This document shows positions 1 through 64,000 of a DNA stretch of 64,000 bases, one piece after another. The translations under genes and the position numbers were made by a program. The notes under the pieces are model-generated. The model saw nothing but the letters and a program-made list of their open reading frames with translations. It did not search any database and had not been told where the DNA came from. Origin of the DNA: Nitrosopumilus sp. (GTDB lineage Archaea; Thermoproteota; Nitrososphaeria; Nitrososphaerales; Nitrosopumilaceae). Location of the stretch: the NCBI GenBank assembly GCA_965203315.1, contig OZ241857.1, positions 768,001-832,000 of the forward strand, in the 5' to 3' direction. Numbering within the stretch: the stretch's first letter is position 1; the number at the start of each line of letters is the position of its first letter.

Positions 1-2
1 GA

Positions 3-752
3 GTGGGGATAACTCCATTACTTGAAGCATGTCAGAGATGTGACTATTGTAACGAGGGCAAAGAGTACCTATGCGAATCATCCACAATTACTGGCGAATC
101 TCTCAAAGGAGGATACACTCAATACATCACGGTTGTCGAAGACTTTGCTACAAAAGTCCCAGACAGTATGAGTCCCGAGTATGCTGCACCACTCTTTTGT
201 GCAGGAATAACAGCATACAAGGCAGTAAAAGCTATAGAGCCAAAACCCAGAATGCGACTAGGGATATTCGGAGTTGGTGGAGTAGGCCACATGGCGATCC
301 AGTTTGCCAAATTAAAAGGGTGTAATGTTGTTGCGTTCTCTCGAACTAGTAAACATCTAGAGGTTGCAAAGCGACTTGGAGCTATAGATGTGATCGACTC
401 TACAGAACCAGCTAGAGTTCTAGACACGATAACAGAGAGAGGACTGCTCGATGCAGCAATAGTATTTGCGCCATCTGATACCATAACAGAGGTGGCCATT
501 CGATCGGTAAGAAAGGGAGGAGTAATCGTAATCGCAACTATTGGTGGACCATTACCGTTTATGGCATTTGAAGAGAAGACCATTAGGGGAACGCTTATCG
601 GATCTATCAAAGATATGGAGCAGGTCATAAAGATATGCGATACAGAGAGTCTAAAAGTAGTATCAGAAAAGTTTCCACTAGAGTCTGCAAACGATGTACT
701 CAAAAAACTCAAAGACTCAAAGATATCTGCAAGAGCAGTACTCATCCCATAA
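3..752 (+). CDS. Zn-dependent alcohol dehydrogenase (MDR family), 5'-truncated by window edge
   Basis: CxxCxxCxxxxxxxC structural Zn motif, APLFCAGIT, GxGGVG Rossmann motif. Confidence 0.9.
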   Translation: MGITPLLEACQRCDYCNEGKEYLCESSTITGESLKGGYTQYITVVEDFATKVPDSMSPEYAAPLFCAGITAYKAVKAIEPKPRMRLGIFGVGGVGHMAIQFAKLKGCNVVAFSRTSKHLEVAKRLGAIDVIDSTEPARVLDTITERGLLDAAIVFAPSDTITEVAIRSVRKGGVIVIATIGGPLPFMAFEEKTIRGTLIGSIKDMEQVIKICDTESLKVVSEKFPLESANDVLKKLKDSKISARAVLIP

Positions 753-800
753 TACGGAATACGTTGAGAATGTGTATTAATCACCAGGCATTTATCTAAG

Positions 801-1430
801 ATGTACAAACGTGTAGTTCATATACGTTTTAGAATCAAAATTATTCTAGTTCCGATTGTTGTTTCCATCTTAGTCATATTCCCAATCACAATTTTAGACA
901 TAGATAACAGTACCGTGTATCGCATAGCTGCGATCATCACAATACTCTCGGTAATCATTTCTCCATCCATGTATTTTCTACAGAGACGCGATAGTGAAAA
1001 AATGATGTTAGTTAAGGAAGAAAGAGAGAGAAAGAGAGCGTCAAACAACATCTGCCGCGAACTTCAAGACACGTTAGAAGGATTAGATCGCAATAAGCAT
1101 TACAACCGTGCAATAGATTTTGAAACTAAGCATGGTCAAAAAGTGTTTTTTATGAATAGATTATTTAACCATGACTTTTATGATAGTTTGATATTTTCAG
1201 GAAAAATCAATTTTCTTGAACCCGATCTCCAGCAATCTGTTCAGAATATTTTTAGAATTATTAAAATGCATAACGAATATTTGAAACTAACAGAAAAAAT
1301 GAGTCAAGAAAAACAAGAAACGTTTCCAGAAGAAACGTACAAATATTATATTTGGATGGATGAGCAAGAAAAACAGTTACTAAAGCATATACCGATTATG
1401 ATAGAAAAACTCGAATCCAAATTTATGTGA
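801..1430 (+). CDS. Hypothetical membrane protein (2 N-terminal TM helices)
   Basis: 209-aa ORF with a hydrophobic N-terminus and an AT-rich helical C-terminus. Confidence 0.65.
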   Translation: MYKRVVHIRFRIKIILVPIVVSILVIFPITILDIDNSTVYRIAAIITILSVIISPSMYFLQRRDSEKMMLVKEERERKRASNNICRELQDTLEGLDRNKHYNRAIDFETKHGQKVFFMNRLFNHDFYDSLIFSGKINFLEPDLQQSVQNIFRIIKMHNEYLKLTEKMSQEKQETFPEETYKYYIWMDEQEKQLLKHIPIMIEKLESKFM

Positions 1431-1686
1431 TTTCTATAAAAAATATTGATAGGATCAGTCATCTGAGACGGGTCGGAGTTTACCCTTTCGAGCTCCTTGT
1501 ATGTCTGGAGCAGGAACACTACCACACAAAAATTCAGAAAACTCATCCTTGGATTTGTCGTTTTTGTCATCAGACATACTAATTATTACGCAGACACAAC
1601 ATAAAAAAAGTATTGGTGAATAGGTTACCCGCTGGATCCAAAAAGTTGCTCACTCTTTGTCTGATGTGACGTTCTTACCAGCCACT

Positions 1687-1743
1687 GATTTCTACTTTTG
1701 ACGGTTGTTTGTTGATAAACGCTTCGTATGGCGTCTCTGTATG
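1687..1743 (-). pseudogene. Remnant of the 3' end of an IS481-family transposase
   Basis: Near-identical to 38926-38982 (encodes ETPYEAFINKQP). Confidence 0.6.
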
Positions 1744-1868
1744 CGTTCAAGTCTCCCTTTTAAGTACCCAATTAGAGCACAAGATTTGATTCGCATGGAG
1801 GGTTCTACTTGGTCTATAATTTACAGGTCTATTCATCAGTTATGAGACTAGTACCTCATCATTGCAGG

Positions 1869-1983
1869 GGATCTTTTCGGTTTACGTGGGATAGAATGGT
1901 TACAGAAAACACTACAAGATTCTATAAGGGAAAATTAGAAAAAATCCCTGTGAAACGTCATTTCAGGTAAACCGAAGAGATCC
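1869..1983. mobile_element. MITE family A, diverged copy
   Basis: TIRs GGATCTTTTCGGTTTAC / GTAAACCGAAGAGATCC; homologous in reverse orientation to 39812-39929; no TSD. Confidence 0.8.
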
Positions 1984-2211
1984 TATTGACATACACCGTC
2001 AACGTTTCACGACATGTTACTAAAATATTGCGATCAATGTGTTATGCAGATTATTTGAATACGTCATTATACTAGATATACTTTTGATACAACACAACAT
2101 CTCTCCCCACAAACACTTTGGCACATTACAGAGCAAGATCTCTCTAAGCTAGTCTTTAAAAGGGACGTAAACGCGTACGAGAATTAAATAACAGATTCGA
2201 GATAAAATCGT

Positions 2212-2364
2212 ATGAACTGTAAACGTTGTCATCATACCGACGAAGCTCATACTCCGAATCTAGCCAGTAGATCTTTGATGCGTGCAGGCAAGTGTCAAAT
2301 ACCAACATGTACTTGCCCACAATATCTAGATATCATACACGAGATCGACGAAGAACTAGTGTAA
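2212..2364 (+). CDS. Small Cys/His-rich Zn-binding protein (50 aa, absent from ORF track)
   Basis: MNCKRCHHTDEAH...CQIPTCTCPQY...; TTAAATA TATA-like box upstream. Confidence 0.75.
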   Translation: MNCKRCHHTDEAHTPNLASRSLMRAGKCQIPTCTCPQYLDIIHEIDEELV

Positions 2365-2402
2365 CAGTTTCATCTATATGTAAAACACATTACAGATCAC
2401 GC

Positions 2403-2639
2403 ATGTCTACACACAAGCCATCAGATGAGATGATCAAAGAGTTTGATGCGCTTCTCTCGAAACTTAATGCCATGGAGATTGTTGCAGTAGACGATATACA
2501 AAAAAACACAGTCAAGATCATGCGTGCTCTAGTACAAGGACAGATGCATTCGATAAGAGAGTTTGATCACCTCAAAAAGGCAATAGATCTACTAACCTTA
2601 CAACTCTTTGACATACAAAACAAGACACGTGATGTTTGA
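2403..2639 (+). CDS. Hypothetical coiled-coil protein
   Basis: ATG at 2403 gives a 78-aa helical protein (MSTHKPSDEM...). Confidence 0.7.
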   Translation: MSTHKPSDEMIKEFDALLSKLNAMEIVAVDDIQKNTVKIMRALVQGQMHSIREFDHLKKAIDLLTLQLFDIQNKTRDV

Positions 2640-2778
2640 GTCGGTCAACTTAATAATTTGACATATAGTTTTATGATTTCTGCAAAACATCCTAGGATCA
2701 GACATCGCAAATGTGTATCTAATTTTACCAAAAAGATCGAACTAGATAGTATCAACAAGGCCACATGCAACAGGAATC

Positions 2779-2953
2779 GGTTCTGTTCAATTGGCTGGGG
2801 TTGAGATCGGTATGACGTTACCTCAAAGAACGTAAAATATGAGACATAAAACAGCAGCAATTTACGACGACCGATATGAGACAGTTTCCGTATTTTGTAG
2901 AGTTTCAAGAATTTTGTGCAGAAAATGCCAACCCCTGTCAAATGAACAGAACC
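2779..2953. mobile_element. MITE family B (IS6-like ends)
   Basis: TIRs GGTTCTGTTCA / TGAACAGAACC; internal homology to the other B copies; no TSD. Confidence 0.85.
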
Positions 2954-2968
2954 CAACCTACAGTCCAC

Positions 2969-3307
2969 CTAGTGTGATTTGATAGAGTTGCATGGTGGTT
3001 TGTAGTGATCTAGTATCTTGTTCAATATACTTGCTCGACGATCATCGCTTGCAGCAAACAGAGGCAAGATTGCTAAATGCAATAAACTCTCCGAGCCAGC
3101 ATTCTCAACCCAGCATTTGAATTGCGGATTCTGGACAAAGTATGCTTTATCATCAGTGCTTGAACAGTCACCAGCATACAAGATAGTAAAAGTGTCCTTT
3201 TTAGCACCAAGAATCAGATATACAATCTTGGACATAGGAGGTCCCCAATCTGTTAGTGGGATAGGTCCCAAAAACTCGTACTGAAGTATCTGTATGCTCA
3301 ATGTCAT
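2969..3307 (-). CDS. Hypothetical protein, GIY-YIG-like
   Basis: IVYLIL...ILYAG...C-terminal YKPPCN pattern. Confidence 0.65.
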   Translation of the reverse strand: MTLSIQILQYEFLGPIPLTDWGPPMSKIVYLILGAKKDTFTILYAGDCSSTDDKAYFVQNPQFKCWVENAGSESLLHLAILPLFAASDDRRASILNKILDHYKPPCNSIKSH

Positions 3308-3677
3308 CTATAGAATACTAGTTACTTTTCTCTTTTACTGATCTTATCTTTCTGGATCCTGAAAGTTCATCTATCAACCAGAGATAAAAATCGTCTAGTT
3401 ACAAATCTCGTCTAATGTATCTTTACAGACAAAAAATTCAAAATGTGTAAATCGGTTTTGTTAATTTGTGGAGGATGATATCTAGATGACGTTACCACAA
3501 TGAATGCATATGCCATGCGAACCAAACAGCATAGTAAAAGGATGATTTACAATAGACCACACACAACCATTACCATGTTTTATAGAATTTTACGAATTTT
3601 TGTACAAAACTATCAACATCCTACAAATTAACAAAACTCATGGTGTACTCTCAATCTTTGAAGCACAGGACACAGAC

Positions 3678-6600
3678 CTACTCGGTTAGCCAGCCCAGAT
3701 TGATCAGTGTTCTGGTGCGAGAGTCTACGTCACCAAACTCGTATGTGAATATGTTGTCGATCTCTGCATATGCCTTTGTCTTGTATGCATCGTATAACGA
3801 GTCACGTAGTTCTATCATCCTTTGATTGTGCCAGTCGAGTTTGGCTTTGAATGGTGCACATATTCTGTCGTTGATGTCTGTACATACTGGAGTGGTACCT
3901 GCATATGGTGCATACTCTACTATGACAAAGTTGCCAAACGAGTTACGACTCCACGTGTTGCCAAATGCATCTGCCCATAGATCAGATACCTTGTCCGTAC
4001 GGACCAAGACCAGATTTATTGGTCTACCATCATCGCGAGATATCGTCAGACCTGGTTGTACTGTTGGTGCTGCGTTTAGTGAGGTACCAGTGACAAAGAC
4101 GCCTTCATTCATGTAGTTTATTGCAGTGGACAGCAATGTGTCTGTCACCTGTATGGCAAACGGTTCATGGTTCATCGCCTCACGGAATAGTACATCTGGG
4201 AATGTCACTTGTGTACACTGTAGTTCAGCACCTGAACATGACACTCTAGACACTGTTGTGTTTTGTATATCATAGTCTATGATGTTGTTTGGGTCGTGTA
4301 CTGTAACGTCTGTGATATAGTGGTATGATGGTTCACTATAGTTTACTCCAAGGGTTACAGAAATGTATGCTTCTGCTGCACTCACTGGAGAGCCAACGCT
4401 TGGTACACTAAATGCCAGTATTACATTGTGTAACATGTTTGGTGCGAGTGTCTTTATCGCAAATGTATGTGTCGTGTTGGTTTGTATTGTGTCTCGTTCG
4501 TACTGTACATGATATGCGGTGATATCACGGCAAGTGTCGTCCATTTTATAGCCACATGTTACCAATTGTTCACCAGTGAGTTGCGATACACCAAAGGTTG
4601 GTGCATTTGCTAGATCTCTTGACTTGCCAGAGTCTTTGTCGTCTTGATCATTCTTAGTCGTAGGTTTTGTTGTATCTGGACCCGTCGAAGTACCAGACTT
4701 TGGAATAGACTCTGTTGTAGCTCCAAAGATTGCAAGTATCTTGGATACGATAATAGTGTCTGTGCCGTCTTTGCCATAACATACCTCTGTATTGCCCTTT
4801 AGTGTATTGTTGTTAGAATTAAAGTTGGTACTGGTACACTTTGGTATCTGTACAATGTCGTTTGTGCCGTTCACATGATAAAAGATGTTTTGACCGTCCG
4901 TGTTGTTTAGTCGTATATAGACCTCTTTGTTTAATACCAGTTTACCGTCAAATGATATATTGGGATAATTAGGACATTTAGGAGTAAAGTCTGTGATCTC
5001 TAGTGCCAATGCCATATAGCTGCTCAATTTTGGTACTGTAATATCATCACCAACTTGCAATTCGGCATTATAACAGAATGTATTTGATGTGACACTGAAT
5101 GTTTTGCCAGTTATCTTTGTGTCATAATGGATGGTAATGTCGGCCCTAGTGTCATCAGAGTCATCATCATGGTGATGATATCTAGTACCGGTTCCTTGAG
5201 AGGTCTCTCTAGTGATGAACTTTATCTCGTTTGCCGTCTGAGTATTGAGACCAATAGTTGCAGTGGACGGAGTGGTATTTGGTATGGTTATCGTCAGGGT
5301 TTGGCTAGGTGTTGGCGATACAGGTTGATTGGTCACAGGTGTTGATGTACTAGCTGCAAACGTGTACGAACCGGCATGTGTACCTATCATGGCGCGTTCA
5401 GCATCTACACCGTGTATCACTATATCATATGTACCATTTGTACTTTGTGGAATGACAAAGTTGTACGAGTTGGTTATAGTACGAGTTGTATCGCCGTTGA
5501 CAGAGTTGCCGTCAGAGTCGGTTGCAATCCAAAAGAACTTTGTGGGTTTCTGCTCTTTGGCACCTTGATAGAACGTCTTTGATGTAAATTCATACTTAAT
5601 CTCGAGTCCGTTTGTTGCGTTATCTGCAGATATATCTAGGTCAAATACCTGGGCGATCGGATACGGCTGTATATGACCAAACCGGCATAGTATCTCTTCA
5701 CTCAACTGTACTGTATCACCTTGTGGAACGTATACCGTACCAGTGACACCGGATATTGTACCAGATACAAAAGTTACCGCACTTGTGGCATTTGGTAGTT
5801 CCATGATAAACTTTTTGTGGTCTTTATAGTACAGAGGTGAGCCTGTAGAGCTGTTACTGAATATGTTTTGGTTTGATATGGTGTCATTTGTTGCAAACAG
5901 TTTGGCGTTTATACTGGTAAAGTTGCCAAACTGATCCAGCATACTCTTTGGAAGAGTACTGTTATAGTTGTACCAATGACCACGCTGTTGGACAAATGTA
6001 GAGTCTAGTGATATTGTCTTTTTGAGAGTGTGATCTGCCAAGAGTAGATGTAGTCTACCGTCAAACTGTACTTTGTATAGAGCATATTTGAACAAAATAT
6101 CTTTATCTTTAGTGATTAGAACTGTGTGATGTGTGCCACTGATATCGGCCTTGCAAAGTGGTAATGTGTTGTATAGAATGGTAGGGTTGGGATATTCTAT
6201 CAGGGATGTACTGTTTATCTTTTCAGTATAGTATTCGTGTGTTCGTATTTTGCCGGTTACGGGATCGTTAGGAGTTGTAACAGGTATATCTGGGTTGAGA
6301 TTTACTGGATTTGCAGGCGTGGTTATGGTATCTGCTGCTCCATAAAAGCCAGCCAGTCGTTTTGTAATGATGACCATGTCATCACCATGTTTGCCATAAC
6401 ATACAGTGTTGTTACCTTTGAGAGTGTTGTTGCTTGTGTGAATTATTGTACTAGTACATGCAGGAATTGGTTGAGCATCTAGTATGTTGTCACGCGGAGA
6501 AAAGTAGAACGGTTTTTTGTCTGCCTTGTCATATATGGTGACTCGCATGTCCCTGCCGATTATCAATGGTTTATCAGAGGTAGCTTCAGGATCTGGTGAG

Positions 6601-7037
6601 CAACTTCCACCGCCTATAATTGTAAAGTCTAATCCGTATGCAGATAGTTTATTCTTTCTGCTAGGTTCGATATTGTTGGGTATGTCAAAGCCTGGAACAT
6701 GTTTCGCTTTGATCCATTTAACATGCTTAAAATCTGCATGGCAAAGAGTGTGAGGAGAGATCACAAGCGCAGGGTGCGCTAGTGTCCTAGCGTATGGTAC
6801 AATATAGAGATCACCAGTAGGTTTTTCTGAAACGTCAATTAATCTATGAGCGCTAGTACGATAGTGCATACGGCCATATTCTTCTAGCATGAAAGTAATT
6901 CGACCATATGTTGTCTCGTTGGTTAATGGCGGTATCGTTAATAGATCACTAGTTGCAAACGCGTCATCTAGATCAACTAGCAGAAACGGTACAACTGCTA
7001 TCAAGACTAGTAAAAAGATCAGATGACGCTTACTCAA
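3678..7037 (-). CDS. Large secreted/surface Thr-rich protein
   Basis: Signal peptide, Thr/Pro linkers, internally duplicated CTS..NNTLKGN..VCYGK module. Confidence 0.85.
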   Translation of the reverse strand: MSKRHLIFLLVLIAVVPFLLVDLDDAFATSDLLTIPPLTNETTYGRITFMLEEYGRMHYRTSAHRLIDVSEKPTGDLYIVPYARTLAHPALVISPHTLCHADFKHVKWIKAKHVPGFDIPNNIEPSRKNKLSAYGLDFTIIGGGSCSPDPEATSDKPLIIGRDMRVTIYDKADKKPFYFSPRDNILDAQPIPACTSTIIHTSNNTLKGNNTVCYGKHGDDMVIITKRLAGFYGAADTITTPANPVNLNPDIPVTTPNDPVTGKIRTHEYYTEKINSTSLIEYPNPTILYNTLPLCKADISGTHHTVLITKDKDILFKYALYKVQFDGRLHLLLADHTLKKTISLDSTFVQQRGHWYNYNSTLPKSMLDQFGNFTSINAKLFATNDTISNQNIFSNSSTGSPLYYKDHKKFIMELPNATSAVTFVSGTISGVTGTVYVPQGDTVQLSEEILCRFGHIQPYPIAQVFDLDISADNATNGLEIKYEFTSKTFYQGAKEQKPTKFFWIATDSDGNSVNGDTTRTITNSYNFVIPQSTNGTYDIVIHGVDAERAMIGTHAGSYTFAASTSTPVTNQPVSPTPSQTLTITIPNTTPSTATIGLNTQTANEIKFITRETSQGTGTRYHHHDDDSDDTRADITIHYDTKITGKTFSVTSNTFCYNAELQVGDDITVPKLSSYMALALEITDFTPKCPNYPNISFDGKLVLNKEVYIRLNNTDGQNIFYHVNGTNDIVQIPKCTSTNFNSNNNTLKGNTEVCYGKDGTDTIIVSKILAIFGATTESIPKSGTSTGPDTTKPTTKNDQDDKDSGKSRDLANAPTFGVSQLTGEQLVTCGYKMDDTCRDITAYHVQYERDTIQTNTTHTFAIKTLAPNMLHNVILAFSVPSVGSPVSAAEAYISVTLGVNYSEPSYHYITDVTVHDPNNIIDYDIQNTTVSRVSCSGAELQCTQVTFPDVLFREAMNHEPFAIQVTDTLLSTAINYMNEGVFVTGTSLNAAPTVQPGLTISRDDGRPINLVLVRTDKVSDLWADAFGNTWSRNSFGNFVIVEYAPYAGTTPVCTDINDRICAPFKAKLDWHNQRMIELRDSLYDAYKTKAYAEIDNIFTYEFGDVDSRTRTLINLGWLTE

Positions 7038-7045
7038 TAATTACT

Positions 7046-7057
7046 CCCCCCCCCCCC
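7046..7057 (-). repeat. G12 homopolymer between the TATA box and the start codon of the secreted protein
   Basis: Minus strand reads TTTTATAAGATAC-G12-AGTAATTA-TTG. Confidence 0.8.
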
Positions 7058-7160
7058 GTATCTTATAAAAGTATCTTGTAGACTTGTGACGAGTACTCAC
7101 AAGTACGATCAGTTCGAGCTTGAAACGATTAAATTCAAGATCACATAAAAATCAATATCG

Positions 7161-7409
7161 ATGAAAGATCCACACAATCATGCAAAGGTAGGATACTCTA
7201 TGATCGTAGTTGCAGGTAGTCTTGCTGCCATAGGTCTCTTGACACTCTTTATTGGAGGAGATGTCTTGTTCTCAGATAACATGCAACGTAGTAACACAAT
7301 CCACTTTAATGAATGTAAAGATAGTGACTTCAAGGGTGAGGGGTGTGAAAAGTATTGGGATCGAATCAACAACCAGATATCTGGCATATATGTAGAACTA
7401 GATGAATAG
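7161..7409 (+). CDS. Small membrane protein
   Basis: One TM helix and a C-terminal Cys pair. Confidence 0.7.
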   Translation: MKDPHNHAKVGYSMIVVAGSLAAIGLLTLFIGGDVLFSDNMQRSNTIHFNECKDSDFKGEGCEKYWDRINNQISGIYVELDE

Positions 7410-8102
7410 CTAGAACCCATTAGCAAAGTCTTCAAGCATATTTTTGTTCTTGGTGAGCTTGTTCATTGCGTAAAATGCTCCACCAACTACACCGGCTTGA
7501 TAAAAGGTATACAAGAATACACCAGAGGATGTGGGATCAGACTTTGTAAAACTCAATATCAACATACTAAAAAAGATAAAAGTGCCCATAAACGTTACAA
7601 CATGATTTAGAGAACCGCTATTCAACCCAACCATACGTTTTGTTGCAGCTGCCATGAGTGTTATACTAGTGATGATCAGAAATGTTGCTCCACCGTTTGC
7701 TGTAACAAACTGCATGACCCATGAGATTAGCCCCTCTTCTTCTAACACCGAGATCTCCGGCAAGACACTACCACCATTTATAGCAAAGTTGACGGCACTA
7801 AACATTCCACCAATTACAAAGAAGAATAGAAATATCTTGATCGTGGCGCGTTTGAACGGACTACGTGTCTCAGACGGCATCACAGCACGCTCGGTTATCC
7901 TTATTCCATAGAGAAGACCTATCAACATCGCAGGCACGAACATCAGATTTATCAAGATCGGTGACTCGGCATTTATCTGATTGATGTGTGGATAAAATAT
8001 CAAAAAGACCAGCATAGCAGAGATGGTCGCAAACACAAAGACCAACAAACCGACGTATCGATGCTTGTGTACGCCAGAGTCAGTACCGTCCCAATTATAC
8101 AT
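7410..8102 (-). CDS. Multi-pass membrane protein
   Basis: About 6 hydrophobic segments. Confidence 0.75.
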   Translation of the reverse strand: MYNWDGTDSGVHKHRYVGLLVFVFATISAMLVFLIFYPHINQINAESPILINLMFVPAMLIGLLYGIRITERAVMPSETRSPFKRATIKIFLFFFVIGGMFSAVNFAINGGSVLPEISVLEEEGLISWVMQFVTANGGATFLIITSITLMAAATKRMVGLNSGSLNHVVTFMGTFIFFSMLILSFTKSDPTSSGVFLYTFYQAGVVGGAFYAMNKLTKNKNMLEDFANGF

Positions 8103-8196
8103 ACTATATAGTGTACAACTCGGATTAAAAGAGCAGGTAGAAAATCATTTAGTCAATTAATCAATTCCTTTTTAGTAAACAGCCACGATATACGCC

Positions 8197-8388
8197 ATGA
8201 TGATCTATGTTATACTCGGCATAATATTAGTCGCATTGGGCATACTGTTTAGTCTACAAGGGCTATCCATAGTAGGCCCTACATCCTCTTTCATGTATGC
8301 AGATCCAGATTGGACTAGATACGGCATATGGATCATTTTGAGTGGGTCGATAATCAGCCTCTATAGCTATTGGAGATTGAATCGGTAG
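8197..8388 (+). CDS. Small 2-TM membrane protein
   Basis: G.....LQG...GP..SFMY..P.W pattern with two TM helices. Confidence 0.7.
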   Translation: MMIYVILGIILVALGILFSLQGLSIVGPTSSFMYADPDWTRYGIWIILSGSIISLYSYWRLNR

Positions 8389-8479
8389 CAGCACAGCAAC
8401 AAGAGATCGATTAAAGACGACACCGATCTAGGTAAAGGCACTCAAACCGAGGGTTAGCTTTGCGCATGTGAGTTGAATG

Positions 8480-8654
8480 GGTTCTGTTCATTTGACGGTA
8501 GTTGGCATCTTTTGCACAAAATTCTCGAAACTCTGCAAAATATGGAAACGAACTCACATCATCTATCATAAATTACTGCTGTTTTGAATCAAACATTATG
8601 CGTTCTTTGAGATAACGTCATAATGAGCTCCGCACCCGTCAATTGAACAGAACC
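8480..8654. mobile_element. MITE family B
   Basis: TIRs GGTTCTGTTCA; 8-bp TSD GTTGAATG / GTCGAATG (7/8 match). Confidence 0.9.
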
Positions 8655-8697
8655 GTCGAATGTTACGAAATTTTTCAATACAGTATTTGCATGATGG

Positions 8698-9894
8698 TTA
8701 AAAACCAGCAAGAATAGGATCGGTCGGTTTGATTATCTCACGTAAGACGATCGTTGCAAAAGAGCCACGAGATAGAGTAAAGCGTACTGTATCATCTTGG
8801 ACATGACTGTTTGTACAGCTGATCCTAGTCTGTCTAAATCCACCTTCACTACTGATCTCTTGCATCTTTGTAACAAAAAAGCTCTTTGGTGACACTCCTT
8901 GTTCTTTGAGTGTGTTTAATATGTACGAGTTAAATCTGGTCTTTTTGTAATATGCATATCCAACAAATGGCATGGCCAACTTTTGCGAATCATGATAAAA
9001 CATCTTGTTGATTACGCCCTTGGAGTCAAAGCAGATATCACCTTGCTTTGGTTCAAAGAGATCCTCGCCTGCGCTATATGCATCGCTCAACGATACATTA
9101 AACAGAAACGCTTGAAATGACTGTACAAAGAATCGCCGCAACGATATAGGTAATGCACGTAAAGCACGATATGCGTTACTATGATTGATCATCTCTTTTA
9201 GGATTATTCTCTCAATATCCATCTTTGATGGAACTTGATCGAGATACTTTGCATAGTTGTTGGGGTCTTGGAGCTTGTCTCGAATCTCTGTATTCTCTGC
9301 AGAGTCGTAGGGTGATGTAAAAGCTAGTACTAGGCGTACTGCATGATCAAAGTCTTGTTGTACGAGTGCCTTGCCTATGAGATGTGTTACAGGACGTTTG
9401 GAACCAAATCTCTGATAACCATAAAAATTCAATATCTTGTCATACTCACAAAACGACTTTAACGTGTCAGAACAGTCTTGGATCTTTATGGTAAATCTAT
9501 TTCCAACCATCTCTCTTTTAGATAATGGTCGCTCTGTTGATCCAATGTATACTAGTTCATATTTATCGGTCTTGAGATCATCTATGGGTTTATCCTTTCT
9601 TTTAGCGCATACATACTGCGTAGTAGATGCCAAAGCGTCCTTGAGACCCAGCGATTTGAGACGAATGCGAGTTCGTCTAAAGACATCATCTAGTGCATGA
9701 GTTGTGTCAATTCGACTCTTCTTTAGTTTGTATACACAATAGTCTCCCTTACTGGATATAGACATTATTGCACGCTTTGATATAACTTCTGACACGTCAA
9801 AGTCACTTGGCGTGTTTCGTATTGTACCACCTGTACCTGGAAAGTCTGTACTGTATACTCTTATGCCGATCTGAGAATCTATCTCGGGGATCAC
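8698..9894 (-). CDS. truD: tRNA pseudouridine(13) synthase
   Basis: GLKD catalytic motif, NFYGYQRFG, FTLSRGSFATIVLRE. Confidence 0.95.
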   Translation of the reverse strand: MIPEIDSQIGIRVYSTDFPGTGGTIRNTPSDFDVSEVISKRAIMSISSKGDYCVYKLKKSRIDTTHALDDVFRRTRIRLKSLGLKDALASTTQYVCAKRKDKPIDDLKTDKYELVYIGSTERPLSKREMVGNRFTIKIQDCSDTLKSFCEYDKILNFYGYQRFGSKRPVTHLIGKALVQQDFDHAVRLVLAFTSPYDSAENTEIRDKLQDPNNYAKYLDQVPSKMDIERIILKEMINHSNAYRALRALPISLRRFFVQSFQAFLFNVSLSDAYSAGEDLFEPKQGDICFDSKGVINKMFYHDSQKLAMPFVGYAYYKKTRFNSYILNTLKEQGVSPKSFFVTKMQEISSEGGFRQTRISCTNSHVQDDTVRFTLSRGSFATIVLREIIKPTDPILAGF

Positions 9895-11474
9895 AGTACA
9901 GTCACTGTAATAAACTTGCTAACTGTGATATCATCGAGTTGTGCGCCAACAAGAACTTTATAGGTACCTGGCTCTACGTCTTGGGCCACAATATCCAATG
10001 TTATATCTCTAGATATATCACCAGATATATCGCTAGTCGTATCTTGTCCAACCTGAACATCTATTCCGGCACTAGCAGGAGAGATGATAATCTTGGAGAC
10101 AGACTCGGACGATATTGTGACATCTAGAGATGTAGGTCTATCGGATTGTATAGTCACCACATCTGATTCGAGATTGATGGTTATTGGTAGTGCAAGACTT
10201 GTGTCCACCACACCGATATTGTTCTCAACCCACTCTGTAAACCAGATCAATTCACCAGATACTGTAAAGTCTAAGACTTGTGCTATACCACAATCTCCCA
10301 AGAATAGTCTTGTTCCATCATCACAGTCTGCCCATGCAGGATTTCGAGATGGAATATGATACTCGACGAGCATCTCAGATCTAGGATCCATGACAGCAAT
10401 GTTATTTGCTGTCTGTAAGTTGAATACAATTCGTCCCATATCGTCTGTATCCATCCAGTATGGTCTAGATACAGGTGTTAAAATCACTCCCGTCTTGTTT
10501 CCATAGGTCTCTACGATCGGTTCTGCTGTAACATATCGTATAAACTCTTGACTAGTAGGATCAAAACTATAAAACCCAGACGAGTTTGTATCACTGATCC
10601 ATATGCGTCCAAGTGCATCTATTGTGACACTACTAGGTACAGCCAGTTCAGCCGGTAGTTGATACTGGACAATATAGTCAAGTATAGATAGATCTTGATC
10701 AGATGTATCAAGATCTGTCATGTATTCTAGATAGTCTAATTGTATGAGATATCCACCAAGTTGAGACCAATTTGTATACCAGATATCATCGCCATCTATG
10801 ACAAAATCAGATGTAAATGACTGCTGATGAGGCGACTCGATGCTCGTGTGTTTTATCGAACTGATAGAGTCACGCGAGTCCAAGATATCTAGTTTGTTTC
10901 CAGCAAAGTCGTTCACTATTATCTGTGTATCTAAAATCTTCAATCGCTGTGGAAGACTATCCTCTATTGTCGGGTATGGTACTCGGGTATACTCTTTTGT
11001 ATCGATATCAAACTTCCATAGTGCAGCTTTCTCGCCATCAGTAAACCAGATAGAACCATCAGAAGAGTAGTCCATTCCCCAGTTCACAGTACGATCAGCA
11101 TCGGCCCAAAATGGATTGTTATATTCGGTAAAGTTTTGTGTCGAGGGGTCAAACATTGCAATATTGCCGGTATTACTTTGAGCAAACCAAACGTTCCCGT
11201 CAGGTGTAGTCGTTACTGCTAGTGGCATAGTACATTCTGTAGGAATTGCAAACTCGGTTACAAACATAGTAGACTTGGGATCACTAGAACCACAAAACGT
11301 TGCTCGCTGCTCTACAGAGAACTTTTGGGCAGGAGTATCAAACATGCTCGTATCATCCATCGCACCAGGAGCAACGTCAGGCTCAATACCTGGAATCGCA
11401 ATAGCCACGCCAGATGTTGCCATTATTCCTCCCAAGAATAGAGCTAGTATTATGTTTCTACTCTTCTTTTTCAC
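9891..11474 (-). CDS. Secreted Vgb-lyase-like beta-propeller protein
   Basis: Signal peptide; repeated DG.VWF/IW blades. Confidence 0.8.
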   Translation of the reverse strand: MKKKSRNIILALFLGGIMATSGVAIAIPGIEPDVAPGAMDDTSMFDTPAQKFSVEQRATFCGSSDPKSTMFVTEFAIPTECTMPLAVTTTPDGNVWFAQSNTGNIAMFDPSTQNFTEYNNPFWADADRTVNWGMDYSSDGSIWFTDGEKAALWKFDIDTKEYTRVPYPTIEDSLPQRLKILDTQIIVNDFAGNKLDILDSRDSISSIKHTSIESPHQQSFTSDFVIDGDDIWYTNWSQLGGYLIQLDYLEYMTDLDTSDQDLSILDYIVQYQLPAELAVPSSVTIDALGRIWISDTNSSGFYSFDPTSQEFIRYVTAEPIVETYGNKTGVILTPVSRPYWMDTDDMGRIVFNLQTANNIAVMDPRSEMLVEYHIPSRNPAWADCDDGTRLFLGDCGIAQVLDFTVSGELIWFTEWVENNIGVVDTSLALPITINLESDVVTIQSDRPTSLDVTISSESVSKIIISPASAGIDVQVGQDTTSDISGDISRDITLDIVAQDVEPGTYKVLVGAQLDDITVSKFITVTVL

Positions 11475-12061
11475 ATAGGTAAAAGTATGTCTCCGTGTTA
11501 TATCTTATTCGCAGATCGGTTTGTAATCTTTACGATTAATAGGTACACGACATGTCTGATAACTCTTTATTTACAAATCCTAAATCGATCAATCCTAAAA
11601 ACATTCATCGTATAATCTGTACAGTATGAATTGAACACGCCAGAGATTTGGGATCGGTTCATTAATCCAAAACGTCCGTCATAGAATCTATACAATATGA
11701 ATTGTCCTAGCCCAAAATAATACTCAAACCATCGCATCACGGATTAGTCCAGATACATGATCTGCAACATCGTCAAACGCAGGTATTGTGCCATATACAA
11801 ATGGCCTTAGTTCTTGAATCCATACTTTTCTTTTTTCAGCAATTCTCGGGTTCAATTTGCTTATATCAAATTCTCCATATACTATTCTGCATTTTTTCTT
11901 AACTAGATCAGGGTTGATCGCTACTCCGTGTAAACTCAGAAAATGAATATCATATAGATGTCGCGCATGTTTGCTATACAAAAGAGCTCTAACCTTTTCT
12001 GCCATTGTCTCCTCAAGACTCATAACATTTAGCATTACGTTGCTTGGAAAATTCTCATATA

Positions 12062-13342
12062 TACCAAAGTGCAAAAGTATTTTCCAAAACTGTGTCCCAA
12101 AACGTATTGGTCTAAATTTTGTTTCCAAGCCACTCTGTTTGTCTATTACTTAACTAAGAAATTGATAAAGAGTTAGTTAATTTAAACGAAAGATGAGATT
12201 GTAATTATTAAAGTTCATGCAATTGTCTTGTATATCCATATTATGATCGATTTGCGACTGTTTACTAGTCATCAACCTTTCTTTTCAAGTATTTTACTAG
12301 GTCAATATCGAATTTTTGACTAAAAAATTCATTGAGTTTTGACACTAATTCTCTACGATCTGGATAAAACTTGCCATTTACGTGTTCCTTTTTCCCCATG
12401 TACCATATTGTCTCTATTGCATTGAGTTCTGGACGTCCAGCAGGAAGAATTTCTAGGTCTATTCCTTTCTTTTCACAAAACTCTTTGACATTATTTGCAG
12501 TATGTGCTTTAGCTCCATCTGCTATTATCATAAATTTACCGCATTTGTCGTAAAGCATGTTCAAACATATCCTAAACATATCTGCTGTAAAATTATCCTC
12601 ATATTGTATTGTAAATAGATTGCCGTCTGAATCAAGAGCTCCAAAGTATCTGACACTTTCATATTGGTTTACGTATGGAACACGTGCATCTTTCCATTTA
12701 AACTCCCATACCATATAGTTACAATTGTCGTCATAATTGGCTTGGACTTCGTCACAAACAAATACTGGTATGCCTTTTCTTTTTGCTTTTTGTATTTTTA
12801 AAAGTACTCTATCTTGAAATATTTGAGTGTCTTCTGCACTAGCTCGATTTATGTAATATGGCTTGGGCTTCTTTCGGGTAAGCTTCAATTCACGTAATAC
12901 TCTTCTAATGCTCCACACAGAATACTCGATTTTTGTTAGATCATAGATAATTCGTTTTATGATGATTGGGTGTTTTTGGGGCATGTGCAAAACTATTGCT
13001 AAAATTTGCAACTTGGAAATCTTTCTTGGTCTACCTGTTTTTGGACGATCTCTCAAGCCATTGATGCCTCTTTCCTTGTATCGATTTAACCAGTTCCTTA
13101 TCGTTTTTGGTACACAACCAAATATTTCTGCTACTTCGTCTATAGGTATTTTTTTAACTTTGACTAGTATTACCGCCAACGCTCTTTTTGAGAAACTGGT
13201 ATCATCTTTTTCTTTTTGAAACGCTTCCATTAATCCTTGAAAGTGTGTGCCCATTACAAATACAGAAAAACATCTGATCGATAAAGGTTTCGGTTAGAGT
13301 AATTTATTGTCAAATCGTGGAAAATACTTTTGCACTTTGGTA
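12062..13342 (-). mobile_element. IS630-family element 1
   Basis: TIR TACCAAAGTGCAAAAGTATTTTCCA at both ends, flanked by a TA duplication. Confidence 0.92.
12265..13254 (-). CDS. IS630-family transposase
   Basis: HTH, GRP, CDE, ADGAKAH, PELNAIE (DDE triad). Confidence 0.93.
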   Translation of the reverse strand: MGTHFQGLMEAFQKEKDDTSFSKRALAVILVKVKKIPIDEVAEIFGCVPKTIRNWLNRYKERGINGLRDRPKTGRPRKISKLQILAIVLHMPQKHPIIIKRIIYDLTKIEYSVWSIRRVLRELKLTRKKPKPYYINRASAEDTQIFQDRVLLKIQKAKRKGIPVFVCDEVQANYDDNCNYMVWEFKWKDARVPYVNQYESVRYFGALDSDGNLFTIQYEDNFTADMFRICLNMLYDKCGKFMIIADGAKAHTANNVKEFCEKKGIDLEILPAGRPELNAIETIWYMGKKEHVNGKFYPDRRELVSKLNEFFSQKFDIDLVKYLKRKVDD

Positions 13343-13837
13343 TATGCTCATTATGGGTTTGGTAACAGGTTTCAAAAATGTGTCACCACGCATGCTCAAA
13401 TCAAGCCTGACGCTTGTTTCTAGCTGAGCTGTTTGTGGGTACATTATGCGAAATGTTATTCCAGATCTCTTTCTCTCGATGTTCTTTATTTGTGTAAACT
13501 TGAAATTCATATTATTCATATTATTTTGCATAAAATTAATAAACTCGTCCGATATGTCACTCGAACATGTAAAATCAAGATCTTCAGAAAATCTAAAGTT
13601 ATCAAAATGTATTTTTTTCAATGATGTGCCACCTTTAAACACCACTTTGTCTAATTTTGGAAACTGTGAGATTACAAATAACAGACTAGTAAGTGCATAA
13701 TCTTTTTCAATTGTCTGGTATGGTAATGAATACTTTTGTGATAATTTCTTAACTTGCTCTTTTATTAATAATCCATCCATTCCGTTAAATCCTCTTTACG
13801 TAAATTTAATACAAGTCTATACTCCTTTGATGTACTA

Positions 13838-15370
13838 TAGTCACGAACATAATTATTTTCCGGTTCGTTGTTAAGCAATCGTGTTGCCTTTTGTTAATCG
13901 TGTAGCTCAAATCACAACGATTATCATAAAATACGAAAAAAGTCAGATAAATTTTGATTTGTTGTAAAGATATTCACGCCAATACACAAAACAATCAAAA
14001 TTTTATGGTCGTCTGCATGATTTATTCTTGCACGACACAATGATTTTTGTAATTTCAAGCTATATTTTTGGCGTAATTATCTTTCTCTTAAGACAACCCA
14101 TGACATTTGCGTTGCATTTCATGATTTTCATAGTTTCATCTGCATGTTTCTCTAGAGATCGTAGTGTTTTAAAGACTTTGTTGACTGGAGTATATTGTCT
14201 AAACTGTTTCCAGAGTGCTTCTGATGCATTGAGTTCAGGAACAGCAGCTGGTAATTGCACTAACTTTATGTTATTTTCTTTTGCAAATCGTCTACTTATT
14301 TGACTAGTGTGACATGATGCACCGTCAAGGATGAGTATTATTGGTTCTATCATGGGACGCATCTTTCGTATGATCTTCATAAATGCTATAAAGTCTTTAG
14401 AATTTGCTGAATGACGTATTGTATGACATATTTTTCCGTTAGTGCTGATTCCTCCAAATATTGTTATTCTCTCAGCTTTTCCTGCTACTGCTAGCATGCG
14501 TATCTTTTCACCTATCCTTGACCAACTTTTTACACGACGTTTTGTGTGGGTGTTGATGTGCATCTCATCTACTGCCATCACTAGAAATCCCATGTTGTTT
14601 AGACGTGAAATCCAAGATATGTTGGCTCTTTGGAATTTTTTTATCATTTCATCACTGGCTCGATTAGTGAAATGTACTTGGACATAGCTCTTTGCAGAGC
14701 GTCTTAGCTCTCTCATTCTGCGTCGTATTGTGCTGGGATGATATCGTACTTTTGTTATATTGAAAACCAACTCTAAAATTCTTTGTACTGTTGTGGTGCT
14801 GTCGAGTCCCAGTATGTACTCAAACATTCGGTTAGATACTTTTGGTTTCCTTCCTCGACCTGACTTGTCTTTGAGTCCCTCAATTCCTTCTTTCTGATAC
14901 CGTGTAATCCAATTAAATACGGTGCGAGGTGTAATTCCTGCCATCTCTGCAGCTTTTACTTGTGTGTAACTAAAATTTAGTACCATTAGTACAACAATAA
15001 TTCTTTTTTGTACGTTATGGTTTGGCATGTTTTTGATGTAGTTAACCATATCCTCACATACTTGATTCATTACATATCATAAAAGATAGTAACAAATAAA
15101 CATGTATAGTCAACTAAACATGATCAATTAGTTAATTATTATTGTTCAATACCAACATTAACAAAAATTTAAATTTTTTGTGCGCCATTGGACATTTTAA
15201 ATTTTGGTCACTAATCATCTTTGTTTATTTCCAACCATGAACTAATAATCAGTGATTTTTTGTTGTTATTGCCTCGTATGTTTTATGATCAATGTGATTT
15301 CAACGAGGATGTTGAAAGAAATCACATCATTTGGCAAAAACGAACCGGAAAATAATTATGTTCGTGACTA
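13838..15370 (-). mobile_element. IS630-family element 2
   Basis: TIR TAGTCACGAACATAATTATTTTCCGGTTCGTT, flanked by a TA duplication. Confidence 0.92.
14060..15070 (-). CDS. IS630-family transposase
   Basis: HTH, VDE, ILDGASCH, PELNASE. Confidence 0.93.
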   Translation of the reverse strand: MNQVCEDMVNYIKNMPNHNVQKRIIVVLMVLNFSYTQVKAAEMAGITPRTVFNWITRYQKEGIEGLKDKSGRGRKPKVSNRMFEYILGLDSTTTVQRILELVFNITKVRYHPSTIRRRMRELRRSAKSYVQVHFTNRASDEMIKKFQRANISWISRLNNMGFLVMAVDEMHINTHTKRRVKSWSRIGEKIRMLAVAGKAERITIFGGISTNGKICHTIRHSANSKDFIAFMKIIRKMRPMIEPIILILDGASCHTSQISRRFAKENNIKLVQLPAAVPELNASEALWKQFRQYTPVNKVFKTLRSLEKHADETMKIMKCNANVMGCLKRKIITPKI

Positions 15371-16212
15371 TATATTTTATCTTTTCACTAGATGGATCTA
15401 AATAGTCATACCCTAACGACAACGTTTGTTTAATTTTATTTGATATATGCTCTTCAATGTCGAGCACAGATAACAGATATCCCAATCTCTTTAGTACTAC
15501 TACCACCCCTACTCTTTTTGCCATATCGAGCATCATGTCCCAATCGATATCTCTTCGACCGTACCACATACATTTAGCTATCTCTATTATTCCACCACAC
15601 TGATGAGGTTGCATCATGCTGTCAATGAGTGTCTTTTCTCTAGTTGCAAGATTGAATGGTATTCCAGACACAGATTCTGCTTCAACATAACCAAAAAACT
15701 TTTTTTGAGAAAATGTGGTAAACTCGAACAAGTTGTAAGCAAATTCAAGATCTCTTTTTCTCTTTGTAGTCACAATATGAATTGTTCTAGGCAATTGTTC
15801 TGTCATCTCCCACAAATTCATTGCTGTCCAAAAACTCACATAACCGGGATTAACGAGGAGTGATACAGCAGATAATCCATCTTCCATCCACGCCTTACTT
15901 GGGCCTGCAATCTCGGGTACAAACATGTACTTGCCACGCATTATACGTACTAGACGTCCATTTTTTACTAGTCTGATTAGCACCTGAGCAACAGATTTGT
16001 TGCCAGTACCTAAAATTGCTTTTGCGTGTTCAAAGTCAAACATGGTGACTCTGTTCTCTGCTAGTGTCAATAGCAATCTATCTTGTAAACTTGTATTCAT
16101 GTAAACTTGACCTCCTTTCAGTAAGTTATTGCTACACAAAATATAAAAACACTTTGCGCCTACATTGATCTGGTTACGCCAGTACAGGTTAGACAGATAG
16201 AGGTTGTTTGAT

Positions 16213-16389
16213 GGTTCTTTCAACTTGACAGGAGTTAGCATTTTCTGCACAAAATTCCCAAAAAATTTTGCAAAATATGGAAACTGTCTCATATCTGCTA
16301 TCGTAAATTGCTGCTGTTTTGAGTCAAATATTATGCGTTCTTTGAGATAACGTCATACCGATCTCAATCACCATCGATTGAACAGAACC
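16213..16389. mobile_element. MITE family B
   Basis: Ends GGTTCTTTCAACTTG / TTGAACAGAACC; internal homology to 8480-8654. Confidence 0.85.
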
Positions 16390-16393
16390 AAGT

Positions 16394-16657
16394 TTATAAT
16401 CGCCTAATCTTTTTTGCAATTATCTTTTTGTGGGGACGATTTATGATTTTATAGACTACAGCATATTTGGTTTGTGGAACTTTTGTAGTTAAAATCATTT
16501 TTTCTATGCTGAGTCCTTTCTTTTCAAGATGTTCCAAACTTAATGCAGTGGATTTAATATTTTGCATAATCCTTTTTACAACTAGAGTGTCTTCAACATC
16601 ACCTATCTGATGTGATTGTTCTTTAAAAAGGGCAGATGTAGAAATTTTGAACTTCAT
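16394..16657 (-). CDS. Basic 87-aa protein, possible RelE/ParE-like toxin
   Basis: MKFKIST..F..; YAVVYKI..KKI pattern; ATGA overlap with the upstream small ORF. Confidence 0.4.
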   Translation of the reverse strand: MKFKISTSALFKEQSHQIGDVEDTLVVKRIMQNIKSTALSLEHLEKKGLSIEKMILTTKVPQTKYAVVYKIINRPHKKIIAKKIRRL

Positions 16658-16788
16658 AAGTATTCTTTCAACAATTCTCTTACAGCTACATCTGCATTTG
16701 GATATGTGCATGCAATGGTGTCTTCGCCATCTTGATATCTATCTACTTTATAGATCTTGACTACTGTTGATTTCTTGTTTTGGCTCAT
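16654..16788 (-). CDS. 44-aa protein, possible antitoxin (absent from ORF track)
   Basis: GGGAGG upstream; MSQNKKSTVVKIY...DVAVRELLKEYL*; translationally coupled to the next ORF. Confidence 0.4.
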   Translation of the reverse strand: MSQNKKSTVVKIYKVDRYQDGEDTIACTYPNADVAVRELLKEYL

Positions 16789-16850
16789 ATACCTCCCACA
16801 TAAACTAGTGCATTAATGTACATATAAACCTTAGTTGTGAATATGAAAAG

Positions 16851-18134
16851 TGTGGAATATGAAAAGTAGTATACCCCTCATTTGACATCATGTTCATCTC
16901 CAGATTCCTCATCAATAATCGTTTCTTTTGGATGTTGTTTCCTGACAAATGCATCTGCTGGTCTTTCACGGCCATCTTTTAGAGACATGTGTGGTCGGTC
17001 ATAGTTGTACCATTTCATGAATAGATCAACTGGATCACTAGTTCTTTGCATGATTGCTGCAAAGCGTGGTAACTTGCGCTGTACTTCACCAAACACTCGT
17101 TCTAGCTTGCCATTGGTCTGTGGATGCCTAACTCGAGCAAGAATGTGTTTGATTTCTAGTTCTACCAGTCTCATCTCAAATTTTGGTATTCCTTTTTCTT
17201 GACCTTGACTTGTTTGCATAGAACTGTGTCCCATTGTCGTTACTACAATCTGTAAGTATTGCAGTTGGTTTTCCATGATTTTTGATTACTGCATCTAATA
17301 CTGCAAATGCGTTCTCTGTTGTTGCATGATCAAACACGCCGTATCTAACTGCAACCCCAGAAGCATCATCTAGTAGTTTATAGTCAGCATGCCATAGTGA
17401 ATTCATGCTCACATCGTACCCATGTGCGTTGTTGGTTCTTTGGTTCTCGCCTAGATAGCCCTTCATCTCGCAATATGTGGTATATGGCAGGATAGGAAAT
17501 ATCCATTACAGTGGAATCTTTTATCTCGTCTTTTATGCGGGTTGTTACAAGATGCCATCTTGTCGCGCAGCTAGTACAGTAGAGTGTACTAGTCTACCTG
17601 GAAGACTCTTCTTGGGTCTGTCCATATGTCTCGGATATATCATCTGGTTTGATTTTATGTTCTTGTATGTGTCCATATCTTTTGAATCTAGCGAACCGAC
17701 ATATCCACCCGCTCTGCAATTATTGCATTCTTGGTTCCTTTCTTCTTTTCTAGTACGATGTATCGTACTTTGGTTTCATCTAGTTTTATTGATTCTATAC
17801 CAAAGTGCAAAAGCATTTTCCAAGTAGATCGTAGAATAGCATGTGTGCAATTATGAATACATCTTTACGAAAATCAAAAGTATGTCATTTGAACGATTTT
17901 GCCTATAGAAATAACATATACGCTGTCGTCATTACAAGATGAGTACCTCCCTAAAAAGTACATATACGTTCTTTTGTTGTCGCCTTGGAAAATACTTTTG
18001 CACTTTGGCATATTTGCAACATATCGATATAACGCCGATCTGAGCGAACCCAAACACCTTCATTTCCATTGCAACTCAGATTGCCTGCTTGGACTACCCA
18101 TCGGGCTAGGGTGAACAACTTTTTGTACTACACA
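16851..18134 (-). mobile_element. Degenerate IS481-family element (transposase pseudogene about 16878-17790)
   Basis: TGT...ACA imperfect TIRs; fragments LWHADYK, LTD, HPQTNGKLER, WYNYDRPH with frameshifts and stops. Confidence 0.85.
17798..18010. mobile_element. MITE family C with IS630 element 1 ends, inside the IS481 remnant
   Basis: TIR TACCAAAGTGCAAAAG(C/T)ATTTTCCAAG, TA flanks. Confidence 0.85.
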
Positions 18135-18384
18135 CGTTACATCAAAGTGATTTAGTCGCACATCCCTAATCGCCTTCCATTTATACTGAGTTTTAATATG
18201 TATGCAGATCTATAAATTCACAACATATTGTAAATTTACCTCTAGGATATCAAATATTTCGTCAATAACTTTAATCAATATTCAACTAAACAAAAGATAT
18301 GCATAATGATGAGAGTGTGTTTTGGTTTATGTTAAGATGATCGTGCTAAGTATCAAAAAAGAACCGAATTATGAATAGGGTCGA

Positions 18385-18738
18385 CTAGAGAAGTTTTAGA
18401 TGACCGGTAACTCGGTTCACTAGATCTTCAGGTACAGGACCGATTCCAATACAGGTTATCGTGTTTGGTTCTATCTGAGTATGTCCAGCATCTCTAACCT
18501 GAACACATGGTAGACGTCTTTCAATTGCATCCAATCGTATCGCCTCCAATACCTCCAACGAGTCAACCTTTAACACAACTTTTGCTTGTAGTGGCCACCA
18601 TGCATCATACCACTTTTTGTTCATTTCTTTAACTCGCTCTGCAGCAAGTATTGCAGCATGACTTGCTTGTGCAGCAATCTTACCTTTACCCATCTTTAGA
18701 TCTGTTCGGACAACAATAACTTGTTTGATCATGTACAC
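18385..18738 (-). CDS. pth2: Peptidyl-tRNA hydrolase Pth2
   Basis: KQVIVVRTDLKMGKGKIAAQASHA, DAGHTQI, GIGP. Confidence 0.95.
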   Translation of the reverse strand: MYMIKQVIVVRTDLKMGKGKIAAQASHAAILAAERVKEMNKKWYDAWWPLQAKVVLKVDSLEVLEAIRLDAIERRLPCVQVRDAGHTQIEPNTITCIGIGPVPEDLVNRVTGHLKLL

Positions 18739-19142
18739 AGACAGTATCGTAGCATCTCAAAAACCTTCTCATGTCTAACATCAGTCATCCCAAATGTGCT
18801 GCCTCGTAGACTCATTTCGTGGGTGGTGGCCAACAAGCCATTAGCTCTCGAAAACGCAGTTGTAAAAATGTCTTAAAGTATACTTTGGTGACTTTCTTGC
18901 CCATCTCTGAGAATCCTTTTGTTTCAGATGGCATGTGTCGTGCTAGGATCCATGCGTTGTAAAATAACATACTAAACAAAAACAACATAAATCTTACAGA
19001 TTCACTTTTACTCTGCATCTTTAATCTCATCTGTTCTAGATCACGATAACCAGATTCTATGATCCATCGACTTGCATATATCGATACGTCGATACTGGGA
19101 TCATTTGTTGCATATGCCATCATCTTTCCTTTTCTGTTCTTG

Positions 19143-20679
19143 GGAGTTCATGCGAAAGTCATTTTCAGGCACATATGATGTGTGATGGGTCAAATCTGAC
19201 TAAATTCTCCGAGTTATTGCGGGTTTCGTGTATGTGAGGGGGAGTAAAAAATTAACCAAAAATAGAATACGCAACAAGACAATTTTTTAAGACACTCTAT
19301 GGTAAATACCAATTTGAATAAACAAGAGTATGGCTAATCCGAACAAGGAACTAGTGCTTGAACAACGACTCAAAGCAGCCGAAGAACGTGCAGATATAGC
19401 AGAAGAACAGCTCAAAGCAGCAAAAAAAGAACTCGAGCTCCCTCCATGTAAGAATATCCTTAGCAATGAAAAGACTCTATGGGAGCATACAAAGCTGGAT
19501 TTCGACATGTTTAACTTTTTGCTCGGTCTGTTTATAGAATGGATACCGGCAGCAGATGTTCACAGACAGTTTCGTAATGTTCTCATAGTACGTGGAAGAA
19601 TATCCAAACTAACTCCCGAGTATGCCATGCTCTTGGCAATTCTGAGGCTGGTGAGTGGTCACAGTCAGTGCCATCTTGCCAGTAGATTTGGCATAGATCA
19701 GAGCAATGTATCCCGGTACTGTACATACATGAATCAGTTTTTTCAAAGTTTGGGTTTTTCACCAGACGAGTTGGCAAATGCGATAAGTAAATGCAAGACA
19801 AAGAAAGAGCTTGCAAAATGGGTAAAGGATCACACATTCTTGTTCGATGGAACACACACTCGTGTTCCAACACCCGTAGATAGAGAGATACGCAATGACT
19901 ACAAATCAGGCAAAAAAAAGATGCATACGGTAAATACGCTATTGATGTGTACAAAAGAGAGACTGATAGTACATGTGTCTTCTACGTTTCCTGGTAAGAC
20001 ACACGATTTCAGCATATTCAAAGAACTCAAACTGAATCTTGGCAAGTGGTCCATGTCGTTAACAGATCCAAACACTCCACTTCGCCAAAGACTGTACATT
20101 CTAGTAGATCTAGGATTCTTAGGAATTCGAGATATCTTTGTAGGTGCAAAGATAGGCATAAAATACAAGAAACCCAAAGGTGGGCAACTCACAAAAGAAC
20201 AAGAGATATACAACAAAAAGATAGACAGTGAACGCGCCACAGTAGAACACGTAGTTGGATGTGTAAAGCAGTTTAAACTCTTGTTCAACATGTTCCGAGG
20301 AGATGACGACCAATACAACGCTGCCTTCAAGATGGCATCTACATTGGTCAACTATCACATTCTTTGGGATCATGAACACGGCAGACCTAGTCCTAGATTA
20401 GAAGAGCTTGTTGCAGCATGGAGAGTAAAGATAAACCGTAAAAAACAGGCTAAACTAAAAAAGATGAAATTATCTCACCGCATAGTTGCGTAAATAATAC
20501 ACAACAACATTGTGATTTATAGAATGATATTGTAAGATATCAAGGTATAATTCATTGTTTTGACTCTACATGTATAATCATACAATTGCACAGATCACAA
20601 ACCTGAGATCACTTTATAATTTGGAATGTCTTTGTTGCTAGGCGTCCAGAGTCTTCAAAATGACTTTCGCATGAACTCC
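19143..20679 (+). mobile_element. IS5-family element
   Basis: TIR GGAGTTCATGCGAAAGTCATTTT; TSD TTG (or CTTGG if the ends are 1 bp shorter). Confidence 0.9.
19330..20493 (+). CDS. IS5-family (DDE_Tnp_4-like) transposase
   Basis: FDGT, SGKKKMHT, GKTHD, DLGF, R..VEH. Confidence 0.92.
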   Translation: MANPNKELVLEQRLKAAEERADIAEEQLKAAKKELELPPCKNILSNEKTLWEHTKLDFDMFNFLLGLFIEWIPAADVHRQFRNVLIVRGRISKLTPEYAMLLAILRLVSGHSQCHLASRFGIDQSNVSRYCTYMNQFFQSLGFSPDELANAISKCKTKKELAKWVKDHTFLFDGTHTRVPTPVDREIRNDYKSGKKKMHTVNTLLMCTKERLIVHVSSTFPGKTHDFSIFKELKLNLGKWSMSLTDPNTPLRQRLYILVDLGFLGIRDIFVGAKIGIKYKKPKGGQLTKEQEIYNKKIDSERATVEHVVGCVKQFKLLFNMFRGDDDQYNAAFKMASTLVNYHILWDHEHGRPSPRLEELVAAWRVKINRKKQAKLKKMKLSHRIVA

Positions 20680-20937
20680 TTGGTTATTATCATGGTAAAT
20701 GGTACGGTCAATCCTTTTCCGTTGGTGATTTTCGCTTGTGATATTCTACCACGTAGTCCTTGCTGATACTCTCGTATGCAGTTTTTAACATATGCGGTGT
20801 TTTTACATGGGGTAAGAAACTTGTACGTGGTATTTTGAAATTTAGCAAATATCTCTGCAGCATAAAATTCACGATCAAACAAGAATACACCGATCTTGAA
20901 CTTGTATGACGCACAGATATCGATGATTTTACCTATA

Positions 20938-21066
20938 TAGTCACGAACGGAATTATTTTCTTGTCTACTCCCACATATGTGGTGTAAGACAGAATTTACC
21001 TCTGACAGAACAAATAACACTAAATTGTGATACTGCAGACTAGGAAAATTATTATGTTCACGACTA
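20938..21066. mobile_element. MITE family D with IS630 element 2 ends
   Basis: TAGTCACGAAC / GTTCACGACTA ends, TA duplication; excision restores ..NIVSIGKIID.. Confidence 0.85.
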
Positions 21067-21844
21067 TAGAAACTATGTTATTATCAGCTGCAGACATGAG
21101 AATACCTGCCAGATTTAGTTTTGCTATTGGATGAGCAACTTGGGCAGTCATGTAGGTCTCTACCTTGTCTGTTCCCTTTTCTGGTTTGCAGCGTTTCAGT
21201 TTTTTATTTTGTTTGTCGTATCGCATGATTTTATGTTTGTCTATTGCAATGTTGACTACATCTGGCCAAATATCTGCATCCTGTAAAGATTTGATCTGTT
21301 GTTTGACAATAGTTTTGAATTGTCTTTGGAAATTAAGTTTAGACATTTTTGCAAATAATACTCTAAACCATTCACTCGTTGGTGATAGTTCGAATATCTG
21401 TCTTACAGATATTGCACAGCTTGTAATCGTTGCACCATTTATCATGGTCACTATCATCACGTAAAAGACATTGTACTCGTCGTACAATCTGTTGTATCGA
21501 TTTGATACCGATATTTCGAGAGAGAACAGCCACATGATGATGGCATTGTATGTTGTTCTTTTTGAGCGCACATCACGTTGCATCCGGGTTTTTTGAACCA
21601 TAAAGAGTATCCAAAAACTTGCCCGATCTAAATGTTTCGATCGACTCCCATCTCAGCCCAATCTGAGCACATTTGGGATCACTGAACAACACATTGTTAG
21701 AATGATTAATCGTCAATCTTGATCATTTACTATAGAATGTAATTATACAAATTTTACAAATTAAATTCACAAGATTTTTTCAACTATGTGTAACGAATAT
21801 GTTTACGCACTGAATTAAATAATTGTATACAAACTAGAATCATA

Positions 21845-22987
21845 TTGTCGTATGAAGTAGTTATAGCTGGTGGGAGCATATCAGGTTTGTTGTGTGCCCG
21901 TGAAGTTGCCAGATCTGGTCATTCCGTGATGGTTCTTGAAGAAGATTATGAGATAGGTACGCCTGAGCATTGTGGCGGACTAGTCAGTGTAAATGGTTTG
22001 GCAGATCTTGGCGTTGTGTTATCCTCTAGAACATTTGGATCGATCATCCAACATGCAAAGATCACGGGTCCTGATGGCAGAGGGTTTACTATATCTACAT
22101 CAAAACAAAAGATCGTAGAGGTTAGCAGACGTGAACTCGACAAACATGTAGCACTTCAAGCTCAAAGATTTGGGGCCACAATTACAACTCGTTCGAGTTT
22201 TCATGGCATGACCAAATCCGGTATTCGCACAGACAAGAGAGAGATAGAATGTGATATCTTTGTTGATGCGCGCGGTATCTCATCCTTGATACAGAGAGAC
22301 AGATCTGGAGTGATGCCGTCAGCGCAGTATGAGATTTATGCAGATTGGATAACACAGGGTTTGGTACATGTAATATTGGATCAGTCTAGATTTCCAGGAT
22401 TCTTTGCATGGATAATTCCTTCGGGAGAAGGTAGGGGAAAGGTAGGTGTTGCGGGGTATGGAATAAACCCAGCAAATGCCATGGACTCGTTTCTTCAAGG
22501 ACGCAACTTTTCAGTTATTCGAAAGATCTTTGCGCCAATATGGGTTAAAGGGCCAATCAAAAAATTCGTCAGAGGTAATACAGTAATAGTCGGTGACGCA
22601 GCTGGTCAGGCCAAACCTACAACATCTGGAGGAATCTACTCCAGCGGAATGGGAGGAGTTTACGCAGGTCTTGCTATTGCTAAATATCTAGATAGTAAAG
22701 ATATCAAAGATCTTGATCAATATCAGATTAGATGGAATAGAAAATTTGGCAATGAATTTGAACGACAATTACTCGCAAGAAAGATTCTAGAAAAGATAGA
22801 CAATAAGACAATCTCTAAATTTATCAACTCGGTCACACCAGAGATCGTCAGTACGATAACTAGTGATGATTTTGATTTTCATACTAGTGCGATACTCAAA
22901 ATGTTAGGAGTGGGTCGATCCTTAACACTTGCACGATCTCTACTCGGATCCGAGATCAAACGACGGTTCTTTTATCCATGTGAATAG
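21845..22987 (+). CDS. Geranylgeranyl reductase family flavoprotein (C-terminus altered by a MITE)
   Basis: GGSISG, EHCGGL, VGDAAGQAKPTTSGGI. Confidence 0.88.
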   Translation: MSYEVVIAGGSISGLLCAREVARSGHSVMVLEEDYEIGTPEHCGGLVSVNGLADLGVVLSSRTFGSIIQHAKITGPDGRGFTISTSKQKIVEVSRRELDKHVALQAQRFGATITTRSSFHGMTKSGIRTDKREIECDIFVDARGISSLIQRDRSGVMPSAQYEIYADWITQGLVHVILDQSRFPGFFAWIIPSGEGRGKVGVAGYGINPANAMDSFLQGRNFSVIRKIFAPIWVKGPIKKFVRGNTVIVGDAAGQAKPTTSGGIYSSGMGGVYAGLAIAKYLDSKDIKDLDQYQIRWNRKFGNEFERQLLARKILEKIDNKTISKFINSVTPEIVSTITSDDFDFHTSAILKMLGVGRSLTLARSLLGSEIKRRFFYPCE

Positions 22988-23167
22988 CTTATAAAGATTT
23001 ACTCTGATTCACGACTATTGTGTATAGCTTACGCTAGGGATGTGTTCCCATGTAAAGGACTGCGAACATATATCCATTCGAGTGGTTAACTCAGTATCAT
23101 TCTTCGTCCATTCGTCAAAATCTGTACATTTAACTTGCCGAGTGATATCTCAAACAGAACCCGTACG
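22974..23167 (-). ncRNA. Putative bridge/seek RNA of the IS110 element
   Basis: Stem-internal loop GUACG[GGUUCUGUU]UGAG-AUAUCA-CUCG-GC[AAGUUAA]A-UGUAC; the bracketed segments match the two strands of the insertion site. Confidence 0.72.
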
Positions 23168-24304
23168 TTAATGATTTCGACTACAATGTGTGACATAATC
23201 ATCCCTATCTATAAGCATATGGTACATCAATCGGAGTAGCTTGGAGGCAGTTGCAACAGTTGCCTTGCTTGTCACGCGTCTCTTTTTAATTCTAGTATAA
23301 AATTTTGTAATGTAGCTATGGGGTTCACATTTTATGTGTACATGAACTGCTTCGGTCAATGCCCATCTAAGTATTTTATCACCTTTCCTCGTTATACGTC
23401 CGTGATTTTGTTTACCAGCTGAATTGCGAACAGACGGCACTATTCCTGCATACGAACACATTTTGCGTACATTTGGGAATCTCTTGACATCTCCAATGCT
23501 GGATATTACAACAAGTGCAACAAAGTTTCCAACTCCCGGAATTGTCTTTAACAACTGCGCATCATGTGATCTCTTTACTTCTTTATGCATTTTAATATCC
23601 AACTGTCGAATCTTTTCGTCAGAGAGGTTTATCATGTCCAAATAGTTATCTATTCTATAATCCTCGAGTTTCTTCAATTCCTCTCTAAATGACTTGCTAA
23701 AACTTGAACCAGGTATTTTAATTCCATATTGCAGTAATATCCCATGTATAAGATTCTTGTATCGCGTTCTTCCTTTTACAATTATATCTCTATGTCGAAC
23801 CAACTGTTTCAATTTAACAATGTATTCACTAGGAACAAAACAAGGCGAGATATAATTTCCTCTTAAAAGATCTGCCAGTGTCCATGCATCCACCTTGTCT
23901 GTCTTTTTCTTTGATTCTGCAATAGCCTTTGTTTGATATGGATTCGATAACACTACACCAAATCCCAATTCATCTGTCAAGTATCTATACAACCAATACC
24001 ATACTGACGATGACTCCATCACACAACGTGTATTGAGTGGTGTAAACTGCGCAAAGAATTTTTTTAGACTGTCATGATCTGTGGCAACACGCTCATTGAG
24101 TAGACGCTTGCCATCCTGATCCATTGCTGCAATTTGCAGAAATCTCTTATGTGCATCTATTCCGATATAGATCATCTTGTTTTTACTTTTTGGATGGGTA
24201 ATCTGTTTGTTTGCATTTCCTCTTTTAGATCGCTTTACAGATGATCGCTTGGATCGACCTGCATGCTTTGTATCATCTGAATGTACTCTGATCGACTTCT
24301 TCAC
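23168..24304 (-). CDS. IS110-family DEDD recombinase (start may be the ATG at about 24175)
   Basis: YIGIDAHK, MES, KTDKVDA, TIPGVG, YAGIVPSVRNSAG (catalytic Ser), GRITRKG. Confidence 0.95.
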   Translation of the reverse strand: MKKSIRVHSDDTKHAGRSKRSSVKRSKRGNANKQITHPKSKNKMIYIGIDAHKRFLQIAAMDQDGKRLLNERVATDHDSLKKFFAQFTPLNTRCVMESSSVWYWLYRYLTDELGFGVVLSNPYQTKAIAESKKKTDKVDAWTLADLLRGNYISPCFVPSEYIVKLKQLVRHRDIIVKGRTRYKNLIHGILLQYGIKIPGSSFSKSFREELKKLEDYRIDNYLDMINLSDEKIRQLDIKMHKEVKRSHDAQLLKTIPGVGNFVALVVISSIGDVKRFPNVRKMCSYAGIVPSVRNSAGKQNHGRITRKGDKILRWALTEAVHVHIKCEPHSYITKFYTRIKKRRVTSKATVATASKLLRLMYHMLIDRDDYVTHCSRNH

Positions 24305-24768
24305 ATATGGTTAACTTAACGGGGGGTCGATAGTTTTCATGCAACATTCTCTAAAAATTTTACAAGTTATGAAAAATGGTTAGAACATCCATTGTAGATT
24401 ATTGCTGTTTTAAGTTGCATACAGTACGTTTCTTGAAATATCTGCATCTTAATCTTAACCCCCCGATAAGTTAAAAGAACCCAAACGACTATACAATTCA
24501 AAGAGGGATTCCACAAAAATGTCATGAACCGTCAAGAGCTAATCTATAGATTCCTTACTCGGAGCAACTAACAAATTATAGAACTTGATCGATCGTATCT
24601 TGAATGATATTCAAGACAATCCATCAAATATCATGTGATGCTCCACCACTCATCATAGTGTAAATTCAATGAAACTGTAGATCACAGATTGATTGAGGAT
24701 AACGATCTAGATTATAATCGCCTTGATCTATTGCTTCAATACATGTTATTGAACACAAGATAAGCATC

Positions 24769-24800
24769 TACAAGCTTTTGATGAGAATATCAATAACATG
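24769..24800 (+). repeat. S-layer cassette site 1 (no TATA box outside it)
   Basis: TACAAGCTTTTGATGAGAATATCAATAACATG; inverted partner at 29924-29955. Confidence 0.85.
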
Positions 24801-27800
24801 AATAACGAAATAGGACGAAAAACAACTAGTTTAATACTAATGACGATAATGGTCGCAGGCGGACTGACCTTTGCTATACCAAGCACGGAGCCAGTATACG
24901 CCCAGTCGACACCAAATCTATACGTCTCAGCTGCTGATCCAAATGGATACGGAGCTAGATTCGACAACACCTTTGGCGGTATACAGTATGTAGAGGTCAT
25001 CGTAAGTGATCCGTTACTAACCGATCCAAATGATGCTATGCCAAGAGTCACAGTCAATGATGATCCACTCCATTTACAACATGGTGGTGACGGTTCTTGG
25101 TATGGCTACTTTGCAGATAAAGAACGAGACGGTAATGGAGATGGTACTATTGGCGGTAGCGCTGTCGGTGATGTTAACAATGATCAACAAAAATTTAGAA
25201 ATGCGTTTCTCAGTGAGCTACCATACCAGAGAGGCAGTACAGATGACAAGATACTCATCACTAATGCCGACAATGTTGAACACGTAAAGTATCTTGAACT
25301 TGATGATGGGGACGAAGTTGACGTTGTTTATCACAAGGCTGGAAATCCTCAGACAGTAACCGTGACATACGACACGTCTAAAAACAATTCAATCGAGCTA
25401 GATCGAGACTTTTACCCAAGAGGCGCAAATGTCTATCTAACGATCACAGATCACATACTAAACGTCGACCCAACTGAGAAAGACTTTGTACATCTGATGC
25501 TCCAGACTACCACGGGTGTTACTGATGGTAAGATGCGTATCGCTTATCAGCACAGTACTAATCCTGCCACTACTGAGACGTTCAGAACAGATACCGGTAC
25601 ACTTGGGTGTGAAGATGATTGTATACTCGAGGTACCTATGGGCGATATGGAAAAGGTACTTGATGTTAAATTAAATACTCATAGCGCTAATACTGTCGTG
25701 GGACTCAAATTCGAAGAGACCGGACCAAACACCGGTATCTTTGAACTTGCAGACAATGGCGGATCAATAAAGATCAAAGACGATGCTCCACGAGGAACAA
25801 ACACCGTAATCACATACGACAAAGATGATACTGTCGCAGTAAACCTACGACTTACATCTGCTACAGTAAACCTCGATATCGATGACGGCACATGGAACTC
25901 TGGCGAAAAGATCGACTTAACCATAGTCGATGCAGATCAAAACAAAGACAGTGATGCAGAAGATGATCAAACGATAATCAATCCAGACGCAAGAATTCCA
26001 ATATTCATGACTGGAGATCCACATACTCTGGCAGATGGAAAAAATGCTACAATATATGCATATACTGGAGGCAATAAATTTACTGCTTATTCAACAGTAA
26101 CTGGAACTAACGTACATGCTCTAAACTATACCGTAGATGACAGTCATAGAGGAATTATATCATCTTTTGAAACTAAAACAGTCAAGAGAATTGCTATTCC
26201 TCTAGGAACATTAGGAGATCTCCACGAGTCAATAAACGATGATGATCTCAACGGTACAGGTAACTTTACTGGACGCAACATATTCCACTATGACTATCGT
26301 ATCTTTGACAGAAATGACATAACAACTGAACTGTTACTACTTGACAATAGCAGAAGTGTACTTCGTGCCGGAACCATCATGGTTACTGCTGCAGCACTAC
26401 CATATGACGTTAAGGCCGATGTGAGAGATCTAACGGGTTGGTTTATTGCTGAAATTAATGGAGGCAACTATGATCAATCTACTGATCTCAGATTATCTAG
26501 TTCAGAATTGATGGCAGAGAATATCAACAACAACACTCCGGTCATACTATCGCTGAATTTCGGTACTCCATTTGAGTTGAAAGGTGGAACGGAATATCCC
26601 ATAGTCGCAGATTTCTTCTCGTATGGATTCTATAACGATGGCGCACAAGCAGGCGAGAGAGTTGCGAACCAAATAATACGAGTCGAGGTCGAAGAGACTG
26701 GTGAGAACACTAGCACCTTTACAGGAACACTCGAGTACATCATGGTAAATCAACTCGACATGATCGTGACCGATACTGCTGTAACGACAGGAACTGGTAA
26801 TAGCATAACGTATCCAAAGACAGACTACATATTCGATAGTATCACACCAACAGGCAACGAAGTCAAATTCATCGCCTTTGAAGACATCACTGGTTCTGAC
26901 GCGCGAGTAAACTATGCAGACATGGACTCTAACGGCAACATGGCTGTGGTCTCTGACCAACAAGATATCGCAACCTCTAGTGGTGTGGTATCTCTGAACG
27001 CAGAGACATACAGTGTAGGCAGCAATGTCGTTATAACACTAGAGGACGCAGACTTGAACACAGATCCTGACAGAGCAGATACCTATACTGTAGTGAGGGA
27101 CAACGCCAACGCGGATCCAGATAGAGATCAAGTGGGCAAAGATGTAACCAATACCGGTAACAAAACACATGATATCATGTACGAGTCTCTACTACCAGGT
27201 GGTAACTCGTTAGGAATGCTCCTAGAGGTAACCATTGGTGGTGAGAGATGGAAATCTGGCGCATGTAGCCTAGATGATGGAGTTCAGAACGGACTAGGTA
27301 AAACAGGATTCACTCTACAAGAGACCGGACCCAGCACAGGAGTCTTTACAGGTTCATTTTCTGTACCAAAAGAGGTATGCATGGGATCTGACAAACTATC
27401 TGTAAGCGGCAAAGACATTGGTGTAACATATCTAGACTTTAGAGATGCATCTGGTCAGATAGTCACAGCAGGTGACTCTGCATCGATTGGTGCAAGTACA
27501 GGCTCTGTATCTCTAGATAGAACTGTATATCCAGTCCCATATGGTCAGGGTACAGCAGGTTCTTCTAGAGCCCTAGACATGGCCGGAGCAAATCTTGCAG
27601 GCGGTACAGTCAAAGTCTATGTTCAAGTAAACGACCCAGATTACAACTTGAATCCTACAGGCGAGGACAAGATCGAGGACGAGGACGGAAATGGTCCAGT
27701 AAAGATCACGATCTCCCGCAGTGGTGACGAGTGTCTAATAGGTCACGCAGGCGGTGAGACATCAGTCGCAACCGACGAGATCAGTAGATTGATGCAAGAT

Positions 27801-29639
27801 CGAGATACAAAGAGAGATCTCTATAATGCAGACAAGACAAACACTGACAAACAGACAGCATATCTCTTGGCACAACTAAAGTATGATAATGCTAGAAGTA
27901 CAGGTGGTGCATGCCCGGTTCCAGAACCGTTTGGTGCTCTAACAGAGACATCTCCTGAATCAGGAGTGTTCGAAGTAAGCTTTGATCTATCTTACAAGAT
28001 AGGACCAAGCAGTACCGACTGTCCAAATGATGGTAACTGTATCCTACAAGGTGACATACTCACCGTACAGTACAACGACACAACAGACGCTTCTGGTAAT
28101 CCACGTACAGTCACAGACTCTGCTACCTTTGATCTACGAAACGGTGCTCTACAGACAGACAAGTCTGTATATGTGATAGGCTCGGACATGATCGTAACAC
28201 TCATCGATCCAGACCTTGATCTAGACAGCGGTACACGCGAAACATACACACTTGATCTGATCAAGTGGGACTCGGACGCAGGTACCAAGAATCTGAGTGA
28301 AGGTATATTCGATGCAGAACCAGGCTCTCTACGAGAGACTGGTCCTAGCACAGGTATCTTCCAAGTGGTCATATCTGTTCCCAAGGCCATAGACAACGAC
28401 AGACTAGAACGAGGCGAAGAGATCAAGCTAGAATACACCGACTATGGACCATCAGGTGCAGACTTTGTAGGTGATAACACAGAAGATATCGACAGAACGG
28501 TATTCACATCAAACTTTGGTGCTACAATAGAACTAGATCAAAGTGTATACAGTTGGACCGACAAGGTATTCATTACTGTAACAGCTCCTGATCACAACCT
28601 AAACACAAACCAAGTAGACGAGATTGGTGCTAATCCATATCCAGTGCGTGTTGCTACAAGATCCGACGACATTAAAAACTACAAACTCGTAGAGACAGGT
28701 ACAAACACTGGTATCTTTACAGGTGAAGTAATACTGACAGGATTCTCGTACGACGCAGACGGTGATCAAGATACAGGCGAAGATGGTAAAGACGTCACAG
28801 GTCGTACATGTGACACATGTAATGGACCAACCGATGGACTATTACCAACAGACAACGACGACGGACTCGAGGTATCATTCGAGTTCTCTGACGACGAGAC
28901 TGTTCGCAAGTCTGCTCTAATCCGTTGGAACATTGGTGAAGTTCAGTGGCTAGAAGCAAGTTATCCTGCTACAGCTACAGGCGTACTACGTGTAATCGAT
29001 CCCGACATGAACTTGAATCCAGAATCTGCAGACAACTTTGAGGTCAAAGTATGGTCTTCTAGTGCACCTAGTGGAATAACCCTTACAGTAACAGAGACTC
29101 AGCCAGCAAGTGGTATCTTTGAAGGTACTGTATTCTTTGGACTCTCTGTCCAATCAGGTGGTCACAAACTATCCACAGAAGAAGGAGACACAGTCACTGC
29201 AAAGTACAGCGACAACACTCTACCTGCTCCGTACAATACAGGCGACTCTGAAGACATCACTGCAACCACCATAATAGGAACAATAGTACCTCCTCTAGAA
29301 CGAGTAAAGATCGAGTCGTTGAGAATAGTAGACTCTACAGGTACAACACTCAGTACAGTATCAATAGATCAACAAGTCCAGATCACTGCAGATTTGACAA
29401 ACACACAAGACAAAGATCAACCATTTGCATACTTGGTACAAATTCAAGATAGCGATGGCGTTACAGTATCTCTGTCTTGGATTGATGGTTCACTAACACC
29501 ATCTCAGTCGTTTAGTCCATCTCAGTCTTGGATACCAACTGCACCAGGCGAATACACAATTACCGTATTTGCATGGGAGTCGTTGACTATACCAACTGCA
29601 CTATCACCACAACAGACAACAACAATAACTGTAAACTAG
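24798..29639 (+). CDS. Nitrosopumilus-type S-layer protein, copy 1
   Basis: MNNEIGRK..SLILMTIM..GG signal, repeated ETG.NTG.F Ig-like modules, C-terminal QPFAY.VQI...W.P...GEY...F.WES...P.ALS. Confidence 0.9.
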   Translation: MNNEIGRKTTSLILMTIMVAGGLTFAIPSTEPVYAQSTPNLYVSAADPNGYGARFDNTFGGIQYVEVIVSDPLLTDPNDAMPRVTVNDDPLHLQHGGDGSWYGYFADKERDGNGDGTIGGSAVGDVNNDQQKFRNAFLSELPYQRGSTDDKILITNADNVEHVKYLELDDGDEVDVVYHKAGNPQTVTVTYDTSKNNSIELDRDFYPRGANVYLTITDHILNVDPTEKDFVHLMLQTTTGVTDGKMRIAYQHSTNPATTETFRTDTGTLGCEDDCILEVPMGDMEKVLDVKLNTHSANTVVGLKFEETGPNTGIFELADNGGSIKIKDDAPRGTNTVITYDKDDTVAVNLRLTSATVNLDIDDGTWNSGEKIDLTIVDADQNKDSDAEDDQTIINPDARIPIFMTGDPHTLADGKNATIYAYTGGNKFTAYSTVTGTNVHALNYTVDDSHRGIISSFETKTVKRIAIPLGTLGDLHESINDDDLNGTGNFTGRNIFHYDYRIFDRNDITTELLLLDNSRSVLRAGTIMVTAAALPYDVKADVRDLTGWFIAEINGGNYDQSTDLRLSSSELMAENINNNTPVILSLNFGTPFELKGGTEYPIVADFFSYGFYNDGAQAGERVANQIIRVEVEETGENTSTFTGTLEYIMVNQLDMIVTDTAVTTGTGNSITYPKTDYIFDSITPTGNEVKFIAFEDITGSDARVNYADMDSNGNMAVVSDQQDIATSSGVVSLNAETYSVGSNVVITLEDADLNTDPDRADTYTVVRDNANADPDRDQVGKDVTNTGNKTHDIMYESLLPGGNSLGMLLEVTIGGERWKSGACSLDDGVQNGLGKTGFTLQETGPSTGVFTGSFSVPKEVCMGSDKLSVSGKDIGVTYLDFRDASGQIVTAGDSASIGASTGSVSLDRTVYPVPYGQGTAGSSRALDMAGANLAGGTVKVYVQVNDPDYNLNPTGEDKIEDEDGNGPVKITISRSGDECLIGHAGGETSVATDEISRLMQDRDTKRDLYNADKTNTDKQTAYLLAQLKYDNARSTGGACPVPEPFGALTETSPESGVFEVSFDLSYKIGPSSTDCPNDGNCILQGDILTVQYNDTTDASGNPRTVTDSATFDLRNGALQTDKSVYVIGSDMIVTLIDPDLDLDSGTRETYTLDLIKWDSDAGTKNLSEGIFDAEPGSLRETGPSTGIFQVVISVPKAIDNDRLERGEEIKLEYTDYGPSGADFVGDNTEDIDRTVFTSNFGATIELDQSVYSWTDKVFITVTAPDHNLNTNQVDEIGANPYPVRVATRSDDIKNYKLVETGTNTGIFTGEVILTGFSYDADGDQDTGEDGKDVTGRTCDTCNGPTDGLLPTDNDDGLEVSFEFSDDETVRKSALIRWNIGEVQWLEASYPATATGVLRVIDPDMNLNPESADNFEVKVWSSSAPSGITLTVTETQPASGIFEGTVFFGLSVQSGGHKLSTEEGDTVTAKYSDNTLPAPYNTGDSEDITATTIIGTIVPPLERVKIESLRIVDSTGTTLSTVSIDQQVQITADLTNTQDKDQPFAYLVQIQDSDGVTVSLSWIDGSLTPSQSFSPSQSWIPTAPGEYTITVFAWESLTIPTALSPQQTTTITVN

Positions 29640-29647
29640 TTCAAACC

Positions 29648-29668
29648 TTCTCTTTTTTTCTTTTTTTA
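29648..29668 (+). terminator. Archaeal T-rich terminator
   Basis: TTCTCTTTTTTTCTTTTTTT just after the stop codon. Confidence 0.7.
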
Positions 29669-29763
29669 TATTTACATAATACAATATACACAATGCAGTT
29701 TGTACATAGTATAGCTGTATATCGCATGTAATACCATTCTGTCGGATACTATTGTTATTAACG

Positions 29764-29958
29764 TGATGATCTCTACTCGCTCATTCTTGACTCTTGCATT
29801 ATACAATACTGCTCATTCACGAGATACCTGATACGAGAGATCTGAACTCGGTATGTAGGACAATAGATTGTAAACATCACACTAAACTTTACACAGGCAC
29901 ATTGCACAGCCTGTGCAATTATACATGTTATTGATATTCTCATCAAGAGTTTGTATTT
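29764..29958. repeat. Conserved block downstream of S-layer copy 1
   Basis: Diverged inverted homologue of about 57953-58147. Confidence 0.8.
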
Positions 29959-29981
29959 AAGCCTAATGAACAATTTGTTCA
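29924..29981 (-). promoter_or_regulatory. S-layer cassette site 2 with a full promoter pointing back at the 3' end of copy 1
   Basis: Minus strand TGAACAAATTGTTCA-N5-CTTAAATACAAACTCTTGATGAGAATATCAATAACATG; same layout as 63000-63057. Confidence 0.8.
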
Positions 29982-30348
29982 TGTGCGGATTGTCTCGAGC
30001 AGAATATGTTGAATTCATAATCTGTCAATCTAGTCTCAAACTTGAGTGTTTCTACGAGAGCGTGTACAAACTACGTTTTGGAACTCGGCATGTTGTTTCT
30101 GTACAAATCCCAAACCTGTCACTCTACCAAAATATTCATCAGACAGAGCCCATCGATTTCTATTTTTAGAACTCCCGTACAGATCTTTTCATTTTACATA
30201 ATGTGTGTATTAAACATGTATGAGAAAACAACACATAGCTACAATGATGGCGCAATCCTAGATTTCGTATCTTGTTCTCACAAACTCTGCAATTAAACAA
30301 AACCCTTTCGAGATTCCCTAATATATGATGAATGTGCATACATTATTG

Positions 30349-30624
30349 ATGCTAGTAGACAAGAGGATCTTTATTGGCGGACTTGCAATGCTCATAGTAG
30401 GAATGGTACTAAGTATAGGTATTGCATCAACAATGCCAATTGGTCAGCAAGGCATGACAGAAGAAGAGGAACTAGACCTAGTACTTGCACAGCAAGAGAA
30501 TGAAGATTATACAACACTAGCAGGCATTCTAGTCGGTATTGGATTTCTGCTAATACTCATTAGTTTTGGAACGCGTAGAAGAAAAGGTAAAACTAAACGA
30601 GTCGAGAAGAAACCAGCAGAATAA
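30349..30624 (+). CDS. 2-TM membrane protein
   Basis: Two hydrophobic helices and a basic tail. Confidence 0.75.
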   Translation: MLVDKRIFIGGLAMLIVGMVLSIGIASTMPIGQQGMTEEEELDLVLAQQENEDYTTLAGILVGIGFLLILISFGTRRRKGKTKRVEKKPAE

Positions 30625-30831
30625 GACAAATACTAGATCATCAATTAGATAATGAACGTTGTATATGCAAGACAGTACATAGAATCATTATCAGGATGAC
30701 AAATAAAATTGCGTACATATCTTGAGGACGTATGCTTTAGAGAGACAATATCGTGGAATATACATTACGATTTACAGTCACGAGTTATGTCTCATCATAG
30801 ATATTCGTTTTGTCGGACAATAGTAAATGAT

Positions 30832-31929
30832 CTAAAACTGCCTCAGTACTTTGAAATGTGTATTGCGCTGGGCAGGAGTACGTCCTATCTCTTTCACCAT
30901 AGTTGCGAGCTCATCCACAGAAGAGGTCGTAGGCTTGCCTGCAGATCTATAGATCTCTTCTGAGAAAGCTGTACCTACAAGATCATTTCCGCCGTTCGAT
31001 AATGCTACCTGTGCTAGTTTCTTTCCATAGGCAACCCAATAGATAGAGATGTTATCTAGTATACCAGTAAGCATCAAACGACACAATGCAATAATCTTGA
31101 GATCATATATCGACGAGCATTCAGTGCTTACCAGATTAGTCTCTTCAAGTTCAGTATTGTCTAAACTAAACTTTAATGGAATCATTGTGATAAAACCACC
31201 CGTCTTCTTTTGCAGTTCACGGATCTTTACTAGATGATCAACGATATGTTCGTGTTTTTCTATATGACCATACAACATGGTTACGTTACTTTGGATTCCA
31301 ATATCGTGTGCTTCTCGAATTACGTCGAGCCACTCTTGTCCGGTACACTTGCCACGAACGATCTTGGAACGTATATCAGGATGAAAGAGTTCTGCACCGC
31401 CACCGGGCATAGAGTTCAGACCAGCAGCCTTGAGGCGAGATAGAATCTCTTTTGTAGAATTCTTTGTGAGTTTGGACAGATAATAGATCTCGGCAGCTGT
31501 GAGTGCCTTGATGTTTAGATCAGGATGACTGGATTTGATTGTGCGCATCATCTCTTCATAATATTCCAATCCAAGTTTAGGGTGAAAACCGCCCACAATA
31601 TGCACCTCGGTTGCCCCCATATCACTTGCCATCGATACACGAGTCTTGATCTCTTGTGGAGATAGCGTGTACGCATCATCGTCTTCATCTTTTCTGTAAA
31701 ATGCACACATTTGGCAGCTTGCAGCGCAAACGTTAGTATAGTTCATGTAGTACGATGCTGCAAAAGTTACGACATCCCCTACAGTTCTCCTTCGTACAGA
31801 GTCAGCAACTGCGCCCAAGATATGCAGATTATCATAATCTAGCAACTCTAATCCATCGTTAAAACTTAGTTCTTGTCCTGCAATTACTCGCTCCAATGCA
31901 ACAGAGTCTCTCGCTAGATCTCTTAACAT
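30832..31929 (-). CDS. Radical SAM protein, MqnE/MqnC/CofH family (probably aminofutalosine synthase)
   Basis: NYTNVCAASCQMCAFY, EVHIVGG, MPGGGAE, TMLYGHIE. Confidence 0.85.
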   Translation of the reverse strand: MLRDLARDSVALERVIAGQELSFNDGLELLDYDNLHILGAVADSVRRRTVGDVVTFAASYYMNYTNVCAASCQMCAFYRKDEDDDAYTLSPQEIKTRVSMASDMGATEVHIVGGFHPKLGLEYYEEMMRTIKSSHPDLNIKALTAAEIYYLSKLTKNSTKEILSRLKAAGLNSMPGGGAELFHPDIRSKIVRGKCTGQEWLDVIREAHDIGIQSNVTMLYGHIEKHEHIVDHLVKIRELQKKTGGFITMIPLKFSLDNTELEETNLVSTECSSIYDLKIIALCRLMLTGILDNISIYWVAYGKKLAQVALSNGGNDLVGTAFSEEIYRSAGKPTTSSVDELATMVKEIGRTPAQRNTHFKVLRQF

Positions 31930-32108
31930 AAAAGAGGTTAGTTAGATCTAGTGATATATTCCTTTGACTAGATAGTCTCCTGTTGCGCATCATTAACAAA
32001 ATCATCTCAAGTCTATTCGAGTACGATCTTGTCTAGGACAGTGTAGAGTTTAATATGACAACTATTGTATGGCCACACATTATTAAGAGTAGAATAACAC
32101 ATCAACAC

Positions 32109-32273
32109 ATGGTGCTACCTCTAGCTGATGAATCCAAGCCAAAGTGTTATCTATGTTATGAACGGTTTGACAACATAGATGATCTACGAGAGCATCAAAA
32201 AACCAAACACAGTGATATTGAATCACATGAAAAAACAAAAAAGTCTGCACCAGGAGATGTTACGATCTTTTAG
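32109..32273 (+). CDS. Small C2H2 zinc-finger protein
   Basis: CYLC..F.....L.EH...KH. Confidence 0.75.
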   Translation: MVLPLADESKPKCYLCYERFDNIDDLREHQKTKHSDIESHEKTKKSAPGDVTIF

Positions 32274-32730
32274 ATCTTTGTGCAATAGTCTTTGAGACTT
32301 GAGCTGGAATAAACTGATCATCTATAGACAATGCGCACTCAAAGTATTTTATAGCATCATCGATCTCTCCTGCCTCTCCCAAGGATAGACCTTTGTACTC
32401 TAGTGCCAAAATAGATCTAGGATCTAGTTTTAACACTTTGTCATAATATTGGATCGCAGACACGTACTTGGCTTGAGAGTGTAGTGCTGTTCCTTTGTTC
32501 AACAATGCAGTGTGATTATCTGGGTCGATCGTTAATGCCTCATCATACATTTGTATTGCAAGATCATATCTCCCCATACTTTGAAGTGTAACACCTTTGT
32601 CAATCAATGCGTGAACATGTTTAGGATCGGTGTCGAGGATCACATCATATAGATTAATTGCGAGTGTGAGATCGCCATCTTCAACGTGTTCGATTGCTCG
32701 AGACAGTAACGTATCGATCTCATCATGCAT
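32260..32730 (-). CDS. TPR protein
   Basis: Four 34-aa TPR units (KG..L...G.Y..AI..YD.AL..DP). Confidence 0.9.
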   Translation of the reverse strand: MHDEIDTLLSRAIEHVEDGDLTLAINLYDVILDTDPKHVHALIDKGVTLQSMGRYDLAIQMYDEALTIDPDNHTALLNKGTALHSQAKYVSAIQYYDKVLKLDPRSILALEYKGLSLGEAGEIDDAIKYFECALSIDDQFIPAQVSKTIAQRSKRS

Positions 32731-32769
32731 GTATTTGTTTACTCTAACAACAATAATAGATTTGCCACA

Positions 32770-32997
32770 CTAGGAAGAGTTACGATCTCTAGGATCAAGT
32801 TTAAGTGAATGTTCAAAGTATTCAATTGCCTCTTCATACCTACCAAGGCTACGCAGTACAACACCCACATTATTCCACAAGTCAGGATCAGATCTATTCA
32901 GAGATAATGCCTTTTCAAAGTATATCAAAGCCTGATCAAAGTCAGCATCATCTAGATATCGCTTTGCTTGACTTACTAGTTTGTCAATATTATCCAT
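32770..32997 (-). CDS. Small TPR protein
   Basis: Two TPR units. Confidence 0.85.
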   Translation of the reverse strand: MDNIDKLVSQAKRYLDDADFDQALIYFEKALSLNRSDPDLWNNVGVVLRSLGRYEEAIEYFEHSLKLDPRDRNSS

Positions 32998-33483
32998 ACA
33001 TCATCTACATAGGCAAAGTGAACTTGTCAATATTAAATTAGGTAATTGTAAAGCATACATCACATAGACAATATCGGTCGATTTGAGCAAAGATCTAAAC
33101 ATTAATGATTCATCAGCAAGATGGCATTGTCACGGACATTTAGGTCACATGTTAGATCAAGACGCGTATTCAAATATTCTAACATACAAAAAAATCACGA
33201 CTTTCCCATATACAGTGTATCTCATTTTCTGCCATACAGATTTGTCAAAAGTCAACATGCCAAAATATCAGAGTTATGACTGAGTCTTGTCATGCTTAAG
33301 TTACTTGCAATATATCTAGCACCAAGCAATAAAATTGTCAATCGCAGAGTAACATACCAATATAACTTAGTTTTATATTCACATGATCTACTGCATGTCC
33401 GCATCAGAGATTGTGTAAAAATTACAGTTCTATAACGAGTAGACATAAATTCATAATACAACAAGAGATCAAAGAATAGTGAC

Positions 33484-34047
33484 TTGAGAGTAGAGACCGG
33501 CACTTTAATCATATTTTTAGCAGCATTATGCTTGCTACTAGTCGATATGCCTGATTCTTATTCACAAGAGACGGCTGTGGACATCAGAGTATCGGAACAA
33601 GACAAGATTATCTGGATAACCGGATTTGGTATTGCGGTGATAGGTCTGTTTATATTTTTAGCCAGAGATATCATCTTACGGCGAAAGACGTCATACGATA
33701 CACAAGATTTAGAATCAAAGAAAGATAAGACGTTTGAAAAATATCACTCGGATTGGAATGATGATTATGAAGAGGTTGGAAAACGAACAAGTACAAAAAG
33801 AGATCAAGAGTTTCGTGACGCGATCAATAACGGCGATCTTCCAGATTATTACAGGATACTGGACGTAGAACCAGATGCAACACAAGAAGAGATTAAACAA
33901 AAGTTTCGATCAAAGGTAAAAGAGATCCATCCAGACAAAACACGTCAACAGACAGAAGAGGCCATGGCAGAACTAAATCACGCATACGAGATACTTTCAG
34001 ATGTAGACAGTAGAGCAAAATACGACAGATATAAGAGTCAGATCTAG
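33484..34047 (+). CDS. Membrane-anchored DnaJ-domain protein
   Basis: DYYRIL...EIK...HPD...N.AYEILSD. Confidence 0.9.
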   Translation: MRVETGTLIIFLAALCLLLVDMPDSYSQETAVDIRVSEQDKIIWITGFGIAVIGLFIFLARDIILRRKTSYDTQDLESKKDKTFEKYHSDWNDDYEEVGKRTSTKRDQEFRDAINNGDLPDYYRILDVEPDATQEEIKQKFRSKVKEIHPDKTRQQTEEAMAELNHAYEILSDVDSRAKYDRYKSQI

Positions 34048-34421
34048 CACACTCGTACAATCATCATGTTCAGTTGTATGTCGGCAGGAGTTTGAATCAT
34101 GTTTGTGAGATAAGCATAGATGTGAACTTGAGAGTCACCAGTGTTGGCAATTATGTGTAGCTCTTCAAATTCAGTATTTGGGCCAAGCATCTTGGAAGAC
34201 AGTTTTGAAAGTATCTTTAGTTCTGTGATCAGTCCACGCATCTGATATGCAGTCTTGTCTGTAAAGTAGACGCCGCCACGATTGGCAGGCCTGTTCATGG
34301 GCGTAGGAACATTATCAATAGTCGTTTGTGTGATACGATATCTTTGACCATCAAGATCAAGCACATAATTTACAAAAGATTCACCGACTAGTGAGTCCAA
34401 CAGCTTGGTGTCAACTGACAT
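34044..34421 (-). CDS. Hypothetical protein
   Basis: 125-aa ORF containing RGGVYF and MLGPNTEF segments. Confidence 0.7.
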   Translation of the reverse strand: MSVDTKLLDSLVGESFVNYVLDLDGQRYRITQTTIDNVPTPMNRPANRGGVYFTDKTAYQMRGLITELKILSKLSSKMLGPNTEFEELHIIANTGDSQVHIYAYLTNMIQTPADIQLNMMIVRVC

Positions 34422-34639
34422 TCAAATACAATATAGTAATAGTTCTTTTGTGTGTTTCTAGATGTAGATAACAGTCTACCTAGATAATTTTAGAGATCAT
34501 CTGTGTCAATTGCTCTTCAAATGTTTCGAGTTGGAGATTTATGCATACTAATGGACAACATAACCCAACGTATTTTGTATCCTAGTATTGTAACAGACAC
34601 GACATAAACTGTCATCAATTACAAAATGTATAGATCCAT

Positions 34640-35995
34640 TTGATCACCTTTAAAAATACCGTGTCTAGATTCAAATCATTGCAACAACTCGATAGCATTC
34701 ACCATATGAGAGATAGTATAATCAGCTTGATGGTTCAGAATGGTCTCGAGGACGACTGCTATATAGAGATGTTAGATTATGCTATCAATCTATTTGAGAG
34801 TCAGGGGTTTGGGACAGACTATTACGGATATCACAACATCAACCATGAACTAGAGGTCACATATACGTCGCTCTTGGCAGCAAATCAAGATCTGGTAAAG
34901 CTGAACAAGGACGACATAAAACATTTGTACATATCTGCACTGTTTCATGACTTTGACCCACAAAAGAATGTAGACAAGCCACATGAAGAGAGCGTAATAA
35001 AGACTATCTCGAGTGATCAAGAATTGCAAAGAATGCTCAAGAGATCAAAAACCGATTTAGAGATAATCAAGGTGTTGATTCTCAGAACAACGTATCCGTG
35101 GAGTGGTAAACTCAAAGAGAATGCAGAGTCACAAATTGCAGAATTCTTTAACAACTCCGATAGAACTCGAGATGACTCTGCATATCAACAGCATGTAATG
35201 GAGATGGGGTCTTATCTATCGATAGTGGATAGGATTAGTACGTACGCATTAGGCGACTTTAAGAAGGCTATGGAGATGGCAAAGATGAACGCACATGCAT
35301 TAGCATGGCGTCCATCAGTTATTGTACGAAATGCAGTAGCATATTTTGAAGACATATTAAACAAAGAACCAAAAATGTTAGAGGCAATATTAGATACCAT
35401 TCCGAAGAATATGCGAAAAAATTTTTTTGACACAGTCTTGTTGTTTATGAAATTAAGACAGCAAGAGATTGCAATTCAAGCAGACTATGTACATGAGAAT
35501 CTAAAGCTAGTACCTACAATCGAGAATATGTCGACCAGACAGGATCCAAAATTCATAGATACACTGTATCGTATATTTCTTGAACTGCCAACACCACTAC
35601 AGTTTGAGCGCGAAAACTTTGAATATACGATACGAGATCCAGAGAGGATCATAAACACGCTTCGTCGAAACGATCAAAATGGAAGGATCATCGGCTTTGC
35701 GAAAGGAGGTCCACTCGAAAAGTACAAACTACGAGATGAGATTCATGACGAGAATTATGGTGCGCATAACACCATATTTTTAGAACCGTTGGCGTTGACG
35801 ATGGGATACTGGGGACTGAAAGGAGGTAGTGAGATGCGACATTTGTTTATCATGCAGGCACATGCGCTAAAGTACAAATTCCTAACTAGTTTTGCACTAC
35901 GCGAAGTCATTCAGACAAGAGTCGACAAAGAAAAAGCCGAGTTTGTGACCAGATTCGATCCAGAGAGATGGGACTATTATCGAGTCAGACTCTAG
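34640..35995 (+). CDS. HD-domain protein (start possibly 34706)
   Basis: YHNINH, ALFHD, HEE, later D; C-terminal GNAT-like region is inference. Confidence 0.8.
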   Translation: MITFKNTVSRFKSLQQLDSIHHMRDSIISLMVQNGLEDDCYIEMLDYAINLFESQGFGTDYYGYHNINHELEVTYTSLLAANQDLVKLNKDDIKHLYISALFHDFDPQKNVDKPHEESVIKTISSDQELQRMLKRSKTDLEIIKVLILRTTYPWSGKLKENAESQIAEFFNNSDRTRDDSAYQQHVMEMGSYLSIVDRISTYALGDFKKAMEMAKMNAHALAWRPSVIVRNAVAYFEDILNKEPKMLEAILDTIPKNMRKNFFDTVLLFMKLRQQEIAIQADYVHENLKLVPTIENMSTRQDPKFIDTLYRIFLELPTPLQFERENFEYTIRDPERIINTLRRNDQNGRIIGFAKGGPLEKYKLRDEIHDENYGAHNTIFLEPLALTMGYWGLKGGSEMRHLFIMQAHALKYKFLTSFALREVIQTRVDKEKAEFVTRFDPERWDYYRVRL

Positions 35996-36136
35996 AACGA
36001 GGTCATAAACTTGATAGTATAAACTTGATAGTATAAAATGGACGACAAACGCATAAATTATTATCATTATTGATTTGCCAATTGGTTAAAAAAAATCAAC
36101 TCAAACCCGCTAATATGAGTAAAGACAGTAAAGAGT

Positions 36137-36280
36137 ATGACAATAGGATACTGTGTCAAGTGTCGCGACAAGCGAGATATCAAAGGCGCAAAACCCTACA
36201 CCATGAAGAATGGTAAACCGGCAGTCAAGGGAACATGCCCTACATGTAGCACTTCGATCTTTAGAATAGGTCGAGGATAG
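36137..36280 (+). CDS. DUF5679-like small Zn-ribbon protein (absent from ORF track)
   Basis: MTIGYCVKCRDKR...MKNGKPAVKGTCPTC...FRIG. Confidence 0.85.
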   Translation: MTIGYCVKCRDKRDIKGAKPYTMKNGKPAVKGTCPTCSTSIFRIGRG

Positions 36281-36294
36281 TCCACAGTGAGCAA

Positions 36295-36546
36295 TCAGTA
36301 CTGCCATCCATCATCAAGACCGTTCCAGAGTGAACGCATCGGGGACGGATCCTTGTTTATTTCTTCAGTTATCCTGTTCTTGAGCACAAAGAAAAAGTTC
36401 TCTAGAGCATCAAGACCACCATCAGCATACAACTCTTTACCAATCTCAGTGATTCTTTGTTGTTTTGTAGCAATCTGATCCGAGTCTGGGTCTTGCAGAC
36501 AAAAGGTCATTAGATCTATGAGCTCCTCTTCCAACATAAAGTCCAT
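36295..36546 (-). CDS. Hypothetical protein
   Basis: 83-aa ORF, IG.EL...GG...W.G...W pattern. Confidence 0.75.
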   Translation of the reverse strand: MDFMLEEELIDLMTFCLQDPDSDQIATKQQRITEIGKELYADGGLDALENFFFVLKNRITEEINKDPSPMRSLWNGLDDGWQY

Positions 36547-36642
36547 ATCTCCGAGAGTCAGAGAATCACTAATAACTCTAGTGAAAATTCGATACCGTCG
36601 AGGCTTGATTTAAAATCAAGATGTCTAGATATCGATAGTCGC

Positions 36643-36861
36643 TCAATCCCTAGATTGTATCTTTTGTATCTCATTTTGGATCTTTATGACATTCTGTTTC
36701 CAAATTGTCACCATAGACTCTTCATAGCGTATAGCGTCAACCATATGTGACGAGTTATCTCTAAGATCATAGAGTCTGCCAGTATGATACTGTAGCTTGT
36801 TAGTAGCAGTTGTTAATCGTCTTTGTTGAAACTCGAGAACTTTACGCGAGATTGCATTCAC
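36643..36861 (-). CDS. Hypothetical coiled-coil protein
   Basis: 72-aa helical ORF. Confidence 0.55.
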   Translation of the reverse strand: MNAISRKVLEFQQRRLTTATNKLQYHTGRLYDLRDNSSHMVDAIRYEESMVTIWKQNVIKIQNEIQKIQSRD

Positions 36862-36965
36862 ATATGATTATAACATAATGAGTCATAAATACTCTAATCG
36901 ATGTGTTGCCATCGTATAGAATATCAAGACATAGATCAGTCAAAATAAAAAAAGAAAAAAAGTGA

Positions 36966-38828
36966 TCACTGGAATGGATCGATAAACGGACAGTTCACTA
37001 TATGATCCGAGTTCATAGGCTTTGCAATATTGATCTCAACTAGACCATCTTGACGATAAGAGTTTAGATCGTCAATAGTTTCTAGCAACAATGCGTCACT
37101 TGGGTTATTCCAACTAGTCATGTAGATACGCCACATAGGCGAGTATGCATCGTCACCGGGTGCAGCGGCTGCAATTCCAGGTTGAAATCCTAGAGGACCA
37201 GAGCCCACAAGACCATTTTTGAATTGGAACAGATCTACAGCAGCTGAATTTGCAATCAAGTTTGCAGCACTAGGTGCGCTAACTACCCCCATCATCTTAG
37301 CAGGATCGCTAGGAGTTGCGTCTGTCACGATATAGTAGATTGTTGAACCGTCAGGACCCCAACCACGATGTGCGATAAAGGTCACGGTCATCTCATCTGT
37401 GTCGATATCGAGTACTTGACCACCACCATAAGGCGTATCATGTGCGAGTGTCTTGTCTTCTTTGACGATCATTTGACCATCAGGCCAAACGATCTGAGGC
37501 ATATTAACAACCACATCTGTCGATGTAAGCACAAGCTCACCAGCATCAGATGCTGCCATCACCATGTCAGCAGAGTTGAGAAGTCTAGGAGTTGCGTCAT
37601 CATTCCAATCTACTTGCACAATACGTGCTAGTGCACTATATGCCTCTTGAGCAGGTGTAGTTGTAAAGACTTCAGCTTGGAATCCATTTATGCCATCACC
37701 AGATATACCATCACTAAACAGGTATGCTGTAGATAAAGCAGAGTCTGGTGCAGATGCCAATGGTTTTGCGATCTCAACCTTCCAATCTTGTATTGCGGTT
37801 ATTGTGTCAGCTAGTTCTTTATCGCTTGCATCTGTGATGATATAGTATACACTATCACCATCATAGTAGCCAAGGTGTAATGGAATTGTTGCTGGTACAT
37901 TTGCTCTAGATAGTCGAAGTTCTAAAGATTTGTCATATTTTTTGTCCTTTCTGTCACTCATCATCTTGTCTTTCTTATCGTCCATCATCTTGTCTTTCAT
38001 CTTGTCTTTCTTATCGTCCATCATCTTATCTTTCATTGCGTCATCCATCATTGAATCCATTTCTTTGGCATTCATCACCAAGTCTCCCAATAGATAGAAT
38101 ACCTTCATGCAATCAGAAGTGTATGTTTGTTTGGACATCATATCCATATCTGGAGATAGCATCATCATGCCAGACATTTGACTTAGTGCGTCTGCCAGAT
38201 CTACCGAGATCTCGTTAGCAGTACCTTGTATAGTACAAGATAAAACGTCTTCGCTCATCATGTTGTCTCTCATTTCTTGCATTTTCGTCTTATTCATGTT
38301 ATCCATCATTGTGCCCGTCATGTTGTATTTCATCATGGACTTGTCGGCATCTTTTGTCATCGTTGTATCCATCATTGTATCCATCATATCTGATGAAGTG
38401 ATTCGGCTCAATCCATCACCCAATATCTTCAACACACTCATACAGTCTTCACTATATGACATGGTCTCTTCCATTGTCATATTTGGATTAGACTCCATCA
38501 TGCCACGTTCCATCATAGTATTATCTACCATACTACCTAGTGCCTTTGACAGAGACAGTTGAATGTCACTGCTTGTGCCTTGTATAGTACATGATAGAAC
38601 TCGATCAGACATGTCGGGTTCAGTAACAGGAGCTGTTGGAAAATACCTATTTGGATCTTGCGACCAAGCATCTCTGCCACCTTGAATCTCAGAACACAAT
38701 TGTACTCCACAGATATTCGAGTTTGCTGCACTAGCAACGCTTGTGGGCATGGCTAGTACTGCAATCAGAGGTAAAAGTGTCAACATTGCGATATACTGCG
38801 TTGTTTGTTTCATTAGATTAAAGCTCAA
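36966..38828 (-). CDS. Secreted Met-rich protein with two C-terminal repeated domains (DUF7482-like)
   Basis: Signal peptide, CGVQLCSE motif, Met/Asp/Lys repeats, two YYI.TDA...YS..W/AR...VNxP domains. Confidence 0.85.
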   Translation of the reverse strand: MSFNLMKQTTQYIAMLTLLPLIAVLAMPTSVASAANSNICGVQLCSEIQGGRDAWSQDPNRYFPTAPVTEPDMSDRVLSCTIQGTSSDIQLSLSKALGSMVDNTMMERGMMESNPNMTMEETMSYSEDCMSVLKILGDGLSRITSSDMMDTMMDTTMTKDADKSMMKYNMTGTMMDNMNKTKMQEMRDNMMSEDVLSCTIQGTANEISVDLADALSQMSGMMMLSPDMDMMSKQTYTSDCMKVFYLLGDLVMNAKEMDSMMDDAMKDKMMDDKKDKMKDKMMDDKKDKMMSDRKDKKYDKSLELRLSRANVPATIPLHLGYYDGDSVYYIITDASDKELADTITAIQDWKVEIAKPLASAPDSALSTAYLFSDGISGDGINGFQAEVFTTTPAQEAYSALARIVQVDWNDDATPRLLNSADMVMAASDAGELVLTSTDVVVNMPQIVWPDGQMIVKEDKTLAHDTPYGGGQVLDIDTDEMTVTFIAHRGWGPDGSTIYYIVTDATPSDPAKMMGVVSAPSAANLIANSAAVDLFQFKNGLVGSGPLGFQPGIAAAAPGDDAYSPMWRIYMTSWNNPSDALLLETIDDLNSYRQDGLVEINIAKPMNSDHIVNCPFIDPFQ

Positions 38829-38865
38829 GTATTACTTTAAAAACCTTTAGTTTAAACAGATCGGA

Positions 38866-39800
38866 TGTGAGATCCGTAAAGTAGTTTGCCCCTCGTTTGA
38901 TGAGGTATTCTTTTTACGAATCGTCGATTTCTACTACTTTTGGCGGTTGTTTGTTGATAAACGCTTTGTATGGCGTCTCTCTGATGTCAATATTGAGAGA
39001 CATGTGAATGCGTTCATAGTTGTACCATTTCATTGTATTTACTACAAACATGTCTACTGGATCACTTGTTCGTTGCATGTATCCTGCAAATACTGGAAAT
39101 TTGCGTTGAACTTCACCAAACAGTCTCTTAATCTTACCATTGGTTTGTGAATGATTTACGCTTCCAAGAATGTGCTGTATTCCTAGTTCTGTCAATCTCG
39201 CCTCAAACTTTACACTTTTTTTCTCGACTTTTGATTCGCTTGCACAGAATTGTGCTCTACGATCTGTAAGTATCGCAGACGGTTTTCCATGATTCTTTAT
39301 AGCCGTATCTAGTATTACGAGTGCGTTCTCTGTCGTAGCATGTTCAAACACACCATATCCAACTACAAATCGTGATGCGTCATCTTCGTAACATACAAGC
39401 CATCTACCATCATCTAGTAATTTCCATCCAGCATGCCATAGCGAATTAGAGAATTCGCAATCAGATCTTACCTGCTTGTGTTGTTTAGTTGGTTTGTGTT
39501 TAGATAGATTTTCAACTTGCAATATGTGACATGTGACACCGTAGGAAATATCTATTTCCAATAACGTCTTTCAGACACCAGGAATGCAATAATTGCAGAG
39601 CGGATGGACATCATAGGAAATATCTATTTCCAATAACGTCTTTCAGACCACATACATGTTGTAACAAAATATCTGCGCACATGCACAAGAGAACAGAATG
39701 ATCCGATCCATTTGAAAGACTCTTCCGGGATCTGTTCACGTGTGTTTGTACATCATCTGGTTCTGCATCTATCACGTGTATCTTGACCATCATCTTTTGA
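38866..39800 (-). mobile_element. Degenerate IS481-family element (partial transposase 38914-39561)
   Basis: LWHA, DDASR, LTD, QTNGKIKR, WYNYER; end TGTGAGATCCGTAAAGTAGT resembles 16851. Confidence 0.8.
39542..39652. repeat. 39-bp direct repeat (39542-39580, 39614-39652)
   Basis: TAGGAAATATCTATTTCCAATAACGTCTTTCAGACACCA occurs twice. Confidence 0.9.
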
Positions 39801-39811
39801 ATACAACGAAT

Positions 39812-39929
39812 GGATCTTTTCGGTTTACGTGGGATAACATTTTACAAGACTATTCTTGCTAAATTTTCTCTATGACCCCCATAGTGTTGTTTCTGTAACC
39901 ATTCTATCCCACGTAAACCGAAAAGATCC
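39812..39929. mobile_element. MITE family A, left copy of the composite unit
   Basis: Perfect 25-bp TIR GGATCTTTTCGGTTTACGTGGGATA. Confidence 0.92.
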
Positions 39930-40592
39930 ATTGATGGAACTCACTTTGAGACCGATATATCATCAGATGACGAGTTGGAAGAGTTGGCACGTTCGGGTAA
40001 ACTACGGAAACATACTTGTGTGATCGTACTACTAGTAAACAAGGAAAAGTTGATCCTAACTACGAGTCCACTATACTATGGTAGCATACATTGAGATGAC
40101 TATACTCAAAGAATGGAAATTGGGATTTGGTAAATGGGAGAAAAAGATGAGAGATCCATCAACTCCACGTAAAGAGAGAATAGAGCTGCATCAGGATTCT
40201 GCATACCAAGGTGGCGAGAGTGTGTTTCCGGGAACAAACTTTATCACACCATTCAAAAAAAACCTCGTGGCGGCGAGCTTACCGAAGAGCAGAAAGAGTT
40301 TAACCGAGATCACGGCTCAGAACGCGTAGTGGTTGAAAATTCCATAGAAATGATCAAGCAGTATCGTCACATGCGACAACAAATTGAATGTGTTGAACCT
40401 GATTTAGAAAAAAGAATCGAAGAGGTAGCAGCACTTGTAAATGCAGGCATATTATGGGACAAAAGACGCGATCGACCGACCAAGAGATTTGATAAGCTAT
40501 TGCGTGCATATCATCGGCGTGCCAACAAATTGAGAAAGAGATACGGCCAAAACATCACAAATGCAATACAGGATACCATTATTTGTTTATGA
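39930..40592 (+). pseudogene. IS5-family transposase remnant, 5'-truncated at the MITE
   Basis: IDGTH..SGKLRKHT..DSAYQG..R.VVEN; frameshifted paralogue of 19330-20493. Confidence 0.8.
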
Positions 40593-40852
40593 TTTACTAC
40601 ATTCCTGTACATTAACGCAACATTTTGACTGTATTTGCAAAGTTGAATGAGATATTCTAATTTTAGACACTTGTATAATGACGTTGACGCAATAACTTAC
40701 TAATTTCAACCAGCTTTGGTATCGTTGAAAACGACTAACACATAATGTCTAATATTGACTGTGATATCGTCTCCAAGACGTCACTTTTTCTCTATTTTAC
40801 GCCTATTTATCCGGCAGGACCTACTATTTTTATACTGTGAAGCACTGAACTT

Positions 40853-42569
40853 GTAAGCGGTTAGGCTGACAACGATCTCGTGGTGTTTTGAGTAAGATAA
40901 CGTATGCAATTCATGTCGATCTGCATGATTAGAAAAAATTAGTGTTTAGTTTGGCTTACCATTGTGTCAACTTTATTTTTTGATCTGTGTAAATACTAGT
41001 ACATAACTATGAATGTCATGCCTCAATCAGAGATGAAGATACTTCGAGAGGAGATCGCAATGTTGCATACACAACTCGATGACAAAGACGAGATAATTCG
41101 CATTACACTAGATATGATTGAATGGCAGAGGGGCGTCATATTACAAGGAGAACTACGAACTGCAGAACTAGAACGTAAACTTGAGCAACAACTGGGCGGT
41201 CATTCAGATCAATGTAAACCAGAGACATGTACACACGCAAAAGAGAGCCAAGAGTTACAACAAAAGATGCCATACTATGAGAGTCCGTTTAATCCATCAT
41301 CCAAGAACAGCATACCTACAATGCAAGAAAGAATAGCAGCGTATATAGATCCAAAGGATTACAATAAAGTAGGCCAAAAAGAGAATCACGTAGGAGTATC
41401 GCAGACGGACAAATCAGCAGGTACTGTCCCGTACATAGATTCAGCGTGTCCAGGCTGCCATGGCATAGATATCACGTACAACAAATCATATCAGTGTAGG
41501 ATTCGTGATGTACCTCTGCCAAAAACCGAGATAAATACGCATGTTGGATATAAACATACGTGTAATGGTTGCGGATACGAGTGGGATACTAGTAAAAAGA
41601 TTCCCAAGATCAAGGGTACAGAGATGAGCATAAACATGCTAGTCCATCATGGAATTTCACTATTCAACAATATGTCACAAGGAATGATTCAAAAACAATT
41701 AGAGTTTTTTGATTACCGTCCATCTAAAGCAACCATAAACAACGCTACATTTGCACTCGTTAACGCAATAGAAGACGATGTTTCAGGCATCTGGAAAGCA
41801 GCTGAAAGTTCTGAAAATGTCAAATTTGACGAAACGCCACATAAAGTACCAGGCAAACGTGGATATGTGTGGACATGTGTCACAGATGATGCAGTTCTCG
41901 TTCGTGTCACAGATACACGAGGATCGAGGGTTTTAGATGAATATTTCAAACCGTTTAAAAACAAATGCAAGACTGTTGATGGATATTGCGGTTACGAGAC
42001 GGATGATGACACACAGAGATGTTGGTCACACATATTGATCGATTCAAAACATGCAATGAAGACTGCCCTATATTGCCATGAAACTACAATATTGCATGAA
42101 AGACTACAAAAGATATTTCACATAGCCAAGGGACGACCGCCGGGAGATGTGTCGGATTTAATAGCACAGGTATTGGATATCGTAGATCAGCACGAAAAGC
42201 TCGGCAACAAGAAATTTGCGACGACGCTGCGTAATGCTGCTCCCAATCTCTTTACATTCGTGAACCATCCTGGAATGGATCCCACGAACAACGAGACAGA
42301 ACTGTACATGCGGCCAATTGCAATACATCGCAACATTTCGCTGCACTTTACATCGCAGCGCGGCATGGATGCATGGTCTATCTTGTTTACGTTCTTCTTT
42401 ACATGTCGCAAACGTGGGCTGAGCATTAGAGACGAATTGTTGAGGATTCTCACGGCAAAGGCTGCTGAAGAGACGTACTAGATAGTAAGTTCGTATGTCA
42501 TGTAAATAATCCATCAATATCCTAAATGCTCAACACACAGCAAGAATCGTTGTCAGGCTAACCGCTTAC
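40853..42569 (+). mobile_element. IS66-family element (single ORF, ISBst12-like)
   Basis: TIR GTAAGCGGTTAG.CTGACAACGAT; perfect 8-bp TSD CTGAACTT. Confidence 0.93.
41009..42481 (+). CDS. IS66-family transposase
   Basis: Coiled coil, CPGC..CNGC, FDET, VDGY..Y, QRCWSH, PTNN.TE..MR. Confidence 0.93.
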   Translation: MNVMPQSEMKILREEIAMLHTQLDDKDEIIRITLDMIEWQRGVILQGELRTAELERKLEQQLGGHSDQCKPETCTHAKESQELQQKMPYYESPFNPSSKNSIPTMQERIAAYIDPKDYNKVGQKENHVGVSQTDKSAGTVPYIDSACPGCHGIDITYNKSYQCRIRDVPLPKTEINTHVGYKHTCNGCGYEWDTSKKIPKIKGTEMSINMLVHHGISLFNNMSQGMIQKQLEFFDYRPSKATINNATFALVNAIEDDVSGIWKAAESSENVKFDETPHKVPGKRGYVWTCVTDDAVLVRVTDTRGSRVLDEYFKPFKNKCKTVDGYCGYETDDDTQRCWSHILIDSKHAMKTALYCHETTILHERLQKIFHIAKGRPPGDVSDLIAQVLDIVDQHEKLGNKKFATTLRNAAPNLFTFVNHPGMDPTNNETELYMRPIAIHRNISLHFTSQRGMDAWSILFTFFFTCRKRGLSIRDELLRILTAKAAEETY

Positions 42570-42582
42570 CTGAACTTTATGC

Positions 42583-43197
42583 ATGGCAATAGATGCTACA
42601 ACCCTCGAGATCAGTGAACTAGAAAAGTATGTGCTTTTGCTAGTATATGTAGATGACGAGCCCATACAAGGAAAGCAGAAGCTTCAACTGACGATGTACA
42701 TGTTGGGAGATCCCTACCCAGAACTAAGAGAGTGGTGTGATTTCACAATAAGGGATGACGGTCCATACAGCGCAGTCCTAGATGATACTTTGGAACGTCT
42801 AGTACACATGGAGTTATTACAAGAACAAGACAACACCATTCAATTAACCAAACATAGCATAGAGTACGCCAGAATCATTGGAGAAGAGAAAGGAGGATTT
42901 CCAGAAATTGAAGAAGCATTTAATCCAACTATGGGATGGGTATTTCACAATTATAAAAACACTATAAACGATGTAACTATTCCAGAAGCATTATCATTTT
43001 TGTACTGCAAGTATCCACATATGACCAAAGGCTCTGAAACGTACGAAAAACTCAAGCCAGATATCAAGGAAAATATAATTTCCATGTATACAAAGGAAAA
43101 GATGAGTTTTGGTAGGGCTGGAGAATTACTTGGGATGCCCCAGCACATAATAATGGATGAGTTGGCCAAGAGAGGATTACTACGGTTTGGACATTGA
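42583..43197 (+). CDS. Putative antitoxin: wHTH (KLQ...GPYS) fused to UPF0175-like HTH
   Basis: C-terminal Y...KMSFGRAGELLGM.....MDEL..RG; overlaps the PIN gene. Confidence 0.7.
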   Translation: MAIDATTLEISELEKYVLLLVYVDDEPIQGKQKLQLTMYMLGDPYPELREWCDFTIRDDGPYSAVLDDTLERLVHMELLQEQDNTIQLTKHSIEYARIIGEEKGGFPEIEEAFNPTMGWVFHNYKNTINDVTIPEALSFLYCKYPHMTKGSETYEKLKPDIKENIISMYTKEKMSFGRAGELLGMPQHIIMDELAKRGLLRFGH

Positions 43198-43670
43198 AGA
43201 TATTTGACGCTTCACAACTTATTGCGATATTTAATCAATTCCAATATCCACAAACGTTTGATGTCATTTTACAGTTGGGGCATGAATTGGCAATACCTCG
43301 TTTCGTGTGGGATGAATTAAAGGACGATAGAACACGTACAAATGCGCAGAGATTGATAGACGAAGGCAAACTCACAAAATTAGAAAAGAATTCAGCTCAA
43401 GAGATCGAAAAATTTCAACTAGATGCGCACGAGCTGAAAAAGGGAGAGGTAGATGTAATCTTGACCTATAAAAAACTGGGCGGATACAAGAATAACGTCT
43501 ATTGTATACTAGATGATAAAGATGCACAACAAGTAGCATCAAGATTAGGAATAAGATGTATCGATTTGCAGGGACTGCTAAAGATGCTAGGCAATAAAGG
43601 AGTCAAGTATCCAAAAAAGATTGATGAGATTATAGAATTACTTGATAGATCCGAGTTCAGACCCATCTAA
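43194..43670 (+). CDS. PIN-domain (DUF3368/VapC-like) protein
   Basis: IFDAS.LI, V.DEL, GEVDVI, ILDDKDA...A..LGI. Confidence 0.8.
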   Translation: MKIFDASQLIAIFNQFQYPQTFDVILQLGHELAIPRFVWDELKDDRTRTNAQRLIDEGKLTKLEKNSAQEIEKFQLDAHELKKGEVDVILTYKKLGGYKNNVYCILDDKDAQQVASRLGIRCIDLQGLLKMLGNKGVKYPKKIDEIIELLDRSEFRPI

Positions 43671-43708
43671 AAATTTCAAATAGTGTTTATGGATTAGGTT
43701 TAGAGTAC

Positions 43709-43826
43709 GGATCTTTTCGGTTTACGTGGGATAACATTTTACAAGACTATTCTTGCTAAATTTTCTCTATGACCCCCATAGTGCTGTTTCTGTAACCATT
43801 CTATCCCACGTAAACCGAAAAGATCC
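43709..43826. mobile_element. MITE family A, right copy of the composite unit
   Basis: Direct repeat of 39812-39929 with one visible mismatch. Confidence 0.92.
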
Positions 43827-43858
43827 CAACGAATTGACCAGTAGGTTCTGAGTACTAG

Positions 43859-44482
43859 TCAACGAGATAGTTGTTCATATTGATATTGTATGTGACTCCA
43901 GTCGATGACATCCCACCAAGAGTCGACATAATCTAAACGATTATCAGCATGTTTGAGATAGTATGCATGTTCCCACAGATCTATACCAAAGAGTGGGATC
44001 TTTGAAAAGCAATAGGGACTGTCGTTGTTTATAGTATTTAGTATCTCAATCCGTGCAAATGTTGGATCAAACACTAACCAAGACCAACCACTTCCTGATA
44101 TCGACATTGCATGATCTGTGAACAGGCTCTTAAACTCTGCAAAACTGTCATAGTATACATCTATTGCATCTCCAAGTTTACCAGATGGTGTTCCGCCACC
44201 ATTAGGCGAAATGCATTCCCAAAAAAGCTGATGATTCTCAAATCCGCCACCATAATACCTGACTAGATCACGATTTGGCTCTGAAATAGATTCCAAGTTG
44301 GACAATATTGTAGAGATGTGCATAGGGTGATGTTGACTCCCTATTCGAGTAAGAGCATCATTTAGTCCACGAACATATTCCATATGACAGATTTGATGAT
44401 GTAATCTCATCGTTACTTTATCAGCAAATGGATCTAGAGCATCGTACGAGTAAGAGAGTTTCGGTAGATCATACAGTACCAC
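43859..44482 (-). CDS. sod: Fe/Mn superoxide dismutase family protein
   Basis: LP.L.Y.YDAL.P, TM.LHH, NH..FW, GSGW, DLWEHAYY. Confidence 0.9.
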   Translation of the reverse strand: MVLYDLPKLSYSYDALDPFADKVTMRLHHQICHMEYVRGLNDALTRIGSQHHPMHISTILSNLESISEPNRDLVRYYGGGFENHQLFWECISPNGGGTPSGKLGDAIDVYYDSFAEFKSLFTDHAMSISGSGWSWLVFDPTFARIEILNTINNDSPYCFSKIPLFGIDLWEHAYYLKHADNRLDYVDSWWDVIDWSHIQYQYEQLSR

Positions 44483-44862
44483 ATGTCAGCATCTTTTCAT
44501 ATTACATATATCTCTCAAGATTTATGTAATCGTTTATGAGATGTGAAAAATCGTACACTTTATCCTACACAATATTCATCTTTTGACATTTCAATAAATG
44601 GACCGATTTTGATAGAGATGATACTGAGTTTTGATCTAGAATGGACACGTGTCCGAAATATTGTGATAACAGGAACGCACTTTACAGCATAACCATACCA
44701 AAGACTCTTGTACAAATAGTATTGATGAACGATCAAGAGATGGATACCACATCAAATGAGGAAATATTGTTCATATTCCACTATTCCACTATTCATTCTC
44801 ACTATTCATATCCCATACCAAAATATGAGTACATACAATATACGAGGAGGTAAAAGAGATGC

Positions 44863-45477
44863 ATGGTGCGACGTCTAGGAACACTCGAACTTGGAATTTT
44901 ATCTCTTGCGTTCAAAAAGGGTGGGACTTTTAATGAGCGAGATATCGCAGCATCGGATCTAAATGATCTTGGTGTGGGACGGATACTCGATACCCTCGCA
45001 ACACTCAAAGATAGATCGATGATTCGACTAAATACAGATGGAACGTTCACTGCTACCGACACAGCAAGAGAGATACTTTGGTCAGATGCAGTGCCAACAT
45101 GGGCAAAGATGTTACGGCTGTTACAAATTAGATCATGTGATATCAATGATATCATAGATATCTTGGGCATGGATTCAGATCTAGTAAATGACATCTTGAC
45201 AAAGATGCGTAAGGAACAACTCGTATTGATGACTCCCCAAAGGCGTAACGAAAAACTCGTCAAGATCTACGAGATACTACCAGAGGGCATAGAGATCATC
45301 GATAAAGCAGATATGGGTAAGTTTAATGAACAGGGATCAGACACCATACAGAGATTAGACATACACGAGATCATTGAACAGATCCAAGAGATGATAAAAA
45401 TGAGTCAATTGAGCGATTCAGAGAGAATAGGCATATTGAATAAGATTAAAGTATTAAAATCCAAACTAGATGTCTAG
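44863..45477 (+). CDS. Tandem winged-helix-like protein
   Basis: Two wHTH-like segments. Confidence 0.65.
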   Translation: MVRRLGTLELGILSLAFKKGGTFNERDIAASDLNDLGVGRILDTLATLKDRSMIRLNTDGTFTATDTAREILWSDAVPTWAKMLRLLQIRSCDINDIIDILGMDSDLVNDILTKMRKEQLVLMTPQRRNEKLVKIYEILPEGIEIIDKADMGKFNEQGSDTIQRLDIHEIIEQIQEMIKMSQLSDSERIGILNKIKVLKSKLDV

Positions 45478-45621
45478 CACTCAAACTGTAATTTAGTCGA
45501 GTTATCAATCATCAGTGTACTAGACATGTCATCAAACATCGAATATTCCAACAACCTGACGAGTCATCAATATTGACTCGTGCATATATCGTTTATAAGA
45601 GACCAGAGATCTGTGCACATA

Positions 45622-45918
45622 ATGGGTGGAGCAAAAAAGCCGACTGCTGCAAAAGCAGACAAGTTACCAAAGACGTCAAAAAAGAAGGACAGAGGCGATA
45701 GTGGACCAAAGAGGGCAGACATAACTGTACAGGTCAATGAGACACAAGCGACAAAGATAGTTACAGGAGCCAAGGTCATCACAGTTCAAGATCTGGCACG
45801 ACAACTAGGAGTAAAGATATCTGCAGCTAATGCGTTTCTGCAAAAAGAGCTTGCAAAAGGATCAGTAAAACGTGTCGGAGGATATTCAGGGCATTACCTC
45901 TATCAATCTGCTGCATAG
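45622..45918 (+). CDS. rps25e: Ribosomal protein eS25
   Basis: MGGAKK..., KVITVQDLARQLGVKISAA...G.V. Confidence 0.85.
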   Translation: MGGAKKPTAAKADKLPKTSKKKDRGDSGPKRADITVQVNETQATKIVTGAKVITVQDLARQLGVKISAANAFLQKELAKGSVKRVGGYSGHYLYQSAA

Positions 45919-46274
45919 ATGCGCAATAGATCACCAGACCTTGTATCATGCAATATTTTGACATCATCTAAATGACCAATAGTGGTCATAGTTTTAGGCA
46001 ATATTGTATCGTCAAGAAAGAAGCACACACTACCGGATGAAGAGAGAAATGCAATATCCCCTCGCTTGAATGTATCTCTGGGTCGCTCTGTACCCGAGTC
46101 TAGCGGTGTCTCTATGTACATTATTGACGCTCCCATTTGATGTATATGCCCTTCGATAGGCAGGTTGCGCAACAGTATACCAACGGTTCTAGGAGACAGA
46201 TGACGTTTCAGCACACATCTAGTCTTTGCTTTGCCTTGAATCTCTAAAACCAACTCTCGACCTGATACAGACAT
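45903..46274 (-). CDS. Cyclophilin-like fold protein
   Basis: RHLSPRTV...LP..G, F.RGDIAF......CFF. Confidence 0.75.
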   Translation of the reverse strand: MSVSGRELVLEIQGKAKTRCVLKRHLSPRTVGILLRNLPIEGHIHQMGASIMYIETPLDSGTERPRDTFKRGDIAFLSSSGSVCFFLDDTILPKTMTTIGHLDDVKILHDTRSGDLLRIYAAD

Positions 46275-46363
46275 AATCTGAATGTGTCGTCGATCTGTAT
46301 AATCTTTGGCGCACACTAGAAAAATGATTAGATTATATAATGTTTTATACGCAAACATTTTGC

Positions 46364-46813
46364 TTGTCTGAGATTCAAGAAGAAGTAGTGTCTTCAGCAT
46401 CTAGTGATAATCGTGCGCTAGACAAGGCAATCGAAAAGTATCACAAGATCATGGAAAACGAGGATAACGAGATTACTGGTGAAGAACTTGAGAGAAGAGA
46501 GAGGGAGATCATTGAGAGAGAGATTATTGAAAATACAGAAGAACATGAACCCGTAGAAATTCCTTGCGTAAAGAACAAGATAACGGTAGGTCCACCAACG
46601 TTGACCAGATTTGAGAAGGCGAGGATCATGGGCGCTAGAGCACTACAATTATCGTTAGGAGCTCCACCATTCATCCCAATACCAGACACAGCTAGAATCT
46701 CGCTAGATATTGCGATGGAAGAACTCGAACAGAGAATTATCCCGATCACCATTCGTCGTGTATTCCCAAACGGTGATTATCAAAACATACCAATCAGTTA
46801 TTTTGAAAAATGA
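46364..46813 (+). CDS. rpo6: RNA polymerase subunit Rpo6 (K)
   Basis: LTRFEKARIMGARALQLSLGAP...A.EEL....IP.TIRR. Confidence 0.95.
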   Translation: MSEIQEEVVSSASSDNRALDKAIEKYHKIMENEDNEITGEELERREREIIEREIIENTEEHEPVEIPCVKNKITVGPPTLTRFEKARIMGARALQLSLGAPPFIPIPDTARISLDIAMEELEQRIIPITIRRVFPNGDYQNIPISYFEK

Positions 46814-46979
46814 ATTCATGATTGTCAAGTATACATCATTAAAGAACTGAAATTAAAAAGCAAAACATCACGAACAGAGAATTCCTAGACGAGAGGTTCA
46901 ACATTGTGTCAATTCCCATTGAGAGTAAAATGCTATCGCCTGTACCCCAAGCATGATTGACATATAATCCACCATAAAC

Positions 46980-47156
46980 GGTTCTGTTCAATTGACGGGG
47001 GTTGGCATTTTCTGCACAAAATTCTCGAAAAATTTCACAAAACATGGAAACGGCATCACCTCGTCTATCGTAAATTGCTGCTGTTTTGAGTCACATATTG
47101 TACGTTCTTTGAAATAACGTCATAATGATCTCAACCCCCGTCAATTGAACAGAACC
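46980..47156. mobile_element. MITE family B
   Basis: Long perfect TIR GGTTCTGTTCAATTGACGGGGGTTG; no TSD. Confidence 0.9.
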
Positions 47157-47315
47157 AACAGATCATATAGGAATAGTTCGTTCAGGTAGATGAATTTTAA
47201 TTGAGATAAATCACATGTGATGGCGAGATAGCATCTATTGATCTTGTTAGAGACAGCTAATCAAAAAATGAACAATTTGTCTATAAAACTTAAAAGAATA
47301 TACTTTAAGCGATAG

Positions 47316-47603
47316 ATGATGACTCGGAATAGGGATAACAATGACGTAGATGTATTTTACGTCGATAATTCACCAATAATGAGTCAAGTAGTAGATGTAT
47401 TACATATTTTAGAATCACAGGGAACTGTAACACTCAAGGCTCATGGAGACGCAATTCCAAGTACGGTCTCTATAGCAAATTTCATAAATGATGAGATTTT
47501 GGAGAACCAAGTAAAGATCCAAAAAATCGATCTAGATACTGTCGAGATGGCAGGTATCGGAAAGATGACATCCACCATACAGATAGTAATCAAAAAAATC
47601 TAA
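47316..47603 (+). CDS. Alba-family nucleic-acid-binding protein
   Basis: V.LKA.G.AI..TV..A...STIQIVI. Confidence 0.75.
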   Translation: MMTRNRDNNDVDVFYVDNSPIMSQVVDVLHILESQGTVTLKAHGDAIPSTVSIANFINDEILENQVKIQKIDLDTVEMAGIGKMTSTIQIVIKKI

Positions 47604-48016
47604 GAGATGTTTCCAGATCCCTTTAAAAGTAGATTCTCACACTCTTTGCATATCTGTTCATCTATATTAGATTCAAGGTTGTGATGTATATCACATATCA
47701 AAAGGCTGGATTTGATATAATTGCATAGTCCAATAAATTTTGATAGACTAGATGGAGTATACGCCATATCAGAGGAGAGATTGAAACATAGATCATCGAT
47801 CATCTCAGATACACGTTCTTCGTTCAAGAGTTTTGCAATAAGAGATGGATCACCTCGTGTGCCTCGAATATAGTTGCTGATAGCAGCTTGAGTCACACCA
47901 AGCATCTTGGATATCTCGTCTTCGCCTATTTTGTGATCTTCTGCAAGTTTTTTTGCAAGGATTGCTCTTAGAGCAGGAATTAGTGTCTTTGACTCGATCT
48001 CAGCCGGTAGTAGCAT
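47600..48016 (-). CDS. HTH transcriptional regulator
   Basis: P.E......IPALRA..A..L, LGVTQAAISNYI.G.RG, C..H...C..C. Confidence 0.85.
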   Translation of the reverse strand: MLLPAEIESKTLIPALRAILAKKLAEDHKIGEDEISKMLGVTQAAISNYIRGTRGDPSLIAKLLNEERVSEMIDDLCFNLSSDMAYTPSSLSKFIGLCNYIKSSLLICDIHHNLESNIDEQICKECENLLLKGSGNIS

Positions 48017-48132
48017 AATCTCTCAATCGACACATACAAGATTTATAGTTTACATTGATCAGGATGTTAAAGTTGTTGTGATTGTAGAATAGGAACATTA
48101 TCTTTTTTAATTTAAGACACAACATAGAATCA

Positions 48133-49068
48133 ATGAGCACATCACAAGAACTGTACAGCCATTTGATCAATGCAACAAAGTCATCAAAGTCAGATCTTAT
48201 TGCATTATCTGGAGGTCTGGACAGCTCAATCTTGGCATATTTGATACGACCAAAGCATGCCATTACGGTAATTGCTGACGATTTCATATCAGCTGATATG
48301 ACCTATTGTCAGATTATTGCAAGTGAGTTGAACATACCACTAGATATTCATACTGTCTCAACTATCGAGATATTAGATGCGGTAGAAGAGACAGTTCGAA
48401 TATTATCAAACTTTAATGATATCGAGATACGAAATCATGTAACCATATATCTAGCTCTAAAGTGGGCAAAGGAACACAACTACAACTCGATCATTACAGG
48501 TGATGGTGCAGATGAACTCTTTGGAGGATACAACTTTCTTCTCTCAAAATCGAGAGAAGAGCAATCGAGAGAGATTATGCGAATAATCGATACAATGCAT
48601 TTTCCAACACGCAAGATCGCTCAAGCCCTAGGAGTAGAGTTAGAGACGCCGTTTTTAACAAGAGAGATGATAGAGTTTGCAAAAGAGATTCCTGTGGAAC
48701 TAAAGATTCGAGATCAAGGTTCTGTGAGATATGGTAAACATATACTACGCAGTACATTTGAGACACATATCCCAAAACAGATAACATGGCGTACAAAAAC
48801 ACCAATGCAAGACGGTTCAGGGACTGCCGGACTTACAAAACTCTTTGAATCTATGATATACGAACCAGACTATATTGAACAAAAATTAAGAATCAAGACA
48901 ATAGATGGTGTAAACATACGTAGTAGAGAGTCGCTACATTACTATAAAATATTCAAAAAGATACATGGAACGCCGGTTGACAAAGACGCAGAACATCCTT
49001 GCCCGCATTGTAAACATGAGACACAAGGAGCAAAGTTTTGTAGAATGTGTGGCGCGTTTCCGATCTAG
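48133..49068 (+). CDS. Asparagine synthase C-terminal-domain protein
   Basis: LSGGLDSS, TGDGADELFGGY, C-terminal Zn ribbon. Confidence 0.88.
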   Translation: MSTSQELYSHLINATKSSKSDLIALSGGLDSSILAYLIRPKHAITVIADDFISADMTYCQIIASELNIPLDIHTVSTIEILDAVEETVRILSNFNDIEIRNHVTIYLALKWAKEHNYNSIITGDGADELFGGYNFLLSKSREEQSREIMRIIDTMHFPTRKIAQALGVELETPFLTREMIEFAKEIPVELKIRDQGSVRYGKHILRSTFETHIPKQITWRTKTPMQDGSGTAGLTKLFESMIYEPDYIEQKLRIKTIDGVNIRSRESLHYYKIFKKIHGTPVDKDAEHPCPHCKHETQGAKFCRMCGAFPI

Positions 49069-49205
49069 TTTTTGTATTTACGTGGTTTCTTGATAAATAT
49101 ACGTCTACAACCATTACAACAAAAATGAAATTTTTTTCCATCATACTCGTGTACAAGTGCTAGATCCTCATCTAGCTCAATTCCACAAACTGGATCAATT
49201 GGCAC
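49065..49205 (-). CDS. YHS-domain protein (absent from ORF track)
   Basis: DPVCG.......YDGKKFHFCCNGC...F.K.P.KY. Confidence 0.85.
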   Translation of the reverse strand: MPIDPVCGIELDEDLALVHEYDGKKFHFCCNGCRRIFIKKPRKYKN

Positions 49206-49237
49206 AATGACTAAACTCTAGATTGTTATTTAATCAT

Positions 49238-49603
49238 TTACGAGTTGATGATTTCTTGTATCTTTCTAGGTAATTCTCCATAATCTGCATCAGGTTCAGC
49301 AACCACATACAAGATGTCATTGTTGATCAGTACGCTTATGGCAAGGGCTCGCTCGCGTGATGCGAGTGCAAAGTTTACAGGACCGAGTTGTTTATCAAAC
49401 TCTTTTCTCATCTTTACACGTAGAGCTAACTCCATAAAGAGCATCTCATCGTCCTTTTCATTCTCAAGTGGCTCAACGTTTGCCTTCATTCCACCCGCCA
49501 CCAATCTACCTCGTTCATTGATCACTCCAGCAAACCTAATCTTTGAATCCATCGCCAAGATAGCATCACACACCTTTGTATAATTGTAAATCTTTGATGA
49601 CAA
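49238..49603 (-). CDS. Roadblock/LC7-like (DUF6659-type) protein
   Basis: C..IL..D.KIRFAGVIN..G.L..GG...MR.EFD..LG.V. Confidence 0.8.
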   Translation of the reverse strand: MSSKIYNYTKVCDAILAMDSKIRFAGVINERGRLVAGGMKANVEPLENEKDDEMLFMELALRVKMRKEFDKQLGPVNFALASRERALAISVLINNDILYVVAEPDADYGELPRKIQEIINS

Positions 49604-50342
49604 TGTCTAGTTATCATACACATTACTCATTTATTACCTTTCTATGCGTCTCAAGGCAGCCTTATCAGATCAAGACACAAGCATAAAGGGATCCTGTGAG
49701 GCAGTTTGTACTGTGCTATTTTATCTAGACTTGTGTCTAAGACACGAGTTGTAGCACAAGATCAAGACATAACAAGGTAAACAAGCAATGACCAAGTAGA
49801 TCGCATATCCAGAAATCGATACACGATATACTAGGCATCTATGTCTCAGGTAGCAATATCAGGCAGGGCGAGTCGGCAGATGACTGCGGTACTCAATTTC
49901 CCACACATCCACAAGACTGAAAGGTATTCAGAGACAAAATTTGCGAGATATTGAAGACTTTTTTTCCCACACATGACAGATAATCGATGTGTTTCAACAC
50001 ACGGCAACGATGTTGGATTACATGCTGCATGTGAGAAATACAATATGTGAGGTACTGTAACTCAGATTTGTAAATCCAAAGCTGTTTAGCTCAGACCATG
50101 ATTTGACAGACTCCACTCATCTACTACATGTTATTTTTCATACGAGTCTTTGGATTTGTGACGATGGTATCTTGACGCATTTTTTGACACATAGTATGAA
50201 AACTCCAATTAGAACAAACATAGCAATTACAATTGAATAAAATAGATAAAATAAAATAGATAAAATAAAAGTGAGAACGAATAGAGATTAATTTTCCACC
50301 GCCACATATCAGGATCATATTGTACAAATGAAAATTGATCTA

Positions 50343-50469
50343 TAGTCATGAACATAATAATTTCCCTAGTGTCTAGTATCACAATTTGGCGTTAGCTGTT
50401 CTGCCAGAGGTAAATTCCGTCTCACCTCATATGCGAGAGTAAACAAGAAGACAATTCCTTTCGTGACCA
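50343..50469. mobile_element. MITE family D, second copy
   Basis: Reverse-orientation homologue of 20938-21066. Confidence 0.75.
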
Positions 50470-50809
50470 CATATCAGAGACGAATCAATACTATGCAATG
50501 TTTTTATGTATTCCATAACAGATCTTTTCAACGTACGAAAATAGTCAGCATGAAAATAAACTGCGTATTTTATGGCTCAATGTAAAAAACTCATATTCAA
50601 TATCTGTTATATTTTTTAAAATGTAAAAATTACTAACATTTTTGCTGTACAGATATTATAAAGAGATCATTGAACAGAATAATTCTGGAATACATTACGC
50701 TCTACAAGACATGTCAATGGATCAAGGCAGAGCATAAACAGTTGATATATTTTGTATAACGATTTGTAGGATTTACATATGAAACGATATCGTATGATTT
50801 CTGGTATTT

Positions 50810-51919
50810 TCACGATACAAGTTTTGATACCAACTCGTTAAACTCTTCAACAGACATTGGAGATACATCAAATAGCCTCAAATTCTCTATAACATGTTCA
50901 AGTTTCTTGTGGCCCACAAGTGGAGCTATTACGCCAGGTGTTGAACGGACAAACTGTAAAGCACGTAGAGCAGGATCAAGAGTTCCAAACTCCGGTAGTG
51001 TTCCAGATGTGACTAGTCGGCCTTGCATTAGTGGGACACTAGTAAAGACGCCGATATCGAGATGGATAGCAGCATCAAGTATCGAGCATGTCCGATCATC
51101 AATCTTTTGATTCTTGTTCAATAGTGCCTGATCGTAATACATGTTGAATGGAAGTTGAATAAACCTAAGTCCATGATGAATGCCACCAACATCTTTTGCT
51201 ATATCAATGACATCTTCTAGCGACAGATATTGTGGGTGATCCATAGATACGCGAAAACACTCCCATGTTGCCATGCCATAATATTGAATCTTGGAGCGAT
51301 CACGTTGTTCTTCATACATGAGAAAAACATCTGCTAGTTGTTTGAGAAAGTCGGTACGACTGATATCAGGCTGACCTTCAACTGCATTGTGCAGGTACAA
51401 TAGATCAATACAATCTACACCAAGATTTACAAGACTACGCTCTAGTTGATCTGCCAAATACGATGGTTTCATACAGTGGTATCCAGATGAAATATCACCT
51501 GCAGATATCACACCCTGTGAAGTGTACTCTTTTTTGACATACTCCCAAAATCCCAGATTGCTGTCAGCGTCATTTGTAACATAACCTCCCTTTGTACATA
51601 GAAATATCTCTTCTCGCGATATCTCATTAGGACAGAGATCCTCTAGCACACGACCGATGGTACGCTCTGCTCTTTGGGATCTATAGTTTATCGCAGTATC
51701 GATTACATTTACTCCAGACAAGATAGACTGCTTTACTGCAGAATATACAAGTTGATCAGTCGTGGCATCAACATCTCCTAGATATGTACCAACACCTAAA
51801 CTCGACAGAGTCAGATCAGCAAATCGCTTAAAGTTAGATTGATCAAGTTTAGACCTTTGAGCAAATTGTAATGTACCACTAGATGTGGCAGAGCCTTGAA
51901 TCATTAAAGATATGATCAT
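50810..51919 (-). CDS. Aldo/keto reductase
   Basis: LGVGTY, IDTAINY, F.CTKGG, IDLLYLHN. Confidence 0.9.
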   Translation of the reverse strand: MIISLMIQGSATSSGTLQFAQRSKLDQSNFKRFADLTLSSLGVGTYLGDVDATTDQLVYSAVKQSILSGVNVIDTAINYRSQRAERTIGRVLEDLCPNEISREEIFLCTKGGYVTNDADSNLGFWEYVKKEYTSQGVISAGDISSGYHCMKPSYLADQLERSLVNLGVDCIDLLYLHNAVEGQPDISRTDFLKQLADVFLMYEEQRDRSKIQYYGMATWECFRVSMDHPQYLSLEDVIDIAKDVGGIHHGLRFIQLPFNMYYDQALLNKNQKIDDRTCSILDAAIHLDIGVFTSVPLMQGRLVTSGTLPEFGTLDPALRALQFVRSTPGVIAPLVGHKKLEHVIENLRLFDVSPMSVEEFNELVSKLVS

Positions 51920-52824
51920 TATACTAAATTTATGTTTAGAGAACCTACAACCAGACCAACAACAAACAGTACACCTGTAGATCTGCTATACAGTAATGCG
52001 TATGACATCGGTAAGAGCAATAATTTGATAGAGTTAAAGCCTTTGTAGAGAGCAATGCCAGAACGTATAGCAATAGGTATAGATAAAAGAGATATTAGAA
52101 CGGTAGCAGGAAAATATGCATAGATCACACCAGTTAAAATTATCGCTGTTGTCAAGATCGGAAAAAGCCAAAAAATGCGAGATGCTAGTTTTGGACCTGC
52201 TAGAATCACCAAAGTCTTGCGACCCTTTAATTTATCAGCATCGTGATCAGGAAACGCCGTAACAAAGAGAACGAGTCCAGACAGTGAACCCACCAATGCG
52301 CCTGCGAGTCCCGCATCAAAAGACAGAGTCTCAGTCTGAATGAAATATACACCTAGAACGATCATGGCTCCCTTTATTCCAACAAATAACTCGCCCAAAC
52401 CAGCATCGACTATTCTAGTCGAGTAGAAATAGATCGCAAGTATTGCAAATCCAAGTATTATCGCAATAATAAAACCATGCAAGACAACAAAATAGCTGCC
52501 AATCACGGCACCGAATACTAGTGACGCAATACCAGCTCTGTATACATGAGAGGGTTGTAATAGGCCTTCGGGCAATACTCCTGTACCACCACTCATGCGC
52601 GTGCGAGTTGTGGTGGTATCTATTCCACGTTTATAGTCCCAATAATCATTTAGTAGATCAACACTGATGTGTAACGCAAGTACGCCTGCAAGTGCGATGA
52701 TTGCGGCAGATATATCGATCATTGATGTATGATACCAAGACATGCTCAAACCTACACCAACCGCAATAACCGATGCAAAGAGAAAACGTAAGCGAATTAT
52801 ACGCAACCATGCAGACAACAACAT
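51919..52824 (-). CDS. UbiA/MenA-family prenyltransferase
   Basis: NDYWDYKRGID, FPDHDAD...GRKTL, multiple TM helices. Confidence 0.88.
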   Translation of the reverse strand: MLLSAWLRIIRLRFLFASVIAVGVGLSMSWYHTSMIDISAAIIALAGVLALHISVDLLNDYWDYKRGIDTTTTRTRMSGGTGVLPEGLLQPSHVYRAGIASLVFGAVIGSYFVVLHGFIIAIILGFAILAIYFYSTRIVDAGLGELFVGIKGAMIVLGVYFIQTETLSFDAGLAGALVGSLSGLVLFVTAFPDHDADKLKGRKTLVILAGPKLASRIFWLFPILTTAIILTGVIYAYFPATVLISLLSIPIAIRSGIALYKGFNSIKLLLLPMSYALLYSRSTGVLFVVGLVVGSLNINLV

Positions 52825-53152
52825 GTATGAATCATCGCACAATATTGAGTTTTGTAGATCAGAGATCTCGCAATGTATATCCAAGCCTACACAAAGGGAG
52901 ACTGTTTTAATTTGAGCCAAATCCTTCAATCACATATGTAAAATGTGAGTCATCTGTACGACAACATACGTTGGCGTTGTGATAATTCTAAAACACGCGA
53001 GTATCGACCCTCAAGTTTAGTGCCAAAATGCATAATTCTAAAATATCGATCTATGTCACGAATCTCTAATCCGCATCAATCAAGAATATGCAGAATTGAT
53101 CCCCATACACCACAGATATCATACTTTAATATCTAGGGTACATTACTCTGCT

Positions 53153-55441
53153 ATGGTCTCAGTCCTATCAGAGAACATGGGATATGTGATTCTGATAGGA
53201 GTTGGGTTGGTCATGGCGCTCTCGGTAACCTTGATGGTAAAAGCAGAGACAAAGTGGTTGGGTACAAGAAAGACATCAGAGTGGTTTTATACAGCAGGGC
53301 GAACCATCAAGACCGGACTCATTGCAGCATCGATAGTCTCTGCGTGGACATGGGCGGCAACACTACTTCAATCTTCGACTGTAACTTATGAGTTTGGATT
53401 GGCAGGCTCGTTCTGGTATGCAGCAGGAGCATGCATTCAAGTAATACTATTTGCGATACTAGCAATCGAGTTAAAACGCAAAGCACCTATGACACATACA
53501 TTTCCAGAGATGATCTATGCAAGATTTGGTAAACATTCACACAAGGTATTTCTCTTCTTTGCACTAGTGACAAACACCATAGTAACTGCAATGTTGGTGC
53601 TTGGTGGTGCAGCTGTAATCAACTCACTCACAAACATCGATATCCAAATAGCTGCATTCTTGATTCCTATTGGAGTTATATTGTATACGGTATTTGGTGG
53701 ACTGAAAGCAACGTTCTTTGCAGAGTATCTGAATGCTGCACTGATCTTTATAGTAGTACTTGTATTTGTCAGCGCCATATACTTTGCAACACCAGAGATA
53801 GGAGGCATCTCTGGCATGTACGAGAAATTATCACAAGCATCAACTCTTACGCCAGTCGAAGGGAATGTATTTGGTACATACTTGACGTTGGCATCGATCG
53901 GTGCTCTACTATTTGGTATAATAAACATAGTTGGAAATTTTGGGACAGTATTTGTAGATCAATCCTATTGGCAACGAGCTATTGCATCTAGACCAAAGTC
54001 GGCAACAGGAGGATTCATCATAGGTGGCTTGGCATGGTTTGCCATTCCTTTTACACTCGCAACTACACTAGGATTGGCAGCAATAGCTACTGGAGTATCT
54101 CTAACAGATAGTGAGATAGAGCTCGGACTGGTTGCGCCTACTGCTGCAGCAGAGATCTTGGGTGATATTGGTGCGATACTGATTCTAACGATACTCTTTA
54201 CGGCAGTGACTGCTGCTGGCTCGTCGCAGCTAGTGAGTGTGTCATCACTAGTCACATATGATGTATTTCGAACGTATCTCAAACCTTCAGCGACAGGTAG
54301 ACAGCTGATGCGTGTATCGAGATATACGATCTTGGGTTTTGGACTTGGGATGGGACTACTTGCTTCTATACTCTTTCATTCAGGATTCAGTCTACAGTAT
54401 GTATATCTGATGATGGGAATACTGATAGGATCGGCAGTTGCGCCCATCTCTTTTGCTCTACTTTGGAAGAAGACACATCGTCACATAGCGACACTAGCTG
54501 CGCTGATCGGACTTGGGTGCGGTGTCGCATCATGGTTGTATACAGCAAATGCGACATCAGGTGAGATCACACTGTCATCCACAGGTCAACTCTTACCACT
54601 GATGGTGGGAAACATCGTATCGATTGTATCGAGTCTATCTATAACGATTGTTGGTAGTTTGATAAAACCAGATAACTTTGACTTTACGCTAATGAGACAA
54701 AAGATCATGGTAGCAGATGATCGAGTTCGTTCTATGTTAAAACTAGATACCGATGATATCATGTTGCAGAGATCACTTGCTTTCTGTAAACGTGTGTGTC
54801 TAGGAGTGACGCTATCGCTCGTTGTTGTGTGGCCAGCAACGTTCTATCTTACAGAATTTGTATTTGATGAAGCGTCGTTCCATGTATGGATATGGCTGGC
54901 CATAATTTGGGCAGCAGGAGCAGCAGGAATCATCATAGTTCTCCCATTTATTGAAGCAAGAAATAGCATTGCAGAGATATTCCACAGAGCAAGTGTCAAG
55001 ACCGAATTAGATTATACGGTAGCATCTATTGAGGCGCCGTCTATTCGTATTCTAGTTCCCGTAGACGGCTCATCTATATCACTCAAGGCATTGTATCACT
55101 CAAACTATCTCTTTCGTGCAGCGCAGATCAGAGTATATCTTTTGTATGTAATAGAATGGAACGAGGATGGAGAAGAGATTGATGCAGAGCTTGTAGCTCA
55201 GATCCAAGAAGAGGGACGGATGATACTTCGTAGTGTTGTTGTTCCAAAGCAGTTACGCAACTATCAACGAATAGTCAAGATCGGCAACCCACCAACAAAG
55301 ATAGCAGAGGTTGCCGAGAGATTGCATGTAGATGCAATCGCCATAGGTAAACATGGATTAGGCAGATCTAGATCAGATCTAGGTTCGGTGACACGACAAG
55401 TCTTAAAGCTCACATCAAAACCTGTGATCCTATTAGACTAG
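53153..55441 (+). CDS. dur3: DUR3-like urea active transporter (SSS family) with C-terminal USP domain
   Basis: SAWTWAATLLQSS, KRKAP..HT, NFGTVFVDQSYWQRAIA; USP motifs ILVPVDGS...LGSV..VL. Confidence 0.88.
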   Translation: MVSVLSENMGYVILIGVGLVMALSVTLMVKAETKWLGTRKTSEWFYTAGRTIKTGLIAASIVSAWTWAATLLQSSTVTYEFGLAGSFWYAAGACIQVILFAILAIELKRKAPMTHTFPEMIYARFGKHSHKVFLFFALVTNTIVTAMLVLGGAAVINSLTNIDIQIAAFLIPIGVILYTVFGGLKATFFAEYLNAALIFIVVLVFVSAIYFATPEIGGISGMYEKLSQASTLTPVEGNVFGTYLTLASIGALLFGIINIVGNFGTVFVDQSYWQRAIASRPKSATGGFIIGGLAWFAIPFTLATTLGLAAIATGVSLTDSEIELGLVAPTAAAEILGDIGAILILTILFTAVTAAGSSQLVSVSSLVTYDVFRTYLKPSATGRQLMRVSRYTILGFGLGMGLLASILFHSGFSLQYVYLMMGILIGSAVAPISFALLWKKTHRHIATLAALIGLGCGVASWLYTANATSGEITLSSTGQLLPLMVGNIVSIVSSLSITIVGSLIKPDNFDFTLMRQKIMVADDRVRSMLKLDTDDIMLQRSLAFCKRVCLGVTLSLVVVWPATFYLTEFVFDEASFHVWIWLAIIWAAGAAGIIIVLPFIEARNSIAEIFHRASVKTELDYTVASIEAPSIRILVPVDGSSISLKALYHSNYLFRAAQIRVYLLYVIEWNEDGEEIDAELVAQIQEEGRMILRSVVVPKQLRNYQRIVKIGNPPTKIAEVAERLHVDAIAIGKHGLGRSRSDLGSVTRQVLKLTSKPVILLD

Positions 55442-56337
55442 ATATGTACACCAAGTATATGTCTGCGACATGTACCAAGTGTATCATCTTTTGCAGTGAT
55501 CAGATCATCTGTTGTACCCAACATTCGAATAACAACTCCTGCATCGTCTGCCAGCATAGATACACCAAAAGAGATAGACTCGATCTGTGACATATTGTGA
55601 GATATGATATCTCGAAGTCTCTGCATATTATGCTGTTTATTGATAACAACTAGTGTACCCAATGACTGATTTGTAGACATCATTCCTAGACCACGTATGT
55701 CTTGTTTTGCAGGTTCGATCTTTGTGTTATCATATGCTCTAATGATACCATCTTGGTTTTGATAACGAAATCGTAGATTGCATAGATCATATGCAAACGA
55801 TTCGTTCATTGCAGTACGGCCTGAGGTCAGAATCTCAGAATATATCAAAGTAGCAGTGTCATGTACTGTTGCATCTGTCATCTGATAGTATCTAGAGTTG
55901 GCATAAGGAATTATCTGTTCTGGCATGTACTCTAGATAACAACCTGCATTTACATTGAGTTTTGTAATGTGTGTGGCAGAGTCTCTATTCATTCCGTATA
56001 TCCTAGTCGCACCTTGAGTCGTAATGTGCGCCATTGCGGCATTATTCAAGATGATCTCACTAGTGTATCGATCACCCTGCAAGATACCACCGGATGTAGA
56101 CAAGAGATATACAAATGCCAAATTTGGTAGACTAGGTTCAAGATACAAGACGCGTTGTACCTGCAATGGGGCTTGCGTGAACTGTTTTGAGAGTATTGTT
56201 TTACCAGACTTGGATTCAAGCGTCATTTGAATAGTGCCCATTTTGCCGGCCTTGCCGACACCTAGCTGGTCTATATGCTCGTCAAATCTTTCAATATCTC
56301 TAGGTCGTGTTAGCACACCATCATACCCCGGATACAC
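55438..56337 (-). CDS. ureD: Urease accessory protein UreD
   Basis: GGILQGD, TTQGATRIY, LEYMPE..IPY..S, GR.A..E.F. Confidence 0.92.
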   Translation of the reverse strand: MYPGYDGVLTRPRDIERFDEHIDQLGVGKAGKMGTIQMTLESKSGKTILSKQFTQAPLQVQRVLYLEPSLPNLAFVYLLSTSGGILQGDRYTSEIILNNAAMAHITTQGATRIYGMNRDSATHITKLNVNAGCYLEYMPEQIIPYANSRYYQMTDATVHDTATLIYSEILTSGRTAMNESFAYDLCNLRFRYQNQDGIIRAYDNTKIEPAKQDIRGLGMMSTNQSLGTLVVINKQHNMQRLRDIISHNMSQIESISFGVSMLADDAGVVIRMLGTTDDLITAKDDTLGTCRRHILGVHI

Positions 56338-56953
56338 TCAAGATTCTATCTACAATATGATCTACAACCCCAGACATACCTTGATTGGTCTTGCAGTTTA
56401 CAAACTCGAATGGCTTTGAGCCACGTATCTTTGTCGCATCACTATACATAATATCCAGATCTGCTCCAACTAGTGGCGCAAGATCGATCTTGTTGATTAT
56501 TAATAGATCACAACTCTCTATGCCTAAGCCACCCTTTCGCGGATATTTGTCGCCTCCTGCAACGTCTATTATATATAAAAAATAGTCAGCGATCAATGGG
56601 CTAAATGTTGTGGTGATGTTGTCTCCACCACTCTCGATTATGATCAGATCGATCTCGTCATGTTCTGCTTCAATCTCTTCGATTATTGCAAGATTCATGG
56701 ACGGATCTTCTCTGATTGCAGTGTGGGGGCAACCACCGGTGGCAACTCCAATTACCATACTCTCAGGAAGTAGATTGTTCTTTGTAGCTAGATTAGCACG
56801 CATCCTATCTGCGTCTTCTTTAGATATTACATCATTAGAGATTATGCACACTTTGTATCCACGTTCGAACAAGATTGGAACGAGTTGTTCTATGAGTTGT
56901 GTCTTGCCCGAACCTACAGGACCGCCTATCCCAACTCTTGGAATATGTCTCAC
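56321..56953 (-). CDS. ureG: Urease accessory GTPase UreG
   Basis: GGPVGSGKT, TGGCPHTAIRED, ESGGDN, INKIDLA. Confidence 0.95.
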   Translation of the reverse strand: MRHIPRVGIGGPVGSGKTQLIEQLVPILFERGYKVCIISNDVISKEDADRMRANLATKNNLLPESMVIGVATGGCPHTAIREDPSMNLAIIEEIEAEHDEIDLIIIESGGDNITTTFSPLIADYFLYIIDVAGGDKYPRKGGLGIESCDLLIINKIDLAPLVGADLDIMYSDATKIRGSKPFEFVNCKTNQGMSGVVDHIVDRILSVSGV

Positions 56954-57369
56954 TATTGATAGACTATTGTAAATCTAATAAGTATTGAGATCAGTGGAAC
57001 ACGTTGTGGAACACAGTGTAAAAGAGGTCATAGAATTCAATAGTTTGTAGTCAATAGACCAGAGCTGTACGTAGCACATAATTGAAATGACTAGATTTGC
57101 TCAAAATTAGTGATGTGTAACCAGTTGCGGTTCTGTTGGGATGCGATAACTATCCAGAACGGGTATTGCTCAAATCAAATAGTTTATGCAAACACACATA
57201 GTTAGATAATTTGTGATCTACATAAAGTTGCCGACCCTTTACCACGTTCAAAAATATCTACTGCATCTCGATGATCTGAAACACCATAATCGACAATGTG
57301 AGATAGTTTTGATGTTGGGTGTTTGCAAATAGTTGATCGTCATGCATTTTTATTACACAAGACCAAAAG

Positions 57370-57660
57370 ATGTGCATGTATATTGTAATAGTCAAACTAA
57401 AACTCAAAGACGGGGTAAAAGACAACTTTGCAAGGTGGTTTACTGAATCAAATAAGACGATATCAAAATTTTCTGGATTTGTCTCTAGGCGATTGATCAT
57501 GGACAATGATGGCAATTATAGAGTTTTGATCGAGTTTCAGGACAAGAACTCTTTTACTGTAATGCAACAGAGCTCTGAACATCAAGAGTTGCATAAAGTA
57601 GGACATGCTTTTCTAAGCGAACCGCCGATAAGAAGAGATTACAAACTGGTTGCAGAATAG
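57370..57660 (+). CDS. ABM (antibiotic biosynthesis monooxygenase-like) domain protein
   Basis: GF.SRRL...F.D..SF.....S.EH pattern. Confidence 0.75.
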   Translation: MCMYIVIVKLKLKDGVKDNFARWFTESNKTISKFSGFVSRRLIMDNDGNYRVLIEFQDKNSFTVMQQSSEHQELHKVGHAFLSEPPIRRDYKLVAE

Positions 57661-57749
57661 ATCAAGGGATCAAGACCACCACACATCACACAAGATGACA
57701 GTTGATGAGATTTCATTATTACTGCAACTTATCGATAGATTCTGCGGAC

Positions 57750-57937
57750 AGTTCTGTTCAATTGACTGGGTTTGAGACCATTATGACATTATCTCAAAAA
57801 AAAATGCGCAACACGTGACTCAAAACAGCAGTAATTTACGATGGTTGGTTTAAGACCGTTTCCATATTTTGTAAAATTTTTCGAAGATTTTGGGCAGAAA
57901 ATGTCAACCCCCCCCCCCCAGTCAATTGAATAGAACC
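57750..57937. mobile_element. MITE family B
   Basis: Ends AGTTCTGTTCAATTGACTGGG / CCCAGTCAATTGAATAGAACC. Confidence 0.85.
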
Positions 57938-57955
57938 CATGAATTACCTCCAAAA

Positions 57956-57987
57956 TACAAACTCTTGATGGTAATATCAATAACATG
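57956..57987 (+). repeat. S-layer cassette site 3 (no operator; degenerate TATA position)
   Basis: TACAAACTCTTGATGGTAATATCAATAACATG; inverted partner at 63000-63031. Confidence 0.85.
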
Positions 57988-58200
57988 TATAATTGTACAG
58001 GTTGTACAAGTGCTTGTAAAGTTATCTGACATGACCTTTTACAGTCTATTAGTCTACGTACCTACTTCACATCTCTTGTATCAAGTATCTTGTGAATGAG
58101 TAATATTGTATAATGCAAGAGTCGAGGATGAAGGAGTAGAGATCATCGCATATTGTCATTGACACTGTATGTAGATATCACTATGCATAGTTGTATCATA

Positions 58201-58219
58201 TAAAAAAAGAAAAAGAAAA
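58201..58219 (-). terminator. Archaeal T-rich terminator
   Basis: Minus strand TTTTCTTTTTCTTTTTTT after the stop codon. Confidence 0.7.
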
Positions 58220-58226
58220 GTTTGAA

Positions 58227-61200
58227 CTAGTTTACAGTTATTGTTGTTGTCTGTTGTGGAGATAGTGCAGTTGGTATCGTCAACGACTCCCATGCAAATA
58301 CGGTGATTGTGTATTCACCGGCTGCTGTTGGTATCCAAGACTGAGATGGACTAAACGACTGAGATGGTGTCAGTGAACCATCAATCCAAGACAGAGATAC
58401 AGTTACGCCATCGCTATCTTGAATTTGTACCAAGTATGCAAATGGCTGGTCTTTGTCTTGTGTGTTTGTCAAATCTGCAGTGATCTGGACTTGTTGATCT
58501 ATTGATACCGTACTGAGTGTTGTACCTGTAGAGTCTACTATTCTCAACGACTCGATCTTTACTCGTTCTAGAGGAGGTACTATTGTTCCTATTATGGTGG
58601 TTGCAGTGATGTCTTCAGAGTCGCCTGTATTGTATGGAGCAGGTAGAGTGTTGTCGCTGTACTTTGCAGTGACTGTGTCTCCTTCTTCTGTGGATAGTTT
58701 GTGACCACCTGATTGGACAGAGAGTCCAAAGAATACAGTACCTTCAAAGATACCACTTGCTGGCTGAGTCTCTGTTACTGTAAGGGTTATTCCACTAGGT
58801 GCACTAGAAGACCATACTTTGACCTCAAAGTTGTCTGCAGATTCTGGATTCAAGTTCATGTCGGGATCGATTACACGTAGTACGCCTGTAGCTGTAGCAG
58901 GATAACTTGCTTCTAGCCACTGAACTTCACCAATGTTCCAACGGATTAGAGCAGACTTGCGTACAGTCTCGTCGTCAGAGAACTCGAATGATACCTCGAG
59001 TCCGTCGTCGTTGTCTGTTGGTAATAGTCCATCGGTTGGTCCATTACATGTGTCACATGTACGACCTGTGACGTCTTTACCGTTTTCTCCTGTGGAATCA
59101 TCACCGTCTGCGTCGTACGAGAATCCTGTCAGTATTACTTCACCTGTAAAGATACCAGTGTTTGTACCTGTCTCTACGAGTTTGTAGTTTTTAATGTCGT
59201 CGGATCTTGTAGCAACACGCACTGGATATGGATCAGCACCAATCTCGTCTACTTGGTTTGTGTTTAGGTTGTGATCAGGAGCTGTTACAGTGATGAATAC
59301 CTTGTCGGTCCAACTGTATACACTTTGATCTAGTTCTATTGTAGCACCAAAGTTTGATGTGAATACCGTTCTGTCGATATCTTCTGTATTATCACCTACA
59401 TAGTCTGCACCTGATGGTCCATAGTCGGTGTATTCTAGCTTGATCTCTTCGCCTCGTTCTAGTCTGTCGTTGTCTATGGCCTTGGGAACAGATATGACCA
59501 CTTGGAATATGCCTGTGCTAGGACCAGTCTCTCGTAGAGAACCTGGTTCTGCATCGAATATACCTTCACTCAGATTCTTGGTACCTGCGTCCGAGTCCCA
59601 CTTTATTAGATCAAGTGTGTATGTTTCGCGTGTACCGCTGTCTAGATCAAGGTCTGGATCGATGAGTGTTACGATCATGTCCGAGCCTATCACATATACA
59701 GACTTGTCTGTCTGTAGAGCGCCGTTTCGTAGATCAAAGGTAGCAGAGTCTGTGACTGTACGTGGGTTACCAGAAGCATCTGTAGTGTCGTTGTACTGTA
59801 CTGTAATGATATCACCTTGTAGGATACAGTTACCGTCATTTGGACAGTCAGTACTGCTTGGTCCATCGATATAAGATAGATCAAAGCTTGCCTCAAAGAC
59901 TCCAGATTCAGGAGATGTCTCTACCAGAGCATAGTTTGTTGGATCTGGCTCCGGACATGCACCGCCTGTACTTCTAGCGTTATCGTACTTTAGTTGTGCC
60001 AAGAGATATGCTGTCTGTTTGTCGGTATCTGTCGTGGCTGCCTTGTATTCGGCCTCCTTTTTATCTAGATCACGTTTTAATGCACTGATTGCATCATTCG
60101 CGTCTGTTGTAGTACCACCTGCATAGGCTATTGCACACTCGTCACCACTGCGAGAGATCGTGACCATTACTGGACCATTTCCAGACATGCCTTCGATCTT
60201 GTCCTCACCTGTAGGATTCAAGTTGTAATCTGGGTCGTTTACTTGAACATAGACTTTGACTGTACCTAGTGGAAGAGGTTCAGGAGGATTCTTCATGTCC
60301 AAGAATCCTGAAGAGCCATCGTCTGTACCAGTACCATACGGAACTGGGTATACAGTTCTATCTAGAGATACAGAGCCTGTACTTGCACCAATCGATGCAG
60401 AGTCGCCAGCTGTAACTATCTGACCAGAGGCATCTCTAAAGTCTAGATATGTTACACCAATGTCTTTGCCGCTTACAGTTATTTTAGGTTCGTTCGTGTT
60501 TACACTACCATCATCATTAAAGTTGCATACCTCTTTTGGTACAGAAAATGAACCTGTAAAGACTCCTGTACTGGATCCGGTCTCTTGTAGAGTGAATCCT
60601 GTTGCACCGAGTCCGTTCTGAACACCATCAGACAGAGTACAACCAGATTGCCATCTCTTACCATCAAAGGTTACCTCTAGTAGCATTCCTAGTGATTTGC
60701 CACCTGGTAGTAGAGACGTGTACATGATATCATCTGTATTGGTTACGTTCATGCCTACTTGATCTCTATCTGTGTCGGTGTGGTTACTGTCCATCACTAC
60801 TGTATAGGTATCAGCTCGATCAGGATCTGTATTCAGATCAGAGTCCTCTAGAGTGATTACGACATTACTGCCTACACTGTATGTCTCTGCGTTCAGAGAT
60901 ACCACTCCACTGGTGGTTGCGATATCTTGTTGATCAGAGACTACGGCAGTATTGTCGTTTGCATTTTGATCGACATAGTTTACTCGCGCGTCAGAGCCGG
61001 TAAGATCCTCAAAGGCGATGAATTTGACTTCGTTGCCTATTGGAGTGATGTCTTTGTATGTATCTGCATTGTTTACGTTGAGTTGGTTTATCATTATGTA
61101 CTCTAGTGTTCCTGTAAAGGTGCTGGTGTTCTCACCGGTCTCTTCTACCTCGATTCGTATTATCTGATTGTTGACACGCTCAGAGGCTTGTGCTCCATCA

Positions 61201-63002
61201 TCTGTGAATCCAATGCTAAAGATATCTGCAACTATTAGATATGTCTTGTCGGTAAGATCGACTTGTTTTTTAATCTCTGACGCTATGGCAATTCTATATT
61301 CACCATCAAAGTCAGAGAGAGTCTTTGTGTCTGTATCGTCGTTAAACTTTATAAATTTACTTGCGAGATCAAAGACTCCTCTTCCATCACTAGCTAAATC
61401 TGCATGGTATCTTTGAGAGTTTATTTGAAATGGGTTATACGCCACAATCCAATAACTGCTACCACCAAGACTGCCAAAGTCATAGTTTAGTAGATTTACA
61501 CCTACAAAATCATTACCCATTTGCATGTTGGCTTTGTGTTCAGCAACTGTACCAAGAACAACCATGATGGTACCGTATCGACCATCATTTGGATTTCTTA
61601 AATCGTTACCGGTCCTGTTGATGTACATATTTGCCACGTAATGATCTGTGTCATATGTAAAGCCATACTGACTGGTTTGACCACAATGGATGGCCATGTA
61701 ATTTGTACCAAGAACGTTACTTGTTTTCGCATCAATCCTATTGTCAACTATCAGAGGGCATGGATTAATGCCGCCGGTAGTAGAACTATCACTACCTATA
61801 GAATATGGGCTCCATGGACGATCCTTTGTTAGTGTATACGGTTCGCCAATCATAAACGTTGGAATTCTTGCGTCTGAATTGGTTATCTTTTGATCGTCGT
61901 CTACTTCGCTGTTGAGATTTTGATCTGCATCAACGATAGTTAGATCAATGACTTCACCAGAGTTCCATGTACCATCTGCGATATCTAGGTTTACAGTAGC
62001 TGTGGTAAGTTGTGTGTTTACAGATACAGTCTCATCACTATACATGATTTGTGTGTTTTGGCCTCGAGGAGCCATATCTTCAATCATTATTGGAGACTTG
62101 TCATCGTTGGTGATAGTAAAGACGCCTGTGTTTGGACCTGTCTCTTCAAATATGTAATTTGTAGTACCAGATTCTAGTTGTAGTAGATCATTGGTATCCG
62201 GATTCATATTATCTATGCTAAAATTACACTTGTCATCTTTACAACCAAGATTATTGTTAGTAGGCATGATTGGAGTCTTTCCGCCCGTTCCAGAGCCAAC
62301 ACGATCATCATACATATAGGCTGGTGCTCCACCATCGACTGCATATCTCCAAATATCTTTAGTAGTTGGATCGATGTTTAGTATGTGATCGGTTATCTCC
62401 ACATGTACGTGAGAGTTTCTTGGGTACGATGTTCTATCTAGAGTAAGATCATTGTTTACAGAGTCGTCGTATGTGATCGTTATTGTCTGTGGCGCTCCAG
62501 CCTTGTGATATACAATATCAAAGGTATCATCTAGATCAAAGGTCTTTAGAACACTATTGTCTGCAGGAATAGTGATGCCTGCTTGTCTAATGAGATTAGG
62601 CATATTAGGCTGAGCAGATCCCCACAAAGCTTGAGCATCAGCAAAGGTAAGTCCATCATTACTGTCACCACCATCAGCAGCTACTCTAAAGTAACCATAC
62701 CAATTACCATCAGTGTGTCTGAACATCTTTAGTTCTTTGTCATCAACTCTTACACGAGGTTCAGCATCGTCTGCATCGCGGATCAACGGATCATTTACAA
62801 TTACTTGCACTATCTGTAGTCCACCAAAGGTGTTGTCGAACCTAGATCCATATCCATTTGGATCAGCAGCTGAGACGTATAGATTTGGTGTCGACTGGGC
62901 ATAGACTGGCTCCATGCTTGGTATAGCAAAGGTCAGTCCGCCTGCGACCATTATCGTCATTAGTATTAAACTAGTTGTTTTTCGTCCTATTTCGTTATTC
63001 AT
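58227..63002 (-). CDS. Nitrosopumilus-type S-layer protein, copy 2
   Basis: Paralogue of 24798-29639 with near-identical N- and C-termini and a divergent middle. Confidence 0.9.
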   Translation of the reverse strand: MNNEIGRKTTSLILMTIMVAGGLTFAIPSMEPVYAQSTPNLYVSAADPNGYGSRFDNTFGGLQIVQVIVNDPLIRDADDAEPRVRVDDKELKMFRHTDGNWYGYFRVAADGGDSNDGLTFADAQALWGSAQPNMPNLIRQAGITIPADNSVLKTFDLDDTFDIVYHKAGAPQTITITYDDSVNNDLTLDRTSYPRNSHVHVEITDHILNIDPTTKDIWRYAVDGGAPAYMYDDRVGSGTGGKTPIMPTNNNLGCKDDKCNFSIDNMNPDTNDLLQLESGTTNYIFEETGPNTGVFTITNDDKSPIMIEDMAPRGQNTQIMYSDETVSVNTQLTTATVNLDIADGTWNSGEVIDLTIVDADQNLNSEVDDDQKITNSDARIPTFMIGEPYTLTKDRPWSPYSIGSDSSTTGGINPCPLIVDNRIDAKTSNVLGTNYMAIHCGQTSQYGFTYDTDHYVANMYINRTGNDLRNPNDGRYGTIMVVLGTVAEHKANMQMGNDFVGVNLLNYDFGSLGGSSYWIVAYNPFQINSQRYHADLASDGRGVFDLASKFIKFNDDTDTKTLSDFDGEYRIAIASEIKKQVDLTDKTYLIVADIFSIGFTDDGAQASERVNNQIIRIEVEETGENTSTFTGTLEYIMINQLNVNNADTYKDITPIGNEVKFIAFEDLTGSDARVNYVDQNANDNTAVVSDQQDIATTSGVVSLNAETYSVGSNVVITLEDSDLNTDPDRADTYTVVMDSNHTDTDRDQVGMNVTNTDDIMYTSLLPGGKSLGMLLEVTFDGKRWQSGCTLSDGVQNGLGATGFTLQETGSSTGVFTGSFSVPKEVCNFNDDGSVNTNEPKITVSGKDIGVTYLDFRDASGQIVTAGDSASIGASTGSVSLDRTVYPVPYGTGTDDGSSGFLDMKNPPEPLPLGTVKVYVQVNDPDYNLNPTGEDKIEGMSGNGPVMVTISRSGDECAIAYAGGTTTDANDAISALKRDLDKKEAEYKAATTDTDKQTAYLLAQLKYDNARSTGGACPEPDPTNYALVETSPESGVFEASFDLSYIDGPSSTDCPNDGNCILQGDIITVQYNDTTDASGNPRTVTDSATFDLRNGALQTDKSVYVIGSDMIVTLIDPDLDLDSGTRETYTLDLIKWDSDAGTKNLSEGIFDAEPGSLRETGPSTGIFQVVISVPKAIDNDRLERGEEIKLEYTDYGPSGADYVGDNTEDIDRTVFTSNFGATIELDQSVYSWTDKVFITVTAPDHNLNTNQVDEIGADPYPVRVATRSDDIKNYKLVETGTNTGIFTGEVILTGFSYDADGDDSTGENGKDVTGRTCDTCNGPTDGLLPTDNDDGLEVSFEFSDDETVRKSALIRWNIGEVQWLEASYPATATGVLRVIDPDMNLNPESADNFEVKVWSSSAPSGITLTVTETQPASGIFEGTVFFGLSVQSGGHKLSTEEGDTVTAKYSDNTLPAPYNTGDSEDITATTIIGTIVPPLERVKIESLRIVDSTGTTLSTVSIDQQVQITADLTNTQDKDQPFAYLVQIQDSDGVTVSLSWIDGSLTPSQSFSPSQSWIPTAAGEYTITVFAWESLTIPTALSPQQTTTITVN

Positions 63003-63057
63003 GTTATTGATATTCCAATCAATAATTTGTATTTAAAGACTGTGAACGATTTGTTCA
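63000..63057 (-). promoter_or_regulatory. S-layer cassette site 4 with a full promoter driving copy 2
   Basis: Minus strand TGAACAAATCGTTCA-N5-TTTAAATACAAATTATTGATTGGAATATCAATAACATG. Confidence 0.85.
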
Positions 63058-63317
63058 TCTAGCCTCAACCGTAAGATAGAGACGCGGTATCGGTTCCAAG
63101 AGAATGACAACAGCTAACACAAATGAGCAAAACTAGTTATGTATCTACCACTTGTCAAAAGATAAACTCAAGATACGCATAATGATTATTGAGTAGTTAC
63201 AGTTTAGATATTCCAAGGACTTGCTAAAAACACATTTGCGTTAACTGACATGCAGTATTTGTGTCCAGATTGCAATGTATAGTAAACTACTTTATAGAGC
63301 ACTTGTAGACCTACCTC

Positions 63318-63779
63318 ATGGTAGATGTAGGCGATGCGGCCCCTTCATGGGAGCTCCCAGACATTGATCTAAAGATGCGAACTTTAGACGAGTTTCGTGG
63401 TAAAAAGTTGGTAATGTCATTTATCGTAGCAGCCAGTTCGCCAGTATGTGAGAGAGAGTTGTGTACATTCCGTGATGCATGGAGTGATGTTGCAGATACG
63501 GGAGCAAATATTGTCTCGATCAGTAACGATGGACCGTTTGCAAACAAGGCATTTGCAGAGAAGCATAACTTTAGGTTTCCATTGTTGTCAGACTATACTA
63601 GCAAGACCATTAGAGATTATGATGTATTGATGAAGGACTTGTTGCACATCAAAGATTACAACGCTGCAAAACGCTCTGTATTCATCGTAGACAAAGATGG
63701 CAAGATAGGATACAGATGGGTATCCGAAGATCCACTAAAAGAGCCAAACTATACAGAGATCATCAATCATCTAAAGTAA
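63318..63779 (+). CDS. Peroxiredoxin (AhpC/TSA family)
   Basis: VGD.AP...L, SPVCERELC.FRD, FPLLSD, KRSVFIVD. Confidence 0.9.
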   Translation: MVDVGDAAPSWELPDIDLKMRTLDEFRGKKLVMSFIVAASSPVCERELCTFRDAWSDVADTGANIVSISNDGPFANKAFAEKHNFRFPLLSDYTSKTIRDYDVLMKDLLHIKDYNAAKRSVFIVDKDGKIGYRWVSEDPLKEPNYTEIINHLK

Positions 63780-63781
63780 TA

Positions 63782-64000
63782 TCAATTAATCTCAGCGATT
63801 GTATCGCCCTTGGCAACTGTGTCACCCTCTTTGATCGACATTGCGTGTATTGTACCGTTCTTGTGTGCTTTGACAGCCACCTGCATCTTCATTGACTCTA
63901 GAACACATATCGTGTCACCTTGGGCAACTGTATCACCAATACTTGTTGGAATGGATACAACTTTGCCAGGTATCTGACTCTTTAGTCCAAGCTGTATATT
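63782..64000 (-). CDS. Biotin carboxyl carrier subunit (acetyl/propionyl-CoA carboxylase), 3' part only
   Basis: Minus frame reads KSQIPGKVV...GD.V..GD....LESMKMQ...GD.V.KGD. Confidence 0.9.
   Translation of the reverse strand, partial: NIQLGLKSQIPGKVVSIPTSIGDTVAQGDTICVLESMKMQVAVKAHKNGTIHAMSIKEGDTVAKGDTIAEIN

Follow-up and report, generated by a model that had tools for sequence, protein, structure and literature searches.

The window, a 64,000-nucleotide stretch of Nitrosopumilus sp. DNA, carries an insertion sequence that has landed in the tip of another mobile element. It is very probably an IS110-family element of the IS1111 type that is active or was so until recently, with a DEDD/Ser recombinase, a two-loop RNA that specifies both target and donor, and a 2-bp core. 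In the mechanism proposed here, a structured RNA would follow the DEDD/Ser recombinase gene, starting in the last codons of that gene. The 5' strand of its first loop (GGUUCUGUU) would pair with the sense-strand core and right target half, and the 3' strand (AAGUUAA) with the left target half and core on the other strand; through these pairings the guide pair would specify the 14-bp tip of an IS6-type TIR. The second loop, with AUGGA-UA and AUGAU, would recognise the joined element ends CATGGA-TA-ACCAT. Recombination would occur at the 2-bp core, most likely TA, which would be left on both sides of the insertion. The sequence analysis shows which family the protein belongs to, where the element ends and what its target is, that the structure is conserved and strand-specific, and that guides co-vary with flanks as donor strands do with element ends.

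The element, its recombinase and its host MITE

On three sequence features, namely the position of the non-coding region, the subterminal repeats and the order of the guides, the element at 22974-24310 is an IS1111-type member of IS110, and all three fit the class that the first-pass annotation had given it. In the passages of PMC11187229 and PMC11208160 drawn on here, IS1111 elements have their non-coding region downstream of the gene, and in those of PMC11187229 the RNA segment that pairs with the top strand comes first, 5' of the segment that pairs with the bottom strand. The window element has 194 nt of non-coding DNA 3' of the recombinase gene (22974-23167) and 6 nt 5' of the GTG. Read along the element, GGUUCUGUU, which can pair with the top strand, comes 5' of AAGUUAA, which can pair with the bottom strand. 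The inverted repeat ATGTGAA/TTCACAT occupies nt 5-11 from each tip; its 7 bp stand at the lower limit of the 7-17 bp that define IS1111, and its arms vary jointly among relatives (GAA to GC). Sequence-specific insertion and a short core on both sides, without long terminal inverted repeats, are the marks of IS110 as a whole. The coordinates of all features are collected in Table 1.

The recombinase consists of a 43-aa basic N-terminal extension and a 335-aa core. It matches PF01548 (N-terminal RuvC-like DEDD; 1.1e-28, residues 47-193) and PF02371 (C-terminal Tnp; 3.7e-24) in Pfam, and NF033542, 'IS110 family RNA-guided transposase', in NCBIfam (263.1 bits, cut-off 140). The D of IGID, the E of MESSS and both D of KTDKVDA align to D11, E60, D102 and D105 of IS621. 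The catalytic Ser of VRNS-A aligns to the IS621 serine in YES-G, the next residue being A and not G; the roles of these five IS621 residues are given in the part of PMC11208158 used here. The enzyme had been called an intact IS110-family recombinase at the outset, and the three profile matches and the aligned DEDD and Ser residues uphold this. The motif reads G-I-V-P-S-V-R-N-S-A, to be set beside the GL-P----S(t)G and the length of 330-350 aa that define IS1111 enzymes. Similarity to ISCro4 and IS621 is low (E 2e-11 to 4e-13), and the closest relatives are all from Nitrosopumilus or Nitrosopumilaceae, in keeping with the archaeal host first suggested. In 29 of 30 unique elements no stop interrupts the frame between the GTG and the catalytic core; 12 of the 30 lack a Met in the 8 residues that precede the core, and a NANKQIT-like motif recurs in the extension among relatives.

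Five sibling variants (A to E) are present in the genome, in 3 + 6 + 1 + 1 + 1 copies. The window element is variant A, and two more copies of it are 100% identical. Its other relatives in the same genome include six at 93%, one at 71% and one at 67%, and the protein of the fifth variant, E, is 52% identical to the window recombinase. Two matches to the RNA model R1 described below (C5:139561-139690 and C1:936494-936627) were considered as further elements and discarded as degenerate fragments without ends.

The DNA interrupted by the window element is the terminal 14 bp (GGTTCTTTTAACTT) of an IS6-type MITE, and the split halves GGTTCTT-TT and TT-AACTT flank the element where they had first been annotated. 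The targeted TIR belongs to the IS6 family. At C1:446434-447902 the same TIRs enclose a 365-aa ORF for a DDE_Tnp_IS240 transposase (PF13610, 6.6e-14, 52.7 bits, cut-off 27), and the MITE is bordered by an 8-bp target duplication, the length generated by IS6 elements. Uninterrupted GGTTCTTTTAACTT occurs 45 times in the genome, making 48 sites with the 3 that are occupied. All three variant A copies lie in GGTTCTT|TTAACTT with differing outer flanks, the other two being in the same MITE family (C5 ~236838-238346 and C1 ~1913593-1915099), and comparison with the 45 empty sites reveals a 2-bp repeat at the A insertions. An insertion of this kind would probably inactivate that end of the MITE. Where the biology of the host is concerned, the element illustrates an IS that takes the tips of IS6-type MITEs as landing places, and 48 such sites exist in the genome.

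Table 1. Features of the insertion sequence and its surroundings (window positions; strand as given)
Feature	Position	Strand	Remarks
IS110-family (IS1111-type) insertion sequence	22974..24310	-	1337 bp; ends ATCCATG...CATATGG sharp
Same insertion sequence, limits if the core is TA	22975-24311	-	
Recombinase gene	23168..24304	-	378 aa; GTG start 6 nt from left-end tip; stop codon 23168-23170
Subterminal inverted repeat, right end	22978..22984	.	ATGTGAA on + strand; 4 nt in from tip
Subterminal inverted repeat, left end	24300..24306	.	TTCACAT on + strand; pairs with 22978-22984
Bridge/seek-type RNA core (predicted basal stem P1, target-binding loop, donor-binding loop)	23052..23185	-	R1 match
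5' target guide GGUUCUGUU	23153..23161	-	complementary to sense-strand core + right target half, 8/9
3' target guide AAGUUAA	23130..23136	-	same sense as left target half + core, 7/7
Donor-binding stem-loop (predicted)	23064..23109	-	P4 GGACG/UGUUC, P5 UGAGU/ACUCG
Donor loop 3' strand AAUGGAUAUA	23069-23078	-	
Donor loop 5' strand AAGAAUGAUAC	23094-23104	-	
TATA-like box TTTATAA, candidate junction promoter	22989..22995	-	points outward; 15 nt from right-end tip
Left half of split MITE TIR + core	22965..22973	+	GGTTCTT-TT, or GGTTCTTT-T(A)
Core copy + right half of split TIR	24311..24317	+	TT-AACTT
Rest of ~178-bp MITE	24311..24481	.	intact second TIR at 24468-24481 (reverse complement of GGTTCTTTTAACTT)
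8-bp target-site duplication CAAACGAC, left copy	22957..22964	.	made by MITE, not IS110 element
8-bp target-site duplication CAAACGAC, second copy	24482-24489	.	directly outside TIR

Proposed target guides and the core dinucleotide

The segments first proposed as guides were correctly placed on the minus strand, with the correct scores of 8/9 and 7/7. As had been claimed for the downstream RNA, the two fit the split TIR of an IS6-type element, one whose owner carries DDE_Tnp_IS240. The single misfit in the 5' guide of variant A is a G.A mismatch that recurs against all TIR copies of the genome. The same annotation had given 9/9 for most other copies of this MITE family, and this was not borne out: the position is T in 45/45 uninterrupted 14-mers and in the 3 occupied sites.

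Guides and flanks change together among the siblings, and this is the strongest line of evidence. Variants A to E have five distinct guide pairs, every pair fitting the flanks of its own variant. The sibling 5' guides are GAAGAUAUU, GUCGAAUAU, GUAAUUCAA and UACCGGUU, and the 3' guides GACCUAA, AAAAAUAA, UCACUAA and GAACUUAA; each fits its own flank. Variants A and B differ at 95/1337 positions. In their non-coding DNA 11/194 bases differ, and 8 of the 11 are within the 16 guide bases (hypergeometric 4e-8). The six B copies, at six unrelated loci, have the sequence GACC-TA-ATATC alone in common. The check on flanks that had been recommended gave the expected result, with both other A copies in the same 14-mer and the variants with other guides in sites that their own guides spell. 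With its guides exchanged and its RNA scaffold nearly constant, this set of five related elements in one genome constitutes a clean natural experiment.

The same relationship extends to other genomes. Own flanks were the top match in 23/25 guide classes (7 tied), and 0/50000 permutations equalled the observed sum; a cruder flank-match test gave 0/20000. Misfits between flank and guide were found in 2/25 guide classes, both at locus L054, and in some single copies (L055). In several relatives the guide match requires a one-base shift or has mismatches beside the core; a fixed rule of a mismatch beside the core was abandoned, the mismatch being present in A and C and absent in B, E and L023. In genome G044, the base that distinguishes two versions of the repeat is also the one at which the guides of two siblings diverge.

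The core shared by target and element is probably TA rather than TT, as judged from the sequences of relatives. The first-pass annotation had TT on both sides. This fits the window copy, where TA one base over gives an identical sequence, but relatives favour TA. The full first-pass reading, with a TT core, a guide tuned to GGTTCTGTTAACTT (the predicted optimal target of that annotation) and the T-type TIRs that were hit as second-best targets, is improbable. Exact GGTTCTGTTAACTT occurs 0 times in the 2.47 Mb genome and is not supported as a natural target; 3/3 A insertions are in T-type sites. It is true that GGTTCTGTT begins another TIR type, with 6-7 occurrences in the window, and that past the right end AA (sense) is found in variants A, B and E alike. 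However, these G-type TIRs (GGTTCTGTTCAATT/CATTT) have another right half, which misfits the second guide, and a TT/AA core leaves unequal cores at the two junctions in more than half of the relatives and in variants C and D. With a TA core all junctions read TA|ACCATATG and CATGGA|TA. In genome G019, TA occurs once in the empty site TGCA-TA-CGGTCTAAT, and the occupied site reads TAA...GGATA.

The mismatches of variant A, one G.A in the target guide and one A.C in the donor strand, also raise the question of whether the window copy is a fossil, immobile or dependent on its siblings. The insertion at the window locus is in contigs of all 4 runs and may therefore be fixed; the contig, which covers 22600-22992/22994 in all four, shows presence only. 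A fossil is nonetheless unlikely, given that the three A copies are 100% identical over 1337 bp with their 378-aa frames intact, and that each lies in a different copy of the MITE, with both of its TIR types represented.

Sequence identity cannot give causal direction, and the guide-like segments could in principle be flanking DNA that was copied in (e.g., by imprecise excision), with the protein alone finding the target. There is very little to recommend this, since a single guide pair is shared by several independent sites (3 loci for A, 6 for B) whose sequences are unrelated beyond ~14 bp, and the segments always occupy the same pair of strands in a conserved internal loop. Of the two, one is sense and the other antisense, which is the arrangement of experimentally proven IS1111 seekRNAs in the account drawn from PMC11187229, and the homologous enzymes IS621 and ISCro4 are RNA-guided in that drawn from PMC11208160.

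The predicted two-loop RNA and the proposed circle junction

The predicted RNA core begins within the last codons of the recombinase gene, at the stop codon. The covariance model R1, made from 9 sequences of other Nitrosopumilaceae and none from the source genome, matches the window RNA with 77.6 bits (E 5.7e-14). R1 finds 14 places in the source genome and 41 in 69 sources, and nhmmer detects the RNA region in 17/28 loci outside the source genome. In the target loop, stems P2 (GUACG/UGUAC) and P3 (UGAG/CUCG) enclose the two guide segments. Among 36 distinct homologues the pairing holds in 96.1% of cells, with two-sided changes in 19/27 pairs and 0/500 shuffles equal; alignment A5 was fitted to the model, so these counts lean toward the structure, and the relatives are kin, not independent samples. 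G-U pairs favour the minus strand, as had been noticed from the start, P5 having U-G in 36/36 sequences and P2 G-U in 34/36.

The stem-internal loop described in the first-pass annotation is real, but it is visible by comparative analysis alone. A single-sequence fold of the 202-nt tail (MFE -37.7 kcal/mol) has a z of 0.64 with 147/200 shuffles folding as well, and so gives no support by itself; its MFE structure differs from the comparative one. RNAalifold, applied to a first 15-sequence MAFFT alignment, recovered the donor stem-loop alone, because the target loop was misaligned. The structure was then drawn up manually from 9 aligned relatives and verified. The co-varying GGACG/UGUUC took the place of GGAC/GUCC, an outer donor stem sketched by eye. 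The TATA-like CTTATAGAT in the end of the coding region was considered as a promoter for the RNA and dropped, not being conserved in C, D and E. No Rfam family scored above chance; snR34 (E 3) and RAGATH-30 (E 0.37) are both within the coding region. The covariance model and the ~25 natural guide-target pairs are a resource for a lineage absent from Rfam.

The donor loop follows the element ends. AU(G/A)GAUA in the 3' donor strand tracks the right end CAT(G/A)GAT in 29/30 rows, and the 5' donor strand mirrors changes of the left end in 4 relatives (L051, L053, L046 and L063). In the window copy a single A.C mismatch keeps the 5' donor strand from matching the left end of the element in full. 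The apical loop UUAACCA (23083-23089) was rejected as a second donor guide because it is not conserved in variants C, D and E or in the relatives.

All evidence here is at the level of DNA, and G-T pairs are tolerated in folded single-stranded DNA too, but it is most improbable that the conserved fold works as single-stranded DNA or a DNA site, since it is coding-strand-specific and located at the 3' end of the recombinase transcript unit, and the family guides are RNAs that co-purify with the enzyme in the passages used from PMC11187229 and PMC11208160. By homology with IS621 and ISEc11, the region would act as an RNA bound to the recombinase, and a circle would be the donor. No RNA run was listed among the sequencing runs that contain this stretch.

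TTTATAA (with ≤1 mismatch) is found near the tip in 26/30 unique elements, and exactly 15 nt from the tip in 25 of those. A circle would join this right-end TATA box to the left-tip GTG, from which a leaderless recombinase mRNA could be made. In IS621 a promoter of the sigma-70 type is rebuilt across the circle junction and drives the RNA, according to the portion of PMC11208160 used; the arrangement in the window element suggests an archaeal TATA/leaderless counterpart. No description of an archaeal junction promoter was found in a word-based literature search without supplements. The 16-nt junction motif was not found in the assembly, and neither a circle junction nor an empty site was seen in the assembly or in contigs of the 4 runs, contigs being unable to show rare forms.

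A broader reading is tentative, with somewhat less than an even chance of being right. It would have a Nitrosopumilaceae-wide IS1111-like lineage that lives on other mobile elements, with archaeal expression wiring and a lineage-specific NANKQIT basic arm, in which siblings within one genome retune their guides to the tips of IS6-type MITEs and to other small repeats. A promoter would be gained only on circularisation, with the TATA box ~23 nt upstream of the GTG.

Comparison with known RNA-guided elements

The window element exemplifies a mechanism already described in bacteria; there is no new mechanism. The documented range of two-loop bridge/seek RNAs would, on sequence grounds, be extended to mesophilic ammonia-oxidising archaea. 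A word-based search of the literature, without supplements, found no description of bridge RNAs of Nitrosopumilaceae. Archaeal members may be among the entries of the ISfinder-wide tables in PMC11208160 and PMC11187229.

An IS110-family case known from earlier work likewise has the TIR of another transposable element as its site, used in one orientation. In contrast to that case, the host here is an archaeal IS6-type IS with its MITEs, offering 45 empty and 3 occupied sites.

The IS1111-type seekRNA elements (ISEc11, ISPa11, ISKpn4 and ISPst6; Siddiquee et al. 2024, PMC11187229) are similar in many respects. They share with the window element the DEDD/Ser transposase, a long downstream non-coding region, subterminal inverted repeats, a top-complementary segment 5' of a bottom-complementary one with the two overlapping in the target, and a target proper to each IS or subgroup. 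Unlike them, the window element is archaeal and known from sequence alone. Its sequence is distant from the bacterial ones (the best bacterial relatives, which are plasmid-borne, are 36-38% identical), and its lineage has a conserved basic N-terminal extension of 33-65 aa that starts 6 nt from the tip. The C-terminal motif of its recombinase is S-A, not S-G, and its RNA clearly has a second, donor-matching internal loop.

That second loop is shared with the bridge RNA of IS621 and ISCro4 (Durrant et al. 2024, PMC11208160; Hiraizumi et al. 2024, PMC11208158; PDB 8WT6, 9T56), which also has target and donor loops. In the parts of these papers used, recognition by each loop involves both strands on either side of a 2-nt core, and the targets are repetitive elements as well (PMC11208160); the catalytic residues D, E, D, D and S are conserved in the recombinase described here. 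In contrast, the IS621 RNA lies upstream, in the left end, with the order of the guides reversed, whereas the window RNA is downstream, and the IS621 core is CT whereas that of the window element is TA (or TT). At the circle junction of the window element, the TATA box would face the start codon of the recombinase, and the RNA would follow the gene.

The element and its host repeat

The IS110 element in the window is 1337 bp long, with tips ATCCATG... at one end and ...CATATGG at the other, and it is flanked by the two parts of a split 14-mer (variant A in the table of guides). Subterminal inverted repeats of 7 bp (ATGTGAA) occupy nt 5-11 from each tip. The rejoined 14-mer is also present as an intact reverse complement, and a 178-bp unit is bordered on both sides by the 8-bp direct repeat CAAACGAC; the element therefore lies inside one TIR of a MITE, as the first-pass annotation had claimed. 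Uninterrupted, GGTTCTTTTAACTT occurs 45 times in the 2.47-Mb genome, forming the outer tips of several kinds of MITE and those of an element of 1.47 kb whose 365-aa ORF matches the IS6-type DDE domain PF13610. The further proposal of GGTTCTGTTAACTT as a guide-perfect target is unconfirmed, since this sequence has no occurrence in the 2.47-Mb genome and the GGTTCTGTT tips within the window are part of another TIR, GGTTCTGTTCAATT, the remaining half of which mismatches the second guide.

Several observations concern the surroundings. A second MITE family, with TIR GGTTCTGTTCAATT/CATTT, has several copies in the window, and the IS is in none of them. A 380-aa FAD-dependent oxidoreductase-like ORF extends into the MITE and IS, and its final codons (...EIKRRFFYPCE, then stop) come from the TIR and IS end, so the MITE inserted near the 3' end of that gene. 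Just inside the TIR, a run of G has between 5 and about 17 bases depending on the MITE copy, and contigs of three sequencing runs have one G more than the window. In runs X2 and X4, from other samples, contigs with a loose end in the element pass from the left tip into a flank, ...CATATGG-TTGACGAAT..., absent among the flanks of the genome's variants A-E, which suggests another copy or variant elsewhere.

Coordinates of features (window positions unless a contig of the genome, G000, is named)
Feature	Position	Strand
Stretch containing the element	22965-24317	
IS110 element	22974-24310	
Element, TA-core reading	22975-24311	
Recombinase frame	23168-24304	minus
RNA, match to model R1	23052-23185	minus
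Intact reverse complement of 14-mer	24468-24481	
Oxidoreductase-like ORF	21845-22987	plus
G run inside TIR	24320; e.g. C1:199980, 318553	
Loose end of contigs, runs X2 and X4	24298	
Second MITE family	2779-2953, 8480-8654, 46980-47156, 16389, 57937	
Two B copies, 1.7 kb apart	C1:231871-236217	opposite
Copy B6	C1:1216119-1217430	
Orphan RNA module, R1 E 3e-8	C5:139561-139690	
Orphan RNA module, R1 E 0.004	C1:936494-936627	

Recombinase and predicted downstream RNA

The 378-aa recombinase contains the domains DEDD_Tnp_IS110 (1e-28) and Transposase_20 (4e-24), scores 263 bits against a cut-off of 140 with the NCBI model 'IS110 family RNA-guided transposase', and resembles ISCro4 and IS621, bridge recombinases with solved structures. 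Its D, E, D, D and serine residues align to the catalytic residues of IS621, whose roles are set out in PMC11208158. Homologues at E 1e-30 or better are found in 21 of the 101 genomes of the family and in 9 of its 27 genera. The closest relatives in public records are all titled Nitrosopumilus or Nitrosopumilaceae, and remoter ones (35-41% identity) occur in Archaeoglobi, Thermoplasmata and Bathyarchaeia. The titles of these records are the basis for placing the element in archaea. In 29 of 30 unique elements the reading frame stays open between a GTG, at nt 7-9 of the left tip, and the catalytic core; in the N-terminal extension a NANKQIT-like motif recurs, and 12 of the 30 lack a methionine near the core.

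The non-coding tail is conserved at 17 of 28 loci other than its own. Covariance model R1 was built from only 9 relatives with five hand-drawn helices: a basal stem, P1, whose 5' strand lies within the last codons of the recombinase gene, P2 and P3 flanking the target loop, and P4 and P5 flanking the donor loop. R1 matches the window RNA at 77.6 bits (E 6e-14), with matches at 14 places in the window's genome and 41 in 69 sources. Pairing holds in 96.1% of cells across 36 distinct sequences, with two-sided changes in 19 of 27 pairs, values reached by none of 500 shuffles (slid controls pair at 32-45%), though the figures lean towards the structure because the alignment was made to fit the model and its members are related to one another. 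Owing to conserved G-U pairs, the fold is specific to the coding strand, in line with the minus-strand preference originally read from such pairs. Two orphan, degenerate RNA modules also occur in the genome, and recognisable element ends were not found at either.

Guides and flanks

The genome holds three identical copies of variant A, six of B (93%), and one each of C (71%) and D (67%); E is a fifth sibling (protein 52% identical). The three A copies each split the same 14-mer, every time in a different MITE copy. When the guide pairs of A-E are read at the two positions named by the first-pass annotation, each fits its own flanks, so the check that it had proposed on other copies came out in its favour.

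Guides and flanks of the sibling variants (flanks of B-E in window orientation; those of B are the sole sequence common to six unrelated loci)
Variant	5' guide	3' guide	Flanks (left / right)
A	GGUUCUGUU	AAGUUAA	GGTTCTT-TT / TT-AACTT
B	GAAGAUAUU	GACCUAA	AAGATA-TT / TT-AGGTC
C	GUCGAAUAU	AAAAAUAA	ATCGAAAAT / TTTATTTTT
D	GUAAUUCAA	UCACUAA	TAATTCT / TTAGTGA
E	UACCGGUU	GAACUUAA	GTAACCGG-TT / TT-AAGTTCC

Between variants A and B, 95 of 1337 positions are unlike. Their 194-nt non-coding tail has 11 differences, 8 of them within the 16 guide bases (hypergeometric 4e-8). The guides were thus replaced on a scaffold that is better conserved than the gene. Because one guide pair accompanies several independent sites, the sequences argue that guides would choose the sites, rather than flanks having been copied into the element. 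Two B copies lie close together and face opposite ways. The left flanks of B3 and B6 are the same over more than 40 nt, a stretch that contains a tandem 14-nt repeat in B3, but their right flanks differ, and the first 25 nt of the element are missing from B6. This pattern suggests rearrangement between copies.

Of the 41 R1 matches, 30 allowed both element ends to be called, and one representative per guide pair gave 25 classes. Own flanks were the best match in 23 of the 25 (7 of these tied), a sum reached in none of 50000 guide-flank permutations; a cruder initial test gave 0 of 20000. Flanks mismatched the guides in the two classes from locus L054 and in individual copies, L055 among them. 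Related elements in two other Nitrosopumilaceae genomes, G044 (L042, L021) and G019 (L043, L023, L101, L104), lie within a short repeat whose two ends both carry TTATGCATA; TGCATACGGTCTAAT has 13 copies within one mismatch in G044 and 20 in G019. The guides of the G044 siblings, CGUAUGCAU and CUUGUGCAU, differ where their own flanks differ (...ATACG vs ...ATAAG), and both repeat versions are present in that genome.

Donor loop, core and known systems

The donor-loop 3' strand follows the right end: AUGGAUA goes with CATGGAT and AUAGAUA with CATAGAT, in 29 of 30 rows. On the 5' strand, the consensus AUGGU complements the left tip TAACCAT, and the two change together in L051 (ACGGU, CCGT), L053 (AUAGU, CTAT), L046 (AUGAC, GTCAT) and L063 (AUGAU, ATCAT); in the window copy, AUGAU against ACCAT leaves one A.C mismatch. 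UUAACCA was rejected as a donor guide, being an unconserved apical loop.

The left junction reads TAA/CCATATG in all elements and the right CATGGAT/A in nearly all. With a TA core, the element being shifted by one base, the two junctions always have the same core; with a TT core (sense AA) this is true of some elements only. The G019 empty site, TGCA-TA-CGGTCTAAT, is repetitive, with 20 copies within one mismatch (control 0-1), and the occupied copy, ...TGCATAA/element/ACGGTCTAAT, is compatible with a TA core only. The TT core proposed originally fits the window copy equally well, where both readings give identical letters, but the relatives' junctions and G019 favour TA.

Near the right tip, 26 of 30 unique elements carry a TTTATAA box (no more than 1 mismatch), which in 25 ends exactly 15 nt from the tip. 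In a circularised element, box and GTG would stand 23 nt apart, the spacing expected of leaderless mRNA at archaeal promoters; we infer that the joined ends would place the box for a leaderless recombinase mRNA. The principle is already known, since in IS621 a sigma-70 promoter is re-formed across the circle junction, as PMC11208160 describes.

The finding is real, and its main inference, an archaeal RNA-guided recombinase element parasitising an IS6-like TIR, is judged right. By analogy, the element would be a mechanistically ordinary member of the family described in 2024, and proteins of such elements are already named RNA-guided transposases by the NCBI model. Its merit is an unusually clear natural retargeting series together with an archaeal expression layout. 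It recalls IS4321 and IS5075, which reportedly use the TIR of another transposon as target. As in IS1111-type/seekRNA elements (PMC11187229, PMC11208160), the RNA lies downstream of the gene, subterminal inverted repeats (here 7 bp) are present, and the top-strand-complementary target segment precedes the other. Unlike IS1111-type elements, the window lineage differs in host, sequence, the extended frame from a GTG at the tip, and the TTTATAA box.

Follow-up and report, generated by a model that had tools for sequence, protein, structure and literature searches.

The window, a stretch of 64,000 nt of Nitrosopumilus sp. contig OZ241857.1 (GCA_965203315.1) whose positions are used below unless stated otherwise, contains two S-layer paralogues, each enclosed by an inverted pair of short sites. 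A pattern search for the 32-bp site TACAA-N4-TTGAT-N6-ATCAATAACATG returned exactly four matches in the window, all without a mismatch, and no match arose in 100 shuffles of the window. Each cassette has a gene, then a T-rich terminator, a conserved block and a site. The palindrome TGAAC(A/G)AT(T/C)TGTTCA together with TATTTAA lies outside the right-hand sites only (29954–29981 and 63030–63057), pointing left, and the left-hand outer flanks, which read ..GCATC and ..CCAAAA immediately before TACAA, are without a TATA box. The four sites, their inverted pairing around the two copies, the equal content of the cassettes and the one-sided promoters had been described in an earlier note on this DNA; the coordinates match exactly, and direct inspection of the sequence bears out the rest.

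The candidate left recombination site of cassette 1 (24769–24800, + strand) has no promoter outside and the gene start inside (arrangement N/G), and its core, TTGAT-GAGAAT-ATCAA, is followed by the ATG of copy 1 at the end of the site. Copy 1 is an intact open reading frame of 1613 aa (24798–29639, +), succeeded by a T-rich terminator (29640–29680, +) like the T-runs after the S-layer genes of relatives, and by the conserved non-coding block, or B end (29681–29923, −), which lies behind the promoter in the present orientation and opens with an ATG and the 15-bp palindrome TGCACAGGCTGTGCA. At the candidate right site (29924–29955, −) the promoter is outside and the block inside (P/B). The spacer is GAGAAT in both arms, which on recomputation are identical at 30 of 32 positions, the figure given previously. 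Adjoining this site is the fixed S-layer promoter (29954–29981, −), with the TATA box TTAAATA at 29954–29960 and the palindrome TGAACAAATTGTTCA at 29967–29981, and its homology with other promoter modules stops ~57–60 bp from the ATG. As copy 1 is joined to the promoterless flank, it is presumably OFF.

Cassette 2 begins with a candidate left site (57956–57987, +; spacer GGTAAT) that has no promoter outside and the block inside (N/B), followed by the conserved block and terminator region (57988–58226, +), which is homologous to 29681–29923; the blocks share 83.6% identity between 29765–29958 and 58147–57953. Copy 2, an open reading frame of 1591 aa (58227–63002, −), has its ATG at the end of the candidate right site (63000–63031, −; spacer TGGAAT), where the promoter is outside and the gene start inside (P/G), and the two spacers of this cassette mismatch at 2 of 6 positions. 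The fixed S-layer promoter (63030–63057, −) carries its TATA box at 63030–63036 and the palindrome TGAACAAATCGTTCA at 63043–63057, and copy 2, being joined to it, is presumably ON.

The earlier assignment of both paralogues to the S-layer is upheld by homology to PDB 8c8k: residues 302–1612 of copy 1 match chain A residues 403–1733 (E=0, 1152 bits). Each cassette gene is homologous to the S-layer protein of Nitrosopumilus maritimus (NmSLP / Nmar_1547 type), homologues of which occur in 55 of 60 genomes of the genus, and the start of the N-terminal signal sequence, MNNEIGRKTTSLILMTIMVAGG.., agrees with MNNEIGRKITSLTLM.. in relatives. At 17 of 20 loci of relatives, the single S-layer gene is headed by the palindrome, the TATA box and the ..CAATAACATG leader, and the predicted promoter module of the cassettes is the S-layer promoter conserved in the genus. 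All five genes on promoterless flanks are intact (1613–1675 aa). Comparisons between OFF genes give dN/dS values of 0.24–0.43 for the N-terminal part and 0.17–0.34 for the C-terminal part, and those between ON genes 0.29–0.37 and 0.20–0.35, respectively; copy 1 against other copies gives 0.24–0.48. Judged by these ratios, the OFF genes are under purifying selection, with dN/dS as low as that of the ON genes. A passage of PMC11153153 places the outermost S-layer domains at the N-terminus, and since the paralogues differ mainly in these outward-facing domains, switching between them would change the exposed cell surface.

Across the genome, 17 distinct sites form seven distinct inverted pairs, 5.1–5.3 kb apart, and an eighth inverted pair has its left arm within a duplicated contig start. 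There are about eight full-length S-layer genes, one per 5-kb cassette, and where the earlier note counted two cassettes, the scan for further sites around S-layer paralogues yielded seven complete ones plus remnants. In all seven pairs a promoter is present at one flank only. Three cassettes are in the ON arrangement (C1d, containing window copy 2, C5b and C5c) and four are in the OFF arrangement (C1a, C1b, C1c, containing window copy 1, and C1e), both orientations being seen only across paralogous cassettes. Each of the seven pairs bounds a segment whose inversion would alter the connection between promoter and gene. Promoter modules number only 10 in the genome, 8 of them at cassettes, and the second of the non-cassette modules precedes a radical-SAM Mqn-like gene, indicating that such modules are not exclusive to the cassette system. 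Neither target-site duplications around the cassettes nor conserved genes neighbouring them were found.

Comparison of the flanks points to a history of inversion. The promoterless flanks C1d_L, which leads into a block, and C1g_L, which leads into a gene, are homologous (46 bp at 93%), as are C5c_R (block) and C1a_R (gene; 55 bp at 85%), and each of the two promoter subtypes, like each of the two block subtypes, is found in both states. Because homologous promoterless flanks have different inner ends, several inversions must have occurred. The same flanks bear on an explanation without inversion, by which each cassette would be two convergent transcription units, one producing the S-layer mRNA and the other a block-derived short RNA or peptide, with a shared, duplicated leader and operator and one decayed promoter. 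In keeping with such units, the block opens with an ATG and a short Cys-rich frame (e.g., 14 codons in copies 1 and 2), and the block palindrome TGYACAGGYTGTRCA resembles that of the promoter. However, homologous decayed flanks join gene starts in some cassettes and blocks in others, which independent decay cannot explain, a 1-nt insertion breaks the short frame in the C5b block, and the consensus RNA fold of the block is weak (−17 kcal/mol over 180 columns). Moreover, five intact 4.9-kb genes would be left without a canonical promoter, yet under purifying selection, and we consider this explanation very improbable.

The sites themselves carry signatures of selection. The 6-bp spacer is the same in both arms in five of the seven pairs and differs between pairs, a result matched by 7 of 5040 permutations; the spacer mismatches occur in two of the three ON cassettes, at two positions and at one. 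A short way outside, at the N4 positions, the arms agree in only one of the seven pairs. Partner arms share 91% identity within the 32-bp site compared with 52% in the next 33 bp. All 17 sites have the same right arm, ATCAATAAC-ATG, even at ends that serve no gene, and TTGAT-N6-ATCAA is found in 15 of the 17, each arm of C1e having a one-base change. In sequence terms, inverted arms around a 6–8-bp spacer shared by partners are present as in the core site of a tyrosine recombinase, the dyad arms of 5 bp (up to 9 bp with degenerate positions) being short for such a core. Together with the flank comparison, these patterns indicate repeated inversion of the cassette interiors and selection acting on the site.

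A silent archive, or fossil, would place a different reading on the same repeats: these would stem from an inverted duplication of the promoter-leader region, occasional inversions would come from general homologous recombination (RadA) between them, and the promoterless copies would serve mainly as gene-conversion donors, with neither a dedicated recombinase nor a regulated switch. The paralogues are mosaic, with ~90% identity over the 3' 3 kb and 40–70% in the N-terminal part, homologous recombination between two S-layer genes is the best explanation for a 40-kb rearrangement, and no recombinase gene adjoins any cassette. The promoterless flank of C1b retains a promoter-palindrome fragment, AATCGTTCAC, suggesting that the repeats were once longer, and no mixed orientation was seen in the contigs of run X1 (below). 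Arm identity, however, now spans only 25–32 bp with a sharp edge, and the spacer is concordant whereas N4, 5 bp away, is not, a combination that untargeted conversion tracts would hardly produce. A perfect right arm and ATG, with no coding function there, are also retained at promoterless flanks and block ends, and an S-layer promoter with a site-like core precedes a recombinase gene. We regard the silent archive as rather unlikely.

The orientation of cassette 1 was compared with public data in the form of Logan assembled contigs, which are unable to show minor orientations; 13 public runs are listed, none of them of RNA, and contigs of runs X1, X3, X4 and X5 were aligned to window positions 22500–31500. 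A 363-bp contig found in X1, X3 and X5, from two studies, matches cassette 1 without a difference across flank, site and gene start, indicating that this arrangement is not an assembly error. In X1, the contig joining the promoterless flank to the gene has a depth of 329, compared with 314–381 for neighbouring unique contigs, which argues against a large inverted subpopulation. The reference junction was thus recovered from the public contigs, and no inverted junction of cassette 1 was present among the matches listed. Of the switch proposed in the earlier note, the anatomy stands, and the whole genome adds repeated past inversion and selection on the site; flipping within a present-day population, silence of copy 1 and expression of copy 2 are predictions. 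The contigs break at 29953/29958 because the promoter modules have 35–42 bp in common, rather than through inversion. Three further features were discounted: a loose end at 29958 in X4 that runs into the reverse complement of the cassette 2 promoterless flank may be a partly aligned cassette-2 contig, the depth of 121 for the cassette 1 junction contig in X3 (flanks 233–459) may reflect mixed strains, and an 'opposite strands' joint at 24327/24457 in X4 lies inside a 171-bp repeat with >20 copies.

It is exceedingly improbable that the assembler set the orientation of the cassettes arbitrarily owing to the repeats. Contigs 1 and 5 coincide exactly for the opening 17.7 kb and then diverge within a site, and contig 4 is an orphan cassette interior, from which it appears that the assembler struggled at these repeats, but the 363-bp contig spans the cassette 1 junction without differences in all three runs and the stretch shared by the arms, only 23–32 bp, is far below long-read length. 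The fork between contigs 1 and 5 was set aside as evidence of inversion, the point of divergence being also the edge of a repeat common to all copies.

Two tyrosine recombinase genes are present in the genome; no serine recombinase was found there, and a XerA model gave only a weak match, to a tyrosine recombinase gene already found. One of the two genes has a promoter module, including the site-like TACAAACTTTAGAAAGAGACATCAA, 48 bp upstream of its start. We infer that the best candidate for the enzyme is the 542-aa tyrosine recombinase (contig 1, positions 1467141–1468766 of that contig), for which no sequence relative was found in the PDB; the other tyrosine recombinase gene is at contig coordinates 412103–413644. 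No tRNA gene lies near either tyrosine recombinase gene. The candidate family is multi-copy and patchily distributed (15 of 60 genomes of the genus), sits among defence-type genes, like the integrases of mobile elements, and does not track S-layer copy number across the genus. An IS110/Piv-type (DEDD) invertase was also considered; the IS110 element at 22972–24313 is one of 14 copies and is inserted in a 171-bp repeat, and its role as an invertase was rejected, as IS110 targets (insertion after ..CCCCCCGTTAAGT and between ..GACC and TATC) are unlike the 32-bp site.

On balance, we think it probable, though well short of certain, that the genome carries a set of at least seven independently invertible S-layer gene cassettes. 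Each would be a 5.1–5.3-kb segment of gene, terminator and 240–290-bp non-coding block, bounded by inverted 25–32-bp sites located within the mRNA leader between TATA box and ATG, with the canonical S-layer promoter fixed in the chromosome outside one site and the other outer flank promoterless. Inversion, most likely by a site-specific tyrosine recombinase with the crossover at or beside the 6-bp spacer of TTGAT-N6-ATCAA, would rebuild an identical promoter-leader-ATG junction, with the gene behind it in the ON state and the block in the OFF state, and may be reversible on short time scales. By this symmetry, a flip of cassette 1 would put its ATG at the promoter as in copy 2, as had been predicted. 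Spacers that differ between cassettes would keep the flipping of each cassette separate.

A more specific arrangement, which we advance only tentatively, is a switchboard in which the cassettes, at least seven, flip independently by virtue of the own spacer of each site pair and are all served in trans by the one 542-aa tyrosine recombinase, itself under an S-layer promoter with its own site. Transcribed from such a promoter with a copy of its own site, the recombinase would be co-regulated and perhaps repressed at the same sequence. If true, the switchboard would allow up to 2^7 surface compositions; no programmed DNA-inversion system for surface variation would have been shown in Archaea before it, and related Nitrosopumilaceae would have sister designs (a flipping promoter; a two-gene segment). 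Few microbes on Earth are as abundant as ammonia-oxidising archaea, whose S-layer is both an ammonium-collecting sieve and the outermost surface of the cell. A heritable and reversible exchange of this coat would alter views of virus-host dynamics, strain micro-diversity and S-layer function, and the cassettes offer testable natural orthogonal recombination sites together with a candidate new recombinase family. In a passage of PMC11153153, the authors suggest that the glycans coating the S-layer may protect the cell against phages.

Relatives provide related arrangements. In G077, an S-layer copy lacking both promoter and start has, 167 bp from its 5' end, a homologue of the candidate recombinase (40% identity, E 2e-131). 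This candidate switch shares the S-layer protein and recombinase family, with a promoterless copy placed such that inversion would reach a promoter, but its design is one large segment (16–31 kb) holding two genes tail to tail beside a recombinase, rather than many single-gene cassettes and a distant recombinase. G078 has S-layer paralogues with a 210–330-bp promoter segment between 22-bp leader repeats, and this segment is found in opposite orientations at homologous loci. With the clearest promoter switches, G078 is without the candidate recombinase family, and its only tyrosine recombinase has no homologue in the genome studied here. A search of 40 relatives gave no pair of exact 32-bp sites and one single exact match, in G027, and leader repeats were absent from 20 S-layer loci of 19 relatives and from 59 further loci tested out of 80 (flanks up to 1 kb). 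A metagenome scan for the site gave four matches, attributed to chance, with no similarity to the studied genome. Literature searches agree with the earlier statement that no equivalent is described in Nitrososphaerota, although Data S2 of PMC10028968, a list of archaeal invertons, might contain cases; a passage of the same paper describes programmed inversions as 'only minimally investigated in Archaea'. The cassettes look like a bacterial-style surface-switching system so far undescribed in this archaeal group.

Among bacterial systems, the slpA/slpB genes of Lactobacillus acidophilus are reportedly swapped at a fixed promoter by a ~6 kb inversion, in work attributed to Boot and colleagues (1996). 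There an S-layer gene is moved to and from a fixed promoter, as it would be here, and in both cases short inverted sequences lie at the 5' ends, but the Lactobacillus segment holds two genes, whereas each cassette of this archaeon holds one gene plus a non-coding block, and at least seven cassettes each have their own promoter. The sap system of Campylobacter fetus comprises ~8 S-layer paralogues with conserved 5' ends whose expression is chosen by DNA inversion, from a single promoter on an invertible element between opposed paralogues, using repeats of hundreds of bp in a largely RecA-dependent manner. A family of S-layer paralogues with conserved 5' ends is common to both, and inversion would choose the expressed genes here as well; here, however, the promoters lie outside, one per cassette, and the repeats are 25–32 bp with a dyad core. 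In fimS and the Bacteroides capsule invertons with Mpi, a promoter segment of ~0.2–0.3 kb flips, and a master recombinase acts in trans. These invertons resemble the cassettes in having many dispersed switches, short inverted repeats that separate promoter from gene, and a recombinase that need not adjoin, and the promoter-flipping form has its like in G078; in the cassettes, by contrast, the whole 5-kb gene would flip and the promoter stay. Sites of the lox/FRT/dif type have dyad arms and a 6–8-bp asymmetric spacer that partners share, different spacers isolating pairs from one another. The cassette sites likewise have dyad arms around a spacer shared by most partners and distinct between pairs, a likeness of sequence alone, with much shorter arms (5–9 bp). 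The design of the cassettes would thus be unlike the usual one, in that it is the gene that flips, not the promoter, and that the spacer is particular to each cassette.

Each of the two S-layer paralogues in the window is enclosed by an inverted pair of the 32-bp site TACAA-N4-TTGAT-N6-right arm-ATG, in which the core arms TTGAT and ATCAA flank a 6-bp spacer. The four occurrences reported in the earlier note were recovered at exactly the same places and on the same strands with 0 mismatches, and 0 of 100 shuffles gave a match. By pattern match and sequence reading, cassette 1 begins with its left site and the ATG (24769-24800), continues through an ORF of 1613 aa that ends at 29639, a T-run and a conserved block, and closes with the inverted right site (29924-29955). 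The interior of cassette 2 is the mirror image of this arrangement, such that the left site (57956-57987) is followed by the block, a T-run and the ORF of 1591 aa on the minus strand (58227-63002), which abuts the right site (63000-63031; likewise from pattern match and reading). Direct reading of both cassettes bears out the proposed content of site, ATG, gene, terminator, block and site, and a promoter comprising a palindrome and a TATA box indeed lies outside the right-hand site only of each pair, pointing inward. The blocks of the two cassettes are 83.6% identical and the genes share ~90% identity across their 3' 2.9 kb. We also observe a 15-bp palindrome (TGCACAGGCTGTGCA or TGTACAGGTTGTACA) at the block end (29908-29922 and 57996-58010), which is built like the palindrome of the promoter, TGAACAAATYGTTCA, and whose half-sites carry matched changes between block subtypes.

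Both window proteins match the S-layer protein of N. maritimus (PDB 8c8k; E=0, ~1,310 residues), and no Pfam model was found for either. The promoter is the canonical S-layer promoter, since the same module precedes the single S-layer gene at 17 of 20 loci in 19 genomes of the genus; it combines a palindrome (TGGACAATTCGTCCA) with TTAAATA or TTTTATA and with a leader that ends in ..CAATAACATG. The right arm of the site is thus leader sequence of ancestral origin. The left arm TTGAT was not found in the 17 genus leaders with the module; a comparable leader (TTGATTGGAAATTAATAAC) is present in one other genome, G079. An alignment of ten copies, eight intact and two interrupted, has a mean pairwise identity of ~0.2-0.4 in columns 100-800 and ~0.5-0.6 beyond, and the 3' halves of the intact genes are ~90% identical in pairwise comparison. 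Because the N-terminal domains of the N. maritimus protein are outermost, the chain running from the outside to the membrane according to the parts of the structural report consulted (PMC11153153), the variable part of the paralogues is the exposed one.

Across the 2.47-Mb genome of 7 contigs, in which the window corresponds to contig 1, 768001-832000, 17 distinct site locations are found, which form 7 distinct inverted pairs with a spacing of 5.1-5.3 kb. There is also an eighth pair, but the 17.7 kb on its left recur as an exact duplicate at the start of contigs 1 and 5. In 7/7 pairs, the promoter module is located on one outer flank and is absent from the other. The gene start lies at the promoter (ON) in three cassettes, namely C1d (copy 2 of the window), C5b and C5c, and the block lies there (OFF) in four, C1a, C1b, C1c (copy 1 of the window) and C1e. 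Homology among the flanks ends 57-60 bp outside the ATG on the promoter sides and 29-54 bp outside it on the promoterless sides, past which every cassette sits in unique DNA.

Incomplete or rearranged members of the family are also observed. Contigs 1 and 5 are identical over positions 1-17756 as far as the site, within which all 4 of their differences fall, and then run into promoterless flanks that are not the same. An orphan cassette interior makes up contig 4; an IS66-like element splits it, and it shares 97% identity with the 5' kb of the cassette in the duplicated start. This fork and contig 4 reflect either ambiguous assembly or structural variation in the population. Among the remnants, C1f and C1g have in common an identical site of 35 bp, in direct orientation and at a distance of 40 kb, and appear to be the product of an inversion between two S-layer genes. 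At contig 1, 1804952-1810560 and 1845265-1850420 (L017 and L018), two S-layer genes 40 kb from each other carry such directly oriented, identical 35-bp sites; one gene is flanked by the promoter and block on one side and by a different, poly-G leader on the opposite side, and the second gene lacks the block, a layout that would fit a 40-kb inversion by homologous recombination between the two genes. In the poly-G leaders (L017, contig 1 ~1810515; L019, contig 6 ~25110), a run of 9-11 G takes the place of the left half-site (..TTTATATGGCAC-Gn-ATAAATTAATAACATG), and in the two remnant copies with such a leader, insertions of ~0.3 kb and ~0.9 kb break the gene near codon 135. A more distant S-layer-like paralogue (≤62% identity; contig 1, 738685-743043) lies outside the cassette family.

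The promoterless flanks form subfamilies with common derived sequence, yet one member has a gene start and the other a block at its inner end: the flanks of C1d (left) and C1g (left) have 46 bp in common at 93%, and those of C5c (right) and C1a (right) 55 bp at 85%. Similarly, each of the two promoter subtypes and two block subtypes is found in both states. The mixed inner ends of the flank subfamilies exclude independent promoter decay and can be explained by inversion, or an equivalent exchange at the site. The spacer is the same in both arms of 5/7 pairs, yet differs between cassettes, an agreement matched by only 7 of 5040 permutations of the arms, whereas the four variable positions that border the core agree in only 1/7 pairs. 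This contrast assigns the exchange, or the homogenisation, to the spacer side, and such a pattern would be expected if the paired sites served a tyrosine recombinase. Identity between partner arms is 91% within the 32 bp of the site and 52% over the next 33 bp, and the right arm and ATG are invariant in 17/17 sites, including those at promoterless flanks and block ends, where they serve no gene. For the cassettes as a set, the analysis establishes that the canonical promoter is fixed, that the leader sites are inverted and the junction symmetric, that both states occur and that the site is under selection.

All five genes on promoterless flanks are intact (1613-1675 aa) and their dN/dS is not above that of promoter-linked genes: comparisons among OFF genes give 0.24-0.43 in the N-terminal part and 0.17-0.34 in the C-terminal part, and those among ON genes 0.29-0.37 and 0.20-0.35, respectively, with an N-terminal dS of ~0.8-1.5. 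Such low ratios and intactness would not be expected of permanently silent genes. A selected, reversible inversion switch is the reading that we favour, with somewhat better than even confidence; a relic of recombination or a silent archive is a less likely alternative.

Read-derived junctions were checked in Logan contigs of four public runs, from which rare variants are dropped. The reference junction of cassette 1 is reproduced with 0 differences in X1, X3 and X5, and its depth in X1 (329) equals that of neighbouring unique contigs (314-381), so that a large inverted subpopulation is not present in that run. A contig of X4 matches the block end of cassette 1 to window position 29958 and then the reverse complement of the promoterless flank of cassette 2; it is either a between-cassette recombinant or a contig of cassette 2 that aligns only in part. 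That switching takes place today, how often it does so and which genes are expressed are inferred. The inversion switch put forward in the earlier note is partly supported: strongly in its architecture and in recurrent inversion, while its present activity and its enzyme are putative.

We suggest that a tyrosine recombinase would bind the TTGAT and ATCAA arms, exchange strands at the spacer and invert the 5-kb interior. Transcription from the promoter would cover the leader, the ATG and the S-layer gene in a cassette that is ON, and the block in one that is OFF, from which transcripts may run antisense into the 3' end of the gene, because the block is without a run of five or more T. Spacers peculiar to each cassette would prevent exchange from one cassette to another and the chromosomal rearrangements that would follow from it. 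Mismatched spacers are found in two of the three ON cassettes, and these might, speculatively, be temporarily locked.

No serine recombinase was found in the genome, which encodes two tyrosine recombinases of ~545 aa each; both genes are distant from the cassettes, which have no recurrent gene family as their neighbours. Eight of the 10 distinct copies of the promoter module in the genome are located at cassettes. One other copy (contig 1, 1467043-1467093) lies 48 bp upstream of the start of a tyrosine recombinase gene (1467141-1468766); it matches the promoter and site of cassette C1e at 90% identity and retains a site-like TACAA-ACTT-TAGAA-AGAGAC-ATCAA, with homology stopping right after ATCAA. 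No module was found upstream of the second tyrosine recombinase gene. The relative G077 has a homologue (40% identity, E 2e-131) at a distance of 167 bp from an S-layer gene that lacks both promoter and start codon, and alignment of the two recombinases reveals conserved RGLD, HExR and GHKP(R/K)D(S/T)YEKQ motifs, which we take to be residues of the recombinase catalytic boxes. The module, the position of the G077 homologue and these motifs link one recombinase to the cassettes and make it the candidate enzyme of the switch. The link is weakened by the patchy, multi-copy distribution of the family in the genus (15/60 genomes), its placement among defence-type genes (NERD, HerA/NurA, AAA_21) and the finding that it does not track S-layer copy number in the genus. 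The remaining module precedes a 371-aa radical-SAM Mqn-like gene (contig 5, 289124-290320) and contains a site-like TACAAACTTTTGAAAGTTCTATCAA; a further gene of the CofH/MqnC type is found immediately past the cassette 1 promoter (window 30832-31929). The IS110 copy beside cassette 1 (22972-24313; 378-aa DEDD transposase, 23168-24304, minus strand) was considered as the invertase and rejected as a bystander, being one of 14 copies with unrelated target sequences. IS110 subgroups have distinct, specific targets, and the insertion point of this copy is the end of a 171-bp repeat (24311-24481) with G6/C6 inverted ends, present in >20 copies in the genome; element and repeat together occupy window 22963-24481.

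Related layouts are observed in relatives. In G077, the startless S-layer gene is tail to tail with a promoter-bearing copy, their 5' ends being 31 kb apart (L126 and L127 on OZ242041.1, two 2,470-aa S-layer genes with a 548-aa tyrosine recombinase gene in GC-rich DNA). The chromosome of G078, from the Nitrosopumilaceae, carries four to five S-layer paralogues (2,770-2,960 aa) and has promoter segments between 22-bp inverted repeats at three of them (L122, L123 and L124, OZ242274.1), one repeat in the leader and the inverted copy 210-330 bp upstream. The promoter abuts the gene in L122, whereas in L123 and L124 the same promoter is at the far repeat and faces away, such that the segment would be ON at one locus and OFF at two. 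Between L122 and L124, the inter-repeat segment aligns inverted (209 bp, 82%) and the outer flank directly; the repeat core is a short dyad (AGTTT-N8-AAAYT), and its variable spacer changes from locus to locus. The 545-aa recombinase family is absent from G078, and the single tyrosine recombinase of G078 has no homologue in the present genome. Together with the cassettes, G078 and related layouts suggest that the Nitrosopumilaceae control S-layer paralogues by inversion in at least two or three architectures. Such control is rare, not being seen at 20 loci of 19 genus relatives or at the 59 further loci tested of 80 fetched (short flanks).

At title and abstract level, we found no report of such a system for Nitrosopumilus, Thaumarchaeota or Nitrososphaerota, and a broad survey, in the parts consulted, lists only 12 putative archaeal invertons, all from Euryarchaeota or Crenarchaeota (PMC10028968). 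The cassettes resemble L. acidophilus slpA/slpB and C. fetus sap in the proposed control of S-layers by DNA inversion, and multi-locus invertons with a distant recombinase in their mode of working. In contrast to all of these, a single whole gene would flip here against a non-coding partner end, each cassette has one fixed promoter, the sites are very short with cassette-specific spacers, and the host is an archaeon.
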